64,000 nucleotides of DNA from Lepidodermella squamata (taxonomy: Eukaryota > Animalia > Gastrotricha). The position numbers and the translations under genes are program-made. Shown one piece after another: positions 1 through 64,000 of this stretch. Numbering within the stretch: the first letter of the stretch is position 1; each line of letters opens with the position of its first letter. The notes below the pieces were generated by a model. That model was not told the origin of the DNA. It made no database searches and saw only the letters and a list, made by a program, of their open reading frames with translations. Location: NCBI GenBank assembly GCA_047495785.1, contig JBLDXI010000028.1, positions 186,001 to 250,000 on the forward strand. Direction: 5' to 3'.

Positions 1-1233
1 AGCAATAAATATATAATTTTCAAGGTGTGTGAGACGAATAAAAATGCTCCAAGTAGTAACAAAAATTTCAATAATTATATAACAATAAAATTCGTTTTAG
101 CAACAACATCAACAGAAAAGAAGAGTGATGAGAACAAGATAGAAGAAGAAGAAGAATCGAATTATGATCATGATAAAATATTTGTAGAGAAGATTAGGAC
201 ATCACAGATAGATAATTCATTTTTCTCTCAGTGTCAATCTAGTCTAGCATAGAAAAATCGTGTTCGTAGACAATTGTAGTCTGCTACTCCTAAACAATTT
301 TTACATCGATTGTCGGCGAAAATATTATCATTATTATTACTAAAAAATTGACAAATAAAAAAATAAGCCAAGAGAGAGATAGAGAGAGACAAGCGAACTA
401 AAAAAATCGCACTATAAAACTAAACACATGAAAAAGGATAATTTTTTTCTGACAAGCAAGTCGCGCGCAAGGTAACAAAAAATTGTTTAAAAACACAAAA
501 AAAACATCAAATAATTATTACTTCCCCTTCTTCAAAACACCGTATTACTGCATAGAGCATAATAATAATATTATAGTTATAATAGATTTCGTTCATTCAT
601 TTGTGTACCAGGAAAAAGTAGTAACAAAAACTTTGAAGAAGAAGAAGAAGAAGAGAAGAAATAGCTCACCAAAATTCATTCAAATATTTATCATCGGATT
701 ACGCTCATCCAAAACTTTGGAACTAATTTCGGACAGATACAAGTAATAATTTTCATTAAAACGAATTGCATTAAATAGAAAAATGCCTCTAATTTTCTCG
801 TAAATTGATTATTACTTTGTGTTATATAACCAAGCGAAAATTTGTGAAAGTCATATAATATATTATTATTAATTGTATAACAAATATTTTTTTCACATAA
901 AAAAATTGATTATTTTTTCTACTAGCGATTTCGGCGTGATGAACGACACGAGAGAGATAGAGCGAGGTGGATCGACAAGCAGCACTAACAAATGATAAAA
1001 ACGCCGGTGGTCAGATTACGAACAGACCCAATTTTAGGCACATTTCCCGAAAATTCTCATTCCTTCTAAAAATCAATAATAATATAGAGAATAAGAAATC
1101 GATAATTCACTCAGGTTATAAGATTCTCAATTTAGAAAGCTGTGATCGTAAATATATATATTACTATTTTTCAGTCTCACTTAGGGTGATATTATAGAAA
1201 TATAAAATCGCCCATTCGAAATCCGTCGAACCT

Positions 1234-3364
1234 CTATCGAACCTCTTTGCCGAGCTCAGCCTTGCCGTGGGCGTACAAGCAGACGGCGCGGCGTTGGCAG
1301 AAACCACGCTCCTCCCACTGGTGGCAGAGGGCGACGCGGCGTTTCGGTCGCAGGTCCGCCTCGCCGTGCGCGTACGGGCAGTTGTCACCGTTCGGGCACT
1401 GGCCGCTGTTGACCGAGTACGGCAGGCACAGCTTCGTCTTGAACGTCCACTGCGCGAGCAGCTTCGACGCCACCTGCGGCGCCTGGTACTTGGACTTGGC
1501 CGACTCGAGCGCGATCGGCAGGATCTGCTTCACCGTCTCGTAGATGTGCGGCAGCGGGCGCGTGACGAAGGCGCCGTCTCGCTCCACCGCGCGGCGCATC
1601 ACCTCCGTGACCGTGTCGCGCGACAAGTGGTGGCCGAAGCGCTGGTGCAGCTGGAAACGCGCCATGATGCGGTCGCGCACGTACTTCAGATCCGGCACGC
1701 CTTGAGGTTTACCCTGCGACTGCTGGTGCTGCTGTTGTTGGGGTTTGACCGGGGCGGCTTGCACGGCTGCATCGATGACCGTGACGGCGACGGCGACAGG
1801 CGACACCGGTGACGATTCGTTGTTCGGAGAAAAAGGAGACGAAGAAGAAGACACTTTGGTGGTGTTTGTAGCATTGCCCAGTGGTTTTGTTACCGTTAAA
1901 TTGCAACTCGCTGCTTGAGGATTCACAACAACTTCGACCTAAAAAAGAAATCGAAAAATTTAATAAATAGCTAAATCGCAAAAAGTCGGTTAGAAAGATT
2001 GAATTGAATGAAATTTCACGAAATGAATTTTAGAAAAAAATGCAGGCCGGGAGGCTCAATCCTTCGGAATAGCCAGAAAGAAAAGGGGAAATCAGTCGTT
2101 GAAATATCGATTTGCATCAATCAGAAATTGCAAGTCAATACAACTTTCAGCTATTTTGGGTTGTTTGGTCTGTGAAACTTCTATTGATTTTGAAGATAAG
2201 AAACCGAAGTACAAATTTGAGTCATAATTTAAAATTCTCTCCAACATTCTCTATTTTCTCCCAATATCTCAAAAATTTTCTACAATCCTAATTGAAATGT
2301 TCACAATTCAAGTTCATATAGTAATTCTTGAGGCTTGGAGCTATATTGGCTCGATTCCTAAATCATAAAAATTCTGAAATATTCAAATAATTTCAATTAG
2401 GTAATCTTAGTTTTACTGCAGTGTTTATAAAATTGAAAATTTGAGATTCAAAAACTAGCGGTAACTTCTGAGAATTTCCTATCACTCTTGTTAATGCAAG
2501 CTAATTTACTGAAAAATATATTTTAATAATATAAGTCAATATTTCAAAAGATTGGCGAAATTCAGCAGAAAATCTCACCTGTTCAAAATTCGAATCTGTC
2601 GAAATCATGCTGAGATCGGACGCCCAGTCTTCGGCGTCGTCCGACTCGGCATCGGCGCACAAATCGGCGCCGTCGAACTCCGGGTCGTCCTTCGGCTTCT
2701 TCGCGACCGGCGACTTGGTTGAAGACGCCGATTTCGAGGACGAGCTCTTCTTGCTCTGATGATGGTGGTGATGATGATGGTGTTTCGCCGGTTGTTGCTT
2801 TTCACTCGCAGTTTTACTATCAGCAGCAGCAGCAGAAGAAGAGGATGTAGCCGAGCACACGACGAATTCGACGTCATCGACGACCAGATCGTCGTCGTCG
2901 ACCACGTCCGTGTCTAGCTGCACGTAGTCCGAAGGCGGCGACTTCCGCCCCGCCGGCCCGCTCGACTTCGGCCTCGCAGCACCAGCAACAGCGACCGGAG
3001 ACGATGAAACCGATTTCTGTTGCTGCTGCTGCTGCTGCTCGTCGAAACTCGACCAGAGTGTCTGAAACAACTTGGGCCACTTCAGCGCCTCCAGCTGCAG
3101 GCACAGCGGCGTGGTGTCGGCCAGGGGCTGGCCGTTCTGCATGGCTGAAAACGAGCCTTCGTACGCTTCCTCGAGGCGAACTCGCTGCAGCAGTAGCACG
3201 GTCTTCCACTCGTCGAGCAGGGTGCGCAGGGCGCCGCTCGGAGCCGGCGTCACGACGAGACTCGCCTTCAGCATGGCGTCGAGCGAGTCGAGGGCGGTTT
3301 TCCACGACTCGTACGACGCGGCCAAGTACTCGGCCTTCTTGCGAAATTCATCCGCCGCCGCCAT
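1234..3364 (-). CDS. Tandem CCCH zinc-finger (TIS11/ZFP36-like fingers) RNA-binding protein, 2 exons
   Basis: Exon 3364-2579 (donor CAG|GTGAG) joins in phase 0 to exon 1938-1234 (acceptor tttttag|GTCGAA), fusing track ORFs 2501..3397 and 1234..1926. C-terminus has FKTKLC-x9-C-x5-C-x3-H and C-x8-C-x5-C-x3-H. Poly-Q, poly-H and poly-S tracts lie upstream. Confidence 0.8.
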
Positions 3365-3822
3365 CGCACTGTTTGATTTGTAGCGCAGTAGGGTCACTCT
3401 TCAGTTAATAACTCACCTAAAAATTTAAGATACATACAAAGATAGAGGATCAATAGAAAAAAATACAGCGAGATTATGAGGCCAAAAATCGCGCGAGTAA
3501 ACAGTTTCGAAGAACGCACGTGCTGCCGGCCGCAATATTGGCGCGTTTTTTTCGAAAAATCTAAAAGCGGGCGCGTGCCTGAAATTTCGAAACGCACATG
3601 ACGCAAAAATTGATGAGTTGCCAAAAAATTTGCAGCCATTCAAAACAAGAAAGAAGTAGGAGAGTCCGGTAAAATAAAGACGAGCAAATAATGAAGATGG
3701 AAAACAGGTGCTTTTTGGTAAATACCGATTTTTATATTGGAAAACACAACAAAAGTGAGCTTTCAATATGCAATAAGCTTTTTGGAAGATATTTTTCCCG
3801 AGGAAATTGAATTTTCCGGACT

Positions 3823-6537
3823 TCAATTCCTATTATTTTTGAGCTTCTTAGCAGTGGCTATCAAGCGGCCCAGTTCGTCGATTTTTTCGCGGAAGGTCAT
3901 TGGTACGGAACTGGCTTTTGATTCTGTAGTTGCAGTGGACACGGAGCCGTCTGTCATTGCAGAAAATTGTTGCCTAAAACAATGAAATCTTGAATCAATG
4001 CGAAAGAAAACTTCGAACAACTGAAACAACTGAAATCCAGAATTAAAGCTGAGGTTAACTCAAGTACATTAAGCTTTTTCCAAAAACAACTTCAAAAAAT
4101 CAAAATTCATGTATCGATTTTACGATTCAGGATTTTTCCAATTTAGCAGTGAAAGATGCCAATTTTGGAGATTATTATTTGTTCTAATTAACCCATGTTT
4201 AAAGCAGGTTAAACCAAACATCCCAGCCCCGTATTCATGATAATCATCGATCAAAATATCGACGGTTGAATTATTTAGACATGCAAAATAAACCCGTTCC
4301 AAGTTATAAATACCCAAATTTTTCAAATTCTTACAAAATTCAGATTTTTTCTAATTCCCAGAATCTGTATTTTTCGACTCTTACATTTGAACGCGATGAC
4401 ATAGTGAAAGCGGTGAGGAGATGAAAACGTGAATAGGCCCGCTAAAATCCGCCACGATTTGCTTCGGCCTAAACCCCATCGACCCGTCCTCATCGAGGCC
4501 CCGCGTTGGATCGGCCATTAACGCCCGCCCAGTCTCGTGGCATAGCGCCATCAATTGAACCAGCCGGTCGATAATCGGATCGGCGTTTTTAACCGCAGCG
4601 ATCGCGGCTAACGACCCGTCGCCTACGCCCAAGTTCAAATACGGCACCAATTTCGTAGCTGGGAGTGTCGACAGTCGTTGGATGAACGCCTGGAAAACCG
4701 CGGTCAGGTGCGATGCGACGGCGCGCGGTCGATGGCCGGCGACGAAGCGCATCAGATCGACGCACTCGGAGTGGAGGGCGAGGTCGGACGACTGCGTGAA
4801 CACGACGCCGAGGTGTTTCGCCAGCAGCGGCCAGTACGGCTCGGCCTGCGCGTCGCTGAGCCGGGCGAGCAAGGCGCCGACAAAGCCGCGCGACGCCTGC
4901 CGCACGACGCCGTCCGAATCTGCGAGTGAACAAATGAGAGAGCACGTGCGTCAATAATGGCTTCTTTAATAACGGGATTATGAAAAAATAATTGTAGCAA
5001 TATGAGGAGAGGAAATGCGTGCGTCAAGTGTGAAAAATTATAAGGAATTTATTTTGATGACACGTCTTTCGCGTGAGAGGATTGTCTTTTTGCCACTTAA
5101 AAGGCCGTCGTAAACAGCTCCGCAGTTTCGAGTGAATGAAAACTTGTTAAAAAATAATGTGAAGTATTCGAAGAGTTTCAATAGTCGAGTTGCTTGGATT
5201 TATTGGCTATGCAAAGTATTCGACTTCTCGCTATTTCTTGTAAAATATTGAAATAGGCAGCTTTTACTGGTCTCTGAATTGAGATAATCTCGCGTGTCAT
5301 TTTTCTCTTTGTCATTCGATAATCATTCAGCTTTGATCCAAAGTCGTGTTGGAAATTTACTGGCCAAAAAGCCACCTAACATGGATCGATCAGAGGCTTT
5401 AAAATTTGCTGAAAAATTGATATAAAAAGGCTGAACATCGTACGAAAGGAAAACAAGCAAGAAGTAACCCGGTAACCCTTTTCTCTAAATCACACTCATC
5501 TACATCGATTTGTATTCGCGTTGTCTGATGTTATTGAAGATAAGTAACTATTAAATTTATATAAGAGTTAGTATCCGGCAACAAGTAGAAAAATGAAGAG
5601 AACCTGTGAAAAATTTCAAATTGTGAATATTCATTTCAGTATCGCCCGTCTTAAATGACCAAATCTTGAATTGTTTGACATTTTCATCAAAATCACGATG
5701 CTGACGACACTCAACTCAGGAATTGGTGTGATTTTGATCGAAAAATCTGAAAAATGCTGCTCTTGCCATTGCTAGAGATTCTCATCGCATTTATAATTGC
5801 CGCAGGGCACTGAATATTCGTCATGACGAGATGAAAAAGCAGTAAAATGCGCCATCTTCTCCATTTTTCACTTGAGACCGGGTTTTTCAAAGCAGATCAC
5901 TATGATACTCTCTTGAGAGATCTCAGGTAAGTATTTAAAGAATTTATCATGCATTAAGGGGGATGAGAGATCGAAGAGTAGAATATTCGTTTAAAGGACT
6001 GAAAATGGCTTCTCTCGTTATTTCTCGTTCAAGGCGTCAAGGGGTTACCGGTTCTTGCAAGTCACCCATCATCGTATGTTATGTGCCTTCTCTAGAGCCT
6101 ATGGAAAACACCGAATCACATTCGGTCGAAGGTGTTAATTTACCTCGTAGGAGTAGAAGCACGCGCTGCAGCACGTCGTGCGCGTTCTCGGCAACGAAAT
6201 CGGCGCGTTTATTGAGCGTGCGGCGCAGCCACCCGACGGCCTTGAAGCGCGCCGCCGAGTGCGGGTGCGCCAGTTTCGCCACGGCGTCTCGCAGCCCGGC
6301 TTCGAGCAGCGGCAGCGAGGTAGCCTCATTCAGCGATGCAATATTACTAGCCCCACTGCTGCCGCGCTCATCCGGCGCAAGGGCCCGGTGCTCGGCTATC
6401 TGCTCGGCGACGACGATGCGGCCCGACTTGAACGCCGTCGACGTCAAGTTCGACGCCGTCAGCCGCCGGCCCACCTTCAGTTTCACCTTCTGCGCCTCCG
6501 CCTTCGCCTTCTTACTAGACTTCTTCTTGCTACCCAT
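3823..6537 (-). CDS. TEX10: TEX10/Ipi1-like pre-rRNA processing (Rix1 complex) protein, 3 exons, about 359 aa
   Basis: N-terminal QKVKLKVGRR...NLTSTAFKSGRIVVAEQ matches the TEX10/Ipi1 N-terminal motif, followed by HEAT-like helices. Exons 6537-6144, 4919-4385 and 3973-3823 have GT-AG ends and consistent phases. Confidence 0.75.
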
Positions 6538-7371
6538 CAGTGGTCAGTAGTAGTCCTTAATGAGTCCTTTTTCAGCAGTATTAATAATATTCGGAGCAAA
6601 TCCGATGACTTTAAAGCAAACTAAGAATGAGAAAATAATTTCACAGAATTAAATTTCACCGCTATTATTTCGAATTTTTTTCGAGCAAGTCATTTTACGT
6701 TGTTCAATTTTCTGTAGAAAATTTACAGGTGTTTGAATCATTTTTCTTCTCAAATGATATCAGTTAGCGTAGAGCGTGTTGACAACAAAAAGAAACGCCG
6801 ATAGAATAAGCGAAGATGGTGGATATTTTCATCTCAAAAAGTCGAGGGAGGACATTCCTTTTATGTATGTATGTTGCGTTAAAGAGCTCGGTTTCAAAAA
6901 CCAAACTGCAGCTGTTTGCACGCAAATTGTAACACTGTACAAAAACAAAGAACGAAAGATTACGGACGCGCGACGTATCACTACGAGGCGCTTTTTCGCA
7001 TCGCCGAAGCGATCACAGATCTAGGGAAAATTTCTGTGAAAAATTCAAAATTTAATGTAATTTTAAAAATCTCTATCTCTGAAACTTGGCCAAGGCTGGT
7101 AAATTATATCTCAGGTACTGCAATAGCAATATCTCATCAATTTCCAAAAATTTCCTCTTAAATTCTTCCATCGTATAATTCTCGAAAATAGTACCACGTA
7201 GTTGCTAAATTTCGAATTTTTCCGACAAATTTTTCCCAGCTCAGTATATAAACGACTGCTCAGCCGATGATTTTCAACCGGCTGTTCAAGATATTACTGA
7301 TTTTAGAAGTAGTGATAGTGGTAATAAGAATGTACATTATGGCAAAAACGGACTATATTATACGCATTTCG

Positions 7372-9607
7372 CTAGTACCGCCTGCCGAACCCGCCGCCCT
7401 GGTTCGGCGCCAGCCCGTTCGCGCGCGTGTCGAAATAACGCATCTGATTTTGCTGTTGTTGTTGCTGTTGTTGCTGCTGGTGTTGCTGGTGAGGCGGTGG
7501 CTGTTGCGGCCGGCCGCCTCTCGCGTTCTCCGCCTGTTGGTACGGGTTGATTCTCGACGCGTATGTCATCGCGTTTTCGTAGAGGGCCGATAACGAACCG
7601 CGGTTCGGCGACATCGAACGAGGCCCGCCCATCGGCATCGGCCGGCCTGGCATGGGGCCCTGGCGCTGGGGTGAGCCCATCGGGTAGCCACTGCCCGGCC
7701 GCCCGCCGCCGCCGCCCATCATTCCTCCGCCGTTGCCGTAGAAAGACTGGCCTGAGCCGTACGAGTTTGAGAGAGGGGCTGAGAGTAGTGGTTGGTGCGT
7801 CGGCATCGGGGGAGGACTGCGGCCTCGTTGAGGCATGCCGCGATATTGCATGGGACCAGGGCCGCCGTAGTGACCGGGTGCTCCGCCGTAGCCGCCGCCC
7901 ATCATTGGACCTACGCCTGGGCCACCGCCGTACATTGGACCTCCACTCATTGGGCCACCGCCGCCGAATCGCTGGGGAGGCATCTGAGGAGGACCGCGTT
8001 TGATGGTCAAGCCTAAACAATTTGAATAAAATGATTAAATTAGAAAATTAATATCTTAAAAATAATTCCATCACTCATTTCATTCGAATATGATTGGAAT
8101 GATACGGCATTTTTGGTGGCTCGATTCAAAAGAGAGGGCTCATATGTGGCCTTAATACTTAATAGTCCTAACTGGCCATTCTAAATCTGATGGATTTAGG
8201 GATCAGAGTCCGGTTTAGGCATGAAAAGGGTCAATTTTACGAATAGTTTGGAGAAAAATGCAAACACCTAAAAAAATCCGAGTTGTTGTCACATGTAATT
8301 CTAAACTTGCCGGGTCTGAGAATTTTATGAAATTTAACAATGAGCTCCACAAGTATTACAGTAATCCAAGATCGCGAGTTGAAAAATTCGCTTTCTAGGT
8401 ATTTTCGGGTTTTTGATAACAAACACTTACCCATTGGTTTTCCGCCACGACCAGCACTGCCGCCCATTTTATTCATCCCACCACCGCTGGCTCCACCACG
8501 CCAAGAGCCATTCGCAGTAACCGCACCGCCTCGACCAGCACCAGGGGTCGGTTTTTTCGTCGCCGGGTTGCCCGGTCCGGGCTGAGTGTCCGGCCCGCGC
8601 TTATTCGCCACCTTTTTCGCCGATGCGCCTGTCGCAGCCGCGCCGCCACGACCAGCCCCATTCGCGCCATTCGCAGCCTTAGCATTGCCACCGCTCGAAG
8701 TCAGCGACGTCCGCAAATCGAACGAGATGATGGGCTCGAGGAGTCGCAGGCCGGTGCACACGAACGGCGGCAATTTCGCAGCAGCCGGTTTCGCGCCAGG
8801 TTTATTCGCATCAGCTGCCGGTTTCGCCTCCGCCGACAGCTCGCTCGTTTTCGACCAATCGACGTCGACTGAAACACGCTGCTCCGGCTCAATCCACGAA
8901 TGGCCAGACTTCTTCAATGCTTCAATCGCCTCATCGGTCAATTTGACGAAAATTGCATCGCTACAGTCCGGTTCTCGCAGCAATGCCCCGTGGTATTTCT
9001 TGCAGTTGAACCACTTGACCTTACAAGTAATCGCGAGTTCAATGCCGGTTTTTTTCGGTTTCTCTACCACTACAGGTTCTTCGACCAATAGAGGCTCAGG
9101 GCTGGGCTCATTTACTTCAACGCGGTCGAATGCTGTGAAATTTTCATCCTCAGTCTGCGGCTGTTCCTCCGGCTCTTTCTCCTCGTTTTTCTCAGCCGCG
9201 TCTTCCTCGCTCGGTTTTTCAGGCCAGGAAGACAGCATGACGAGATTACCGGCCTCCAAACCCCGCGGACCTTCCAAGATTTCGAACTCGACCGGCCATT
9301 CAGCTGACAGGTCGAGGTCGTTGATATCTGACAGAATATTCGCAGCTGGCAGCAGCAGATTTTCGCCAGTTTCGTCATTTAGGACGAAGCCGTAGCCGAG
9401 TCGAATTGAGAAACATTTCAATGTACCGGTTATTCGAACGTCTGCCGGCTTTTTGTCGCCATTTTTCGCCGGTTCTTGATCATTCGAGGCGTCCTGATCG
9501 TTGCTCGGTTGATCAAGACTCGCGGCATTCGAATTTTCGGCCGCTTCATCAGACGCTGCTGAACTGAGCAAGGGCAAAGGCGTCGCAGATTCAGTCTCAC
9601 ACATCAT
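7372..9607 (-). CDS. Cold-shock-domain RNA-binding protein with RGG/Gly-Pro-Met-Tyr-Gln low-complexity tail, 2 exons, about 605 aa
   Basis: Two CSD-like segments (GTLKCFSIRLGYGFV; CKVKWFNCKKYHG). Exon 9607-8431 (ATGG|GTAAG) joins exon 8012-7372 (tttag|GC) in frame. Confidence 0.7.
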
Positions 9608-9645
9608 TTAAAAAATCCTACTTTTCAAGGCAGAAACAAATTTCA

Positions 9646-10730
9646 TTAAAAATGGTCATTTAAAATGTAATCGCGTTCGATTAGAGGTAATAAACTAGAT
9701 TTATCAGATTCGTGAGAAAATGAGATGCCAGGGAGAGATGGATTTTCGTCGATTTTGACGTTGAGCAATTCCGATAGCTGGACCATCACGTCGTCGAGTG
9801 GCGCGAAAATTCGACAATCGCTTATCGAATCACACCGAGTTTTCTGCAGATTTACAATCGCAACTTTACCGCCTGAAAAGAACTCCATCTTGAACCATAG
9901 AAAATAGCAATGAATTGCACTCACTTGATCGTTTCGTCGAATTTGGAAGACCGGCGACTGGAAATATTTGGAGAGAAGTGCCTAAGCATAGGCATAACGA
10001 CGCAGATTTTGCATGTAAAAGCGATAATGAAAGCTCCGGTTCTGGCAATTCGTCCTCCCAATCAAGAACCTAAAACATTTATCTATAAAATCAGCGACAA
10101 TATGAAACTAAACAACAAACCGTATCCCGTAAAACTCCTCGACATTGACTAGACCTGGAGCCATTTTTGACCCGTTCACAAGGTCGTCCAGTAGGTTTCA
10201 GGGTCATCGTCGGTACGGCCGATTTTTGGCGAATATACAAAGATCGACACGTTGGGCACCTAGAACCAACGGTTAATCAAGTTTATTTCAGAAAATTTCA
10301 CAACTCACTTTTCAACAAAAACATTGCCGTGAACTTCGGCTAGCCGACTCAAAGGGAATCCAGCTCGATGCAACAAGCCATCGATGTTTTGACTGACCAC
10401 GAAATGAACAAAGCCAGATTTTTGAAGGCTGACCAACGTCCGATGAGTCAGCGTCGGTTTCGCCTCTACGAAATCAGCCACTGTATTCTGCGGCTTCAAG
10501 CCCTGTTTTTCCAACGTCCAAACGCCGTTAGGACCGCGGAAGTCCGGGATACCGGCTGAAGTGCTGATACCTGCACCGCAAATGACGATAGTATGTTTGG
10601 ATTCGCGCATCAACTCGGCGAGTTTTTCGATCTGAGATCGGCACTTCGAAGGATCGTCGACGATTTCTTTCATGCCAACTTTGCCTTTGTTGGGGTACGG
10701 CGAGAGCGCATCGGCGTAATTCACCGACAT
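9646..10730 (-). CDS. SIRT6: NAD-dependent deacylase sirtuin-6, 4 exons, about 310 aa
   Basis: MSVNYA..LSPY..KGK start, [64 protein letters not shown]. Exons 10730-10309, 10259-10121, 10069-9925, 9872-9646. Confidence 0.95.
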
Positions 10731-11069
10731 TTCAGAAAAAATTAAATACAATTCACTAGAAGAATCAGGAAGTTGAAAAATTTAAACAATCATAACATAA
10801 AATCGAAAAATGCCCCAATTAAAATTAAAGATGAAAAGAAAGTTCACTAGCATGGGATCAAAAGTCAATTTTGTGATAAAAGCTCAAACAAGATAAAAAG
10901 GCGACACGAGTTGTTCCTTCAACTTGGGAAAAATACATCTAATACAAAAAACCTCCAATTCCTAGCCATTCAAACAGTTAAAATAGGTGGCGAGTATTTT
11001 CTACACGGCTTTCAGAAAATTAGTGAATTCTTTTTTTAATATAGGAAAAGAACTATAGAAGTCTCATTT

Positions 11070-11542
11070 CGTCATGCGCGCCAGAAAATGTCTTGAGTCC
11101 ACTTTTTTACGAAAATGAGTTATTGAGAGCTAATTACTATATTCGATACGCCCGATCTCGTGGTGAAATCCGTTTTTTAAGATTCGTTCTAGAACATGGT
11201 GTATAAAGTCCCATCGGCAAATTTACTTTGATCTTTCATTGTCCTCTAATTCAATTAGCGCTCGCACATGTTGCATAATGAGCACAAGCTGTTGCATGAA
11301 ACAATGAAAAATGTTTTATTTTCATTTTTTCGCTGTCTAAAGTCCACTAAAATGTGTTGCCCTCGCTTTCAGGTGAAATATTTATGAATTAATAATAGCC
11401 TATAATGACCGCCGTAAAAAGTTAGCCTAGAGGATGACCGGAGAGCCCGTCAAAAATTCCCAATCGACTTGTAGATAACGTTTTGTTGTTTTTCTCGAAA
11501 AGTGGTTTTGTGGACTTCAGACATTTTCTGGCGCGCATGACG
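11070..11542. mobile_element. Non-autonomous DNA transposon (MITE), possibly Sola-type
   Basis: About 33-bp terminal inverted repeats CGTCATGCGCGCCAGAAAATGTC... / ...GACATTTTCTGGCGCGCATGACG, flanked on both sides by ATTT (4-bp TSD). Confidence 0.75.
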
Positions 11543-11748
11543 ATTTGCTTTTTGCGAAATTTTAGTTAAATTTGAATGAATTTTCTCGAAGGTTTAGACG
11601 AGCAATAAGACACGGTTGATCTATTCCTCGATTTGTTCTAGATTTACTAAAAAGCAATAATTCAAATCAATTGTCATCATTCTAATAGCTATCGATAGAA
11701 AATGGCAAAATGCGTGGAAAATGACACAGAATAGAGGAAGAGGCACGA

Positions 11749-14461
11749 CTAGACGTATTTGAAGCACTTCTGATGTGTAGCAGGAACTCGCGTTTTGAAC
11801 AGCACCGAATCAGCGCGAGCTTGGCTGAACAGCAGCGGGTTGTAGCCGTAGGCCTCGGCGAACAGCCGCAAGCACTCTGACCGCTCGTCGAAGTGCGACT
11901 GTTCGCGCGACAGAGTGGTCGCGCAGGTTGGGCAGTGGAACGTCCAGCGGACGGTGACTTTGAGCGGCGCTTTCCGCGTCGCGTGCGACACGGCGAAATT
12001 CATGGCGATGTCTTCGCAGTTCATCAACCGGTCGACGGTTTCGCGAATCGACGCCGGCATCAGATACGTGTACACGTAAAAATAATACTGAAAAATATTA
12101 ATAAGTGGAAAATTAAATTAAATTAAAAATTCGAGTATGTTAGTCTCTACTATTCGATACAAAATTATAGGAATAGAATATAGGAGAAATAATTCTAAAA
12201 TATTCAATTCATCCGAAAATGTACCTTGTGAACGAATGCCGCACCCGTCAAAATCAGGCTGTACTCGCAGGAGTAATCGGAAACGTAAACCCACTGCCGA
12301 CTCGTTGAATTCCAGCCGTGACTCCGGCTCGGAAAGCCAACAATACGATCGCGATTTTCACGCCAAACTCGGAAGGCGAACACGATTTCATCCGGCCGCA
12401 GGAACATGTCATCGTCCAGCGATAATACAGCGTCAGTTTCGATTTCACTCAGCGGTAAAAACCGGTTATTCAACGAATTCGAGCCCATTTTTGCCACGAA
12501 AATTGGAACAGTCAGCTCAGGCCATTTCAGCGTTGACGGCGGTTTCTCTAAATGGTTATTCCAGACAACAATGACCTTATTTAGATAAGGCAAGTTCTTG
12601 AATCGAGAAATAATATCGATAAGAATCGATAACCGATCCCCACCACGAGTCAGTAAGACAATCGTAAATTGCTCAGCTGGTCGATTGCCGCCTAAAGCCA
12701 GGCCCAACTGCCGGCCTGAGCCACCCAGTCCCTGACCAACAGGTCGAAAATCGAGGGAATTGAACGAAACCAACGCAATATCGTGAGGGAAAGGCATTTG
12801 ACTGAAAGGATTCGTCGGTGCGTGGAATAAATAGTTGCTCGAGGTGAAGTTATCGTAGAAAATGTCGCTGGATTTCGGCAACTCGGCTGGTCCTAGGTAT
12901 TCATCCAATGCTATTTCGACCCCATCCTCGGCGAACGGGGCCGGTTCAATCGGGGCTGTCGGTGCGTATCTCGACTCGTACATACTAGACGCATTCACGT
13001 CCTTTAAAATCGGGGCTGGCAGATGAAGTCGTCTAGTGAAAGTTGCGAGTACTCCAAGTAGAACGGCGTCGTCAGAAACGAAAAATTCGGTGTAAATACG
13101 GCGGCATTCGAGTTTGAGATTCGTCAAATCGGATAGTGAGATCGATTTCAGGAGGTAATACAACTCGGGCGCGCGGTAACCGGGTAGTAAAATTGCGCAT
13201 TTCGACCAATCAATCAGCTCGTCGAATGGGAGTGCCGCATGATTTGTGTATAAAACAACCGGGATAGATGAAGATAGCAATGCTTCACTGAGCAAAACGT
13301 TGAACTCGAAATCGATCGCGTCTTGAATTAGAATTGTGAAAAGAGATGAAGTAAAACTGGCGATTCGTTTCTCACTCCGATCACATTGCAACAAGTCTTC
13401 TTTATGAACAACAATTCGATTGATAAAATTATCAGATGTAGGAGTTATCGAATCCAGAATCGAACCAGTTTTCGATGCAAGTAACGACCGAGTCAACCCA
13501 AGTTTGACGATCGTAAAAATGTATTTACGAGTAATGGGCATGAAATGAGACACGCCGGAATTCGGACAAGTTACAATAAAAGGAAGGACAATGTCGAAAC
13601 CTCTTCTGAAAGACACACTTTTTGAAAAATCCAATGATCCAATCATAATACTTCTAGGGGCTCTGCTTAAATCAGGCGACTCGTTTTTGGATAACCAAAC
13701 ATGATTAAGCCGATTTGCTGAATCGAATTGAGACAACTTTTCCAGTTGGATGTTCGCATCGCTGTTGTGATAAATGAAAATGCAGGCTTTCGAGGCATCA
13801 GTTATCACAGCATAAGCTCCGACTTCCTTCGCTTTAGTGCTGTCATACAGATAGGCATCGATGGACTGGAACAGTGGACAACGAGCCCAGTCAAAACAAG
13901 TGAGTAACTCGCAGTCCTTAGTAACATTAATAGGGACGACATCTTTGGCTTCACTCCAGAGCAAGCGAACAGGAGGAAGTAACTTCGGTGTGTAGTTGCC
14001 CTCAAGAAGTTTGAATTTTTCTTGCAAGAGAACAGCATTCTGCCGCAAGGACACAAGATTCTTCTCACTCTCCAACTTTTGTTTTTCCAATTTAGCGACT
14101 TCGCTCTGCAGAGAAGACACCCTTAGAAGAAGTTCCCTCACATAGCTTTCTTGAAGTCGCGCTTCTTCTTTCAAGTCCTCAAACAGCCGCGTGTAGTCAT
14201 CGATGCTAAAACTTAATCCTAACCAAGTAGACACCGTTTAACATTGAATAACATTGAATGCAGCATGAAAAGCTCACCATCTAACAGTTGAGCGGTCGCT
14301 ACTGGGTCAAGTTTTGCAGATGGTTGGTAGATTGAAACTAAGCCAGCCGTAAATATGACGTTCATTAGAAACGTGGTAACAGCGGCGATGAATATCACCA
14401 AAACACTCCGATTGAGAAGACATCGACGAAATAGGCGGAGGATAAGATTCTTGCAATGCAT
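11749..14461 (-). CDS. EXTL3: Exostosin-like 3 (heparan sulfate GlcNAc transferase; botv-like), 3 exons
   Basis: N-terminal TM, coiled coil, exostosin region, GT64 domain ([36 protein letters not shown]) and C-terminal KCFKYV. Exons 14461-14278, 14218-12225, 12087-11749. Confidence 0.93.
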
Positions 14462-14508
14462 ACATTAATCCTAGGAAACGCAGTAAAATGGAAGAGATTA
14501 ATTCGTCA

Positions 14509-14596
14509 ATTAAAAATTAAAATTATCGCTAATCAACCAGAGCGCAATAGGAATTAAAAATTAAAATTATCGCTAATCAACCCGAACGCAATAGGA
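14509..14596. repeat. Two-copy tandem repeat of about 44 bp
   Basis: ATTAAAAATTAAAATTATCGCTAATCAACC.GA.CGCAATAGGA occurs twice head to tail, just upstream of EXTL3. Confidence 0.8.
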
Positions 14597-14599
14597 AGA

Positions 14600-15300
14600 A
14601 GACAGAGCGAAGAGAAGGAAAGAAGGGGACGGAAAAGAAGAACGGAAAAGGACGAACGTGTGCATCGCTAGATCATACAATGCAAACTGTAATTGGCTGC
14701 AAGCTGCAAGCTCCCAACAAACGACAGATGGCTATCATCAGTCAATCCCGTGTGAAAAACAGACATACGTTTCACAACCGCACACTATATTCACCACACA
14801 CAAAGCATTCGAGAAACAAGGACCCGAAGTACATAACTCAAAAACTATCGAACTTTATTAAAAGTAAAACCTAAAATATACTCGCAATCAAAGTTTTCTA
14901 TTGGTTTTTAACAATAGAGAATAAAAGTTAAAAAATATAGTTTTGTTTTGACAGAGGGTTAGTGCTGTTCATGAGTTGTTTATTTTTGGGTGACTCAAGA
15001 TAGTAAATCTGGCCGACTGGACTGGTTTTTCTACCGTCTGGGGACTACTTGTTCCAAAGTTATGCGTTCTGACTGAATCATCCACCTCCCGCTTTGACTC
15101 TGACTGATTAATGATTAACTGATTAAATATTAAATAGTGTTTACTTTGTGGATTCCTCCTCAGCCATTATTTTCTTGCCTGTTAGAGCACGGACTGCTGG
15201 AGTTGCTTATTTATATTCTTTTTCAATTAAACATTTTTATTAGACTAATGATTTGAGGTCATTTTATTAGATAGAGTTGTTAATTGATAGGCTAATTCGA
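14600..15300. promoter_or_regulatory. Probable bidirectional promoter region
   Basis: Only strand switch in the gene-dense block. EXTL3 (minus) and PP2C (plus) start about 850 bp apart head to head. Position-based inference; no motif proven. Confidence 0.45.
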
Positions 15301-15313
15301 CCCCTGCTCAAAC

Positions 15314-16351
15314 ATGGGGCAGATGCTATCGACGCCGGTCACCGCCGTCGAATCAGAGACTTATGAGTCTCGGTATTATAGAATAGCAGTTGGATCGATG
15401 CAAGGCTGGCGCGTCAACATGGAGGATGCCCATGTTGTGCGTGTCGGTATCGGAAATGATCAAGACGCATTAATGACCGGTGTATACGATGGTCACGGTG
15501 GTGCAACTATAGCGCATTACGTCGCGCACAACTTACCTGCTCGCATAATCCAGCATCCGACTTTCAGCACTAATACGCCCGAGGCGTTACGGCAAAGTTT
15601 TTTAGAGGTAGACTACGCAATGATGAATGACGACCGGTTGAGAGATGACAATAGCGGATCTACTGCAATTATGACGATAATCAAAGGCGGAAAAATCTAC
15701 TGCGCAAATGTAGGCGACTCGCGTGCCATCGCGAGTCGGGCTGGCATGGTCGATCAGCTGAGTTACGACCACAAACCGATGAACCAGCTGGAATATGACC
15801 GCATCCTCAGCGCTGGTGGTTGGGTCGAGTTTAATCGAGTGAATGGAAATCTCGCGTTGAGCAGAGCGTTTGGAGATTTTGAGTTTAAACGCAATTCTTC
15901 GCGAGGTCAGCACGAGCAGATTGTCACAGCTGTTCCCGACATACTAGTGAGAGATATCACCGACGAAGTTGAGTTTGTTCTACTTGCTTGCGACGGCATT
16001 TGGGACGTGTTGACCATGGCCGAAGTGCTAGAATTCGTGCGTGGTCGCATCGCTCAAGGCCTCGAGCCCGTAGCAATATGTACAGATCTGTTGAATCGCT
16101 GTCTCGCCCCTGATTGCACCGCTGGCGGTATTGGTTGCGACAACATGACTGTAATCCTAATCTGCTGTCTACACGGCCAACCGTACAGTTCGTTAGTATC
16201 ACGGTGTCAAACTCCCTCTGCAGCGTTGATGAACCCCTCAAACCCTGCGCTAAGTCAACAGAATTCACGAAACTCAGCTCCACCGGCTGCGAACATTCCT
16301 CAGCAGAGTCAGCAGGTGTCAAAGACGAATTCTAGCTCGACGAGGCGTTGA
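15314..16351 (+). CDS. Protein phosphatase 2C (PPM family, Ptc2/Ptc3-like), single coding exon
   Basis: MGQMLSTP N-terminus, SMQGWRVNMEDAH, VYDGHGG, ANVGDSRA, DHKP, RVNGNLALSRAFGD, LACDGIWDV, GCDNMT. Confidence 0.95.
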   Translation: MGQMLSTPVTAVESETYESRYYRIAVGSMQGWRVNMEDAHVVRVGIGNDQDALMTGVYDGHGGATIAHYVAHNLPARIIQHPTFSTNTPEALRQSFLEVDYAMMNDDRLRDDNSGSTAIMTIIKGGKIYCANVGDSRAIASRAGMVDQLSYDHKPMNQLEYDRILSAGGWVEFNRVNGNLALSRAFGDFEFKRNSSRGQHEQIVTAVPDILVRDITDEVEFVLLACDGIWDVLTMAEVLEFVRGRIAQGLEPVAICTDLLNRCLAPDCTAGGIGCDNMTVILICCLHGQPYSSLVSRCQTPSAALMNPSNPALSQQNSRNSAPPAANIPQQSQQVSKTNSSSTRR

Positions 16352-16894
16352 AAATGTCAATCACGCATTTTATTTTGCGATTCTTTTCAATCAGCTCAGT
16401 TATGTTTCTTTTTTTCAAAATCACTTGCGAACGAATTTTTCCACGGTGACCGCGCGACCTTCTTGCGTTTTGTGATTGATGAGCTTTTATCTTGCATACT
16501 AATTTTTAGCTTCGATGATCAAACTGCTCCTTGTGTTATTATACTGAAAACGAATGATCTCCATTTGAAACAAAGCAAACACTGCAATAAATAGTTGTAG
16601 CTAGAGTAGGATGATTTCCCAATGAACTGTGCAATTTCCGAGGGTTTAGATGAGCATAGCGAGTTAGATGACGAATCTCTTGAAAGAATTGCAGCTGCTT
16701 TCACGTTACATTGTCACTTATTTCCTTTTTCAATCTTCGTCTCGATTATTCTATTATTATTATTATTATAATTATTATGATTCCTTTTTGTCATCGTTGT
16801 GTGCACAGAAAAATTTGATGATTTTTTAATTGATGAGCGAAAAATAAAAAAATTGGTTGTGCAAATTACGAAACATTTTCTGATTTATTTTTAG

Positions 16895-19156
16895 ATGGCC
16901 TGGCTTCATAATTTTGTTTACTTGGGTATTTTCTCCGCATATGCTGCTACGCTGGCGTGGGACATTACCTACCTAGTCGATAGTCGACCCATTGTCGCTG
17001 GAATGGCTGGAATTACGGCTCGATTCTGCTTCTTCACATTCTGGGACTTGTGGTTTCAATTTTTCTACTTCGGCGCTATTTCATTCGGAATTTTGAAGGC
17101 TGTTTTGACTGGCGATCGTAACTATCACTCGAATAGTCCGTCTACATTGCGTAGTTACGTTTCTCGCGGCGTGACCGGCCCCTGTGGACTTGTAGGTTTC
17201 TTTAAAATAATTCGAAATTCATCGATTTTTTCCTCGTTACTTAATAGTTTGTCGCGACTTCGTTCTGGCTAATTTATGCCGTTGATCGAGAACTCATCTA
17301 TCCGGTTGCTCTCGATTCGTTCATTCCCAAGTGGTGGAACCACGGCGCTGTAAGTCTTTATATCAAGTGTTTATTGTAGAAGATACTCTTTTGTATCAGA
17401 AATAATTGAAAATTATCAGTAAATTCGAATCTTACTTGACAACAGAATGAGGCTAATGTTGAAATTGTAGTTCAATATAGAATTTCCTAGAAAACCGTTG
17501 CTCTCTTTCGCGGCTGTGTTCTTATTTCTTATAGATTTTATGTTTAGAAGTATAGGAAATATTAATGAGTCGATAAATTATTCCGTGTTTAATTAATTTC
17601 CGTCTTTTATTTGTCACGTGCTGCCTAGCGCTTGTATTGCAACATCGCTAAACAGGGAAGAGAGATGTCGTCATTATCGACTGGAACGGTGGCTACTCAA
17701 TTTTAATGGTATTTTACCCCGATTTTTCCCGTTGTCGTTGCCAAGGAAAAAAGCGAGGGAGAAGGTTAAAAAAGAAAAACCTGAACAAAAATTAAATTGG
17801 CCGTGCTTCTTACATGAAAAGTTGATTATAATTTGATATGGCTAATTAATATATTGAAATATTGTCAATCCACGGTTGGAAAACGTTTCATCTCAAGCTC
17901 GGCGATCGATTCAAGTGTCGAAGCGATGGGGGCAAGGAGTTATTAAGGAATCATGATTTGTAATAATAACGGTATTAAATCATCACTCTTCAATTGAACG
18001 TCATATTATAACGTTTCCGGTTTCGGAGTGACGCATCACTCAGATCCTGCTTTTTCCATAAAATTGGCAATTTAAAATCGATTTGAAAACTGCCAACTGC
18101 CATTCGTTTAATGAAAACTAATTCAGCTAGTTTGTGACCGATTTTGATTTCAGATTCGCTTTTGTTTTCGCTGGAATTTCGCTTTTTTTTAGTAATTTCC
18201 TTAGCTTTGAGGATTAATCAAAATAAACCGGAATCTTGCATCGCACAGATTTCACGTCATTGATGTAAACGTAGAAAAGTAGCTTGCTGTCTGTTACTGA
18301 AAGGATCCTAACGGAGATGGGACATTCCTTGCTGGTAATGGGAATTACGTTCGAGGGCCAATAAGTTACTTGTTGTGGCTCATTATCTCTTGCAATTAGG
18401 ATAGTTCACGCATTTGATTAATGGTATCAGGGTACAGTTGATGTGCCATGAAGAAATATAAATTCAAGTCAGATTTTATTTTTTCATTTTAAATTTCAAA
18501 TTGTGGAGAAATTATTCTTCTGATCCATCTCGGCTGTAGCGCAATTCAGGATAAAACCCTTGAAAATATTCGTCATGCTGCATTGTTCACGTTATTGAAG
18601 CGATCTATTCAAGTTTTGAACAGCTGTAGGAAAAGTCATATGCTCGATAGAAGCTCGCAGTCTGTTCAAATAAATGCTATTTCCCACGTGTTTTGGCTAA
18701 TTGGCTGCGAGCGAGCAGTAAAACTTCTTCATTTCAATCTTTCTCTCGTGTTATCGCCTTTTACCAAATTGCTAGCCAAATGCTATATTCGTGAATTATT
18801 GTGAATTTCAGCACACGTTGCCGCTGGTGAGTTCGGTGATCGATCGGTATTTCAGCGACTTCGGCGCGCACACGGAATCGCGACCATGGCGCCCATTCCT
18901 GCTGACCCTGCTGACCGGCGTCTCCTACCTCGGCTGGGTGCTGCACCTCGGCTTCAGCCACAAGTTCTGGGTGTACCCGGTCCTCGAAGTGCTCGACCAC
19001 ATGCAGCGAACTGCCTTCATCGCCGTGTGTGCCGTCATTCTAGCCGTGTCTTTCCTCGCCACAGACCGCATCGGGGCGATATTCTGGCGCCAGAAGCACG
19101 CGAGAAAGCAACAACACTTAGCAAAACCACCTGGGGTTGCTAAGAAATCGCGTTAA
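16895..19156 (+). CDS. AIG1: FAR-17a/AIG1/ADTRP family multipass membrane FAHFA hydrolase, 3 exons
   Basis: Exons 16895-17191, 17248-17349, 18812-19156. Motifs FFTFWDL (catalytic Thr), FWLIYAVDRELIYP, NHGA|HT (catalytic His) and WVYPVL. Confidence 0.85.
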
Positions 19157-19354
19157 TAATCGAAGATTCCTAAAAAAAACTTGTGAAAAAACTGAGCCAT
19201 TGAATTATGTGCAAATGTGTTATATGTGATTGAGTAGAATCGAATGATTGCATGCTCACGGTATTCGTAGTTTATTTATTTCTGGTGATTGAAAATCACG
19301 CCTTAAATTACGAAAATTTATCAATTCCATTTCCATTTAACTCATTATAGGGCG

Positions 19355-22300
19355 ATGATTAGTAGAGTATATATTTATTTCGGATCTGTATTCGCCTGTG
19401 CTGGTTTCGTCTACAAATGCTATCAGTATCTAGTCGACGCCGTTGACGCTGGTTTCATCGGCTTATCGCTCGCTAAAATCGAATCGATCATTGGTACCAA
19501 TAATCAAGCCCTGCTTTCCTCCAAGCATGAGGACGAGAAATCTCACTCGCAATTGACCGAAGAAACGCTGTTGAAACGGCTGTTGGCCATCGAGAATGAG
19601 CGACGGCCGATTCGCGAGGCGGATTTGCGTGTTGCAGTCGGGTTCGGCTCATGCAAAGACGTTTTCGTCAGAGCGGTCGATTTCTTCAGTCATTTCGGCA
19701 TCAATACGAGCGCTAAGTTGGCGCATTACAACCAAGTCGATTCGCGGCAACAACTCGATGAAATGTTCCTGTTCTACTTCTCAAAAGGCGTCGCAGCAGA
19801 GTAAGATCTTCGGAAATCATTCGAAAACTAACTCTCAGAATTTCCAACTAGTCTCAAAATTAATCCAAAAATTCAAACTCAAATGTTCTCATTTTTCGGA
19901 ATTTGTTGCCATCCTATGACGTCAATTATTAATCGTATTGATCCTTCATGTGATTAAATGAATGTAATCAGATTTTTACATTGCTAAGAAATTTTTGGCT
20001 CAATCAGATGAATCGGAAGCGTCTATTTCTTCGTATAATTGAATTCGAAAGTAAAGCAATGGGCGCAATAACAATATCTCAGATCTTACGTTGCATGCGA
20101 TAACCTCGTTTTCTGCCCACTGCACAAAATTGATTAGATTTTCGGTCCCAAATACTTGCTTTTAACCTTGAATGAACGTAAATAAGTACTATGTCGAAGT
20201 GAAAATACAGTTGCGAGCACTTGCACTCGGCTATTTTTAGCTAAAGGACGGAAAAGGAAATTTGACTGTGTAACAGAATTTTCAGGCAAACAATTTTTAC
20301 AAGGATTATTTGGATATCTAAACTTGGGTTAAAAAGTGGGATTATGGTGCCAAATTTCTAACATTGAGTGAAAAATGTAAAACAAATTTAGGCATTTTCC
20401 GTTATCAATATTTTCGATATCTCTTGTCTGAGTTATGAAATTAATTCCTATAATTTGCAGGCGATACGTGTCGAACAAGCAGCTGTTCAGTGAAATCGTG
20501 CGAACAATCGACGACAACAAGCTGTGGATGAAAGAAGCATTGGGCGGTAATGCGCCCGTCATGGCCGGTCGGTTCGCGAAAGACAACTGCCACGTTCTGC
20601 TCGGCTCAATCATCGGCACCCGCCTGCAATCAGTCGCTCAACTGCACGATAAAATTCGCATTTTGAACGAACCGAACGCGGAATGCGACGACATCCACGT
20701 GCTGCTCGAGTACGACGTCGGCGACCGAGTTGGCGAGCAACGCTCAGCGCCTCGAGCCAACCGATTCATCGTGCATTCAGACGAGTCGAACCCGGCGATT
20801 TCGATGCTGGAGCGGTTTTTCGATGGGACCGTCGACTTCCGACCTCAACTGCTGGTGTTGGGCGCCCTTCAGATGATGGACAACTTCCCGTTCCAGGAGG
20901 GCGAGATGGAGGCGCGGCTACAGAGACTCGGCCAGCGGCTGAAAGAGCCCCACCTAAGCGACACCCTGGTGCATTTCGAACTCGCGTCCTTCACAGATGA
21001 GAGGTTGATGGCGAATCTAGTTGAGCATGTTGTTGGTGACGCCGATTCGCTAGGCATGAATGAGCAGGAACTGGCGAATCTGTACTCGTTCATGAAGGAC
21101 GGCCGCGTTACGCTGGCGGAGGACGCCTACGTCGGCCTGGACACGGAACTCGACAAAATCCGCTTCATTTTTTCGTGCCTCGAGTGAGTCGTTTTTTCTA
21201 CTAGCATGCTTTTATCAGCAATTTCCGATTTCCGGCTTTTTTAGACCTAGATTCGTGTTTTTAAGCGCCTTGTTTTTTTCAATAAGCGCAATGAATTGAA
21301 TCTTGCTGGGACCTGCGCCAACTATTATACTATTGGAAATTGCATAGAATGGAATTTTCCACGTTTTATTGGATTAAATTTATTTTTGCTGAGAAGAATC
21401 GTTTGATTCAGGGCAAATTTGACAAATTCGTTTTTTTACAAAACTGAGTGGAAATTTAAAAAATGTCAAAAGGTGTGCCCATTCTTGAAATCGTGATCTG
21501 GAGTGTTATGAATAAGTCTAGCTCGAGCAATTAACGGAAAAAGCTTGCGAGGCACGCTCTGATATTCTCATTCAAATATCGATTTTTGATCCCATTTCCT
21601 CTGCCCGAAGCCTTGATCTAGGGCGGCATACATTTTCAATTGGGCGATTAAAGTACTGAGAGATTAATTTTCTAGATTATCAAAAACTTGAGAACATCCT
21701 CTAATTCGAAGTAGCCAAACGAGGTTAAAAATTATTGCTTACCTATTTTATAAATAATTTATTAATAGCCTTTTACATTGAAAACGTCTTAATTTACGAC
21801 CTTGCCTATTTGAGCTGAAAATAGCAGGGGAAAAGAAAAACGCTAAAGCATAGACATTCGGGATATTTGACACGAACGGAAGTTGCCGCCACTGATTGCA
21901 TTTTTACGTGTGTTTTTGCTTTTTTTCTAGGTCACGGCCTCGATCTCGGGTGTTGAGCCGCCTGCACCTGCACACAATTCTCTTTCAAATTCTCGCCATT
22001 CGACGGCCGCAAACGGGCGAATCGCCGTGGCGCAATGGCGACCTTGCCGTCGCACGCTCTTCTCTCATGGCCACTAGGTACTTTTTTCGAGTGATTTTCT
22101 TTCAATAATGAAATTTCAAGCTATTTTTTTTACTAATTTTTGATATTTTTCATTTGATTTTTGTTCAGGCATGCATCTCAATCTGAGCGTATCGACACTT
22201 CGAAGGTGAAACTGCTGTTCCGCGGCCCTGTCGAGTTGCCGAGCGGCGAGCGAATCGAGCTCAGCGAGCAGAATCCAATCGCTCACTGGCGGGAAGGCCT

Positions 22301-22427
22301 CGCGGACAGCGGCATTGAACTCGACATCTACGTCACACCCGTTCTCATTTGCACCGATGTGAAGCAGACGACGGGCGGCGGCGACAACATCTCGCCCGTC
22401 GGCCTCGTGTCTCAATTGCGGTACTGA
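19355..22427 (+). CDS. ADPGK: ADP-dependent glucokinase, 4 exons
   Basis: VAVGFGSCKDV, AAE|RYV, LGGNAPVMA, DIHVLLEY, APRANRFIVHSD, VHFELASF, DSLGMNEQEL, RLHLHT, TTGGGDNIS. Exons 19355-19800, 20461-21183, 21931-22077, 22169-22427. Confidence 0.93.
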
Positions 22428-23644
22428 GAGATCGATCAATTTGTAACCACCGTCTCAAATTTCACTTCATTACCTGTACTACTAACTGCTGAGCTTTTGT
22501 GGAAAATTCAATATTATGTTGTATAACCAAAACGGCAGTAGATATTTTTTATTTATCAGTCCAGCTTTCGACTGCGGAAAATGGCGAGAGAAGATTCCAG
22601 AGCTCATGATGTATGAATTGTTGAATTGCGCTGGCCGAGTTGTGACGAGAAAATCCGTTTTTATTACAGACAAATTCGCAAAAATTTCAAACAATATTTA
22701 CTAAATTTCCAAACTCATTTTTCCGCAAATTTTTGCGAATTTGATTTTTTTGGTGCCCATTGATATCAAATTGCATCATTCATTGCCTGGTGAATACAGT
22801 AATTCTTTTCCGCATATAAACAGTCCATTTTTTCGTCGTATGTGTGAACATTTTTCGACAATATTCCGCCGCTTACAAGTGCATTCTTTTCGATCGTTGT
22901 GTTATGTAGAAGACGTCATAATTCATCCCAGTGTTCTTATTTTTCTGCGCATTCGCTTATTATTGATGGTTGAGAGCAGGTGAAAAAACACTCGTGAATA
23001 ACAATAATAATGAAAATATAATATTATCGCAGTTTTTTTTGGCAGATGAGAAAAAGGAAAACGAAGATGAAATTTCTACAAAGAAAAAAATGAGTAAATT
23101 TTTTACGCGATATAATTATGCATTTCCTGCAATTTTTAGAGCTGCTGTAATATTTTTGAAGAAAAATAAGCATGAGCACCTCGGTGATTCAGCGTGGCTT
23201 TTTGTCCGCTCTATTGAAGCCGAAAGCCTTGGCTATTATCAAGTCCTTGTAAGCTCCATAATTCTGAAATGTCCTATTTTGATTGGATTTGAAATTTCAG
23301 GGCCGTACCAATCGCCGTCTACGAAGCTGCTGCGCTCGTTGAATTCACGAATTTGTCGCAGTGGAAAATCTTCGGCGACTACTGGGGACAGCCGTCCAAC
23401 TGAGAAAAAAATGAGTAATCAATCAACCGAAACCGACCCCACCGAAAAATGAACAGCGTAGTTGAAAATTGTTAGCCTTCACTCGACCCTTTTTGGCCAC
23501 TCGATTCAGTTTATAATAAAAATACGATAGATAGAAATCTATGGAATTGACCGATAGAAATAAAATATTGCGATGGAAAATTTGAAATAAAAAATTTCCC
23601 AGTGACAAATGCTGTAATTTTTCTGAAATTTAGTTGTTGTAAAA

Positions 23645-26593
23645 ATGGCGAAGGAAGTGCTGACGTTGCAGTTGGGCCACTATGCCAACTATGTTGGCAC
23701 GCACTGGTGGAACTTGCTGTTTGAAGATTTAACGGCGAAACAGACGATGGATGCCAGATCGCTAAATAATTCGGCGTTCGAAACCGAACCCGAGGCGTAT
23801 TTTCATAACGTGGGATCGGAGAGAAGCCAGGCCGTTCCGAGGCTGATCTCAGTTGATATTAAAGGTTCGATAAATTTTTCAAATTTCAAAAATACCCACA
23901 AAACTTGGAAAAAACTTCCTGTGAAAGACCTATCCAGGGGAATTAATTGGTCTCGTTTTGAAGCTTTGATACAACTGAGGCGGATGGTTCATCATGACAT
24001 ATTAAATGGAAAATTCAATTATTATTCACGTTTTTAGAATGCATCGGAGCTTTATCTGAATCTGGCCATTTCGCCCAGCCGAGAAATGATTCGAGCCTTA
24101 CAACCCCTCTTTGGCAGGGTGACACGCAAGTGGCTAGCCGTAGCCCGCTAAAGCGACACCTCGACACCGCCGAATCGCAGCAATCGAATAATGCGCTAGC
24201 TGATTCGAGCGTGAAAACGTGGTCTGATTATTTGGTGCCGCGCCTGCATGGCAAATCGCTGGTTCTACTGCCGAGTTCTTCAAGCCAGGATGAAACTGAT
24301 CTCAGACAGGATTCAGCTTCGTGGACCCTAAGTTTTGTAAGCAATTTTCCTAATAGTTTCAAACATTTTTATGCATGTTGTGAAATTTTGAAATAACTGA
24401 AAATTCGAGCTAATTGAGAAAAAATGGCTTGAACACTTGAGAACTCGAAAAATTGAAATTTCAAAAATATTCTCAGTGTAATTTGAAGCAGCAACAGACG
24501 AGGCGAAAATTCAGAAATAAAAAAACTAGTAACTTGAAATCGGACAATGAAAACCAATAAGGAGGACAATTTGAACCTGCTAATTCGAGGTTAAGCTGAA
24601 ATTAGTCTTCAAAATCAGAAGAGGTCATTCTGCGGAAGAAAAGTTCCGGTCAGAATTTTCGAACAAAGTAAGAAAAGGAAAAGTAAATTTAAATTCTTTA
24701 ATTTAGTTTGAAGAGAACTATAGAATATATTGTAACTATTTTTCAGCGTCGAGTGATGGATGAAATCGAAGAGCGGGTGCGGTACTTTGCCGAAGCGTGC
24801 GACGGCCTCGAAGGCTTCCACCTGCTGTCGACGATGCACGACGGGTGTTCACAGCTGAGCCACGATGTCCTGCAGTGGCTGGGCGATGACTACGCCAGGC
24901 GAGCTATCCTCCTCGCCCCGGTCGAACCCGCCCGCCTGCCTATGCGGTCGAGTACGACGACGAATTCTGGCATTTTGCCAGCGCAAAGATTGATCAACTG
25001 GGCGAGATTTTTGCCGGAGCTGTGGGCGAATTCGTCGCTACTGGTGCCGCTGTCGTTGTCAGGCGACAGTTTGTGGCAGGGGCCTGGTCTGAACACCGAG
25101 GATGATACCCCTCTACCGATCATCAACATACCTGGTATACGATATAACGTGAGTTCTGTTTGCAGTTTCGAGGGCATTCATGGACTGTTACTTAAAACTA
25201 GATTTCAGTTCCCAATTTTCACCGTTTCTTCAGTCTATGTTGTATTCAAATTTTGTCAAATTTGATTTTACGTTTAGGGTGACTCCAACTACCATACTTC
25301 GGCTGTGCTAGCCGCGGCTCTCGATACAGCCACCCTGCCGTACCGTTTGTCCAGCTGCGACGGTGCTGCCTACTCGCAACGACTTGGCATGTCCGAATTC
25401 TTTGGCGTCGGCTCGAAATATCTCAAGGTATGAAATATCATTAAAATCAGACACATCGAGATGAATTGAGATTGAGTTGAGCAAATGAGGATAGCTCCAC
25501 ATCTGAGTGAGTGTGTTGGCGCTACCTAGTTTTATCTAGTGAATATGAGGTGCCGTAGCAAAAGCTGAGCGAACCTAATAGTGGTAATCAGCTAGCTTGG
25601 GCTTCGAGTTCCAAGAGATATCGAAGCTTCATGTAGCTTTATTTCATTACCGAAAATGCTGTTGCATGGGTGGTAAAGACTTGAGGCTTCAAAATTTATC
25701 GTAAATTCCGATCAAATTTCCGGTAAAATTAACTACTTATTGGGGTTAATACGCACCCGATTCTTAAATTTAGCGCCTGAACTTGAAATGCGGGGTATGC
25801 GATTCGTCAATCTTCGAATCGAAAATCTGAGTAGGTGAAACACAGAAATCAAGCAAGTTTCAAGTAATCTTCGGTGACTTGTGCGGTTTCTTCCTACGAC
25901 TTGGCGAATGATGGGTGCAATCAATAGCTTCAATAGCCTCAACCTAGAAATTTAAACATTTGATTGAGCTCATTCTTTTCTGTTCTTTAGATTAACGAGA
26001 TGCAAGTGGTGCTGTCGTACCCGCTGAGGCAACCGCCCGGCCTCACGCCTGAACCAGTGAAACCTCTTGAAGTGACTTGGACCTCGTTATCGCCGCCTCC
26101 GATTTCTCAGTCGAAACTCAACTCGGCGAGTCACGGCAACAGCAACGCTCGCCTGCTGTCGCGATGCTGCACGTTGCGAGGCCTCGAATCACTGCCAGTC
26201 GCTGATAAATCGGCTTTCGCGTCGCCTGACATGCGTCGATTCTTGTTCACGAAGGCGGAACGCGATTTCGAGGCGACTTTAACGAAATCCCTACCAGTGG
26301 TTGATTCGTTCGTGAAAACGCACTGCAACCTGGTGGCCAAGTCGTTGTCTGTTAAAAGGCCGTTTCCTCGCTCGATTTTCACTGGACCCCGCAGCGATGC
26401 AACGGCGAAACCCATGGCTAGTGCGCTGGTGTCCTCAGGCGCGCATGTCGCGACGTTCCTCGGCAACCTGCATGGGCAATGTGAGCGGATGTCACGGTCG
26501 AAGCTAGTAACGGTGTTGCCCGAGTCGACCGAGTGGTCCGAACATCTCGAGTGGCTGGTAGACACGGTGCTGCGAGCTGAAAGTCTCAAATAG
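23645..26593 (+). CDS. MSTO1: Misato (tubulin/FtsZ-related, DML1/MSTO1), complete 5-exon copy (copy A)
   Basis: KEVLTLQLGHYANYVGTHWWN, PRLISVDIK, VKTWSDYL, EERVRYFAEACDGLEGFH, YHTSAVLAAALDTATLPYRL. Exons 23645-23864, 24038-24336, 24747-25148, 25278-25427, 25991-26593. Confidence 0.92.
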
Positions 26594-26873
26594 ATAAACT
26601 GTGATGCTACTATAGTTTTGCGCTATTATTTGTGATTTTTGCGCTGCACGAAAAACTACGCAAATATTTACAACGAAATACTTCGCTTTTAAATAGATTT
26701 TTAACTTGGTTTGGTTACAACTTCGCGCGAATGGCTACTGCGCCACCGGAAGCTGCGCAACCGAGAGGTCAAATTCATCAACTTCTGAAGAATTGCAAGT
26801 TTTTTCCGTACTAAAACAATACTTTTCACTGGCTGGAATTTCGATTAAATTATTTTGATGGCGTAAAAGTGAT

Positions 26874-26965
26874 GAGTCGGCTGAGTGAGTCAAACACCTG
26901 GAGTGGCTAGTTGATACGGTACAGCGAGCCAAAAGTCTTAAATAGATTAACTATGATGCTATATT
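26874..26965 (+). pseudogene. Decayed remnant of Misato exon 5 3' end
   Basis: GAGTCGGCTGAGTGAGTCAAACACCTGGAGTGGCTAGTTGATACGGTACAGCGAGCCAAAAGTCTTAAATAG aligns to 26522-26593 and into the 3' flank, with an internal TGA. Confidence 0.8.
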
Positions 26966-28308
26966 AATTTCATTTTTTGCATGGCGTGGAAAACTTGACA
27001 ATTATGTACTTATCATGTTTTTCTTTTCACATAGAATTTTACACAGACTGGTTTTATTTCGGCTTATTCAAATGGCGCCTGGGCACTGCTGGCCTCATGA
27101 CTTGTGATAGACGATTTGAACTATCAAAAATCTTATACGGCAATTTTGAGATTCGAACGTGAACACAGTGGCCTAGTGGTTAGGCACCTAGCATAGGTAG
27201 TGTGGTTCTAGTGAGTCACGGGCAACGGGCACTGATGTTTATTTCTTTCTCCGCTGAATTATTGCTTGTTCCATTTCCTCACTGTGTTTAACATATTTTT
27301 CGGGCAATAAACGGAATCATATTTTGAGGTACCTGTTGTGTTTTGTCTTCATGATTTGACTACCTGTCAAAAATTTTATAAATTATCGCTGATTGTTGGG
27401 AATTTAGAATGCATTGGAACTTTTTCTGGATCTCGTTCAGCCCAGAGAAATGAACCAAGCTTAGTTACCTTACGCAGGGTGACAATTGGTTGGCGAGCCG
27501 AAGTTCCGACCGCCGAGCTCTTCCAGCCAGGGAGATGGGCCGCAGAAAAGACGTAGAATTGGTAAGTAATTTTACGAATTGTGCTTTATTCGTGCTTTGT
27601 TGAAGTCCGAGTCGATTGAACGCTGTTTCAAATAGACCAAGCAAAATTGGGCATTCATCTTTTAACGAATCTGGAAAGTTCTGGCGTTTTTTTATGGGGC
27701 ACGAAATAAGAAAATGGGGGAAAATATGGCTAAATTTGCTTGTAATCTGAAATCTGGCTGACAGGCGCGTTTTGAAGCCAGGTATGAATGAACTGTGCCC
27801 TTAGTCGTGCCGAATTCTTTGCTTGCAATGAGAGTGGGATACAAAAGCCCAGGCTTATAGGGTCAAAAGAAACGAACCAGCCTTGATTCCAGTTCGGCCA
27901 ATTCTTCGAGAGTTTTTTGTCGAAATACTTTGTTGTTAACACATCCCTCTTCTCAATGAAATCCTAAAACGATCCTAAAATTCGGGATGGCCGATAGGTG
28001 AAGAGCATGATCCCATAAAATGTGTTAAATTATTTATTCAACTTTTTCAGGCAATTCATCATTTCATTTTGATCTGTTTTTTGACATTTTTTTTCGAAAA
28101 TTCCGAAATTAGTTGTATTTTTCCTGATGAACGAAAGGGACTCCATGGTGCATCTTCCAATTTTTTCAAAATGTATGAAAACTTCTATAGCGAATTGGTG
28201 GCCACAAAGAGTTGTATGATGATCGACTATGAACTTATGTTAAGCTTGACCGGCTGTCAAAAATAACTAAAATAAAAAGATTCTCTGAAAAAGTTTTTAA
28301 TCCAGCTA

Positions 28309-29073
28309 TACCGTAACGAGTGGTAACTTTGGACAAAACGTGTTTTTCAAACATTAAAAATCAGCCTTTGCTGCTAAATTTCTGAAATTTTCACCGAAGG
28401 TGGGGACGGTGATTCTTGAATTTACTGCAAATTTTGAGAATTTTGATAATTTTACCTGACCTTTGGCAAATTGAAATGTGTTCCGGTAACTTTGGACAAT
28501 TAGAGGGTAATTTTGGACGCTCATTTGCATATGCAATTTCATCGCAATTTCATTTTGAATAATAAGTTTCTCATGTTTTTTTCATTTACTCTTGGGTCAG
28601 ATTACGAAAGAAATTATGAGCATCATCTGTTTTTCAGAAGTTCAATAAAAATACATTTTTGCGCAGCCGCATACTTATACCGTCTAAAAGTGTCCAAAAT
28701 TACCCCCTTTTTCACCTGTTTTTCAGGTAAATGCCCTGCTAAAACGCGTCGACGGATTGCAATTTTTTCTTCGATTATAGGGAGAGTAAAGATAGGAGAA
28801 TAGACATGCCAACTTTTATTGAAAACTGATCGATTTTTAAAAAGATAGAAGGGGGTCCCAAAACGGCACCCAAAGTCTACCTGCTTGCAAATTTTTCTGA
28901 AATCCGATTTCAGCTCCAATCGTCTTGATTTTTATGTCAAACGAAAGCTGAAGAGACGGAGAATTGTATGCAAAAAATCCCACGATTTAAACATTGAATT
29001 CTGAAAAGCTAAACACCTGTTAAGTCGAAAGTGTCCAAAGTTACCGTGTCCACAGTCACCACACGTTACGGTA
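28309..29073. mobile_element. Non-autonomous Tc1/mariner(pogo)-like DNA transposon
   Basis: Termini TACCGTAACG.GTGGT.ACT.TGGACA and its reverse complement ...GTGTCCACAGTCACCACACGTTACGGTA, with TA at both ends and internal GGTAACTTTGGACA repeats. Confidence 0.7.
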
Positions 29074-29789
29074 ATATGAACTAACTTGATCTGAAAATTG
29101 CGAGAATAACCGAGGTTAAGGCATCAAGTGGTACGATGTACGATCCAGATGCCTCAATTTGGCAGAGTGACTTCTTTGTTAAAAAAAAATAGGCCGGCAG
29201 AAAATAATATTAAAAAATTGTTTTCCTTACTATTATGCCACTATAATTTCCACTTTTTATTACGCAAATTAACGGTTATTAATTTCATTCGATTTGCGAC
29301 CACGCTGGCATGACCTTGTCACGGGCTGTGCTGATTGTGGAGGTACTGCTAATTTTTTGATCGAATTTCGAGATGGCAATAATTTGAATTAAACTAATTT
29401 GAATAACATGTTAATTTGAATCAAACTTCACCAAGGCCTAATTCGGAATTCGGTTAAGAAAAATAGTGATTTTTCCTCTGTTGACTAAAATTCTACGATA
29501 AAATTAAAATAGAAGGAGCTACGTCGATTTTTTATCAGGGTTGCCAGCGTATATCTCAATAAAAACTCTGAAATGATTCAAATCTTGCGGGCTAGATTAT
29601 AAGCAACTAAATCTTCGAAAAATCATTCATTTTGGCCATATCTGAAGCCAAGTGGTCTTATTCGCTTTGCAATTAAAATTTGTTGCCGAAAATTAAAATT
29701 ATGAAAATTCTAAATTCTAAGAGAAAAAATGTCTGAAATAGGAAATCAACCAATCAATTAATAACCGATCGTTTAAAAAATAGGTACTT

Positions 29790-30047
29790 TCTGCGCCAGG
29801 GGATGAATGAAATCAAAGAAGCATGCGACGGCCTCGAAGGAAGTTCTCCCACCATCGCTGGGTGATGGCTGCTGCCGGTGCGGATTTCCCGGCTAAGAGA
29901 TGGATCGACCGGCCACATTTTTCGCCGGAATTATGGACGAATTCGTCGCTGCCTGTGCCGCTGTCTTAGCTAGCGGACAGGGCCTGGCCTAACCAGCGAC
30001 GACACCCGGCCATCAGCATACCAGGTATAAGTTATAACCTGAGTTTT
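29790..30047 (+). pseudogene. Decayed remnant of Misato exon 3
   Basis: GATGAATGAAATCAAAGAAGCATGCGACGGCCTCGAAGG, GCCGGAATTATGGACGAATTCGTCGCTG and CATCAGCATACCAGGTATA match 24755-25150 with deletions. Confidence 0.8.
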
Positions 30048-31070
30048 ATGTTAGATTTTCGGTAATTCATGACCTATTACTCGAACGACCTTGCAACCAA
30101 GATAAATACACTTATTTCCTCCATTTTGTTGTCTCTTGTCATCGCCTTTCAATATAAATGGCGTAATCGAAACGGAGTTGAATTGAAACATGCGAGGTCA
30201 TGATGAGTAACGTAATTCCACCTGGATGAGGTGAAACTTGGGCCGACTTCAAGCGCAGTAATGTTAGTGCGCACTCATGCCGGTCACGCAGGGTATTCTT
30301 TGTTTCGAATTAGGGTCACATCGATGTCTTGGTTTTAATTCGCCGCTTCTCACTTGTCAGCCGCTGGCTCCGTTGCTTCGTTCATCTTCTCGTACGTTTT
30401 CGAGTTTAAAAAATTGCGAGATTTATTTTTCAACCAATTCAAACAAAATTGTAAAATTTGAAATGATTTTCCTTGCGTATTTATTCTGGAAATTGTCGTA
30501 AATAATGTAAGAAATAGTACGTAAGAGTGAGTCAGAGGCCCTATTCTAGAGTTTTCTAGACTTCGCTGTCCGCCCGATGTTGATAAGGGTTTATGAAGCG
30601 TTTTTATTCGCCGTTTTTCACCGTGGATTTTTATTAGAATTCGAGTCTTGTCGTATAATCATTTTGCATTCCTTGTTTTCCCTCAGAATGTGAAATAACT
30701 TACAGCCACGGCGTGATGTGTTCTGCTATATCAACAACATTTCCACAGCTTTACGCTACTTTCCAAATCCTTCAAAATTCCGCTTATTGCAGCTTTCTGA
30801 GAGGCTCTAGGACAAGTCTATGTTGATGCTCATGATAGTAGATTAAATAAACCTGTGACTTAAGCAATAACCCAAGTAAGCTGCATTAGAAGATCAAAGC
30901 ACAAAGCCCAATGACCTTGAAATTTGTTTATAGTTCTGCTCTAGCTATTGCTAGCGCCCCACCAGATTTATGTTTTCTTTTTCCACGAGTTCTATCGATG
31001 CTAATTTCAGCTAATTTATTTTCTATCAGAATTTTCTAGCATTTTTATTCAAAATTTTAAATTTTCTATC

Positions 31071-32907
31071 ATGTCAATTTTTGCGGTACATGATTTTGAC
31101 CTCAACCGTTTTGACACAAACATCATGCAAATTAACCCTCTAATGCCGGCAGCTTCTCGGCTTTATACAAACTGAGTTTACTCAATCGGTCAAAACTGAC
31201 TCAAAATGAGTATATACAGCAATCTACGTGTGTATACTCAACCGGGACCTCATTTTTTGGACTTTGAATTATGAAACTGAGTATACACTTGTACCAATTG
31301 AGTTTACTCGTGCTAAAAAAATTGTATAAATACGCACTTGAGTTAACTCAGGAAGAGCGCAACATCACATGAATTTTATTCATGAAATTCTCAAAATCTG
31401 AAAAAATTGAAGAAATTGCCGTAAGTAGCCTAAATCAAAGGTCGACATGATTCGCCGGCACGACCAGCAGCTAAACAACAGCACAGGTAGATGCGGCAAT
31501 CGGCGGGGTTGCGGCGCGCTGATGAAAATCGCTGCGAAGCCGCAACAGGTACGGGCAATTTGTTACAAAAAGGCTAATAGTTTCAGATAAAACCATAAAT
31601 TAAGTAATATTGATGTGTGATTTTGCGCTCTTCCTGGCTCCCTTTTATTTCCGAGCAGGCATTGTGAGAAAGAGCTCAGTATTGAGCAACAATCGCGAGC
31701 TGATTGTTGTTACGCAACAGTGTGTTGCGCAACACCAAACCGCGACCTAAATGCTGGGCACCCCGAATTATTATTATTTACCACAAAACATTTAAAAAAT
31801 GACAGTAAATAAAGCTATCGGCACCCGGCATGAGTAAACTCAATTGGCAACTGACTTTACACACAACTGAGTCTAACCATTCACTCAAAACCGGCCGTCC
31901 GGGCGGCCGCCATGTGTTTATACAAAAAATTGATTGAGTATACACACAAATCATCCGACCACCTGGCGCGCGCACTCACCTGTGTTACGCAATCAACGCG
32001 CCGACTTTGCGGTTTTCGGAATCGGGGAGCCCTGATGGCCAACTACAAAATTGCCAAGCGGCTAGGCCGGCAAAAATCGGGAAGTATGAAAATTCAAGGT
32101 GAATAGCGCCAGTTTGAGTATACACGTTTTCGGCATTAGAGGGTTAATTTAGCCCTATCGCGTGGCTATGCTGTTGACGCTGCTCGGCTTTCGAGCATTA
32201 TCCGTGATGTATTGGAAAATTCGGCCTTGGTGGGTTTCAGTGATCATCTGGCCGGTCAGCTTGAACTCTATGTAGATAAAAAACAGGCTAGTCGGCTTAG
32301 CCCGGAGCAGCGTAAAGATTTTTTGCGAACACTTAACGAACACCTGGTTTCGCTGAAGAATGCTACTAGTAACAAGTTGCAGTCTTGCAAGTTGTTAAAG
32401 GGCTTGCCGCAATACCCGCTGACCTACCTTAACAGAACCATGAGTTTTCGAGGAAATGATCTGTTCCCGAATTCAAACTGCACCACGGCTATTTTCATGT
32501 GCCACGGAAGGTTAGATGGAGACAGTTTCATGGTAGAATGGGAGTGCCCAACTCGAGATCTGCAACCTGATTACAAACCTATACGCCAAAGCCTCAACCG
32601 TGAACAATCGGCTATCAGAACTAATCCCATTCAAACGTATATTCGAAATTGGGTGTATAAAGTTATCAAAGAGAAATGGAATAACAGACATCTAATTCTG
32701 ATTCTTATCGCGGAGGGAGGAGCCGCAGCTGTCGACGACTACGCGGCGTGGGTCGCGATGACTAATGCCGATGTTGAGTTGGAAAATAGAGGCTGCAGTG
32801 TGACGCTGAATGCTGGCGAAGTCTATGACTGCATGGAGCTGTTCCTTTGGCTTTATGAGCGAGGCCTATTGCCTGGGCAACCTCCTGGCGATATCATCTG
32901 GAATTGA
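31071..32907 (+). pseudogene. Orphan family member 1 (about 274 aa when reconstructed), interrupted by a piggyBac-like element
   Basis: ATG 31071-31135 plus 32148-32907 read as one open frame (MSIFAVHDFDLNRFDTNIMQINLALSRGYAVDAARL...) once 31136-32147 is removed. Shares motifs with the ORFs at 50867 and 54642. Confidence 0.7.
31136..32143. mobile_element. Non-autonomous piggyBac-like element (1008 bp)
   Basis: TTAA|CCCTCTAATGCCG ... CGGCATTAGAGGG|TTAA: 13-bp TIRs, CCC/GGG termini, TTAA TSD, internal TGAGT(T/A)TAC repeats, no transposase ORF. Confidence 0.9.
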
Positions 32908-34441
32908 AAATAGCACAAACAACCTAATGATCAAGTCCACCGTGTCAAGCTCTTCCATACTGATAATCAAACTGTCATCACGTCCTGATTGGTACTAGCA
33001 AGAAATTTAGCTTTGTCTGGTCTGATAATTAATTGTGATAGTCGCTAAAAACCGGTGATATATATATTGCTATATATAGTAGTCAGTAGTCAGAGCAAGT
33101 TTTGAGCAGTCGTAATTCCCGGTTTTGTGTGCTGATGTTCATTTTTTTCGGAGATGTAAGCTGCAATCTTGTCTCTTCGTGTTGTGGCAGCCTGTGCTGA
33201 AGACAATAAAGAGGACCGCAAGCTACTTGTGTTTTGTGAAAATAATTGCTTGAGGTGGTTCAAGTTTTTCGGAGGTCTTGCGATGAAGACCCCCTGCCAA
33301 AATTAAAATCAATTGTAATTTTTGCACCATAAGGGAATTTTCATCAGTTCGGGGTGGCGATTCCAATAAGTGATTATCAGAGCAGCATTGATGAATAAAT
33401 TTGCTTGCTATTTACCGAGCAATAAATGGCTTACATTTCTGTGCCTCATTTGTAGCTTTTTTAGTTTCGACGCGTTTCAAGGTCGCCAAAATCTGTGCGC
33501 CCGCTGGAACATCTGGATCAAGCTGATAGCTCGCGGTCTGGGTCTTCATTATTGTCGCGGTGGGTTATATCAGCGATAGAAGGCAATTTTTTATTGTAAA
33601 ATTTCATTTCGAAAGGAAGAATGAACAATTAAATTAAAATCAAGGTTCCGCCCGGAAGCCAAGTCAACTCCTAAAACGAGACTGACATTTATTCATCTGA
33701 ACCGAAAGTTAAGCCTATATTTTATAGAAATTTATATACCTATTGCAGATGCGATTTGGGCTGTTTTCGGGCCTAAATAATTGGTTCTGACCTCGTTATG
33801 TGCCTCGAAGGGGTCCCCCACAGAGCAGCAGGCTTCAAAGCAGGGTAAACGCACACTACAGTCCTCCCAGTCTCACATTTTTGTCAATATTGGGGGAAGG
33901 GGGAGGGTTATTTTCGAAGCCGTCTTTATCGATATTCCATAGATTATTCCATAATGTCAACTTCATAACAGGTATGATTTCCGAACAAAACATCAACTTT
34001 ATTTTACTAGAATGAGTTCTATCTCGATAAAGTCGTCCAGCCTCGCCTTAACGGCCAATTTTCGTCCGAAATCGAACGCTTCGACTTCAAAAACACGGGT
34101 CGACCTAATTGTATTATGAATCATAGCGTACGTCACGGCTAATCAATCTGAAACTGCGCGACAATCTGCGCCTGGTTTTTCCTTCAGATAAAGCCAGCTT
34201 TATTCGATAAAATTGACTTTTCGGCTAATGTCGAAAATGGACATCTTCGAAGATAGCAAGCCGTCTTTATAATAATACGTCTTTATAATAATTATAATAA
34301 TAGCAAAACGGCGGACAAGTGAACCGTGAGTTCCAGAACGATCAAGACTTCGACCCACACCACCGTCAATCGTTCGTCAACATGACTCGCGGCAGCCAAC
34401 GACATCAATCTGGCGGATACTAGCACTACTCCACCGGCCCG

Positions 34442-37228
34442 GTGTCGAAAACTGGTAAATCATTACTGAATGACAATGCTAATGTGATAATTTCTCCCCC
34501 AAGTAACAACTATGATTTTTTGTTTCTCAATTTTATAGCCTGGAACATATTTAAATTTAGACCAGAATCTTTTCCTGAAATCATACTGTTATTGAAAAAA
34601 TTTCTTATTGTTGCCCTTCTAGAAACTTGGCATGATTCCAAATTTGTGCCGCCCTCTTTGCGTAAAGAATTTTTTGTTATTCATTCACCAGCTAAAAAGC
34701 TAAATAATGTGAGAGGTCGTAATTTGTCAGGAGGAATTATCGTTTACATTAACTCATCTCTCAAATCAATAATCAAAGTCTTATATAAATCTAGCTACCT
34801 GGTTGTTCTCAAAATTGATCTACCTGATTTTACCCTGCTATTGGCTTTCTGTTATATATTACCGGAAAAAAATGATACGATTCAGCGAAAATCGTTGAAA
34901 ATTGCTACCAAAAAGAAAATTTCTACCAAAATTTCTAGTAAAAAACAGTACAGTGGTCGTTTCAAAAAGCTCTGGGCCGAGACCACCAACAAATTGACTG
35001 AAATTAAAAATAATATTCGCATTGAAAACCTCCAGTCCCAAAAAAGGATTGAAATTATTATTATGGGCGACCTCAATATTCGCACTGGAAATTTAAATAG
35101 GACCTACGACAACCTAGACCCAAACTCGGACTTCTTCTGCAGTCACGTGCCTCCCAGAAACTCGAAAGATATTGAACTGCCCAAATGCGCTGCTTCAAAT
35201 CGTAATTACTTTTTTGAAAAGCTGGACGAAATTGGGCTTTACATCGTGAATGGGACCACACCATCCGACCAGCTTGGAGAATTTACCCATAAAAAACTCG
35301 GTGATAACCACAAACAGGCATTCACAGTCGTCGACTATGCTTTGGCGACCGAAACCCTCGCCGGGGAAATAAACGATTTTGAAGTTGTTATTAATGGGGG
35401 AATCTCAGACCACTACCCGATAGGCCTCAGCCTCGCTAGAAAAATCAAACTTAGCAATACCGACCACAGTTTTGATGATGACAAAGTCAATTTTCGAGTT
35501 AATAAGCATCAATTTGCATCACTGTGGGAGCACTTTCAGTTGAGAAACGCGCACAAAATCACTGACGAATTATCAGTACAAAACTTGTTACTGACACTCT
35601 ACAAAGTTGGCAAGGAAGCTTTGTACATCCGTAAACCCAAGCCAGAAGCCGAATCTTCTAGCTCATTTTTCGACGAGGAATGCCACTCAAAGAGGGCCCG
35701 GCTTAGAAAAGCTAGAACCCTATCAATTAGGCACCCCAATAATCCAGCATTTAAAGCAGACATGGATCAGGAGGAGAGAGAGTACCGCTATCTCCTTAAC
35801 CAAAAAAAGCAACAAAAAGAATCAGAACTTAAAGCCGAGGCTATCGAATTTTCAGAACTAATTGAACTCTGCCCTGCTGATTTTTTTAAGCTCGTTAAAG
35901 AGTACAACCGTTGGAAAGAACTTGATACCAATCTTGAGATGCCCTCACCCACTGAAATCATAGACGCAGATGACTTGGTCCTGATGGCCGAAAACCCCGA
36001 AAACTTACAAAAGTCACTCGATGAACTAGCTTCCTACTGTGACGACAACTCCCTTAAAATTAACGTTGAGAAAACTAAAATAATGATTTTTGAGAAACGT
36101 TTTTCCGAAAATATCAACCTAAAATTTACTCTCAACGGTGAATCTATTGAACGAGTAAAAGAATTTAAATACCTAGGCGTTTATTTCACGCATAATTTGA
36201 ATTTCGACAAAATGGTGGAGGTTATCAATGCGAATACAAAACGTATAACCGCACTGATCCCGAACATGATAGAGAATTTTACTACTTATCTTCCACCGAA
36301 AACATTTAATATTTTACACAACTCATACGTCATCGGCAACTACACTTATGCCAGTGGCCTCTGGGGCCAGACAAAAAAGAATAAAGTTTTCTCATTTAAC
36401 ACCCATTTCGTGAAACAAATTTGTCGAATTCCAACCTCTGCTAGGAATGAACTAGTAAATCGCGAATTCTACCTCGACCCACCTGCACTTGTCCTCACAA
36501 AATCAGCCGTCAGGTACTTCCTACGACTCAAGTTTGAGAACGAGCATGTGCTTATCAAAACTGCCTTTGACGTTATTGACGCAAATAAAAATCTATATCG
36601 CCATATTTTCAAACATTTACAAAGTGATGTCGAAAAACTTGGGGGCACCAACATCTTCACCGCCACTTCTCAATTTGAGGGTTTGGCTCATCTTGGAAAG
36701 TGGTACGAAGTGTGGATAACAAACAACAAAAAATCTATAGCTAATGATTTAAAAACTATATACCAAAATCCTGTTTTTACAGACGAAAATTTCGACAAAT
36801 TGCTGCTATATTCTAATGCTCAAAATGCTTTTTGGTCGGTGAAAAATATTAGGATACTCAGTATGATTAGGACAAACTCTCTCCATAAACCCTTTTGCTA
36901 TATCAATAACTTAGGATTAAAATGCATTTTCTGTCTTAAACATGGTGATTCGCTTGCTACGCCTATTAGAAATTTCCAAGATACTATAGATCTAATATGC
37001 CACCTCTATATTGAATGTAAATTTATCCCGAACCACACTCCTCTAACACAACTAGCCTCGATCGATAGTATCAATCATAATGTTAATAATTTTGTCAATT
37101 CAATTATCGAATCCATAGTAACTTGCAAATCCGTCAACAATATCGCACTGCCACACATCTTAACTATAGCTTCTAACTACCGACTCGCTCTTAAATTACA
37201 CGTTTACCCTAACAGTAATAACAATTAA
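34442..37228 (+). mobile_element. Non-LTR retrotransposon (LINE) ORF2: APE endonuclease plus internally deleted reverse transcriptase
   Basis: APE motifs IAWNI, LLETW, MGDLN, VVDYAL, SDHYPI. RT retains only ADDLVL, LKINVEKTKIM and FKYLG onward. C-terminal C-x2-C..H..C. AATAAA plus a (TTGC)n tail at about 37462-37484. Confidence 0.88.
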
Positions 37229-38072
37229 TGCGTAATTCTCCTGTCCTCTCTTTTCTGTCTTCGCCAATTTATTTAAATAATTCCCACGTCATGATCAGAA
37301 CTATATGTATTATAACTTTATATTATGTATTATAACTTATATTGTAACTATATGTTATGCACGTGTATGTATACATATATATCTGTCTGTGTTTATTATG
37401 TTCGAAAATATTCCAGGACGCGCCCAAAGCCGATGGCCGGTGCTAGTTTGCTTTTTTGATCAAATAAAACATTGCTTGCTTGCTAATAATACTTTTGGGT
37501 CCAGTACCTTCATAATTGCCTTTATAATAGTATCAAATTGAGCTGACTTCATTGATAGATTCGACTTCAACATAAGGTCTGCTTCGAAATTAAATTTAAT
37601 CGAAAATGAAAATGTTGCAAAAATACTTATGCTGAAACATTTTCGGGAAAATATTGAACATTTTTTTTGGCAATTCTATTGAAAATCACGAAATTATTGG
37701 CCAAAGCAGGTTGTTTTGCTGCTGAATAATTGACGCTATCAGGCCTACTCCACGGGTTAGTTCCGCTAAAAGTATAAGAGCCTTTGCAAACAATCGGTAA
37801 GTAATCACTTGAAAAAATATTTTTAATCTTATATGGAAAAATGCCATGATTTGATATAAAAAGTAGACATTTTTCAATCTAAAACCCAAGATGAAGATAA
37901 CGGCTTCGGCATTTGGTTATTGGTAGCTGTGATTTATTATCGAAGCCAAATAATCGTATTACTAGGATGAGGGCGTTTGACCTCGCTAACAGTCTAAAGT
38001 GTAGGAAGTTGTGGTCGGAAATGCATCAGAAAGCTTTAGGCGTGAGCTAAGTATAACAATGTTTGAAAAAAA

Positions 38073-41000
38073 TCGTGGACCCTAAGTTTTGTGAGTAATT
38101 TTCCTCATATTTTCAAACATTTCCATGCCTGCTGGGCAAATTTGGAAAAAAATGAAAATTTGAACTAAAATTGAGAGAAACAATGAAAGCCTATAATGAG
38201 GAAAATTGCTAATTCGCTAATTTTTATGTAGAAAGAATCGTTTGAAGGGAACTAGAAAATATATTGTAACTATTTTTCAGCGTCGAGTGATGGATGAAAT
38301 CGAGGAGCGGGTGCGGTACTAAAAAATTGAAATTAATTTACCTATCTAAATTGTTTGCCAAAATTTATCTATTTATTTTAAAATGAATTTAAAATAAAAA
38401 ATCAGCCGTTAAGAGTCTTTACGTAAAGAATGAGGTAGCTGTAAAAATCGATGGGAAGTTATCAGAATTTTTCTACGTAAATAGAGGCCTCAGACAAGGA
38501 TGTCCTTTATCGCCACTCCTTTTTATCACCACTTTCAATAAAATATGTGAAAAAGTAGCAAATGAAAAAGCCGGGTTTCCGTTGGGAAAACATTTTCTTA
38601 ATATTTTGGCTTTCGCCGATGATGGAACGCTGTTAGGCATGAATCACAACGAAATTAAGCTGTTATTAGGAATTTTCGACGCGGCTTGTAAAGAACTGGG
38701 TCTCAAAATTAACGCGGCGAAGACGCAATAAGTATATGATTATAGGAGGTGACCCAAAGAGAAATGAAAAATATAATTTGCAATTAGAAGGAAGCAAACT
38801 TGAAAAAGTAAGCACGTTCAAGTATTTAGGTAGCATTATAACTGATGATGGCAAACTCAGCCAGGAACTTATAGCACGCATTGCGAAAGCAGGTAGCTGT
38901 TTTGGCGAGATAAGCAAATTTATGTGCAAACATGTCTCTTTGGCCGTAAAATAAAAAATATTAAAATGCGTTATTATTCCAGCATTGATGTATGCCTGCG
39001 AGTCATGGAATATTACTGAAGACGAAGAAAGTGCGCTAAATACCCAAGAATATAGGTGGCTGCGATGCATCTTAGGAATTACAGTAATGGACTATATCCC
39101 TAACATAGACATTAGACTATCAATGTGTGGCGGAATAATTGAAGTCGGTAGATTAGATAAAAACAACGCCTAAATTACCTAGGACCTAGGACATATAATA
39201 AGGATGGAAACGTATGTCGACGATGAAGATGACCCGATACCACCGGGGCCAGTTTACGACCTTTACAGGTGGGTAGCGCCTAAGAAATGGCAGAGACCGG
39301 TGGAAAGACCTCGAACTAGGTGTCTCGATTCGGTAGAAAGAAGTTTAAGAAGAGTGGGTCTTACAGCCGAAAATATAATAAGGAAAAAAACTGACGGGTC
39401 CCGTGGCAGACCTCGTAAAGATGGTAGTAATATAACCGAAATTTTCGAAATAACTGTTAACTGGACATTGACCGAAACAACTGCACTAGATCGAGACGAA
39501 TGGCGTAAAATTGTCGAGACTTTTGAAGATTTTGAATTTTACAACAAAAGCAAGATACTCTCGGACGTGGGGGCGGTTGACTGATTCTTTTGGTTTGCCT
39601 TGCCTTCGCCTTCCTCAGAACCCGAAAGGGTATAGACGCTCAGTCGCGGGGAAGTGAAACAATAAAATCATTTCATTTTATTTCATTAAAATAAAAATTG
39701 CCTAAATTTAAAATGAATTTTGATTTTATTTTTCAGCGTCGAGTGATGGATGAAATTGAAGAGCGGGTGCGGTACTTTGCCGAAGCGTGCGACGGCCTCG
39801 AAGGCTTCCACCTGCTGTCGACGATGCACGACGGGTGTTCGCAGTTGAGCCACGATGTCCTGCAGTGGCTGGGCGATGACTACGCCAGGCGAGCTATCCT
39901 CCTCGCCCCGGTCGAACCCGCCCGCCTGCCTATGCGGTCGAGTACGACGACGAACTCGGGCATTTTGCCAGCGCAAAGATTGATCAACTGGGCGAGGTTT
40001 CTGCCGGAATTGTGGGCAAATTCGTCGCTGCTGGTGCCGCTTTCGTTGTCAGGCGACAGCCTGTGGCAGGGGCCTGGCCTTAATACCGAGGATGATACCC
40101 CTCTGCCGATCATCAACATACCCGGTATACGATATAACGTGAGTTCTGTGTACAATTTTAAAGGGATTCATCGCCTGTTACTTAAAACTAGATTTCAGTT
40201 CCCAATTTTCACCGTTTCTTCAGTCTAGGTTGTATTCAAATTTTGTCAAATTTGATTTTACGTTTAGGGTGACTCTAACTACCATACTTCGGCTGTGCTA
40301 GCAGCGGCCCTTGATACAGCCACCCTGCCGTACCGCCTGTCCAGCTCCGATGGTGCAGCCTACTCGCAGCGACTTGGCATGTCCGAATTCTTCGGCGTCG
40401 GCTCGAAATATCTCAAGGTATGAAATACAAAATATGAAATCAGACCCATCGAGTTGAATGGTGATTGAATTGTTGCGCAAATTTGAAGGCTTCAAAATCT
40501 GAGTGCCTTCTGATTTCGTCTAATAGCGAATCTTAAGTACCGTAGCAAAAGCTGAGCAAACCTAATGATAATCAGCTAGCTTGGGCTTCGAGTTCCGAGG
40601 AATATCGAAGCTTCATGGGGTTTCATTTCATCGAAAATTCCGATGACTGGTAAAATTAACTACTTAATTGGGCTTGACATGCTCTGGATTCTTAAATTTA
40701 ACACTTAACTTGAAATGCGATTCTTCCATAATCGAATCGAAAATCAAAGTAGGTGAAGCAAAGATATCAAGTTTTTTCAAGATGCCTTTGGTCGGTTTCT
40801 TCCGGCTAATTCGCGCATAATTGAGAAAACCCTAAAAATTGAAACAATTGATTGAGCTTATTCTGTTCTTTCTGCCGTTTTTAGATTAACGAGATGCAAG
40901 TGGTTTTGTCGTACCCGTTGAGGCAACCGCCCGGTCTCACGCCAGAACCAGTGAAACCCCTGGAAGTGACTTGGACCTCGTTATCACCGCCTCCGATTTC

Positions 41001-41487
41001 TCAGTCGAAACTCAACTCGGCAAGCCACGGCAACAGCAACGCTCGCCTGCTGTCCCGCTGCTGCACATTGCGAGGTCTCGAATCACTGCCAGTCGCTGAT
41101 AAATCGGCTTTCGCGTCGCCTGACATGCGTCGATTCTTGTTCACGAAGGCGGAACGCGATTTCGAGGCGACTTTAACGAAATCCCTACCAGTGGTTGATT
41201 CTTTCGTGAAAACGCACTGCAACTTGGTGGCCAAGTCGTTGTCTGTTAAAAAGCCGTTTCCTCGCTCGATTTTCGCTGGACCCCGCAGCGATGCAATGGC
41301 GAAACCCATGGCCAGCGCGTTGGTTTCATCTGGCGCGCATGTCGCGACGTTCCTCGGTAATCTGCATGGGCAGTGTGAGCGCATGTCGAGGTCGAAACTG
41401 GTAACAGTGCTGCCGGAGTCGACCGAGTGGTCCGAACACCTCGAGTGGCTGGTCGACACGGTGCTGCGAGCTGAAAGTCTCAAATAG
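38073..41487 (+). pseudogene. Second, 5'-headless copy of Misato (last 18 nt of exon 2, intron 2, exons 3-5; copy B) with open exons
   Basis: 38073-38092 is identical to 24319-24338, and homology continues through intron 2. Exons 39737-40138, 40268-40417 and 40885-41487 are open, have intact splice sites and encode a nearly identical protein. Confidence 0.9.
38400..39690 (+). mobile_element. 5'-truncated, decayed LINE (RTE-like) reverse transcriptase fragment
   Basis: GLRQGCPLSPLLF, LAFADD, FKYLGSII and LMYACESW motifs with stops. AATAAA plus a (TTTCA)n-like tail near 39660-39690. Lies between 50-bp direct repeats 38271-38320 and 39727-39776. Confidence 0.85.
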
Positions 41488-42120
41488 ATAAACTGTGATG
41501 CTATATATTTGCGCCATTATTATTTGTGATTTTTTTGCGTTGCGCGAAAAACTGGACAATTATTTACTCCGAATTGTTTTCTTTCTAAGTAGAGTTTTGC
41601 GTAGTCTGGTTTTGTTTCGGAATATTTCGGCTGGTTTTATCTCGCTGAGCCGGGAAATGAACCAAACTTGGTCACCCTGCGCTGAACCTAACTGAAATGA
41701 GTTTGTAAGTGGCTATCATGTCGAATTATTTCTTAGAAGCTACCCTCAAACCGAATTTAAATCCGCCGAAATTTAATTTACAGTCCGAAATCTCCAGAAC
41801 CTAAAATCACAGAACCTAAAATTGTCAGTATAGAGTATAGATCAATGAAAATTAAGCCGTTGCTTCATAAAAGTCCAGAAAGTTTAAGCGATTGCTCATT
41901 TGGCTCAACTTAACTCGAAACTAGCTCAGGCGCCTTTTGCAGCAAAGTTCGAAACCAACACAGCCTATATTGGTACGATATTGTCTAATCTCTCGAGTCT
42001 TCAATGTAAAGAAAATGGAGATCTAAATTTGTCCTGGAACTTGATTAACACATTTTCTTTCATATTGGACTTCGAAAATCGAATTACCAGATTTCTTACA
42101 ACAAAAATATATTTCTTAAT

Positions 42121-42525
42121 TTTTCAGCGCCTGGTGGTCTTATAAGCCTTGCAGGCTAGTATGTTGCCGAAAATTAGATAGAAAATTTGAAAATTCTAAG
42201 GGAAGAAACAGTGAGAAGTCCAAACCACGGCCAAAAGAGACAAATTCTGAAATGAGCCGATGGAGAAATAACTGATCTTTAAAAAAATGGGCATTTTCAG
42301 AACCGGGTGGATGAAATTGAGCCACGATGTCCTGCAGTGGCTAGGCCCTGCGAGCTATCCCTACTCGCCCCAGTTGAACCCGCCCGCCTGCCTGTGCGGC
42401 TAAGTTCGATCGACAGGGCGAAGTCGTCGCTGCTGTGGCCGCTGTCGTTGTCCGGTGGTAGGTTGTCGCAGGGGCCTGGTCTAAACACCGATGACGATCA
42501 CACCCGGTATAAGTTAAAACGTGAG
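42121..42525 (+). pseudogene. Decayed Misato exon 3 (older copy C)
   Basis: GAGCCACGATGTCCTGCAGTGGCT; the translation LLAPVEPARLPVR...LSLSGGRLSQGPGLNTDD matches exon 3 with deletions and frameshifts. Donor remnant AAAC|GTGAGT. Confidence 0.85.
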
Positions 42526-43324
42526 TTTTGTATGACATTTTCGGTTATTCATGACCCGACAGACTGACCTTGCTGCTATTGAAAATAAAAGATTTGTTTT
42601 CCTCCCATTTCTTTCCCTCTTGTCATCGCTTTTCATGGCGCAATATGGCGCAATCGGAATAGGCGCTGAATTGAGGCGGGCGAGGTCATGCCGGCTGACG
42701 TAATTCAACGTAGATGAGGTGAAACCTGAATCGACTTCTGACACAGTCATCTTTGAATTTTAGGGCGCGCTTCTTTTAGACAGGCCACGCAGTGTCTCCT
42801 TTGATTTGAGTTAGGGTCACAGCGCTCCTCAAGTTTCGATTCACGGCTTCGCACTAGGCGGGCGGTTGATTCTCATTTATCTCCCCGCCCGTTTGAAAAA
42901 TCTCGCGGATTTGGTTTTCAACCGTTTAAATTATGTTTCAATATGTTAAGATGATTTTTTCTGCATTTTATTCTGTAATTGTGGCAGATAATAGGCACTA
43001 AGGTGAATCAGGCTATAGAAAAATCTAGAGCCTTCTATCCCGATGGTTGATGGATACGTGGGCCCATAATGATGGCTTTTACCTATCATTTCATTTCATT
43101 TGATTTTTTTCCAATTTGAACGACTATTTTAGCTGCTTAGTTATGTTTCGGCTACTAAACTTGCTTTTTGTTTCACCTTCGGCCTTCGAATGCGAAACAC
43201 TCCTTTCCTATTTTGAAGCCGATATGAGGGGGCAATCATGTGCATGCATTACCGCATTACCCTTCTTATTAAGAGGTGCCTCCTGAACGTTTTGCAACAA
43301 AATGATGAATGTTATCATTGGTTC

Positions 43325-43412
43325 ACAGGTTGATTCCAGCTTCGATACAGCCGCCACCCTGCCCAATCGCCTGTGTCCAGCTCTGACGCTTGGCTCGAAG
43401 TAGATCATGGTA
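43325..43412 (+). pseudogene. Decayed Misato exon 4 (copy C)
   Basis: TCGATACAGCCGCCACCCTGCCCAATCGCCTGTGTCCAGCTC...GGCTCGAAGTA resembles 25321-25427. Confidence 0.7.
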
Positions 43413-43503
43413 AGTAGAATTTCCTATTCGGCGTCTTAACAGTCGCTAGCTTGTTGCAAGGCGAATGCACGGTGTTTTTGTTAGTTGCTTCAAAGTACCT
43501 GCA

Positions 43504-43534
<31 letters not shown>
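43504..43534. repeat. (CT)n microsatellite
   Basis: About 15 TC units with one interruption. Confidence 0.9.
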
Positions 43535-44426
43535 ATGACGCTATATTTTGGGTTATGTTGGCTCGAACCTCGCACACACTTGAGGTTTCAGCTTGTGCCT
43601 ATTTCGTATTAAGCAAATCGTGAGGCAAGCTTGCTACTTTGTCGTGTGTTTAGCATTTCACATTGTGCGGGTTGATTTTGTCTCTACACGTTCCAAGCAT
43701 GATAGAATACGCTTGCGCTAGCCAAATAATTCCTGGAAATTCTTAGAAATTGCTTAGAAATAACCCATGAAACTCAGCTACCTAAACAAAGGTGGTCGGT
43801 AAATCCATATGTAAGTTCGGTGGACGGCAACTTCATCATTCTATTGGAGCATGTGAGTTTCCCGGTCCCGTTGGATTGCCCTGGATGAGCTAAATTAGAT
43901 GGGTGGTTCCAAGCGCGATTTCGACCTCGATTTGTGTTGACTGAGCCATTTCGGGCTGCCACGCCACCACTTCCAACGCCACGTGGCAAGCGGAAAGAAA
44001 ACTTGCTCAACATTATCGATTAGTTTCGCTGTTCATATTCTCCACTTGAATCTTGATCAAACTTTCGAACTTCGAAAATATGCAGAGCCATTTCGTTTGC
44101 TAATGTGGACCGTTTTATCTTGCTTAGAATGAAGTGTGTGATGCGTGATTTCTTTCCGTGAACCATTCCATTCTATGAAATGAATGACGATCTGCATTGT
44201 AGGTGTAACAAAACGAACAGAAATACTCATTGCCATTTGCAGAAATCTCTACGCATTGCCATTTGAATTACTGACTTTTCATCTAATCTTTCATATTTTG
44301 CCTTCCAACTGCTTTCGGAAGCCCAATATTTTTTTATTATGACAATTATGACTTCGCGATTTTGACTATTCGTGCTTGAAAGCGGTTCCATCAGCGGAAA
44401 TTGAAACTCTGCTCAAATATTCTACA

Positions 44427-44675
44427 CAAATATTCTACGTTTGAAACTAAGTGAGACTAATACTTCACATGGTTGGAAAAAGCGATCTGGCCTTAACATT
44501 TTGTTATTTGTTATTTGCTGTGAAAAAACTTATTTTTCTTTGATTTTATCTTTGATAATAATACAACTGTAGCTTTCTGACCTTTCTGAAAGGTTCCACT
44601 GACTAATAATTAATCCGCTGTGATCGCTTTTTCAAACCAGGTGAGGTTTACTTAGTTTCAAACGTAAAATATTCT
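44427..44675. mobile_element. Small inverted-repeat element (MITE-like)
   Basis: AATATTCTACGTTTGAAACTAAGT...GGTTGGAAAAAGCGATC pairs with GATCGCTTTTTCAAACC...ACTTAGTTTCAAACGTAAAATATT. Confidence 0.6.
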
Positions 44676-46068
44676 GAGCGAACATTTTTCAATTATCCGC
44701 TTTTTTTATTTAAGGACAAATATACCAACCCAAATAATAAATGCTCTTGTTTTTCTCCTGGAATTCAATCAAACAGTATCAAGTCTCTAGTTTTTTTGAC
44801 AATATTAGCTTGGGCTTATGTATCCTACTCTCATGTTGCTCTCTCCAGCCTCCATGGTTAGTTCTAAGCATTTTTTGCTCTGGACGAAGCACATTTGTGT
44901 TTTTAAGAGGCTTTGAGATAATCATCAATTTATTAAAACGTAAAATTATGAATTACCCTGAGTGACAAGGATTCAGATTTTCTGATCAACTTGGCCTGAA
45001 AACTTTTTACTTCCTTATAAATTGAAGAAAATTGAGCAAAAAATCATAATTTTTTAACTTCGACACACAATTTTGGTTAAAAACATAGATTTCAGTTAGA
45101 CTATTCCGTGCATTCATAATTAACAAGCAAATTGATGTGATTTGAACAAGTTTTTGAATCCCTCATCTCTTCTTCATGTTTTGTGTTATGCTGAAATATT
45201 CAGAGGAAAATTCTCTTAACCCCATTTTTCACTTGTATGATACCCGCTTTTCCGAAAAACTACCAATTTCGATTATTTGGAAATGAGTAAGAGAATTATG
45301 AGATGACAATCTCTCTTTATTCTTCTCCTTCTCTCCTTTTTGTCATTCTATTCGCAATAATTGGGGAATGATACTAATTGTGCAATATTGAAGAAATAAA
45401 ATGTGAAGATTTTTGATTATTTCTTCTGGTTTTCAATTACTTTTATTCCCGCAACTTCGAAAGGGGACAGAGAAATAAAGTTCGGCATTCGTATTGCGAC
45501 CATCTTGGCGGGCCTTGTTTACTGCTCGCGGAAACAGTAATATTCATATTATAACTCGGGTTTCCTTTCAGTTGCTGTTATTTGGGACAATCACAAATTG
45601 GCGAAGTCAGATACGTTGCAGATCAGGTTCACGCTGGTTATGAATACTAATAGTTTCGAAGCAGCCATCTTGCAGCGGCTGTTGCAGCGGAGGAAACTAC
45701 TTCATCCGAAGGTAACCGGAAAGATACATTATTGTAAAATAGCTATGGCCCAATCACTCATTTGTGGACCCAGAATCGCCAATTATGAATAAGCGAGGTC
45801 AAAAGCGATACGCTACCTTCCAACATTAGATTTACATGAGAAAAGAAATATCAGCGATAAACGATTCCCGTTATTTCTATCACCAGGAAATCGGCCACAG
45901 CAAAATGTTACCTGTAAAACTGAAAAACATCAGCAATTTTTAACAGTTTGGTCCGAATTTTTTCAGCCAAGCCAAAAAATCGAATTTTCGAACTTTCAGG
46001 CCAATGAAGATACTAGCTACCGTACTGCCCGGAAAACCTCGATGAACCCCTGACATTTACGAGCAGAA

Positions 46069-46338
46069 TACTTTTAGCGGAACCAAATTGTTGCGGAACC
46101 AAATCCGCATGTCGCGGAACCTAATTTTAGATGAGAAAAAGGTCGATTTTCAAATATTTCCACGAAATTAAGGCAATTTATGAATTCTATACTAAAATGT
46201 GCGTCTTATACAGAATTTCACGCTGAATTCAAACGTAATTTATTTTAAATTATGCCGATCAATAATGACATCCTTATAACTTTCGAAAATGGGGTTTGGG
46301 CACACGGAAAATTCCAAAATTTGGTTCCGCTAAAAGTA
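46069..46338. mobile_element. MITE with about 21-bp TIRs
   Basis: TACTTTTAGCGGAACCAAATT ... AATTTGGTTCCGCTAAAAGTA, with internal GCGGAACC repeats. Confidence 0.7.
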
Positions 46339-46559
46339 AGACCCATTTACGAGGGACTGACATTTATTTATCCGAACCAAAAGTTGAATGCCTAGGTAAC
46401 CATAAAGGCATTCTATTCCCTGATACTACGTATTTTGACCCAATAAATTGGTCCCTCACTTTTCGAAGTGCCAAGAGTAGAAGTTATATCCAATCAAAAT
46501 GGCTGAAAATGATCTGGGTGCAAACCACCCGAACGGGGGCATCCAGGTATAAATTATAT

Positions 46560-48900
46560 TTATTAGACCTTTTCCATCGTATCACGTGACCTGACAATGT
46601 GTCCTAAATATCTTAAGCGTTGTTTTTCGATTATGCGACTCACTTCAATGAGCCCTCCGCATAGAGCCAGCCTAATATCGATATTTGGTATGTAGTCCAT
46701 TAGGTGTTTTTTTTTATTCGACCCGGCTTGCCCGCGCCCGGTCTGCCCGCACATTAATTCCGCCCAGACCGCCCGAACACCCACGGCCGAACACATTTTT
46801 TATCTACCCAGCTTGCCCGCACTCTACACATCGCCCATAACGCCCGGCCTCTCAAGACCGGGCAGCTGCGGGAAAAATGATCACGCACGCGATTCGAAAA
46901 AAATTGCAAAAAAACACGAATTATGAGTGCTAAAGTAGTGCAAGTGATTTTATTTCTGCTGCTGAATAATAATGGAGAAAATCATAAAATAAATGCAAAT
47001 AATATGTGTCGTACCGTTTTAGGCGATCCTCCCAATAGGCAACTGGGATAACCCATGAGGCAATATGCCTAAGATGGAGATATAAGATATCGCTAAGGAC
47101 AATAATTGACAGTATCTGGAAACTCTGAATATTCCCTGCTGTAGCCTAAAAAGGTTGCTCACTGATTAAATTTCTAACTAAGGGGGTTGATAGAGATATA
47201 ATAAAGCTTTCCCGAAGTTCAAGCACCAAAAACCGACTAATAGTTAATAGTTGGCAGCTGAACGTTTTGCTGAACCTTCCAGCAGGTTCAAGATAATGAT
47301 CTTAGTTCCGACTTATTAATTTCGACATCTGAAGCAATCGATCAGTCTAATAACTAAACCCAATCCCTAGCTCACATAAATCGGATTTCATGGAGGTTGA
47401 AGAGACTCTAGGATCAACTTCCGTGGAAAAAAGGAATCAGAAAATTCAAGCAAGGTGAACCACATACTAGAACTGGGGAACCGGAAATGAAACTGCTAGG
47501 TTTGACATCCTTTAAGAAAATTTAAATTTGGGTATTATTTAAAATTTCCAGCCATTAATGCCGAAAAATGATAATAAGTAGGGAATAAATTGAAAATACC
47601 ACGATTATCGGTCATCAATGTATTGTTTTGGGAAATAATTATTTTGGGAATTATTAAATTGCTTAAAAAGTGGATTTTTAGAGCAATTTCTCTTTAGGGT
47701 AATTCAATTGCCAATTGGGGCGGATTGCTCATAACGGTACGACATATGTCATATGGCATATGGCATAATAATGTCGTAACTATTGAGCAGTGACTTTTCA
47801 TCAGTGACAAATGAGCAAGTGACACTTCATCAATTTTTATTTATTAATCTCGGGCATTGAACTTGCATTTGAGCTCAACTTTAATGCAGCGCATAGTCCC
47901 TGAAATGCTGAATACGGCTGAAATTCTGTTGATGAAATGTCTTTGCTGAAATGTCGCTGCGCAAATGTCACTGAGTTAAAAATTATAAATTTGAAAAATA
48001 CTTGATAAATTAACAAAAATCACTGCTGACTTGTCACTGATAATTTGTCACTGCGCAAATGTCGCAACTCAAATGTCTCTGCTCATTTGTCACTGATGAA
48101 TTGACCCTCATTTGCTGAAGTGTCACTGCTGAAAAGTCTGACCACGGTAGGACAGGTCTGCCTAGCAAACCACGGCGATTTTTGCTAAATTCGAAAATTT
48201 TGAATTCAAATTTCCAGCCTCCGTTCAAAATTTTACAAAATTTCATGACAATTTTAGAATATAGTTGAATGATGGAGAATCATATGAGATCGAATTTTTC
48301 AACATCCGAAGCGAGTTGGACACTGGCATTAAATTATGCGTGGCGAATGACCTTGACCATCAGGTTGACCAGGCCTGTTTCAGAATATTTTAAATGCGGA
48401 AGAATGGGAATTTGCGATCAGAAATATCATATGAAATCAAACTATACTCGGTCACATTTCATTGAATCATGCTGTAGATTTTATCCTTCCTAATTAGGCA
48501 AGCATCAAGTTAGACTGGAATGGTGCGAATTATATTTTCCCTTGGTTTGTGATCATAGATCAGCAATCGCAGTAAAAAATCGCGAAAATAAGTGTTATTA
48601 GCACTTGAGCCCGATGACTTTTTTTTAATCGCCCGTGCTTCCCAGCTCGCCCGCGTAGAAGTTGTTTTGATAAAAAAATGTTTTCGGACCGCCCGCACCG
48701 CCAGGATTTTTTTATTGCTCGCCCGTACAATCCGCCGGATCTCCCCGGGCGCAGTGGGGAATAAAAAAAACACCCTAGGTGGACACCTACTATTGATCGA
48801 AGCCAGCGATACTCTATTGTATTCAGTCTTTCTTGGGCTATCGATATGTTCCAGGATTCACAGGCGTAAATGGAATGGACACAGGCGTGAGGAATCTCAC
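46560..48900 (-). mobile_element. LINE fragment (same family as 38400-39690) split by a TIR element
   Basis: Minus-strand YRWLRSIVGVHL (about 48775-48820) continues into MDYIPNIDIRLALCGGLIEV (46700-46600), matching YRWLRCILGITVMDYIPNIDIRLSMCGG at 39050-39140. Confidence 0.7.
46703..48775. mobile_element. Non-autonomous DNA transposon containing a nested TIR element (about 47003-47748)
   Basis: GGTGTTTTTTTTTATTC ... GAATAAAAAAAACACCC termini with subterminal GCCCG repeats. Nested inverted pair TGTCGTACCGTT (47007) / AACGGTACGACA (47733). Confidence 0.65.
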
Positions 48901-49419
48901 TATATATTCAAAACTTTTGTTGGGATCAAGCTAGTGTCTCTAGGACAACCTCAATCAATGGCACTTTCCCGGGCATCTCTGGGGTTTTCCGTGTTTTAAG
49001 GCGGATGGGAGCATCCTTAAGTTCTGAAATTTGAAAATTCAAAATCCTCATGAAAAACCGAGTAAAGACATCTAGGAATCTAAGAATCGTCCCTCCTCAA
49101 GTCAACACACGTTTTACCATTTGCTTGAAAATACAGAAAATACGCCAAACCCCACTTTTCACTTATTTTCGGTCAAATGTAATTCTTTTTTGAAAAATAT
49201 TATTTTTTCTATAATTTGCTGAAGTACGAATATGCAATCTCTGCTGCCCTTTAGAGGTTGGAAACCGAATTGTAGTTTCGAAATTTTTGATCCTATCAAA
49301 GATCGCAATTTTCTTTCCAGAATAATGGCATAAAGTTTGCTTACTACACTTAGTAGACTGATACCTCGGTAATTTTGACACTTACATTTTTCGCCCTTAT
49401 TTTTGTAAATTGGGGTAAT

Positions 49420-49700
49420 TATGGCTGTTGACCATTCCTCATTTTTCTTTCCAGGCTTGGTTCAGAATTTCGCTGAGCCATTTAATATTGGTTTCACTGA
49501 GGGCTTTAATCATTTCTGGTCGAATTTCATCGACCGAGCTTTCCCATTTTTCATGTGGTCAATAGCGTTCTTAATTTCGGTTAGTGTTATTTCAGTCAAG
49601 CTTAGGTTTTCAGGGGAAATATTTGGTTCAGGGTTGTCAGGCTCATTTTTCAAATCCCAAAATCGTTGAAATCTCTGGAAATCATGTATGGGTAGATCGA
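49420..49700 (-). mobile_element. Decayed LINE RT N-terminal fragment
   Basis: EITLTEIKNAIDHMKNGKA is typical of the segment preceding non-LTR RT domain 1. Confidence 0.55.
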
Positions 49701-50514
49701 CCACAACAAAATGCGAGGGAAAACATTTACAAGAAGTTGATTACTCGAAATTGGATTTCTTATGATGACAAATGAGAAGTTTTTTTATGGCCAGGATGGG
49801 TTTAAACCAAATAAACTCGGAATTTGTTATGATCATACCGGCATTTTGCGCCTTTCTCACGATGTTTTCCCACGATGCTTATTGCCGTAATTGATTTTGA
49901 AATCCCTGAAATCAAACTGTTTTGCCCCAATCAAATCGTTATTCTTTCAAATCAGTCCCTGAAATCAAATCACATCTAAAAAAGGTCTGAAATCGTGAAA
50001 ATCGAAATCTGAAAAATCAAATCCCCAACACTGCTCAGTTGAGGCTGCTTAGACCTCAGCAGAATTGATAAGTTTCATGTGTTCTTGCTGTAGAAAATGA
50101 AATGACTCGCGGGAAATCAAAACATTTTGGTCGCCTAATTTCTCGATATCGGCTTCCGATTGTTTGAATTTCACAACAATATTCAAATTTTTCCTATAGA
50201 TGTATGAACAGTTTGATGGGCAATGAGAAAAATGGACGGTTCCCGTTTGCGCGTCTTATTTTGCGCGACACGCACCATGCATATGCACCATGTGATAGTC
50301 GAGCAGATCGCGAGAAAAATGAAAGCGTGTTTATATGGCGGAAAAAAGCTGAAAAACGCTGAAATACACTTTTCTCGTCTGGGAAGTGCTGAAATTGTTA
50401 GCTGAAATGTGCCTCTATTGATACGAAAGATAACCTGAAATCATTTGCCAGCTTATTTCAGCTTATTTCGTGCCGGTCTGGGTAACAGTTCAGCTGATCC
50501 AATGAATTCTACCT

Positions 50515-50775
50515 GTTCTGTTCTTTAGATTAACGGCATGCAAGTAGTGCCGCTGTACAAGTTGAGGCAACCGCGTGGCCCCACGCCAGAAGCAGTTTTA
50601 AACCACTTGAAGTGATGTGGACACCGCCTCCATTTCCGAAGTCACAACTGAATTCGGCAATATTCATCGCAACGGCAATGCTCGCCTTGCCGCCTGTTGC
50701 GTCGCTAGACCTGCGTCAATTTTTGTTCACAAAGGCTTAACGCGAATTCGATGCGACTTGAGCGATATCCCTACC
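50515..50775 (+). pseudogene. Decayed 5' part of Misato exon 5 (copy C), acceptor retained
   Basis: CTGTTCTTTAG|ATTAACGGCATGCAAGTAGTGCCGCTGTAC..TGAGGCAACCGC and CGCAACGGCAATGCTCGCCT align to 25980-26295. Confidence 0.85.
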
Positions 50776-50866
50776 CTTCTAATAGCAGTTTGCGACAGGT
50801 TTATGTTCGATTTTTAGTAAATTTTCTGTCTTTTCCGTAGATTTTTAAGAGTAATTTACGATTACG

Positions 50867-53363
50867 ATGGCACCATCAGCTGTCATTAGTCTGCAACAGA
50901 ACTCTCGGCTCTCGCTCCTTCAGTATATCATCTTCGACTTGTTCGGAAATATCTCCAAGGTGCTCGACGATATCCTCAAGGTGTTCGACGAAAACGAACG
51001 CCTTAAGCAAGAAAATCCAAACGGATACCATATCCTTGATAAGGCTGTTGAACAATTGCACCGAGAGCGCTCCAAACCAGTCTGCGTAAAAAGTCTTCCC
51101 ATAATTGTTCAGCTCATCAGCGCTCATAAACGTGTATACAATCATGTAACGGTTCATCAAGGACATGGAGACAATGAAACAACGAGGAAAGTACTCGAAG
51201 AACTAGGAGCACGACGAGGATTACTGGTTGCGCTGCAAATGGTAATCAAAAGTATAATCTCAGAAGAATTGACCTATGTTCCATTACGCGTCGTACGCCC
51301 TTGCTTGAAGGAGCTGCTGGATAATTTCGCAAGCACCTGCATGCCACCTCCCAACGGTTTTTTCGACGACAGCCTCGGACTGTTTTACAAAACTGTGAAC
51401 GATGACATCCAACTCCTCGACCTGGTCGAGGATTCGACATACATTGAACTACTCAGCCCGGCCAACGATCGGATGTACATTGAACTACTCGGCCAAGTCA
51501 AAGATTCGATGTACATAGATGATGTAACGTTTTTTATCCCGCTACCTTACTCCGTATCGCAATCGAATGGTAGTCTTTGGATAGCCTTCTTTTTAGGAGG
51601 TGGCTCTTACGAGACCGCGGACGCTGTGGAAACCAAGATGAATAGATCCATCTTGTCATGGTTGGAGTTCAATATCCAACGTGGCCAAAGAAATTGCCAC
51701 TTGGTCTGCCTCGAAGACGCCAAATGTGGCTATAATCGATATGGATACCTGCGAAAAACCGTGGAAGCTTTTTTGAGGGACCAGAGTAATAAATCAATAT
51801 TAAAGGACCTGCAAATTAGCGTCAGAGTTCAACGTGGTTTTATGAGGTTGAATGGCCAAACTGACAACAGGCTCAGCTGCGCTTTTGCTCTGACATGGGC
51901 CGCGAGCAACGCCCGACGGTTGGGTTATCGAATGCCACCGGCTTTGAGGCGTGAAAGCGTCGGACGCAACATCATCGACTCAGAGGAACCAACTTACGAA
52001 GAGATCGGAGTTGTACCGGATGACCGTCTCGTTTTCTGGTCACCCGAGGATGTCAACTTATTAAAACACGTTTGTAAGGAGTATTTTGGTACCAGAAGCG
52101 ATAATCAACCGCCAACTTTAAAAGATGTCATTGTTATCGTTAAACCCGTTGACGTCTTCAAATTGCTATGCTACTTGAACAAGTTCATTTACACAACAGA
52201 CGGAGCTAGTGACTTGCAGCGGACGGGCAAATTATCTCGGCTTAACCTGCGCAAAACCTTCAAAGCCATCATCAGCAGCAAATTGATTCGTTCCATCGTC
52301 CGGATTAACAGGGAACAACAGGTAACTGATAAATCTTTACTAAGAGCATGTCCGTTAGGTAGCCTTTTCGCGGCCGGTTTCAACTTTTTACCTTATTCTT
52401 GCTGAAAATTAACAAGAAAGCACATCTGGCATCTTTTTGGAAATCAACCCTTCAAGGGGAGGTTTGAGTTATCCGCGATTTTACCGAAGAAATTAAGAAT
52501 TAACCGGAATCCGGAACCCCATGGAATCGCGTCTCATCGCTGACTTTCTGATATCTTCTGATCGCAGCCGGTGGATAATACTTGGAGTAGGCCTCATACG
52601 CAACCAAAATTGAGGTGGATCGATTGTATTGAAAATATTTGAACAAAATCGGTATTAACAATTAACAATTATGGGGAGGCCCGGGATAGGAACGTTTGGC
52701 GGCGTTGTTATTTTGGGGAAATTTAAATTTTCGATCAAGAAATGATTGAGTTAGGCGAGCAGGATAGGCAGTACTCTTGGCGTGAACAAAATTATCCAGC
52801 GTATTGGGTACACCGGAGGAACTTCGTTTTATTATTTTTCTTTATCATTTAATTTTTTTAATTTGCTGATGATTAATTGAAGAAAATGATAAAATTAAGG
52901 TAATGCTAAGCTATGCCATGATCTGTTTTCCGTGTACTTGATTCTTTTCTTCTATTCTTTCATTTTGGTTTTATTTCATTCTGGCCTTTTAAAAATGAAA
53001 AATTATTGATTTACGAATGCGGCTAATTCTCCGATGATGATACTCATAAGTGTACTCATACATAATTTTTTTTAATATCATCAGGGTGAAGCAGGTTGGC
53101 CCGATGTCGGCAGATTCTTCATTCCTGATCCTAACAATCCTGGTGCCCCTCTCATCAATAAGCCGAAAGCCCTGAGCAAGGCATGCTTCGAGTTGTACAA
53201 GACTTGCTGGGAAAAAGGATGGAATATCAGCAATATCTCGAAGCCAAACGAAAGCTTTATCAGCCTGCAGGTCACCGTCGCAGAAGCTCATCAGGATTGG
53301 CTGTTGGTTCTCTGCGAATATCTAACTGCGCAGAAATTCGTCTTTTATCGCAGTTACGCCTGA
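50867..53363 (+). CDS. Orphan family member 2: 512-aa ORF plus a probable terminal exon 53085-53363
   Basis: Long open frame 50867-52405 after the acceptor ttttccgtag. In-phase donor CAG|GTAACT at 52321 and acceptor catcag| at 53084 would give about 577 aa. The 53085-53363 peptide aligns to the C-terminus of member 3. Confidence 0.65.
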
Positions 53364-54400
53364 CCTGCCGACATGGCCTCAAAATCAGTGAACAACCTGA
53401 ATGCAACCTGAACTTACCCTATTATCCTAGCGCTTATGACCTTATAGTTTAAACGCTGCAATATGCAGTATCTCCAGCGCGTCAATTGATGAGAGTTAGT
53501 GGCATATTTGTGGTGCAAATCTTTGCTGAAATCTTAGTGCTAAGTTCGTGACATGACAGCCAATAGTAAGTACCAAATTTTGTTAAGCGATCAAATATAC
53601 AAAGTTGTGTGCGCAATAAATGAAAATGCAATAACAAATTTGGTGCCTTTCTCTGGCTTTGTGAGCAGTTATTATGAGTTCAAAACTTGTGAATGTGCTG
53701 TCCGAAATGATTGCGTGGGCCTGACTTTGTGACGCAGCGGGCCGAAATGAAATCGGATAAATTACGCTGAATTGAGATTATTCGAATAAATATTATTTCG
53801 GATTATACTTGATTCCTACTTCCTATATGTTGAATTTCGTATTTCTCAATTGCTGAATTTTTAAATAATTTAGTAGACTTTTAATATAAAGCTGTCCATA
53901 AAATGGCAACTGTAAATACGCTGGCTTGATAGCACTAAGCCTTCGGACCTTGCGAATATTGGACAATATGTAAATGCGTTGTACACTTTCTCGCCTTTCA
54001 ATCGATCCACCGCTGGCGCTCTGTGACTTACGGTCGTTGAAAGAAACTTCGGAACGATGCCTCAGGCCGATCACACTTCACGACAAACAATCTGGATCTT
54101 TTGTCAAAACTCAAAGGAATGAATCGACTGTTTTTCAGTGCTACAATCTCTTGAAGAATTGCTGCAGATCTGGAACAGGCAAATGGGATCGGCGATAAAA
54201 GGTGACTCCTAAGGTTCGACCAAGATCCGTGGTTTATGGATAGCTTTGGAAGCCTGTTCACAGCGGGATCGCTGTCGACGACCTTTACCTATAGGGTGCT
54301 GATGGGCTCGCTGCCTGTGGGCTCAAAAGTCGAAAGCTTCGGGCGTTTTAGTAAATGGGCCGCCTTCTGATGTTGTTGAATTCTTGTCAAGGAACTGTTC

Positions 54401-54547
54401 TTGCATGAGCAGTGAGCAGCTGATGCAGGTTTTCGAGGTCGAAACCAGTTGCCACGGTGTTGCCCGAGTCCGAGATTTCCGAACGCCTCAAGTGGCTGCT
54501 CGATACGATGCTGTGAGCTGAAAGTCTCAATTGAACACGGCTGTGAT
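54401..54547 (+). pseudogene. Decayed 3' part of Misato exon 5 (copy C)
   Basis: CGGTGTTGCCCGAGTC...CGAACGCCTCAAGTGGCTGCTCGATACGATGCTGTGAGCTGAAAGTCTCAA aligns to 26511-26590. Confidence 0.85.
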
Positions 54548-54641
54548 TTCAATTTAGGACGAATACTATATTAGCATTTGTGATGCTTGTGGTTAATGAC
54601 ATTAAAGTTGGATTGCAATTTTCTAGATTTTTTGAACTATC

Positions 54642-56271
54642 ATGACATCATCGGTTGTTGTTTGCCCTGCTCTTGTCATACGGGATTGGTTGCTGCTTTC
54701 TCAAAGCCAGGGCCTGCTTGATAGCTATGAAGTTCACGGAGAAGAAATTGACCCAGAAAAAGCTAGACTCTTGTGTGCTACGGTCGCTTAATTGGGATAT
54801 ACAGGATTACAATGTTGGCTGTTCAATTTAATGCCTGGGATCATCGAAAAGCGCTATCGTACTTCGATATTAGGCGAGTGGTTGGAAGGTCTCAGACGGT
54901 ACTTGCTATCTCGCATTGAAGCAGTTGATATCAGCCGCGATCTCACTCGCCTATTTGGCATTCCGAACTACTGTGGCTGGCGTTTGGACTTTGCAATTAC
55001 GACACGAACCAGCCACTGCCTTGCTCAAAGATCTACTTGGCACGACCCTGTCGAACCAGCTGAACGCGCCGGATTCCACTGAATTGCAGGTCGTGTACTT
55101 TCTAGGCAAGGGCGGCTTTCGTGGGGCATTTAGCAACCAGTTCCAGCTCTTATTTGATCTACCAAATGGGGGCATCGTTCGAGCGGCCGTGGTTGCAGCC
55201 TACATTGAGGCGTGGTTCAACGCCGCGGCGAACGGGCGCCATTTAGTCGTCGTGGTAGATGTAGAGAATGGCCATCTTGCCGTTGAGGATTTGACTAAGT
55301 TTGCAGCAGCCGGCTTCAATACGCTGTTAACAAATGGCGGCGAATTGGAGCGAAGAGAGTGTAGCATTACCGTCCAGTCTGCTAGTCACGCCGGCGGCTT
55401 CACATCGCTGGTATTCGCGTTGCTCAATTCTCGACACCTCGGCTATAGAGTGCCGGTAGCGTTGACGGCGAATGCGATTGCTTTTCCGCATATTTCCGGC
55501 CTGCCAGAGGTGTCATTCAGGCAGATTGGCACTCCAAGCGAAAAAGTCCAGCGACTGCATTTTTTGAACGGGGACACCGATGCCGCGTTGGCGCGTGATT
55601 TGTGGAACGGGCTACTCAGCCATGACCCGTGGCGGGACCCGACACATCGTCCTGTAGTCGAAGTCGCTGTGCCACCTACTGAGTTGCATGCATTCATGCG
55701 AAACTTGGACTGGCCGGCATATCGAGATATTCTATACAGTCTGGATCGAGAAGCATTGCTTGCCATTTTAAGCCAGTTTAGCCCGCGGAATATCGTCGAC
55801 ATTTGCCTCGAGAAAGCCGTCGAGCGCTTGCGCAGTGACTGGCATAGGCTGGAATTTCTGGGCGAGTTCGATATTGACGAAGTGCTTTTCTGCCTGCGGC
55901 GACGTCAGCTTGATCGTAGCAGCATACTCGAATTAGGTTGGAATTCCAAGTTGCTTTCAACAAACCGCGATTACCTGGGTGAAGCCCTTGCCGTATTGGA
56001 AGCTGGAGTGCGACATCTGATCTATCGCGTCAATTGGGATGCAACTGATGCTCTTGATCGTTTAGATCTGATTCACATATTAGGCGAATTGCATGGCAGC
56101 GTGAGTGTTGCCTTGCATCTTCGAGGCCTTCAGATCTCGCTTGTTTCTTTGCCAAGCGATACTCAGCGGTACTTACGCCTGCGAATTGACATGAATGACG
56201 CCGACGCTGATCAGATTCAGCACCTTGAAAGGTTCCTTGTTAGGGAGAAGTACACCTTTTGGCGTGCCTAA
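54642..56271 (+). pseudogene. Orphan family member 3, apparently disabled (TAA at 54789 and a frameshift at about 54970-55080)
   Basis: ATG 54642 (MTSSVVV; member 2 begins MAPSAVI) after ttttctag is in frame with track ORF 54792..55082 across one TAA. The rest is track ORF 54916..56271, which lacks its own N-terminal ATG. Confidence 0.65.
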
Positions 56272-57054
56272 GTTGCAGAGCTTCAGTTTCATCGTCATTC
56301 AGAGCAAAGATAACCTTGGAGTTGTGCTATCTACTTGAGATCTTGATAATTTGCACAACCGCTGCAACGATACCTACATATGTATATACCATTGTCGTGT
56401 TATCTAATCGATTGCAAATTAGTAGTCGTTTTTCGCACGTTCTTACTTCTATTTCACTATCTCTACACTATCTCTACAAATGAATGAAGCATTTATTTCC
56501 TCTCAAAAATGAATCATCAAATTGCTGCCAATATCTTGACTTTCTCGAAATTGCATGATCAACCTAGCCGTAGAAAGATGGGATTGTATTATTGTTGTTG
56601 CTTTCTTGCTCAAAATTCACATGCGAAATTCCATTTTGTTGAGCTAAAAAGTGGGAGAATGTTCCATTTCCGTTCGATTGCTGCCTTGATCAGTGCTTTT
56701 AAAGCCCTCTTTTTGCTATTGTTTTACGGCATAATCTGTTCCTTTACCAAATTTTACTGAAGACACTACTTGTCCGCGATCTGAATTGACGCTTTATTCA
56801 ACATATTTTATCTCTTTTCACAACATAATCTCGCATGCCGAACGGTGAAATTTCGTCATTTGTGCCTATACGAAATGTGCTATTTACGCTTTACACCAAT
56901 GATTGATACAAACAATAAATTCAGTCTGCAATATGCAATCTGTGTTTTTATTTGATCACTATCGGTTTCCCAGCAAGAAAATTAAGAAATCTTATCAATT
57001 CGCAAATTCAAGAAATAATTATCAATTTTGTAGAAATTTAGTGAAAATCACATC

Positions 57055-58110
57055 ATGACGTTAACAGCAGCCTGCGACGAAATAGCCGTTGACATTCTGC
57101 GCTGCGCAGATGCATATGACATCAATGATATCGGCACCTTCGTTTCTGGCGACGACCAGTTCGAAATATTTGTCACTATTCAACGTCGCAACAAGGAATG
57201 CCCATTGCAGCCAGCATGCAAGGCTTCAACTTGCAAGCACGCTAATTTAAGCAGTTGGCAACAACACATTCATCTTGACATCAGATCACTGGGCGATTGC
57301 TCGACTTGGCATCCGATGTTAGGACCTGGGTCTAGTGTTTATGATAAGTTGACGGAACAGCTACAACTTAGCGATAATGAAAAGTGTCTAATCGTAGTTA
57401 GACCAGTCGAAAAAGCTGACTCACAACTTTCCACAGGCGAGCTTGAAGCGAAATTCATGCAATCAGTAGGATCTGTAATTCCCGGAAAACCAGTCAAGTG
57501 TATCGATGCTAATTTGAGCAGTAAAACCTTCGCAATTCGCCTACCCAACGATGAAGATATCGATTCTACTGAAGAAATCCTCCGAGATTGCGGTTGCGCT
57601 ACTTATCGTGTAAACGAACTCTGGGTTTCAGGTGGAACGTTTTCTTCTGATGGGAAGGACAAAAAAGCCGACTTCACAGCTGCTTGGAAAGTACTTCACC
57701 AGAAAATCACTGAAAAACTAGATGCATCACAAGATGCCGAATCGGCGGCCTTTATTCCTGATGAAAGTGGAGCTGTTTCCGATGAAAAAACCCGTAAGCG
57801 TTATTCACTGATAAACTGCCTAGTCAAGGATTGGCAGGCTAGCGTCGCAGTGACTCTCGAAAACGCCCATGCCATCATGGCTCTCACATCGAAGTCTTGC
57901 AAATCAGCCGAGTTGGAAATTACACTGATGAAAGAAGGATTCGGTTCGGTTTTGAAGAGAATAAAATCATGTCCTTGCAATAAATGTATATCTTTGAAAA
58001 ATCAGCATATTTTGGAGAAGGCTGAGGCTTTCCTGGCCGAAGCTCGACGAGTTTGGCCGACTTTCAAGTCTATTCCAAGCGGATCTCATCGGTTGAAATT
58101 TCTACAATAA
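57055..58110 (+). CDS. Intronless orphan protein, 351 aa, Cys-rich ends
   Basis: 1056-nt ORF with ATG after acceptor-like ttttgtag/atttag. No family recognised. Confidence 0.6.
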   Translation: MTLTAACDEIAVDILRCADAYDINDIGTFVSGDDQFEIFVTIQRRNKECPLQPACKASTCKHANLSSWQQHIHLDIRSLGDCSTWHPMLGPGSSVYDKLTEQLQLSDNEKCLIVVRPVEKADSQLSTGELEAKFMQSVGSVIPGKPVKCIDANLSSKTFAIRLPNDEDIDSTEEILRDCGCATYRVNELWVSGGTFSSDGKDKKADFTAAWKVLHQKITEKLDASQDAESAAFIPDESGAVSDEKTRKRYSLINCLVKDWQASVAVTLENAHAIMALTSKSCKSAELEITLMKEGFGSVLKRIKSCPCNKCISLKNQHILEKAEAFLAEARRVWPTFKSIPSGSHRLKFLQ

Positions 58111-58844
58111 CTTTCTCTGATTCTAGTCGTGGATTGAATTTGTACTTGATCGTTTGCTATGTTATTCGCTGTATATTTCCGAACTGGTGCGGTGTGCGGT
58201 AGTAAATTTGAAAATTGTGACCTGATATTTGTGTGTCATGAGGGGTAACATCAGTAGCGAGAGATGCGCAGTGCAGCAGAAGAATCTTCCCACTGGAGCC
58301 GATTAAGGGGCTTGACGTAGATTAAGTGCATCTACGTCACGTTCATTCATTCAATTTCGTGACCACACATAATTGCCCATGAAGGGCTCGACAGGCGTGG
58401 AGCCACATATATCATGCCGCAGTCGTATATACAAAGCCATGCTTGAGGAGGCGTAGTAATTATTTCTCGTAAAGTAACAAAATTCTACGTGATTTATCCT
58501 GCTTTAATGGTTGCCACCAGGTGTTAAGCTTGAATATTTCGAATGTGCACGACTTGGCATATAGTTTTCAACAAGGTGGTCGATATAGTAAATAGTAAAC
58601 ATGTATATAAGTAATGTTCATGTTCGTGGGGTTTTCACTAGTACGTAGTTAACACATGCGAGCAAGTGTTAGAATAAAAACCATACTAATGATCTCGATT
58701 AAGAGCCTCTTAGGACTCGAGAACTTCCCTATTGTTTCCATTTTTCTCGCCACCAGGACAAAATTAGACTCGGTTTTTGTTTCTCGAAAAAACTACATTC
58801 TCCATGTTAAGAAACCATCATTTCAAGTGCTTTTGTTATGACAG

Positions 58845-60105
58845 ATGGCAATGATTAATTTAATATTAGGCAGCCTCATGCTTGGGGTGACACAGGCTTG
58901 TCTTTCGATATCAACTTCAACGACTCCAACGCCCATTAGACGTTACTCGCCCGGTGACCAGAATGCTACCCCAGCGCCTCCTCCAGCTGTCGTATCAACT
59001 TGCGGCCATACCAAGTACGTTATAAGGCATTTTTGAAAGTCGAAAATGTTCATTATGGCAATTATTTAGAAATTATTATTCGACCAATAATCCAGGATCT
59101 GGTGTTGTGGGAGGTATCAACTCGACTCAGGGCCAGTAAGGATCTTCCGTGGATATTTCTGCAAATTGTTGAACTTTCTGCACTTCCTAGATGGCCCTGG
59201 TTGGCACGCCTCAGTATTACAGATAACCTTGGCAATGTCGGTACCTGTGGTGCATCCATTATCAATGAAAGATTCCTCGTCACTGCGGCGCATTGTATCG
59301 TCGATGGCGTTACGTAAGTCTGCGACCATTCTAAACTTTGTCGACCTCAAATTTGTATAGAGAAATCTTTAAAATTATGAGAAGCGCGTTTGTCTAAAGC
59401 CGAATTTCCTATGTAGAACGATCACTGCTACGTTTAACGACTTCGATGCGAACACAGTCGAAGCGAATGAATTCACAATAACTGCATCGAAGGTTATCAA
59501 ACACGGCTCTTACAACTCGACCTCGTACAATTTTGACATCGCCTTGTTACAACTGCCGAGTGCGCTCAATTTCACCGGCTCTTGGAGCGTTCAGAAAATA
59601 TGTTTACCCACCACATGTGATACCGGCTGTGCAGAGGGTACGGTAGCTTACATTGCTGGATGGGGAAAACGGAAAGAAAGTGAGTTTCTTTTTACCTGAA
59701 TTTTCGATAATTTTATGTCTGAAATGGTCCCAATTAGGCGATTTCTCATATTATCGATTCCTTCAGGTGCGATCTTTTCTTCCTGCTTTGGTTTGACTTT
59801 AAGATTCCACTTCATTTCAGACTGCCTACGTTGTGATAGCCAATACTGCTGAATGCATAGTTCAGTACTTTTCTCAGCCTTGGGCGATGACCGATACAAA
59901 AATGTGCGCCGGTTACTTCGCGGGTGGCATTGACTCTTGCAACGGCGATTCCGGCGGCCCGCTTATGGTTGTCGAAGACGGTTACTTCAAATTATGCGGA
60001 ATCGTGAGCAGCGGTGACGGATGCGCGAGGCAAAATCGATATGGAATTTACACTCGCGTATGCGCTCTTGTGTCTTGGATCAATGCCAACGCAGTCGTGT
60101 CCTGA
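58845..60105 (+). CDS. Secreted trypsin-like (S1A) serine protease, 6 exons
   Basis: Signal peptide, VVGG, WPW, TAAHC, DIALL, AGWG, IDSCNGDSGGP, GIYTRV. Exons 58845-59014, 59070-59135, 59191-59313, 59417-59679, 59738-59766, 59821-60105. Confidence 0.92.
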
Positions 60106-60671
60106 TTAAACTTCATCATTCATCCGATCAGGGAAATCGTCCTATCGCTCATAAATTACATTATTTTTACTCGGAGATGGTCTGAAATCTGGATTCTAAA
60201 AAGTTGAAAGCCTGTTAAAATTGCCTGCTGGCGTAGAGTTATTTACAAGTTGAATTTTGGAGATTCCCCGCGGGTCACGTGTCATAGATATCGAGTTGCG
60301 CTTCGCCCCAACATTCAATTCACAGCTTAGGAAGCATAGTGAAGTTTCCAATCACAGCTTTACATCTATGACACATGATACGGTGACTTCTTGCAAAGCG
60401 TTCGTCTTTTTGAACCGCTTATCGTCTGGTTTTCGAAAGCAAAATAAAAGTTGTGATTAAAAAGAAGCGAAACTTGAGCCAATTATCTAAGTGTCATCTG
60501 AGATTTCCCTATCTTGAAAAGGATCTATTCCTGGCGAGCTCTAGCTTTACTAAAAACAGTGAACTCGAGGAATGGCAGTGTCACTGGGAAACTCCTCTGC
60601 TCTTTGATGACTCTGTTAGTTAACCAATACTTTTTTAGTTTCAATACTTTTATTTTCGAAATTTCTCAGGT

Positions 60672-61850
60672 TTACGACATTGATACCGATGGCGATCTAC
60701 TAAATTCGGTACCGGATGAAAATTCACCAAAAATGAAATTCGACCAGCCAGGCTTGATCATCTGAACGCTAGCGCCAACAATCATCTCTAGAACAGGAAA
60801 ATACATTCCCAGTTTATGCAGCCATGCCGATGAATATCGCGGCCCGATATCTTCGTAAAACGCCTCGAAAACAAATGCAATCAGCCCAGGAATGTGAAAC
60901 GTTACATAAATAAAGAAAACAGCCATAGATTGCTGAGCAAAGAAGACCTCCCGTTCCCGCCAGTCAGCGTAGTACTTTGAATTCAACGAATCAAGCTCTT
61001 TATTCGACCGCTTCTGCCGTCGTTTACTCGCCCGTTTTTTCACCTTCCGAATACAAGCGAAGATGTGATAGTAATTATTTCCGAGTAACATCCCCGGGAT
61101 GTAAACGCCTATTGCGTAATACATGAGCTGGAGTAAACTTGAATCCGCGCTTCCATAGAGCTTATGCTGGAATCCTGAGCAAATCCCAACAGGTTCTCCG
61201 CTGTTGACTCCATCGATTGCAATCAACTCCTTGCGCCAAATATTGACGGGCCAAACTGCCATTAAACAGGAAACACCGAAGTTGCCGAGGAAGAGAGCTG
61301 CAACACAAAGTAGAAGTTTCATTGTGTTAGCTTGGTAATTTGGATTATTTGATAGTATACACAACCGGCGTTCGTATGAGATCAGCATGTTCATGAAAGT
61401 GCCGAAATTGCCGAGAGTGAATAGAGCCCAGTGGACCACCGTACAACTCCAATCGTCTAATTCCCAATAGCCTGTTCTCAAAGTGATTAACAGCCCAATG
61501 GAGTAATCTGCAGCAAATGCAATGTTTCGGGCGCCATTTATAGCGACCAGGATTAGAAAGTCTTTCTTCACTCGTCTTTTGTAATAAACGACGCAGCTCG
61601 CCACTGTTGTAATGATGACTAGGAAAAAGGTGAAGATGAACAACAAGGTGTATGACAATCTGTCGGTGATGGTTTTGTAGTCGAGATCGTGATACCATCC
61701 GATGAATTGAGGCCTCGCTTGCTCGTAACCCGTCTCGGGTAGATAAATATTGATCCACGCTCCGTTGATCAGTTGAGCCATCGGTTTTTCGATGGTATTT
61801 GATCCCAGTGCACGCAGTGAGTGACTCATATTTTTTTCAACTCTAGTCAT
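60672..61850 (-). CDS. Rhodopsin-like (class A) GPCR, intronless, divergent
   Basis: Seven hydrophobic segments, W...C before TM3, SYERR at the DRY position, ECL2 Cys, basic third loop and FHIP in TM6. Confidence 0.8.
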   Translation of the reverse strand: MTRVEKNMSHSLRALGSNTIEKPMAQLINGAWINIYLPETGYEQARPQFIGWYHDLDYKTITDRLSYTLLFIFTFFLVIITTVASCVVYYKRRVKKDFLILVAINGARNIAFAADYSIGLLITLRTGYWELDDWSCTVVHWALFTLGNFGTFMNMLISYERRLCILSNNPNYQANTMKLLLCVAALFLGNFGVSCLMAVWPVNIWRKELIAIDGVNSGEPVGICSGFQHKLYGSADSSLLQLMYYAIGVYIPGMLLGNNYYHIFACIRKVKKRASKRRQKRSNKELDSLNSKYYADWREREVFFAQQSMAVFFIYVTFHIPGLIAFVFEAFYEDIGPRYSSAWLHKLGMYFPVLEMIVGASVQMIKPGWSNFIFGEFSSGTEFSRSPSVSMS

Positions 61851-62406
61851 GCGCACGGGTTTTGAAACATTCAGCGATACGGCGGAAATTGAATTAAATT
61901 GGCGTCTTCGTCATGAATAAATAGAACACGCATAATCCCGTTGTCTTGAGGCTTATGTTTGAAATCTATTGTCGGCTGTACGGATTATGATGGCTGTAGG
62001 GGAAGCTAGTTGTAAACTTCACTCGAATATTAACAATGCTTTCACCTCATCAATGAATGATCATGAATTTCAAAATCGATTACATGATCTGAAAAACGGA
62101 AATGCATCAAGCACGCACATGGAGTAAAATTTCATGATATGACAGAAGGTTGCCCAGTAAGGATAGTAGAACAAATAATTGACGCTGATTTAATTAATCT
62201 GTGGATGCGCCAAGATATGACCTAGTTCAATCTTTTTTCATTTCGTAATTTGAAAAACACTGACATCGAATTATACAATTCAGCGTGGACGTTCCACAGA
62301 TATTTACGTGTTTGAAAAGCTCAGTTTTAGTCCGATGATACTGTTTCGTCTATTCTTGACTCTTGAGCAGTTCGATCAGACCGAGACTTTCATTCGGTCG
62401 TTTCCA

Positions 62407-62550
62407 ACCCAGACCGGCACAGATAAACAACGATGAACAAGTGGGGATGAACAAAGGGGTGAAAACGATTCGTTCTCCGTCGTTCACCACGTTTTCGTCC
62501 TAAAACTCACTGCTCATCGTTGTTCCCCTATGTCGTGTATGGTCTGGGAA
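62407..62550. repeat. Short imperfect inverted-repeat element
   Basis: CCCAGACC...AACAACGATGAACAAGTG pairs with CACTGCTCATCGTTGTT...GGTCTGGG. Confidence 0.5.
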
Positions 62551-63245
62551 TTGAAATCATTCTTCGGCATAAATTGCCCATGACCGAGTATGCGTGACTA
62601 CAAGGATGATCTTGTTTCATGAAAAGGACAGATTAATGAATCTAGGATCCGAGCTTGTGATCCGAGTATGGATGCAAACCATTAGGAGTGTCAGATATTC
62701 CAGAACAGAATAAAACCTTCCAAGATAACCAAGATACAAGACACGGCAGGCGAAAGGCTCGGCTATGCCCTCGGATTTGTCAATCACACTGATTCTTAGC
62801 CAGCTTGAACCAGTTAGCAGTTGGCACCACTTCCTGTAATTGAAGATTGTTGTTATACCCCGCTCTTAATCGTATCTTAAAAGAAGGTCGAAGCTAAGTT
62901 CGAAAAGGTTGCTGGGCGTTGGCGGAACCGCACGTTACGCGTATTTTGCGTGAATTGTTATTGCTACGGCTCAAGGAATTATTAAATTGCCTCGGGTGGT
63001 ATATGCACATGACACACCGCGTAAAACCGCCCGTTGTTCTCGTAATCGCCTTAACGCCGTGACGAACGAAGAGAGAGCCGGATTAGGCACGCTTCATTTC
63101 ACGCGTGGGTTGTTTTGGCATATCAGAATATGGCACCTGTACACAAATTCAATAGAAAATTTACTCATACTCCTTGTTAAAAACCAATTCCAGAAAAATT
63201 AGTTGATTACATTTTAATTTAGTTTGCGATATAGGCGGAAACCTT

Positions 63246-64000
63246 ATGGTGAAAATGTATTGCCTCGCGCTGGTGATTTGCGCGATCATCGGCCGCGTTC
63301 AGTCATGCATATCATCGATATCGACGTCATCTATCGTTGTGACGACCTCGACTGCTCGTGTCACCCCAGGCAATCAACTGACAACCCCTGCCCCGCCAAC
63401 AGCCATCGCCTCCACTTGCGGCCATTCCACGTAAGCTAGAATCGCCACGCTCGAGTAACTTCTTCGAAGCATGAAATTTAGTTGAATTAGCAAGAGACAT
63501 ATAGAGTTTTGCTAGGGTGGAAAAATTAGTCACGCTTCGCCGAACTGTCACACTTCATTGAATTTGAAATGTTTCGTTTCCAACTTTATTCAGGTACTAT
63601 TATAACACAAATGTCCCCGGTTCTGGGATTGTCGGAGGAGTCAACGCATCTCTGAATCAATACCCGTGGCTCACTCGTCTTGTGATCACCGATGGAAGTG
63701 GCAATACGTACCAATGTAGCGCTTCTATCCTCAGTACAACTTTCCTAATTACAACGGCTCGATGCATTGTGTAAGTTTATCAATTTCACTCAAAATCCCG
63801 TTTTAAATTTTCCCATTTTCTAGATCTGGCACAGCGTAAGTTGAGAAGAAGCTGTCATGCAACAGGTGGTTCTAAATTTCGTTTATTCAGGAGCATTCGA
63901 GCGTATTTCAGCGATTGGGATTCCGCTGTCGCGAATCCTAACGAATTTTCTATTGCGGTTACCAAGGTGATTCAGCACAGTTCGTTCGCGGCCAATTACG
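63246..64000 (+). CDS. S1A serine protease homolog, paralog of 58845-60105, runs off the window end
   Basis: Signal peptide, STCGHST, GSGIVGGVN, YPWL, and FLITTARCIV at the TAAHC position. Exons 63246-63430, about 63594-63770, 63824-63835, 63891->64000. Confidence 0.85.

Follow-up and report, generated by a model that had tools for sequence, protein, structure and literature searches.

The analysed stretch of 64 kb, hereafter the window, contains no N and holds one complete misato gene, copy A, a 5'-truncated second copy, B, which begins approximately 11 kb downstream, and several older remnants of the same gene (Table 1). All introns of copy A are GT..AG. Exon 1, scanned over 23645-24037, contains the Misat_Tub_SegII domain (PF10644, E 3.1e-15, bit score 56.9, cut-off 26.5), and exon 3 alone scores 29.6 bits for Tubulin_3 (PF14881), slightly below the 30-bit cut-off. 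Residues 2-557 are collinear with residues 4-509 of the misato homologue P0001 (39% identity, E 3e-134), and spliced A-type mRNA contigs were found in the RNA data set, run X2. The N-terminal Misato segment II tubulin-like domain and the full-length collinearity place copy A in the Misato/MSTO1 family.

Table 1. Misato copies, remnants and neighbouring elements in the 64-kb window.
Feature	Position	Strand	Details
Misato copy A, complete gene	23645-26593	+	557 aa, frame consistent; exons 23645-23864, 24038-24336, 24747-25148, 25278-25427, 25991-26593
Block A, well-conserved repeat	24319-26702	+	exon-2 last 18 nt, introns 2-4, exons 3-5, 3'UTR
T, old decayed exon-5 tail and 3'UTR	26874-27068	+	nearer to the 3'UTR of B than to that of A
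D, old dead partial misato copy	27399-30578	+	no exon 1; exon-2 start remnant 27399-27534; exon-3 remnant with flank 29644-30578 (tblastn, BLAST, nhmmer)
Weak collinear match to 46316-46472	33637-33804	+	nhmmer E 8e-4
LINE between A and B	34442-37484	+	intact 928-aa ORF (endonuclease and reverse transcriptase), repeated 3' end
Unique spacer adjoining the start of B	37485-38072		in-frame TGA 38064-38066 (nhmmer, BLAST)
Block B, 5'-truncated second copy	38073-41626	+	open frames and splice sites conserved in alignment; exon-2 tail 38073-38090 with donor GTGAGT; exon 3 39737-40138; exon 4 40268-40417; exon 5 40885-41487; 3'UTR up to ~41626
Non-LTR retrotransposon fragment (reverse transcriptase) within exon 3 of B	38321-39726	+	5'-truncated, 1.4 kb
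C, counterpart of D downstream of B	41638-43044	+	65-68% identical to D; weak exon-2 remnant 41638-41684; exon-3 remnant with flank 42126-43044
C5, exon-5-like remnant	50513-50821	+	frameshifted; 46 nt upstream of a 512-aa ORF
Ct, exon-5 tail remnant	54427-54554	+	upstream of a 451-aa ORF

The homology between the two copies starts abruptly. Self-BLAST and MAFFT align 24319-26702 in A with 38073-41598 in B and detect no similarity upstream of the two block starts (72% mismatch). The 20-mer at the junction occurs exactly twice, at 24319 and 38073 (chance expectation 0), which bears out the sharp 20-nt boundary described in an earlier note on this DNA. The absence from B of exon 1 and the bulk of exon 2, reported in the same note, was also confirmed: only the last 18 nt of exon 2 and the donor site remain, tblastn and nhmmer searches of the window found neither a second exon 1 nor a B-type exon 2, and the only other exon 2 seen by tblastn is one old decayed fragment at 27.4 kb. 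Copy B accordingly has no N-terminal domain (exons 1-2) of the kind found in a complete Misato/MSTO1 gene. Since these exons are missing and an in-frame TGA lies 7 nt upstream of the junction, copy B cannot make a full misato protein at present; an ORF beginning in its exon 3 would enter the Tubulin_3 domain only midway, at position 58 of the 180 in the profile. The exon-2 tail is identical to that of A (18/18), the start of intron 2 is 83% identical, the exon 3B acceptor is T-rich and ends in CAG, and introns 3B and 4B are GT..AG. The end of exon 2 and the start of exon 3 are in phase 0.

The coding parts of A and B differ by 64 synonymous and 4 non-synonymous changes (dS 0.26, dN/dS 0.018), with no indels in 1155 nt; the introns contain 352 gap columns. 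Earlier hand counts for exon 5 proved exact (35 synonymous and 3 non-synonymous differences), the exon 3 peptide is identical as had been stated (19 and 0, respectively), and the strong divergence noted for intron 4 was recovered, introns 2 and 4 showing ~21% mismatch and large indels. Intron 3 is well conserved (7.8% mismatch). Two tracts stand out by very low divergence and show that A and B exchanged sequence after splitting. One comprises the initial 218 nt of exon 3, with 3 differences (P 0.0002); the other runs from the 3' part of intron 3 into the start of exon 4.

When the older dead misato copies were used as outgroups, all polarised changes were synonymous, both the B-derived (14/14) and the A-derived ones (12/12), and the former result places the B lineage under protein-level selection. 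Base changes are symmetric (32 strong-to-weak, 29 weak-to-strong), GC3 is 0.67 in both copies, and the CpG counts are 119 and 114. The low dN/dS, the exclusively synonymous B-derived changes, this symmetry and the equal GC3 uphold the proposal that both 3' halves evolved under purifying selection and that B was not drifting freely. No sign of a decaying pseudogene (relaxed dN/dS, frameshifts, stops or drift in composition) was found in the B coding sequence; its lesions are structural only, a 5' truncation and a retrotransposon. Arithmetic from 861 non-synonymous sites and at most 4 changes bounds the unconstrained span of B at ~0.011 substitutions per site, less than 8% of its branch. At dS 0.26, the lack of point decay implies that B, if dead at all, died within the last few percent of its history.

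The 590-bp spacer immediately upstream of B has no nhmmer or BLAST match to misato, to the 5' flank of A or to anything else within the window, and its depth of 45 in the DNA-like data set, run X1, marks it as single copy. Upstream of B there is a TATA-like motif at 37773, followed by a consensus donor site at 37797, and low-depth contigs of run X2 extend across 37800-38399, with none in adjacent unique DNA. The retrotransposon fragment in exon 3 of B (Pfam RVT_1 at 38393-38728, E 2.4e-16) reaches a depth of up to ~4300 in run X1 and is therefore a high-copy repeat. It is bordered by a 50-bp duplication (38271-38320 = 39727-39776, 2 mismatches) that leaves exon 3 complete with its own acceptor site; the left copy forms a decoy acceptor followed by 39 nt of exon that lead directly into TAA. 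The LINE between A and B, with Pfam matches to RVT_1 and Exo_endo_phos, is a later insertion; its depth in run X1 is ~850-925 until ~37.45-37.48 kb, where other genomic copies diverge.

The remnants T, D, C, C5 and Ct are earlier misato copies that died at this locus. D and C have in common internal deletions and a downstream sequence that is found in neither A nor B. Matching flank pairs on the same strand were found at 26973-27068 and 41531-41626 and at 29644-30578 and 42126-43044, with weak pairs at 27429-27477 and 41638-41684 and at 33637-33804 and 46316-46472, and collinear same-strand homology thus continues beyond the gene downstream of A as well as of B, as in a segmental duplication. 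The D/C, T/B 3'UTR and 33.6/46.3-kb matches are 65-75% identical or weaker, and the non-coding parts of the two units are 65-68% identical or unalignable. The 33.6/46.3-kb match is weak evidence, with similar spacing from D (3.1 kb) and from C (3.3 kb), and suggests a duplicated unit of at least 9.5 kb. The end of the first unit, 37485-38072, has no counterpart at the end of the second one by nhmmer anywhere in the window; this counterpart may have been lost or be too diverged.

Contigs of run X1 bridge both ends of B, at 38073 and 41598, with no differences. An 835-nt contig equals 37453-38287 and a 2060-nt contig spans the right end; the homology common to A at the junction is 20 nt, shorter than the 31-nt assembly word. 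Contigs lying on B without differences cover 37453-38287, 40400-41016, 41267-41484 and 41474-42999 at depths of 45-59. B-specific segments have depths of 58-59, A-specific ones 42-54 and unique flanks 45-52, and a merged stretch where A equals B has a depth of 100. A and B are real copies with the breakpoints given in Table 1, and B is single-copy. The earlier note had named two outcomes that would overturn its own account, and neither was seen: contigs cross the 38073 junction at a depth that is not halved relative to the flanks, and in place of abundant splicing of exon 2 to exon 3B, run X2 holds A-type mRNA only. At none of the listed sites that distinguish A from B does this run contain a B-type exon contig, while A-type exons have depths of 50-60; it is a single RNA data set, whose contigs may drop rare variants. 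Truncated B looks homozygous in run X1, and its junction region is present at low depth in the run of a second study. The species seems highly polymorphic, and run X2 carries two exon variants 2-2.6% apart.

We tentatively favor, with a probability of about 0.4, an old segmental duplication after which the second misato gene remained functional, took part in short-tract exchange with A and was deprived of its 5' end only very recently. The front end of B is missing, yet its changes are almost only silent, which makes a full gene disabled very recently the most likely origin. The duplicated unit would have comprised misato together with an older partial copy downstream that was dead by then. 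Both misato genes would then have remained protein-coding for a long time, accumulating ~0.26 synonymous changes per site evenly across the two branches, with occasional short-tract gene conversion between them. A deletion or rearrangement with its right edge at 38073 would very recently have removed exon 1 and most of exon 2 of B, and a retrotransposon also struck its exon 3, so that B would be a pseudogene caught at birth and the protein would now come from A alone. In line with this, the exon-2 tail, donor and intron-2 start of B are kept as in a working gene. On the other hand, searches of the window turned up no remnant of B-type exons 1 and 2 or of a B-type 5' flank, and the 590 bp upstream match nothing there; the former exons 1 and 2 of B, and the recency of their loss, are thus what we infer. 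The older copy CD was born without exon 1, so partial duplications arise at this locus, and B could likewise have started out incomplete. The proposal also requires that B be observed shortly after its inactivation. The 2 differences between the halves of the target duplication hint that the insertion is not brand new, though the frame of B is untouched, and the homozygous appearance in run X1 together with the presence in the second study is easier to reconcile with a truncation of long standing than with a very recent one.

Birth-and-death of tandem (segmental) gene duplicates is a known mode of evolution in which a duplicate may be caught just after inactivation. Similarly, the misato locus has same-strand local copies of several ages, of which the older ones are visibly decayed by frameshifts and internal deletions, and the two youngest show conversion tracts, one of them being 5'-less and retrotransposon-bearing. 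Truncated B differs in having no point decay (omega 0.018, no coding indels) at dS 0.26. A parallel exists within the family, as human MSTO2P, a transcribed pseudogene of the misato gene MSTO1, arose by segmental duplication. MSTO2P is multi-exon and lies with MSTO1 at 1q22 (PMC13447663). Both cases involve a local duplication in which one copy is classed as a pseudogene; the human event is independent and in a distant lineage, and MSTO2P is near full-length, whereas B is cut inside exon 2.

The main rival, unlikely but to be taken seriously, is that B is functional in place and selection on it continues, either as an alternative 3' cassette spliced to exon 2 past the poly(A) site of A or in a transcript of its own that starts with a new 5' exon or a trans-spliced leader or is fused to an upstream gene. 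B has the intact acceptor and donor sites and the compatible phase expected of such a cassette: with phase 0 on both sides, exon 2 joined to exon 3B would read through, and exon 3 came out of the target duplication whole and with a good acceptor. Intact frames, canonical splice sites throughout, the low omega, the 14/14 synonymous changes on the B branch and codon usage without decay are all as expected of a gene in use. The target-duplication copies have come to differ at 2/50 sites while the ORF stayed clean, local low-depth transcription runs across the start of B, the TATA-like motif and donor lie upstream, and no coincidence of timing is needed. However, no B-type exon contig was found in run X2, which is moderate evidence only, since rare variants may be lost from contigs. 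The products of A and B would be distinguished by 4/385 residues, so that a minor isoform would be hardly visible to selection. A free-standing protein would begin inside the Tubulin_3 fold, several upstream ATGs precede it in a leader that also has an in-frame stop, and the decoy acceptor leads into a stop codon; if only the exon 3B acceptor were used, there would be little reason for such conservation of the exon-2 tail, the donor and the 5' part of intron 2. In Drosophila mod(mdg4) and lola, and in mutually exclusive exon clusters, tandem-duplicated alternative 3' exon blocks are joined to common 5' exons. B resembles them as a same-strand downstream exon block with intact acceptors, compatible phase and selection on both blocks. 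Unlike these cassettes, which encode different modules, A and B would give 99% identical products, no B-type mRNA was seen, and the blocks are separated by a complete terminal exon with its 3'UTR, 11 kb of DNA and a LINE.

It is rather improbable that A and B each evolved as a complete gene, in two haplotypes or lineages that had long been separate and were recently joined with displacement of the resident 3' end, whether by unequal exchange between homologues or by insertion of the 3' half of one allele plus downstream DNA into the other. Such a history would explain the equal branch lengths and the purely synonymous divergence without a function for the truncated copy, would suit a species as polymorphic as this one seems to be from run X2, and would allow the nested downstream remnants T, D, C and Ct to be read as earlier displaced ends. 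The divergence is nevertheless far above known allelic divergence in animals, given dS 0.26, 27% mismatch in the 3'UTR, 32-35% between D and C, and mostly unalignable intergenic DNA. Unequal exchange predicts an allelic partner of 30.6-38.07 kb after C; the ORF at 32212 and the 590-bp spacer have none. No haplotype with A alone or with B alone was seen, and run X1 covers the two copies at equal depth.

The version proposed in the earlier note, in which the 3' half of a divergent allele and ~11 kb of cargo were inserted in the manner of an island, was not supported, for segments of the resident flank recur in this cargo in unchanged order: the T/B 3'UTR, the exon-2 and exon-3 remnants of D and C, and the 33.6- and 46.3-kb segments. 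Because collinear homology lies downstream of both copies and includes a shared dead misato fragment, the cargo in part duplicates the locus's own flank, in very diverged form, and with homologues of that flank inside it is not foreign, imported DNA but a duplication of the locus. In prokaryotes, integrative islands and prophages that target the 3' end of a gene supply a replacement for it, with attL and attR as the boundaries. The misato locus is similar in having an intact gene, a distant displaced partial 3' copy and homology that starts abruptly inside the gene. The resemblance to islands that restore a gene's 3' end, drawn in the same note, goes no further: no recombinase or integrase was found among those ORFs of 26.7-38.07 kb that were scanned with Pfam, which gave only a LINE endonuclease and reverse transcriptase and one ORF of unknown family, and no att-like short repeats bound the cargo. 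The only repeat at both ends is the gene copy itself, 2.4 kb and more, which continues as collinear flank; the intervening DNA includes copies of that flank and an ordinary LINE, and the A/B divergence pattern fits old paralogues.

A recurrent replacement of the misato 3' end, in which a divergent functional 3' half with downstream DNA joins exon 2 and displaces the previous half, is very improbable. If true, its trace would be the layered series A, B, C/D, T, Ct, and animals would have a counterpart of the integrative islands that restore genes, or of silent-cassette systems.

An assembly artefact, in which two haplotypes or a contaminant were concatenated, is largely refuted: the units are near enough to be confused as alleles and continuity from 26.7 to 37.4 kb is not provable from the window alone, but contigs cross both ends of B without mismatch in a window without N, the A, B and flank depths are alike (42-59), and B cannot be a plain allele of A because its upstream flank is not misato. 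Such truncated copies are therefore not always artefacts, as the read-derived contigs that confirm both ends of B indicate. That B is a long-dead fragment whose exons were held similar to A by repeated gene conversion alone accords with the two low-divergence tracts and is ruled out by the ratio of synonymous to non-synonymous changes, as a dead copy should show ~1.5 non-synonymous differences per synonymous one and 4 to 64 were seen, with 14/14 polarised B-derived changes synonymous; conversion frequent enough to screen the changes of B through A would also have erased a dS of 0.26.

Copy B, from which a full protein cannot be encoded and whose own branch nonetheless carries strong protein-level selection, offers a clean test case of a rare kind. 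It either stands at the very beginning of pseudogene birth, when structural lesions precede point decay, or demonstrates that an exon block without its 5' end can stay in use, for example as an alternative 3' end.

Copy A is a complete misato gene, whose reading frames and splice sites define a protein of 557 aa with a Misato segment II domain in exon 1 and part of Tubulin_3 in exon 3. The protein aligns end to end with the misato homologue P0001 (residues 2-557 versus 4-509, 39% identity), the sole clear relative in a search of 1.84 billion protein representatives. For exon 5, the closest protein of this set shares only 41% identity and belongs to a cluster without a name; there is thus no close species with which to calibrate dN/dS or to compare synteny. 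Exact look-ups of the exon-5 products of A and of the second copy, B, returned no record in public assemblies, and a scan of metagenome contigs found no relatives.

Self-BLAST and global alignment identified homologous blocks of A and B on the same strand. The homology sets in abruptly: the 70 nt 5' of each start are unrelated, and the 20-mer at both starts occurs exactly twice in the window, with a chance expectation of none. The junction lies 18 nt 5' of the exon-2 donor site; B therefore consists of the tail of exon 2, the donor site, introns 2-4, exons 3-5 and the 3'UTR, and lacks exon 1 and the bulk of exon 2. Searches with BLAST (word size 7) and nhmmer (--max) found neither a B-type exon 1 or 2 nor any homology between the 590 bp upstream of B and the 5' flank of A.

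Features of the misato locus and its surroundings, in positions of the window
Feature	Position	Strand	Remarks
ADP-dependent glucokinase exon	20435-21187	+	PF04587, E 1e-63
misato copy A, exons 1-5	23645-23864, 24038-24336, 24747-25148, 25278-25427, 25991-26593	+	557 aa
Block A	24319-26702	+	homologous to block B
20-mer at A/B junction	24319; 38073		start of each block
T, decayed exon-5 tail and 3'UTR	26874-27068		3' of A
D, old dead partial misato copy	exon-2 start 27399-27534; exon 3 with flank 29644-30578		3' of A
ORF without known family	32212-32907	+	first of three paralogous ORFs
LINE	ORF 34442-37228; element to ~37.48 kb	+	uninterrupted 928-aa endonuclease and reverse-transcriptase ORF
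Unique DNA, 590 bp			directly after LINE, before B
In-frame TGA	38064-38066		7 nt 5' of exon-2 tail of B
Block B	38073-41598	+	homologous to block A
50-bp duplication	38271-38320; 39727-39776		2 mismatches; bounds reverse-transcriptase fragment
5'-truncated reverse-transcriptase fragment, 1.4 kb	38321-39726		RVT_1, E 2.4e-16
C, older misato remnant	exon-2 trace 41638-41684; exon 3 with flank 42126-43044		3' of B
misato exon-5 remnants	50513-50821; 54427-54554		beyond C
Long intronless ORFs	50867-52405; 54916-56271	+	second and third of three paralogous ORFs
Rhodopsin-family receptor ORF	60672-61856	-	single exon, 394 aa

Three public sequencing runs were compared with positions 37000-42999 of the window (6,000 nt). 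Coverage of introns and intergenic DNA is even in run X1, which is thus DNA-like and may be the source sample. Its 835-nt contig on 37453-38287 crosses the junction with 0 differences at a depth of 45, and the identity of A and B at the junction extends over only 20 nt, less than the 31-nt assembly word; a 2060-nt contig crosses the right end of B at a depth of 52. Depths are 58-59 for B-specific contigs, 42-54 for A-type contigs and 100 for a merged stretch where A equals B, and one A-type contig has precisely the 23 differences by which A departs from B in its interval. Since these depths resemble those of the unique flanks, A and B are each single copy. The contigs across both ends of B and the equal depths rule out haplotypes concatenated by the assembler, for which the earlier note had expected no reads over 38073 and halved depth. 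The linkage of A and B over 26.7-37.4 kb is that of the assembly (0 N). An X1 contig on 41037-41223, at a single-copy depth of 42, has 17 differences from B where A has 5, which hints that the genome has a third misato exon-5-like sequence at another place.

The coding parts of A and B differ by 19 synonymous and 0 non-synonymous changes in exon 3, 10 and 1 in exon 4, and 35 and 3 in exon 5; the hand counts of the earlier note for exon 5 and its identical exon-3 peptide are thus correct. Exons 3-5 together (Sd 64, Nd 4) have a dS of 0.26, a dN of 0.0047 and a dN/dS of 0.018, with 0 coding indels in 1155 nt. Introns 2 and 4 show ~21% mismatch where alignable, plus 352 gap columns, and the 3'UTR 27%. 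All four amino-acid differences fall in segments that are variable or gapped relative to P0001. Strong-to-weak (32) and weak-to-strong (29) base changes are in balance, both copies have a GC3 of 0.67 (the genome has ~42% G+C), and CpG counts are 119 in A and 114 in B; B thus does not show the drift expected of dead DNA.

Dead, older misato fragments in the window served as outgroups to polarise the differences. This assigned 14 differences to the B branch and 12 to the A branch, all of them synonymous, and left 6 ambiguous; the two branches are therefore about equal in length, and protein-level selection acted on B's own branch. The chance of 14/14 synonymous changes is roughly 0.3^14. With at most 4 changes at 861 non-synonymous sites, B can have been unconstrained for at most ~0.011 substitutions per site, less than 8% of its branch. 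The first 218 nt of exon 3 (24747-24964) contain 3 A/B differences (P 0.0002). A second tract of low divergence, 25189-25312, has 2 in 124 nt and takes in the 3' part of intron 3, which by itself shows 1 in 89, and the start of exon 4. Both tracts sit within an alignment that is otherwise 6-21% diverged, and suggest gene conversion or recombination between the A and B lineages after their split. The tract in exon 3 predates or spans the retrotransposon insertion site.

The 50-bp duplication around the reverse-transcriptase fragment spans the exon-3 acceptor together with the initial 39 nt of that exon. Its right-hand copy leaves exon 3 complete, and its left-hand copy is a decoy that leads directly into TAA. 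An N-terminal extension into the exon-2 tail of B is stopped by the in-frame TGA, so that a free-standing B product could start only at the Met of exon 3, in the middle of the Tubulin_3 fold.

The remnants C and D have internal deletions in common and, beyond the exon-3 donor site, a sequence that does not resemble intron 3 of A and B; both are thus copies of a single dead ancestor. B-C corresponds in order to A-T-D, and a weak further collinear match (33637-33804 versus 46316-46472) agrees in spacing; the duplicated unit therefore includes at least ~6 kb of the locus itself and is probably 9.5 kb or more long. Part of the ~11 kb that the earlier note took for inserted cargo copies the resident flank and is not foreign. 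No recombinase was found in the scanned ORFs of this cargo, and no counterpart of the ORF at 32212 was found downstream of C. The unconstrained parts of the unit are 65-75% identical or unalignable, so the duplication, or the split of the two units, is old. The D/C copy begins at the start of exon 2, without exon 1; an earlier duplication here was thus also 5'-truncated inside the gene.

Several other features of the window were noted. Depth in X1 points to ~18 copies of the 3' end of the LINE, whose family is thus probably active, or was until recently. The three long intronless ORFs of the table are related as distant paralogues (31% identity over 74 aa, E 1e-7; 25% over 159 aa, E 7e-5); no Pfam family matches any of them, and two lie directly 3' of misato exon-5 remnants. 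The 451-aa member gave a weak caspase-like lead only (score 0.87) in a language-model search. The best public match of the glucokinase exon is only 48% identical, and its named matches, at 45-47%, include a stick insect, a spider and a priapulid. A rhodopsin-family receptor ORF lies on the opposite strand.

We tentatively favour, with a probability of about 0.4, a history in which an old duplication would have produced a second complete misato gene, selection would have kept both copies, and B would have lost its 5' end very recently. This history fits the locus, which holds a visible record of earlier dead misato copies. Against it, no relic of exons 1-2 of B is present, and the older common ancestor of C and D was itself born without exon 1.

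A continued use of B as a cassette or transcript seems rather unlikely. It would explain the clean reading frame without a coincidence of timing, and fits both the divergence within the target duplication and a truncated form that seems to have spread. The evidence from RNA comes from X2, a run of another study with a different organism label, one allele of which matches the reference without a difference across several exon contigs. X2 is RNA: intron 4, with its GT..AG ends, is missing from one of its contigs, and exons 3 and 4 are connected by loose ends. Its misato exon contigs are all A-type, some with 1-2.6% further differences, and the A state accounts for the entire depth at every listed site where A and B differ. 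The abundant splicing of exon 2 to exon 3 of B considered in the earlier note is thus absent from X2, the sole RNA data set, although contigs drop rare variants and a minor B-type mRNA may exist. Other points against a used B are that its product would be nearly identical to that of A, that it has a decoy acceptor, and that its exon-2 tail, donor site and 5' intron are conserved although now useless.

Low-depth X2 contigs (2.5-7) cover 37800-38399 on both sides of the junction, with none in adjacent unique DNA; possible explanations are a weak promoter and a non-coding transcript at the 5' edge of B. Probably, the X2 sample also carries the truncated B, with its 5' edge weakly transcribed. Many of these contigs are folded back onto the opposite strand, and a TATA-like motif (37773) and a consensus donor site (CGgtaagt, 37797) lie nearby. 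X2 contigs on 39857-40139 and 41217-41534 represent two A-type exon variants 2-2.6% apart, one of which has the state of B at 3/14 A/B-differing sites. The species seems to be highly polymorphic, perhaps with segregating alleles that arose by conversion from B to A.

The recent joining of two alleles, as proposed in the earlier note, is improbable: it accounts for the silent divergence but requires the two haplotypes to differ by 25-45% at neutral sites, and offers no explanation for the stretch of 30.6-38.07 kb, which has no match. Conservation of a dead B by gene conversion alone is ruled out by the 14/14 synonymous B-derived changes and by the 4:64 ratio, because post-conversion differences would run at ~1.5 non-synonymous per synonymous change.

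No description of such a case was found in the literature. Gene-restoring islands and alternative 3' exon blocks resemble the locus in outline only, defining features of both being absent or doubtful here. The closest known situation is the ordinary birth-and-death of local duplicates, with human MSTO1/MSTO2P as an independent case within the misato family. The one unusual property of the Lepidodermella locus is a copy that lacks its 5' part and has a dN/dS of 0.018 on its own branch.

Follow-up and report, generated by a model that had tools for sequence, protein, structure and literature searches.

Downstream of the misato gene of the gastrotrich Lepidodermella squamata lies a run of decayed misato pieces. 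The locus raises the question of how many events left them there, and whether a dedicated mechanism or selection has to be invoked. The analysis covered a window of 64,000 nucleotides (contig JBLDXI010000028.1). An earlier note had read the pieces as a layered record of several ages in which exons 3–5, and only these, had repeatedly been displaced at much the same position. The cluster instead probably consists of partial duplicates of the sole misato gene, unprocessed and in tandem, that cover its 3' part and were generated by nested duplications. It amounts to two independent duplications of the 3' part and one small fragment (R), which is ordinary genome wear. The features are collected in Table 1, where the two old copies are called Psi1 and Psi2 and their parts are marked with a prime.

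Table 1. Misato copies, remnants and mobile elements (window positions)
Feature	Position	Strand	Remarks
Copy A, live misato gene	23645..26593	+	canonical splice sites, unbroken frame (exon-model frame check)
Copy A exons	23645-23864, 24038-24336, 24747-25148, 25278-25427, 25991-26593	+	557 codons
F_A, 3' flank of A	26594..26745	+	alignable to flanks behind R and behind B
R, last ~70-87 nt of exon 5 (to 26945) and ~140 nt of 3' flank	26863..27084	+	z 17.3
Psi1 exon-2 remnant	27403..27531	+	acceptor and first ~87 nt; weak extra piece 27509-27531
Psi1 intron 2' end	29647..29793	+	z 14.7 against Psi2 42129-42300; z <= 3.6 against A intron 2
Psi1 exon 3 remnant	29794..30038	+	tblastn E 9e-10; local-alignment z 21
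Psi1 intron 3' block, end of unit I	30039..30590	+	shared with Psi2 intron 3'
LINE insertion between units	34401..37489	+	ORF 34442-37228 with endonuclease and reverse-transcriptase domains
Left edge of unit II	38073..38320	+	last 18 nt of exon 2 with donor, intron 2 pieces, first exon-3 acceptor copy and 40 nt of exon 3
5'-truncated LINE fragment at exon-3 start of B	38321..39726	+	reverse-transcriptase motif readable in sequence
Copy B (exons 3-5)	39737..41487	+	39737-40138, 40268-40417, 40885-41487
F_B, 3' flank of B	41488..41620	+	passes straight into Psi2 exon-2 remnant
Psi2 exon-2 remnant	41620..41682 (best 41639-41682)	+	36/44 identical to Psi1, 18/22 to A
Short dispersed repeat inside Psi2 exon 2	41691..41853	+	>20 genome copies elsewhere, 76-82% identity
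Psi2 intron 2' end	42129..42300	+	homologous to Psi1 29647-29793
Psi2 exon 3 remnant	42301..42520	+	HSP E values down to 9e-20; z 28
Psi2 intron 3' block	42521..43050	+	common to Psi1
Psi2 exon 4 remnant	43329..43409	+	internal deletions; canonical AG and GT still flanking; local alignment z 7.4
Psi2 exon 5, 5' part	50513..50821	+	E 5e-24 and 7e-18; four stops
Psi2 exon 5, 3' end	54427..54533	+	E 1.5e-14; two stops

All misato-like matches in the 121-Mb genome fall within this one window. The open reading frame of exon 1 of the live gene, copy A, matches the N-terminal Misato segment II tubulin-like domain (Pfam PF10644) with 56.9 bits against a cut-off of 26.5, and a profile search of the whole genome exceeded that cut-off solely at this exon. 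Taken alone, exon 3 scores 29.6 bits in A and 29.9 bits in copy B against Tubulin_3 (PF14881; cut-off 30). Homology searches were done exon by exon. Queried for relatives, the exon-5 peptide returned no protein matches, and an exon of the neighboring ADP-dependent glucokinase gene found a best relative of only 48% identity. An Rfam search of the window gave no matches.

Copy B is intact, splice sites included, and has neither exon 1 nor exon 2. Its amino acid identity to A is 100% in exon 3, 98% in exon 4 and 98.5% in exon 5, with 4 of 384 residues differing. From the nucleotide differences, 64 synonymous against 4 non-synonymous (dS 0.26, omega 0.018), it is clear that copy B is maintained today by strong purifying selection. 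Since this dS and the differing transposon content far exceed allelic divergence, the possibility that the A/B tandem is an assembly artefact or a pair of uncollapsed haplotypes was rejected.

The six decayed pieces described in the earlier note are real, lie on the plus strand throughout and have no counterparts elsewhere in the genome. The last four, assigned to a third copy, do follow in native order (exon 3, exon 4, exon 5 start, exon 5 end). Stops occur in every remnant, along with multiple deletions. The remnants of exons 3', 4' and 5' begin and end at the splice sites of the parent with 16–35 nt of adjacent intron conserved. Exon 3' of Psi1 has a mutated acceptor and donor, several deletions and one stop. 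In Psi2, exon 4' was missed by BLAST and recovered by local alignment, while exon 5' starts at 50529 with 16 nt of the acceptor tract conserved. The two exon-5' pieces of Psi2 are separated by 3.6 kb containing an intact 512-aa ORF, which had no match in Pfam or Atlas. About 165 nt of exon 5 are absent from this interval. The copies are not retrocopies, because they preserve the intron positions as well as the sequence next to the splice sites; a processed pseudogene was discarded given the intron-sized spacers at native positions and the lack of poly(A) after exon 5'.

The old copies are not confined to exons 3–5. Both retain the 5' part of exon 2 (27403-27484 and 41639-41682), so that the reported absence of the exon 2 body fails for its first ~90 nt, and the segments 27420-27480 and 41630-41680, previously paired as flank, belong to this part of the exon. 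The match of 27403-27433 to A is 87% (E 0.001; z 10.9 for the 27.4-kb copy), and a weak additional match pairs 24267-24289 with 27509-27531 (z 6). For the exon-3 piece reported at 42121, position 42121 itself lies in intron 2' of the old copy and exon 3' begins at 42301. Exon 1 is single-copy in window and genome: as the earlier note had stated, no remnant of it was found, here by blastn, tblastn, shuffled local alignment, a whole-genome protein search or a whole-genome Pfam profile.

This distribution bears on whether the old copy, Psi, began as a tandem duplicate of the whole gene and later lost exon 1 and the promoter by deletion. In unit I, the flank is separated from exon 2' by some 320 nt of unassigned sequence without a match elsewhere in the window, as might be left by such a loss, and with non-coding sequence this old no longer alignable, loss is indistinguishable from absence. 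However, no trace of exon 1 appeared by DNA, protein or profile search, although further exons of that copy can still be recognized, and in unit II the flank joins exon 2' directly. A whole-gene origin is considered improbable. Four stretches of filler (26740-26873, 27085-27402, 30507-30900 and 37800-38072) have no matches elsewhere in the window. A tRNA-derived SINE in the stretch separating R from exon 2' (27168-27230) was also considered and rejected; ARAGORN reported no tRNA, and the motif occurs just once in the window.

The relationship between Psi1 and Psi2 determines the number of layers. Each comes directly after an exon-5 end and its 3' flank, and the same order and orientation are found in both units: exon-5 end, flank, exon 2', intron 2', exon 3' and intron 3'. 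Collinearity between the two extends through intron 2', exon 3' and ~550 nt of intron 3'. Their exon-2 remnants have in common deletions of 8–12 nt and 4 nt and 8–10 substitutions in about 80 sites. The pairing of 30040-30590 with 42520-43050, already described as flank, was borne out: as intron 3', 30017-30506 and 42499-42992 are 68% identical (E 7.6e-34, z 87), and this block has no further copy in the genome and cannot be aligned to A or B. More generally, the introns of A and B align with each other, as do those of Psi1 and Psi2, whereas those of the live gene and Psi do not.

In exon 3, twelve site patterns group A with B against Psi1 with Psi2, while the alternative groupings have 0 and 1. 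The maximum likelihood tree, calculated from the four L. squamata copies, was ((A,B),(Psi1,Psi2)) with the alternatives rejected (AU p 0.04). Under a stricter alignment, exon-3 substitutions alone left the four copies unresolved in a nearly star-like tree; as a result, the grouping rests on the MAFFT alignment together with the structural characters. Where A and B differ, Psi mostly has one of the two states, and A with Psi1 against B with Psi2 never occurs. Given the shared lesions, the private intron sequence and the common flank-to-exon-2 junction, Psi1 and Psi2 are best read as a single layer, that is, as two copies of one old partial duplicate that was multiplied passively en bloc. The proposed difference in age also disappears, as all remnants lie at one level of decay (K2P of 0.14–0.22 from the A=B consensus), with only a slight bias of the alignment filter on this divergence.

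With these observations in mind, the model of the earlier note may be considered, in which a hotspot repeatedly inserts the exon 3–5 half after exon 2 and pushes older halves downstream to give at least three layers of different ages. It is consistent with the tandem, same-strand arrangement of all copies and with two 5' breakpoints less than 300 nt apart, at opposite ends of exon 2, and an older 3' end, once displaced, could have left R as its stump immediately downstream of A. However, the 5' breakpoints fall at the intron 1/exon 2 boundary (27403, ~41620), at 38073, which is 18 nt upstream of the exon-2 donor, and at 26863, ~87 nt short of the stop. All three differ, and no breakpoint was reused by independent events. 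The exon-2 remnants in both Psi copies, the single decay level and the features shared by Psi1 and Psi2, including the upstream junction, also disagree with the model. Recurrence at about the same position thus gives way to one duplicate copied passively. It remains correct that this was not a single accident, with at least two separate 3'-part duplications and the fragment of the exon-5 end, but the pieces are not independent events. A mechanism or a hotspot cannot be established from only two events, and this model is considered very improbable.

Slightly less probable still is a single complex replication-based rearrangement, in which template switching produced all copies and junctions at once. 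The nearly star-like substitution tree under strict alignment, the similar divergence across remnants and the unique filler at the junctions (~130 and ~320 nt) would all suit such an event. In contrast, Psi1 and Psi2 have lesions and substitutions in common, for which some time must have passed between the origin of Psi and its duplication, and a single event does not account for gene–Psi introns that cannot be aligned beside A–B and Psi1–Psi2 introns that can.

The fragment R and the flanks add a complication to nested duplication. R is positioned about 120 nt past the end of the alignable 3' flank of A and ~270 nt past the stop codon of A, and contains one in-frame stop. Its piece 26874-26970 (exon-5 end and flank) is 77% identical to A (E 7e-18), with the match extending to 27084. 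The K2P values of the 3' flanks are 0.37 for A–B, 0.49 for A–R and 0.29 for B–R, and the topology of the exon-5 end and flank (A, B, R, Psi2) favored B with R without significance. A single en-bloc event leaves R unexplained. With B and R as the closest pair, the flanks suggest an extra step, perhaps the loss of a former third copy or, in unit II, a repeat-mediated deletion. The non-coding K2P between Psi1 and Psi2 (0.44) also exceeds the dS between A and B (0.26); thus, the A/B pair could be younger than the split of the units, for example via conversion or replacement.

The order of events and the mechanism may be inferred as follows. An older tandem duplication would have started at the intron 1/exon 2 boundary and continued for 150 nt or more beyond the stop, placing Psi (exons 2–5), with neither promoter nor exon 1, directly behind the gene. 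A later tandem duplication would then have copied a block from 18 nt before the exon-2 donor into intron 3 of Psi. With exons 3–5, the 3' flank and the flank-to-exon-2' junction in this block, the outcome would be unit I (A and Psi1) and unit II (B and Psi2). A small extra rearrangement at the 3' end of A may have given rise to R, after which insertion of LINEs and short repeats would have expanded the interval from roughly 8 kb to 31 kb. The LINE between the units has other copies in the genome at 98–100% identity, the LINE fragment is enclosed by a target duplication of ~50 nt (38271-38320 and 39727-39776, 96% identical), and the spacers carry dispersed repeats. In this history, Psi1, Psi2 and R would be decaying fossils with no present function, and B is still kept by purifying selection. 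That only 3' parts are seen probably reflects survivorship, since an essential gene stays whole only if the duplication extends past one of its ends, together with the instability of existing tandem repeats, which readily duplicate again.

The earlier note had also pointed to a mechanism or a selective process. While two events cannot speak for the former, there is some evidence for the latter in the constraint on B and in the old copy. Relative to the A=B consensus, the remnants carry 51 synonymous changes where 32.8 are expected from the mutation spectrum (z 3.8). The excess is spread across most remnant pieces, and the maximum z in 150 neutral simulations was 2.1. An excess of this size misfits a copy that was dead from birth and hints that Psi may once have been constrained too.

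The same duplication history is therefore open to a reading in which retention was not accidental: selection keeps a second, promoter-less cassette of exons 3–5 that was replaced once, with Psi constrained for a time and decaying after B arrived. Such a cassette might serve as an alternative 3' end to which exon 2 is spliced, or might encode a truncated protein. The constraint on B despite its missing exons 1 and 2 fits this reading, as does the synonymous excess. Non-degenerate sites of the remnants have a divergence of 0.13, half of the A–B dS, against ~0.22–0.24 for degenerate sites, and the Psi exons are only 14–22% diverged, yet the Psi introns cannot be aligned to those of A. The branch from A to the Psi1/Psi2 ancestor is ~0.10–0.12 in exon 2', long at the start of intron 3 and ~0.03 in exon 3', and indels are shared in exon 2' while none have shared boundaries in exon 3'. 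However, the segment where Psi1 and Psi2 overlap has 0–2 shared synonymous changes and about 4–7 would be expected if constraint predated the split. The counts are small and come from this one species, the long exon-2 branch could belong to the lineage of A itself, and a second cassette with an identical protein offers no obvious benefit. Cassette replacement is therefore regarded as a possible but rather unlikely addition to the history.

Considered as nested partial tandem duplication, the locus is a clean worked example and a useful, if unsurprising, caution: two events, a small fragment and transposon insertions can mimic a many-layered fossil record. The potentially important part is selective, namely a half-gene, B, kept nearly unchanged in protein and a decayed predecessor with a synonymous excess. 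If exon 2 splices to either 3' half, this essential tubulin-like gene would be unusual in having maintained, and on one occasion replaced, a duplicated multi-exon 3' cassette.

Alternative or mutually exclusive exon cassettes that arise by tandem exon duplication usually encode differing peptide variants. Copy B has the layout expected of an alternative 3' cassette, with tandem exons 3–5 and intact splice sites downstream of a single exon 1–2; unlike such cassettes, A and B encode nearly identical proteins.

An unprocessed misato pseudogene beside its parent is also known from human, where MSTO2P is described as part of an anthropoid tandem segmental duplication at 1q22 (PMC6851037, citing Kuryshev et al. 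2006). As this source describes it, the duplication spans ~240 kb with the whole gene and its neighbors, and the copies are >98% identical (PMC6851037). Set beside that description, the L. squamata cluster shares the origin by tandem segmental duplication but differs in that its duplications are a few kb in length, start inside the gene, are nested and are far more diverged, as an independent invertebrate event.

Partial gene duplicates make up 21–38% of young duplicates in C. elegans, 27% in D. melanogaster and 76% of D. melanogaster duplication CNVs (PMC3449122). The misato cluster resembles these small-scale partial tandem duplicates of animals in its intragenic breakpoints and in its tandem copies, which mostly decay and are occasionally retained. 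It departs from the usual case in that a partial copy was re-duplicated en bloc with part of its parent, and in that B, a promoter-less 3' half, is under strong purifying selection at a dS of 0.26.

The live misato gene (copy A) was read as five exons comprising 557 codons with all splice sites canonical. Exon 1 scored well over the cut-off for Pfam Misat_Tub_SegII, and exon 3 alone scored slightly below that for Tubulin_3; misato searches were run exon by exon and the exons joined only for a frame check. Six decayed misato pieces had been claimed in the earlier note, and all were confirmed on the plus strand by self-comparison of the window, a sensitive scan with gene A, tblastn with each exon, and local alignments scored against shuffled sequences. 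Each contains stops or deletions. The exon 3 remnant placed at 42121 is real; however, that position lies in intron 2 of the old copy and exon 3 begins at 42301. Whole-genome queries (121 Mb, 151 contigs) were the gene DNA, the peptides of exons 1, 2, 3 and 5 individually, and the N-terminal profile of Pfam. All misato-like matches of the genome fell within the window, and exon 1 was single-copy genome-wide by DNA, protein and N-terminal profile searches, in agreement with the claim that it had left no remnant.

Table. Features of the misato cluster and its surroundings; K2P is the distance from the A=B consensus.
Feature	Position	Strand	K2P	Remarks
ADP-dependent glucokinase gene	20435-22439			same strand as misato, ~1.2 kb upstream of it; one exon matches Pfam PF04587 at E 1e-63
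Misato exon 1 (A)	23645-23864			exons 1-5: sequence reading of 23580-26720 and frame check
Misato exon 2 (A)	24038-24336
Misato exon 3 (A)	24747-25148
Misato exon 4 (A)	25278-25427
Misato exon 5 (A)	25991-26593
3' flank of A	26594-26745	+		aligned flank
R, exon-5 end and flank	26863-27084	+	0.18	decayed
3' flank of R	26946-27084	+		aligned flank
Psi1	27.4-30.6 kb	+		remnants of unit I
Dispersed repeat, ~770 nt	28308-29073			old-copy exon 2/intron 2 region; many genomic copies, 82-90% identity
Psi1 exon 3	29794-30038	+	0.22	decayed
LINE	34401-37489			between units; 928-aa ORF (endonuclease and reverse transcriptase); 98-100% identical copies on other contigs
5'-truncated LINE	38321-39726			at exon-3 acceptor/start of B; target duplication 38271-38320 / 39727-39776
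3' flank of B	41488-41620	+		aligned flank
Psi2	41.6-54.5 kb	+		remnants of unit II
Dispersed repeat, ~160 nt	41691-41853			old-copy exon 2/intron 2 region; many genomic copies, 76-82% identity
Psi2 exon 3	42301-42520	+	0.15	decayed
Psi2 exon 4	43329-43409	+	0.15	z 7.4; AG and GT signals retained
Psi2 exon-5 start	50513-50821	+	0.21	decayed
512-aa ORF	50867-52405			intact; flanked on either side by a Psi2 exon-5' piece; single-copy in genome
Psi2 exon-5 end	54427-54533	+	0.14	decayed
451-aa ORF	54916-56271			just downstream of cluster

Two sequences previously described as paired flanks (27420-27480 with 41630-41680) are, by alignment to A, the 5' part of exon 2. In A, the counterpart of 27403-27484 is the exon-2 acceptor together with the opening ~87 nt of that exon (z = 10.9), and identity is 87% for the initial 31 nt (E = 0.001). 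The second remnant, 41639-41682, is identical to the 27.4-kb copy at 36 of 44 positions and to A at 18 of 22. Both remnants depart from A by the same two deletions, one of 8-12 nt and one of 4 nt, and by 8-10 shared substitutions over ~80 sites. Therefore, the two old copies (Psi1 and Psi2) comprise exons 2-5 with only exon 1 missing, and the statement that only exons 3-5 recur no longer applies.

Psi1 and Psi2 are collinear across the exon-2 remnant, the final stretch of intron 2', exon 3' and ~550 nt of intron 3' (primes denote parts of the old duplicate). The intron 2' ends pair (29647-29793 with 42129-42300, z = 14.7), and the pairing reported for ~30040-30590 with ~42520-43050 was borne out as an intron 3' block (30039-30590 / 42521-43050, 68% identity, E = 7.6e-34, z = 87), of which no third copy was found across the genome. 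Alignments of Psi intron sequence with the introns of A or B, the intact downstream copy of exons 3-5, extended no further than 16-35 nt beside splice sites (z ≤ 3.6). Directly preceding each Psi is an exon-5 end with ~130-150 nt of 3' flank, namely the decayed fragment R in unit I (A and Psi1) and the intact exon 5 of B in unit II (B and Psi2). When exon 3 with its borders was aligned across all four copies, 12 sites separated A and B from Psi1 and Psi2 versus 0 and 1 for the alternatives. The maximum-likelihood tree ((A,B),(Psi1,Psi2)) had an internal branch of 0.09 with both alternatives rejected (AU p = 0.04), and a stricter block-filtered exon-3 alignment returned it again without significance. 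Wherever A and B disagree, Psi1 and Psi2 act as an outgroup, and a pairing of A-Psi1 with B-Psi2 was never seen. The simplest reading of these alignments is that Psi1 and Psi2 are non-independent copies of one old partial duplicate, Psi.

The remnants had also been assigned to several ages; they form a single decay class (K2P 0.14-0.22 from the A=B consensus) with no stratification. Copies A and B are separated in exons 3-5 by 64 synonymous changes and 4 non-synonymous ones (dS = 0.26, omega = 0.018) and in introns and flank by a K2P of 0.08-0.37. Between Psi1 and Psi2, exon 3' has diverged by about 0.27-0.34 and non-coding sequence by 0.44. Since decay is unstratified and its value at non-degenerate sites (0.13) equals half of the A-B dS, the remnants constitute one class approximately as old as the A/B split; in simulations, the alignment filter depressed such divergence estimates only slightly. 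A single class fits an en-bloc event and not several layers. Psi itself would have originated before the split since its copies share exon-2' lesions and private introns, and since introns of the live gene and Psi are unalignable whereas those of A and B, and of Psi1 and Psi2, can be aligned.

In the proposed history, the older Psi would have been copied along with the live 3' half in one tandem duplication. The duplicated block would begin at 24319, 18 nt short of the exon-2 donor, and end at ~30590, inside intron 3 of Psi, yielding unit I and unit II, the latter starting at 38073. Dispersed repeats occur in the long Psi2 spacers and in the 7.5 kb that separates the units. The 5' breakpoints differ by junction, lying at the exon-2 acceptor in Psi, 18 nt ahead of the exon-2 donor in B, and ~87 nt ahead of the stop in R. 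Those of Psi and B are ~280 nt apart and that of R is elsewhere. There were two independent duplications of the 3' part, plus the small R fragment. Recurrence at the same position, as proposed in the earlier note, is unsupported since breakpoints differ among the three kinds of junction and Psi1 and Psi2 appear not to be independent; a mechanism cannot be drawn from the 3' bias, which is statistically weightless with two events. Only 3' parts are seen because a duplication past the end of an essential gene spares one intact copy, whereas an internal one breaks the gene. We take the cluster to be an ordinary tandem segmental duplication in which existing repeats favoured later copies.

Without exons 1-2, the protein of B is nearly unchanged over a dS of 0.26; judging from sequence, B must therefore be translated in some form. 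Exons 3-5 of Psi could likewise have been constrained for a period, as those of B are now, in a turnover of cassettes under selection. Compared with the A=B consensus, the remnants show 51 synonymous changes versus 32.8 predicted from the mutation spectrum (z = 3.8), an excess found in most pieces, and the highest z among 150 neutral simulations in the same pipeline was 2.1. The unalignable Psi introns also favour such a turnover, as does an A-to-Psi-ancestor branch of about 0.10-0.12 in exon 2' and the start of intron 3 versus ~0.03 in exon 3'. However, the segment where Psi1 and Psi2 overlap has 0-2 shared synonymous changes versus 4-7 expected if constraint had preceded their split, and the turnover is a live minority reading, rather improbable and not a finding.

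R is not accounted for by one en-bloc duplication. It may be the stump of the original 3' end of unit I or the leftover of a third copy; alternatively, it may be a local duplication that unit II lost through recombination between repeats. The closest pair of 3' flanks is B and R, and the A branch is longest, although not significantly; R-B divergence is 0.29. The B flank branch is by far the shortest of the three (about 0.01-0.09), and the 3' untranslated region may be better conserved in B than in A.

The window is non-human animal DNA and carries spliced genes and LINEs with endonuclease and reverse-transcriptase domains; an Rfam scan of it gave no match. For the glucokinase exon, the best database relatives come from arthropods, spiders and priapulids (≤48% identity), and the collections searched thus contain no close sequenced relative of the window. 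The LINE family represented between the units was probably active recently. The target duplication of the truncated LINE is unusually long (~50 nt) and recreated an intact acceptor, and exon 3 of B therefore survived the insertion. An ATG in frame with this exon is found 21 nt before it, in sequence adjoining the LINE. The 512-aa ORF had no match in Pfam or Atlas and is a distant paralogue of the 451-aa ORF (25% identity over 159 aa, E = 7e-5); the two may represent an orphan gene family, one member of which is situated inside a decayed misato exon.

Most of what the earlier note observed is thus correct, and the locus belongs to a known kind, being a cluster of nested partial duplications. 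Partial duplicates make up a large share of young animal duplicates (PMC3449122). In anthropoid primates, misato also gave rise to an unprocessed pseudogene through tandem segmental duplication (PMC6851037).

Follow-up and report, generated by a model that had tools for sequence, protein, structure and literature searches.

A probable family of lineage-restricted predicted proteins encoded behind the Misato gene of the gastrotrich Lepidodermella squamata

Introduction

Orphan tandem families of invertebrate genomes form small local arrays of very divergent paralogs, which have no relatives outside their lineage, lie in a repeat-rich setting and show birth and death of copies. The locus described here is similar to them in each of these features (one of its copies is disrupted and two are probably represented by stubs), but it differs in that every copy and stub begins at a fixed distance behind a 3'-end piece of a single housekeeping gene, Misato.

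Two described domain types come closest to the part that is conserved in the encoded proteins. In (i) Peptidase_C14, x-G comes directly after a hydrophobic strand and, approximately 40–70 aa further on, D/x-A/V-x-x-G comes after a second hydrophobic strand. This outline is also seen in the present family, whose members, in contrast to Peptidase_C14, are extended at both the N- and the C-terminus by long regions that have no counterpart there. In (ii) the SLOG/LSDAT domains, a Rossmann-like strand is likewise followed by (H/G)GG, but the two motifs are separated by approximately 35 aa, compared with 41–54 aa in the family.

The DNA analysed (the window) is a stretch of 64,000 nucleotides of L. 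squamata contig JBLDXI010000028.1. In our judgement three loci within it, designated m1, m2 and m3, are probably old paralogs of a lineage-restricted predicted protein-coding gene family, arranged head to tail on the same strand directly 3' of Misato (Table 1).

Table 1. Features of the Misato locus and of the associated gene family (positions within the window).
Feature	Position	Strand	Remarks
Complete Misato gene (copy A)	23645..26593	+	identified from ORFs; whole-genome Tubulin_3 scan matches copies A and B
Acceptor-like site and 27-codon ATG stub	26687..26814	+	approximately 100 nt past the stop of complete Misato
Second stub	27024-27107		behind Misato remnant 26874-26945
m1 start	31071..31135	+	ATG at 31071 and first 21-22 codons, open; severed from the main ORF by a mobile element
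Non-autonomous piggyBac-type element	31136..32143	.	inside the m1 coding exon; approximately 1 kb
m1 main ORF	32148..32907	+	conserved core; BLASTP to m3 E 1e-7; own-genome profile match 1.7e-47
Misato 3'-half duplicate	39727..41598	+	blastn 84% over 1984 nt; exons 94%, 3' UTR 73%
Decayed piece of last Misato exon	50513..50824	+	directly upstream of m2; blastn 72-74% to Misato A/B
m2 main ORF	50867..52405	+	512 codons from ATG; BLASTP to m3 E 7e-5
m2 putative last exon	53085..53363 (approx.)	+	acceptor T-run...CAG at 53084; homologous to m3 C-terminus
Decayed Misato 3' end	54415..54534	+	directly upstream of m3; blastn 79%; 68% aa, 2 stops
m3 candidate first exon	54642..54788	+	ATG 15 nt past acceptor-like site; 49-codon frame
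m3 main ORF	54874..56271	+	465 open codons

Mutual similarity and distribution of the family members

A sequence-only reading of this DNA had proposed that the Misato strand encodes an unrecognised protein family with three members, and BLASTP analysis confirmed that such a family is real. The proteins m1 and m3 share 31% identity over 74 aa, while m2 and m3 share 25% over 159 aa, in a segment that spans N.R.LGYR.P.AL...IG (E values in Table 1). Comparison of m1 with m2 alone gave no significant similarity (E 3.1); these two are joined as relatives because each of them matches m3. All of the strings that the reading had quoted were found in the three forward-strand ORFs where it had placed them, and mutual alignment revealed a core of approximately 160 aa common to m1, m2 and m3. 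The C-terminal tail ascribed to m2 and m3 (KFVFYRS and KYTFWRA, respectively) was also recovered: the 49-aa alignment has a Smith-Waterman score of 60, compared with 26.2 ± 4.3 for shuffled sequences, of which 1 in 2000 reached this value. In the N-terminal regions, and in those portions of the C-terminal halves that lie within the ORFs, no significant similarity between members was detected.

The suggested correspondence of AIFMCHGR of m1 to FLGGG/FLGKGG of the other members stood in part, since these motifs are paired in one alignment (A2) and unpaired in another (A3). The significant m1–m3 BLASTP segment stops short of the AIFMCHGR motif.

The predicted proteins would be composed of (i) a variable N-terminal region, (ii) the conserved core of approximately 160 aa, whose alternating strands and helices would constitute a Rossmann-like alpha/beta domain, (iii) the N.R.LGYR.P.AL segment, in m2 and m3, and (iv) a putatively helical C-terminal region with the last residues K(F/Y)xF(Y/W)R(S/A). 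The core carries the motifs hhhF(L/M)xxG, (R/C)HLhhhhxhxxG and (E)L(E)xRxCS(V/I)T.

A profile search with the three sequences against the 121-Mb genome identified exactly three places, all of them within the window. The family therefore occurs only beside Misato and is not a dispersed transposon protein. A transposon-borne accessory protein was rejected on the same grounds, the nearby LINE and the piggyBac-type element being separate insertions. Within the window, no further family pieces were found after Misato A, Misato B or m1, or in the region 42990-50500.

Database searches, which were run exon by exon, revealed no relatives of the family, a result that may partly reflect sampling, as proteomes from relatives of this animal may be sparse in the databases. 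The three proteins gave nothing meaningful against Pfam, NCBIfam, PADLOC and PHROGs, and neither the profile nor any of the individual proteins retrieved a meaningful match among PDB sequences. An exhaustive profile search with the core alignment against 1.84 billion representative proteins was blank, as were word-index searches and metagenome contig scans performed with m3 and m2.

Gene models and coding character

The m1 gene is disabled by a recent insertion of the piggyBac-type element. This element is flanked by duplicated TTAA (31132-31135 and 32144-32147), has 20-nt inverted-repeat arms that are 100% complementary, and gave at least 45 matches in the genome, four of them full-length at 95–96%. 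Deletion of positions 31136-32147 (1012 nt) restores the ATG stub and the main ORF of m1 to one frame. The C-terminal half of m1 was not found, and no further family pieces were detected in 32908-34441 or 37229-38100. The position 31071, from which the sequence-only reading had the family begin, is the m1 ATG and lies on the far side of the insertion from the main m1 ORF.

In the case of m2, an in-frame TAA (50852) is located upstream of the ATG, and enumeration of donors and acceptors indicated CAG/GTAACT at 52322 as the likely donor. The candidate splice pair formed with the last exon keeps the frame and gives a predicted protein of 577 aa. For m3, several frame-compatible GT..AG pairs could link the candidate first exon with the main ORF (e.g. 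54732 or 54783 to 54873), without strong consensus; an alternative start is the ATG at 54727, with a 60-nt intron. The 5' end of m3 may be damaged, since its predicted start requires an intron that lacks a strong consensus. Both m2 and m3 look intact. All these joins were used only to list frame-compatible introns.

The ORFs have the character of coding sequence. Their codon log-likelihood reaches 0.09-0.18 bits per codon when they are read in frame and falls below zero in the other frames, similar to the training genes. Identity at codon positions 1/2/3 in the three comparisons was 0.38/0.46/0.32, 0.43/0.57/0.27 and 0.34/0.46/0.18; similarity is thus concentrated at positions 1 and 2, a pattern partly expected when the alignment rests on protein similarity, and the third positions are saturated. 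This saturation indicates that the paralogs are old. The description of the family as fast-evolving was not borne out, because with position 3 saturated the copies are simply of great age.

It might be argued that the ORFs are not functional genes, i.e. that they are pseudogenes in decay, frames open by chance, or cargo of transposons: m1 is truncated and broken by a mobile element, the start of m3 is not clean, and LINE and other repeats are abundant in the region. We regard this as highly unlikely, as two frames of 465 and 516 codons (chance alone would yield approximately 3e-6 of such length in a window) are still open despite the saturated synonymous divergence, codon usage is in frame, and the genome contains only three copies, without terminal repeats or transposase/RT domains of their own. 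If expressed, the paralogs would constitute a clean, small lineage-restricted family, whose conserved folded core cannot be placed with the present tools for sequence, profile and structure-prediction analysis. It would then be worth determining their structure, and they would serve as a test case of the persistence of orphan families (two intact copies, one freshly disrupted and two stubs).

Fold of the conserved core

AlphaFold produced unusable models both for m3 alone and for the core with the three-row alignment (pLDDT 36.1 and 38.6, respectively). DSSP analysis of the low-confidence three-sequence model assigned E70-82, H105-116, E122-131, H133-153, E164-169 and H172-186. With this weak model as a query, Foldseek against PDB gave no match at E<=1e-3, VIA-align reached a Z of 5.8 at best, and the atlas TM did not exceed 0.46. 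The entries retrieved by the three tools from a model of such very low confidence are generic Rossmann-like proteins, with no caspase among them. The model thus tentatively suggests that the core is of the alpha/beta type.

The sequence-only reading had tentatively assigned the proteins to the caspase-hemoglobinase fold, as partly inactive members. As pseudo-proteases of this fold that have lost catalysis, they would carry FLG(K/G)G at the His strand and D(V/A)xxG at the Cys strand. Several observations are consistent with this assignment. By its language-model features, m3 was directed to Peptidase_C14 clusters of bacteria (0.87), which accounted for all ten of the best matches, and the best hhalign segment placed LQVVYFLGKGG opposite VSLFYYAGHG. 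At a permissive threshold, the helix and HLVVVVDV were colinear with LNIVILDAC of the Cys strand, with near-zero confidence. The spacing in m3 (52 aa) is close to the 53 aa that separate H93 from C146 in the caspase alignment, and two Gly residues are invariant, one after the His position and the other two residues past the Cys position.

We nevertheless consider membership of this fold unlikely. The comparison by hhalign with 37 bacterial caspase-family proteins, whose power is low as the Neff of the family alignment is only 1.8, gave a probability of 0.9% (P 0.063) over 14 columns, and the aligned segment was the same His-strand motif that had prompted the caspase idea. No Peptidase_C14, CHAT or related match appeared in Pfam at E<=1, and no caspase was present among the PDB sequence matches at E<=10 or, with the weak model, in the structural searches mentioned above. 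In the language model the feature overlap for m3 was 94-103 of 256, whereas true members typically share 170, and m1, the sole member with His-Gly, went to SLOG rather than caspase. These two leads conflict, and each falls short of the reliability limit of the tool itself. No significant test thus supports the caspase fold, which is left as an unlikely candidate.

The reading was correct in that His is present only in m1 and a nearby Cys only in m2. At the aligned catalytic His/Cys positions, m1 has H/E, m2 has G/K (with a Cys one residue later) and m3 has K/E, so that no member contains a complete dyad. This rules out active proteases, though not an inactive member of the fold. The supposedly caspase-like spacing (41–70 aa between strand ends) is expected of any beta-alpha-beta unit. 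The proteins of the family would act via a binding domain of the alpha/beta type that is non-catalytic or, at the least, not a caspase.

A second described domain that the core could represent, in a very divergent form, is the nucleotide-binding Rossmann domain of the SLOG/LSDAT type (TRPM MHR1/2-like). With 142-145 shared features and scores of 0.81-0.84, the language model led from m1 to LSDAT clusters, among them one whose members are mostly rotiferan (Rotifera). The motif hhhh(H/G)GG is similar to LISVHGG of TRPM, and SLOG/LSDAT is greatly expanded in this genome, with at least 60 LSDAT exon matches. However, these language-model scores are not reliable by the standard of the tool, and hhalign analysis against 15 LSDAT domains of the same genome gave a probability of 0.2% (P 0.28), with neither motif aligned. 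Moreover, the Pfam LSDAT models PF18139 and PF18171 had 63 and 42 genome matches, none of which is on this contig. There seems to be only a slight chance that the core belongs here.

A U-box, proposed via NleG for the segment CS(I/V)T...LGYR.P.AL, was also considered and rejected: the PDB match had an E value of only 0.83, and hhalign against six U-boxes of the same genome gave 0.04% probability.

Nothing found in this study ties the family to apoptosis, immunity or the mitochondrial role of Misato, and its practical importance is therefore modest for now.

Genomic context and history of the array

No second Misato locus was found in the genome, i.e. the gene and all its partial copies are confined to this locus. 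The Pfam scan of the window proteins matched Tubulin_3 on the equivalent exon of copy B. The decayed piece upstream of m2 retains a protein match to residues 20-115 (49% identity, 4 stops), and that upstream of m3 is colinear, as far as the acceptor-like site, with the 3' flank of the true Misato gene (alignment A5). These Misato-derived pieces are much younger than the paralogs that follow them.

Since the family is found only beside Misato, its members could be very old and strongly diverged duplicates of the Misato tubulin-like domain, in which case the locus would consist of Misato copies of different ages. The helix-strand motif of m1 can indeed be aligned with RLINWARFLPELWANSSLLVPLSLSG of Misato (Smith-Waterman score of 44, reached by 35 of 3000 shuffles). 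However, this alignment is not significant after 21 comparisons, m2 and m3 gave nothing with Misato, hhalign of the family profile against the Misato exon gave P 0.39, and Pfam Tubulin_3 (PF14881) at E<=10 detected only Misato A and B plus tubulins. An origin from Misato is accordingly very improbable.

The acceptors of the type ttttc(t/cgt)ag, noted as a common feature of the three members, are real insofar as a pyrimidine-TAG site precedes each ATG (31032-31046, 50831-50846 and 54619-54633), but they also occur before unrelated genes: within the window the same kind of site precedes Misato, ORF 57055 and an ADPGK-like gene. It marks gene starts in this genome and not family membership. A spliced-leader sequence of bdelloids does not occur in the genome, a result of little weight, and tRNA and Rfam scans of 23000-57000 were empty.

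Among old paralogs of a distinct family, each gene would start at its own splice-acceptor-like site, approximately 140 nt past a Misato 3' end. The array would have grown by tandem duplications of units beginning inside Misato, and either gene conversion or additional partial duplications would later have renewed the flanking Misato pieces. A more far-reaching version of this scheme, which we consider rather improbable, assumes a previously unseen alpha/beta domain family (a dead caspase-fold offshoot or a new fold) expressed from starts coupled to the Misato 3' end, in an operon-like or trans-spliced manner, with the Misato-derived upstream pieces kept similar to the functional Misato gene for the expression of the downstream genes. 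The association with Misato 3' ends, together with the younger age of these pieces, is an unusual local pattern that may inform studies of gene conversion or shared transcription units. Judging from its position, the stub located behind the complete Misato gene probably represents the start, now truncated, of one more copy of the family.

Members of the family and their coding character

The three ORFs found among the Misato pieces (m1, m2 and m3) most likely constitute an old tandem family that is restricted to one lineage and has a predicted Rossmann-like core. In BLASTP analysis m3 aligned with m1 (E 1e-7) and with m2 (159 residues, E 7e-5; the aligned stretch takes in N.R.LGYR.P.AL...IG). 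Pairwise BLASTP of m1 with m2 alone was not significant, and these two are placed in one family because each aligns with m3. Across the whole genome, a profile built from the three cores (the shared stretch of ~160 aa) matched exactly three places, m1 with E 2e-47 and the other two members with E 1e-74 and 1e-70, all of them beside Misato, which refutes a transposon accessory protein scattered in the genome; searches of the genome with single members returned only self-matches.

The family proteins were placed by none of Pfam, NCBIfam, PADLOC and PHROGs, and no relative was detected among PDB sequences, by word searches, in metagenome contigs or when 1.84 billion representatives were searched exhaustively by HMM (the queries here and in the fold analysis were unjoined ORFs and exons). 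The unrecognised three-member family proposed in the sequence-only reading was thus borne out, and all of the motif strings quoted there occur in the ORFs. The C-terminal likeness proposed for m2 and m3 (KFVFYRS/KYTFWRA) also held, as part of a 49-residue alignment between the open frame 53076-53363 and the end of m3 (score 60 versus 26.2 ± 4.3 in shuffles; equalled by 1 of 2000 shuffles). Beyond the core and this m2/m3 tail, no similarity between the members was detectable. The pairing of AIFMCHGR of m1 with FLGGG/FLGKGG was present in one alignment and absent in another.

By chance, a window should hold about 3e-6 open frames as long as 465 codons. A codon model trained on 3,700 codons from other genes of the same genome scored the family ORFs at between +0.09 and +0.18 bits per codon in frame, a level within that spanned by its training genes, and below zero in the other frames. 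Identity within the core was highest at codon position 2 (0.46-0.57) and at random level at position 3 (0.18-0.32). This pattern, which a protein-based alignment partly favours, indicates that the similarity has been kept at the protein level and that the copies are old.

Features of the Misato region (window coordinates)
Feature	Position	Strand	Details
Misato, complete gene (copy A)	23645-26593	+	Tubulin_3 match (whole-genome scan)
Misato 3'-half duplicate (copy B)	39727-41598		84% identity to Misato across 1984 nt
Decayed shorter Misato pieces	26874-27068, 29885-30506, 42304-42992, 50513-50824, 54415-54534		sequence match to Misato; last two ahead of m2 and m3
m1	32212-32907	+	ORF; frame open from 32148
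m2	50867-52405	+	ORF; 512 codons from ATG
m3	54916-56271	+	ORF; 465 codons open from 54874
PiggyBac-type non-autonomous element in m1	31136-32143		TIR CCCTCTAATGCCG; inverted-repeat arms 100% complementary
LINE ORF, unbroken, 928 aa	34442-37228		between m1 and copy B; endonuclease and reverse-transcriptase matches
Site past complete Misato	26687-26702		ATG 26731, 27-codon stub
Site past remnant 26874-26945	27024-27040		ATG 27072, 11-codon stub MAPG... (cf. MAPS... of m2)
Site past copy B	41582-41598		ATG lost
Site ahead of m1	31032-31046		ATG 31071
Site ahead of m2	50831-50846		ATG 50867
Site ahead of m3	54619-54633		ATG 54642
Pyrimidine-TAG sites of unrelated genes	23575-23644, 19285-19354, 56985-57054		stretches holding the run

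Gene models

The ATG of m2 is preceded by an in-frame TAA 15 nt upstream, which makes it a true start. Splicing through a good putative donor (CAG/GTAACT at 52322) and acceptor (T-run...CAG/ at 53084) would link this main ORF with the last exon and give a predicted protein of 577 aa; the putative intron of 763 nt holds a LINE tail fragment (about 52560-52720). m1 is interrupted by a 1,008-bp element with TTAA duplicated on both sides, whose precise excision brings ATG 31071, the start assigned in the sequence-only reading, in frame with the main ORF. This element has at least 45 genome matches, including four full-length ones (95-96%), so its family was recently active. No recognisable C-terminal half of m1 was found. 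The ATG of m3 lies in a different frame from its main ORF; several introns joining the two are frame-compatible and none is convincing, so the position of the predicted 5' end is uncertain.

Upstream context and age of the Misato pieces

The window is eukaryotic in content, with spliced genes and many LINEs, and holds the only Misato locus of the 121-Mb assembly. About 90-105 nt past each Misato stop (or remnant) a pyrimidine run closes with TAG and leads into ATTTT, and the distance from this acceptor-like site to the ATG is 15-38 nt. The recurrence of this context at six places points to an ancestral layout that was most likely Misato with a family gene ~140 nt downstream on the same strand. 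The family would thus have arisen beside Misato, through duplication units starting within that gene, and its copies would have met different fates: two apparently intact, one recently disrupted and two reduced to stubs.

The acceptors that the sequence-only reading had noted are indeed present ahead of all three members, but they are not family-specific: similar sites lie 4-40 nt ahead of the ATG in unrelated genes (Misato, ORF 57055 and an ADPGK-like gene), which suggests that they characterise gene starts in general in this genome. They may be a genome-wide mark of 5' UTR introns or of spliced-leader trans-splicing, which occurs in several invertebrate phyla; a leader sequence known from bdelloids was absent from the assembly.

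The Misato pieces ahead of m2 and m3 carry stops, yet retain 72-79% DNA identity to the working gene. They are about as diverged as the non-coding parts of copies A and B (73-83% identity; 85% at third codon positions), whereas third positions of the family ORFs are saturated. The pieces are thus much younger than the paralog splits, and represent either later partial duplications or old remnants renewed by gene conversion from Misato.

In copy B, the protein identity of the last exon is 98%, despite 85% at third positions and 73% in the 3' UTR, which suggests that this half gene is under selection.

Fold of the common core

AlphaFold modelled m3 alone at pLDDT 36.1, and the core, given a three-row alignment, at pLDDT 38.6 (pTM 0.40). 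Strands and helices alternate in the core model, and structure searches with this weak model gave only generic Rossmann-like matches (GT-B glycosyltransferases, DegV, flavodoxin), all within noise (Foldseek E at least 0.05, TM at most 0.46, Z at most 5.8); no caspase was among them.

The caspase-hemoglobinase fold tentatively proposed in the sequence-only reading appears rather unlikely. A language model led to it for m3 (0.87; ten of the ten best matches were caspases), the top hhalign segment falls on the His strand, the second motif is colinear with the Cys strand under permissive realignment, and the motif spacing is 52 aa versus 53. However, the hhalign probability was 0.9% (P 0.063) and drew on the same motif that had prompted the idea, support from Pfam, PDB or fold searches was lacking, and the language-model feature overlaps were far under true-member levels. 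Moreover, the same model assigned m1, the sole His-Gly member, to SLOG/LSDAT, the nucleotide-binding domain of TRPM-type proteins; a SLOG core is itself very improbable, as the profile test was negative. Judging from the residues at the aligned catalytic positions (H/E in m1, G/K in m2, K/E in m3), none of the three can be an active caspase-type protease.

Descent of the family from an ancient Misato/tubulin protein drew one weak pairwise signal, which was not significant once corrected, and profile and HMM tests were negative; we regard this origin as highly doubtful. A U-box was rejected by the profile test.

Other observations

At least 60 exon-level LSDAT/SLOG matches, many on one contig (C32), show that TRPM-type SLOG genes have, by sequence, expanded greatly in this genome. 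A bacterial caspase-family gene lies on a 1982-bp contig (C87). It shares 97% identity with a metagenome protein and has a close match named Cyclobacteriaceae; this contig is probably a contaminant of the assembly. Directly behind m3, on the same strand, lies an ATG-started ORF of 351 aa (57055-58110) with neither a Pfam match nor likeness to the family, which may be a further orphan gene.
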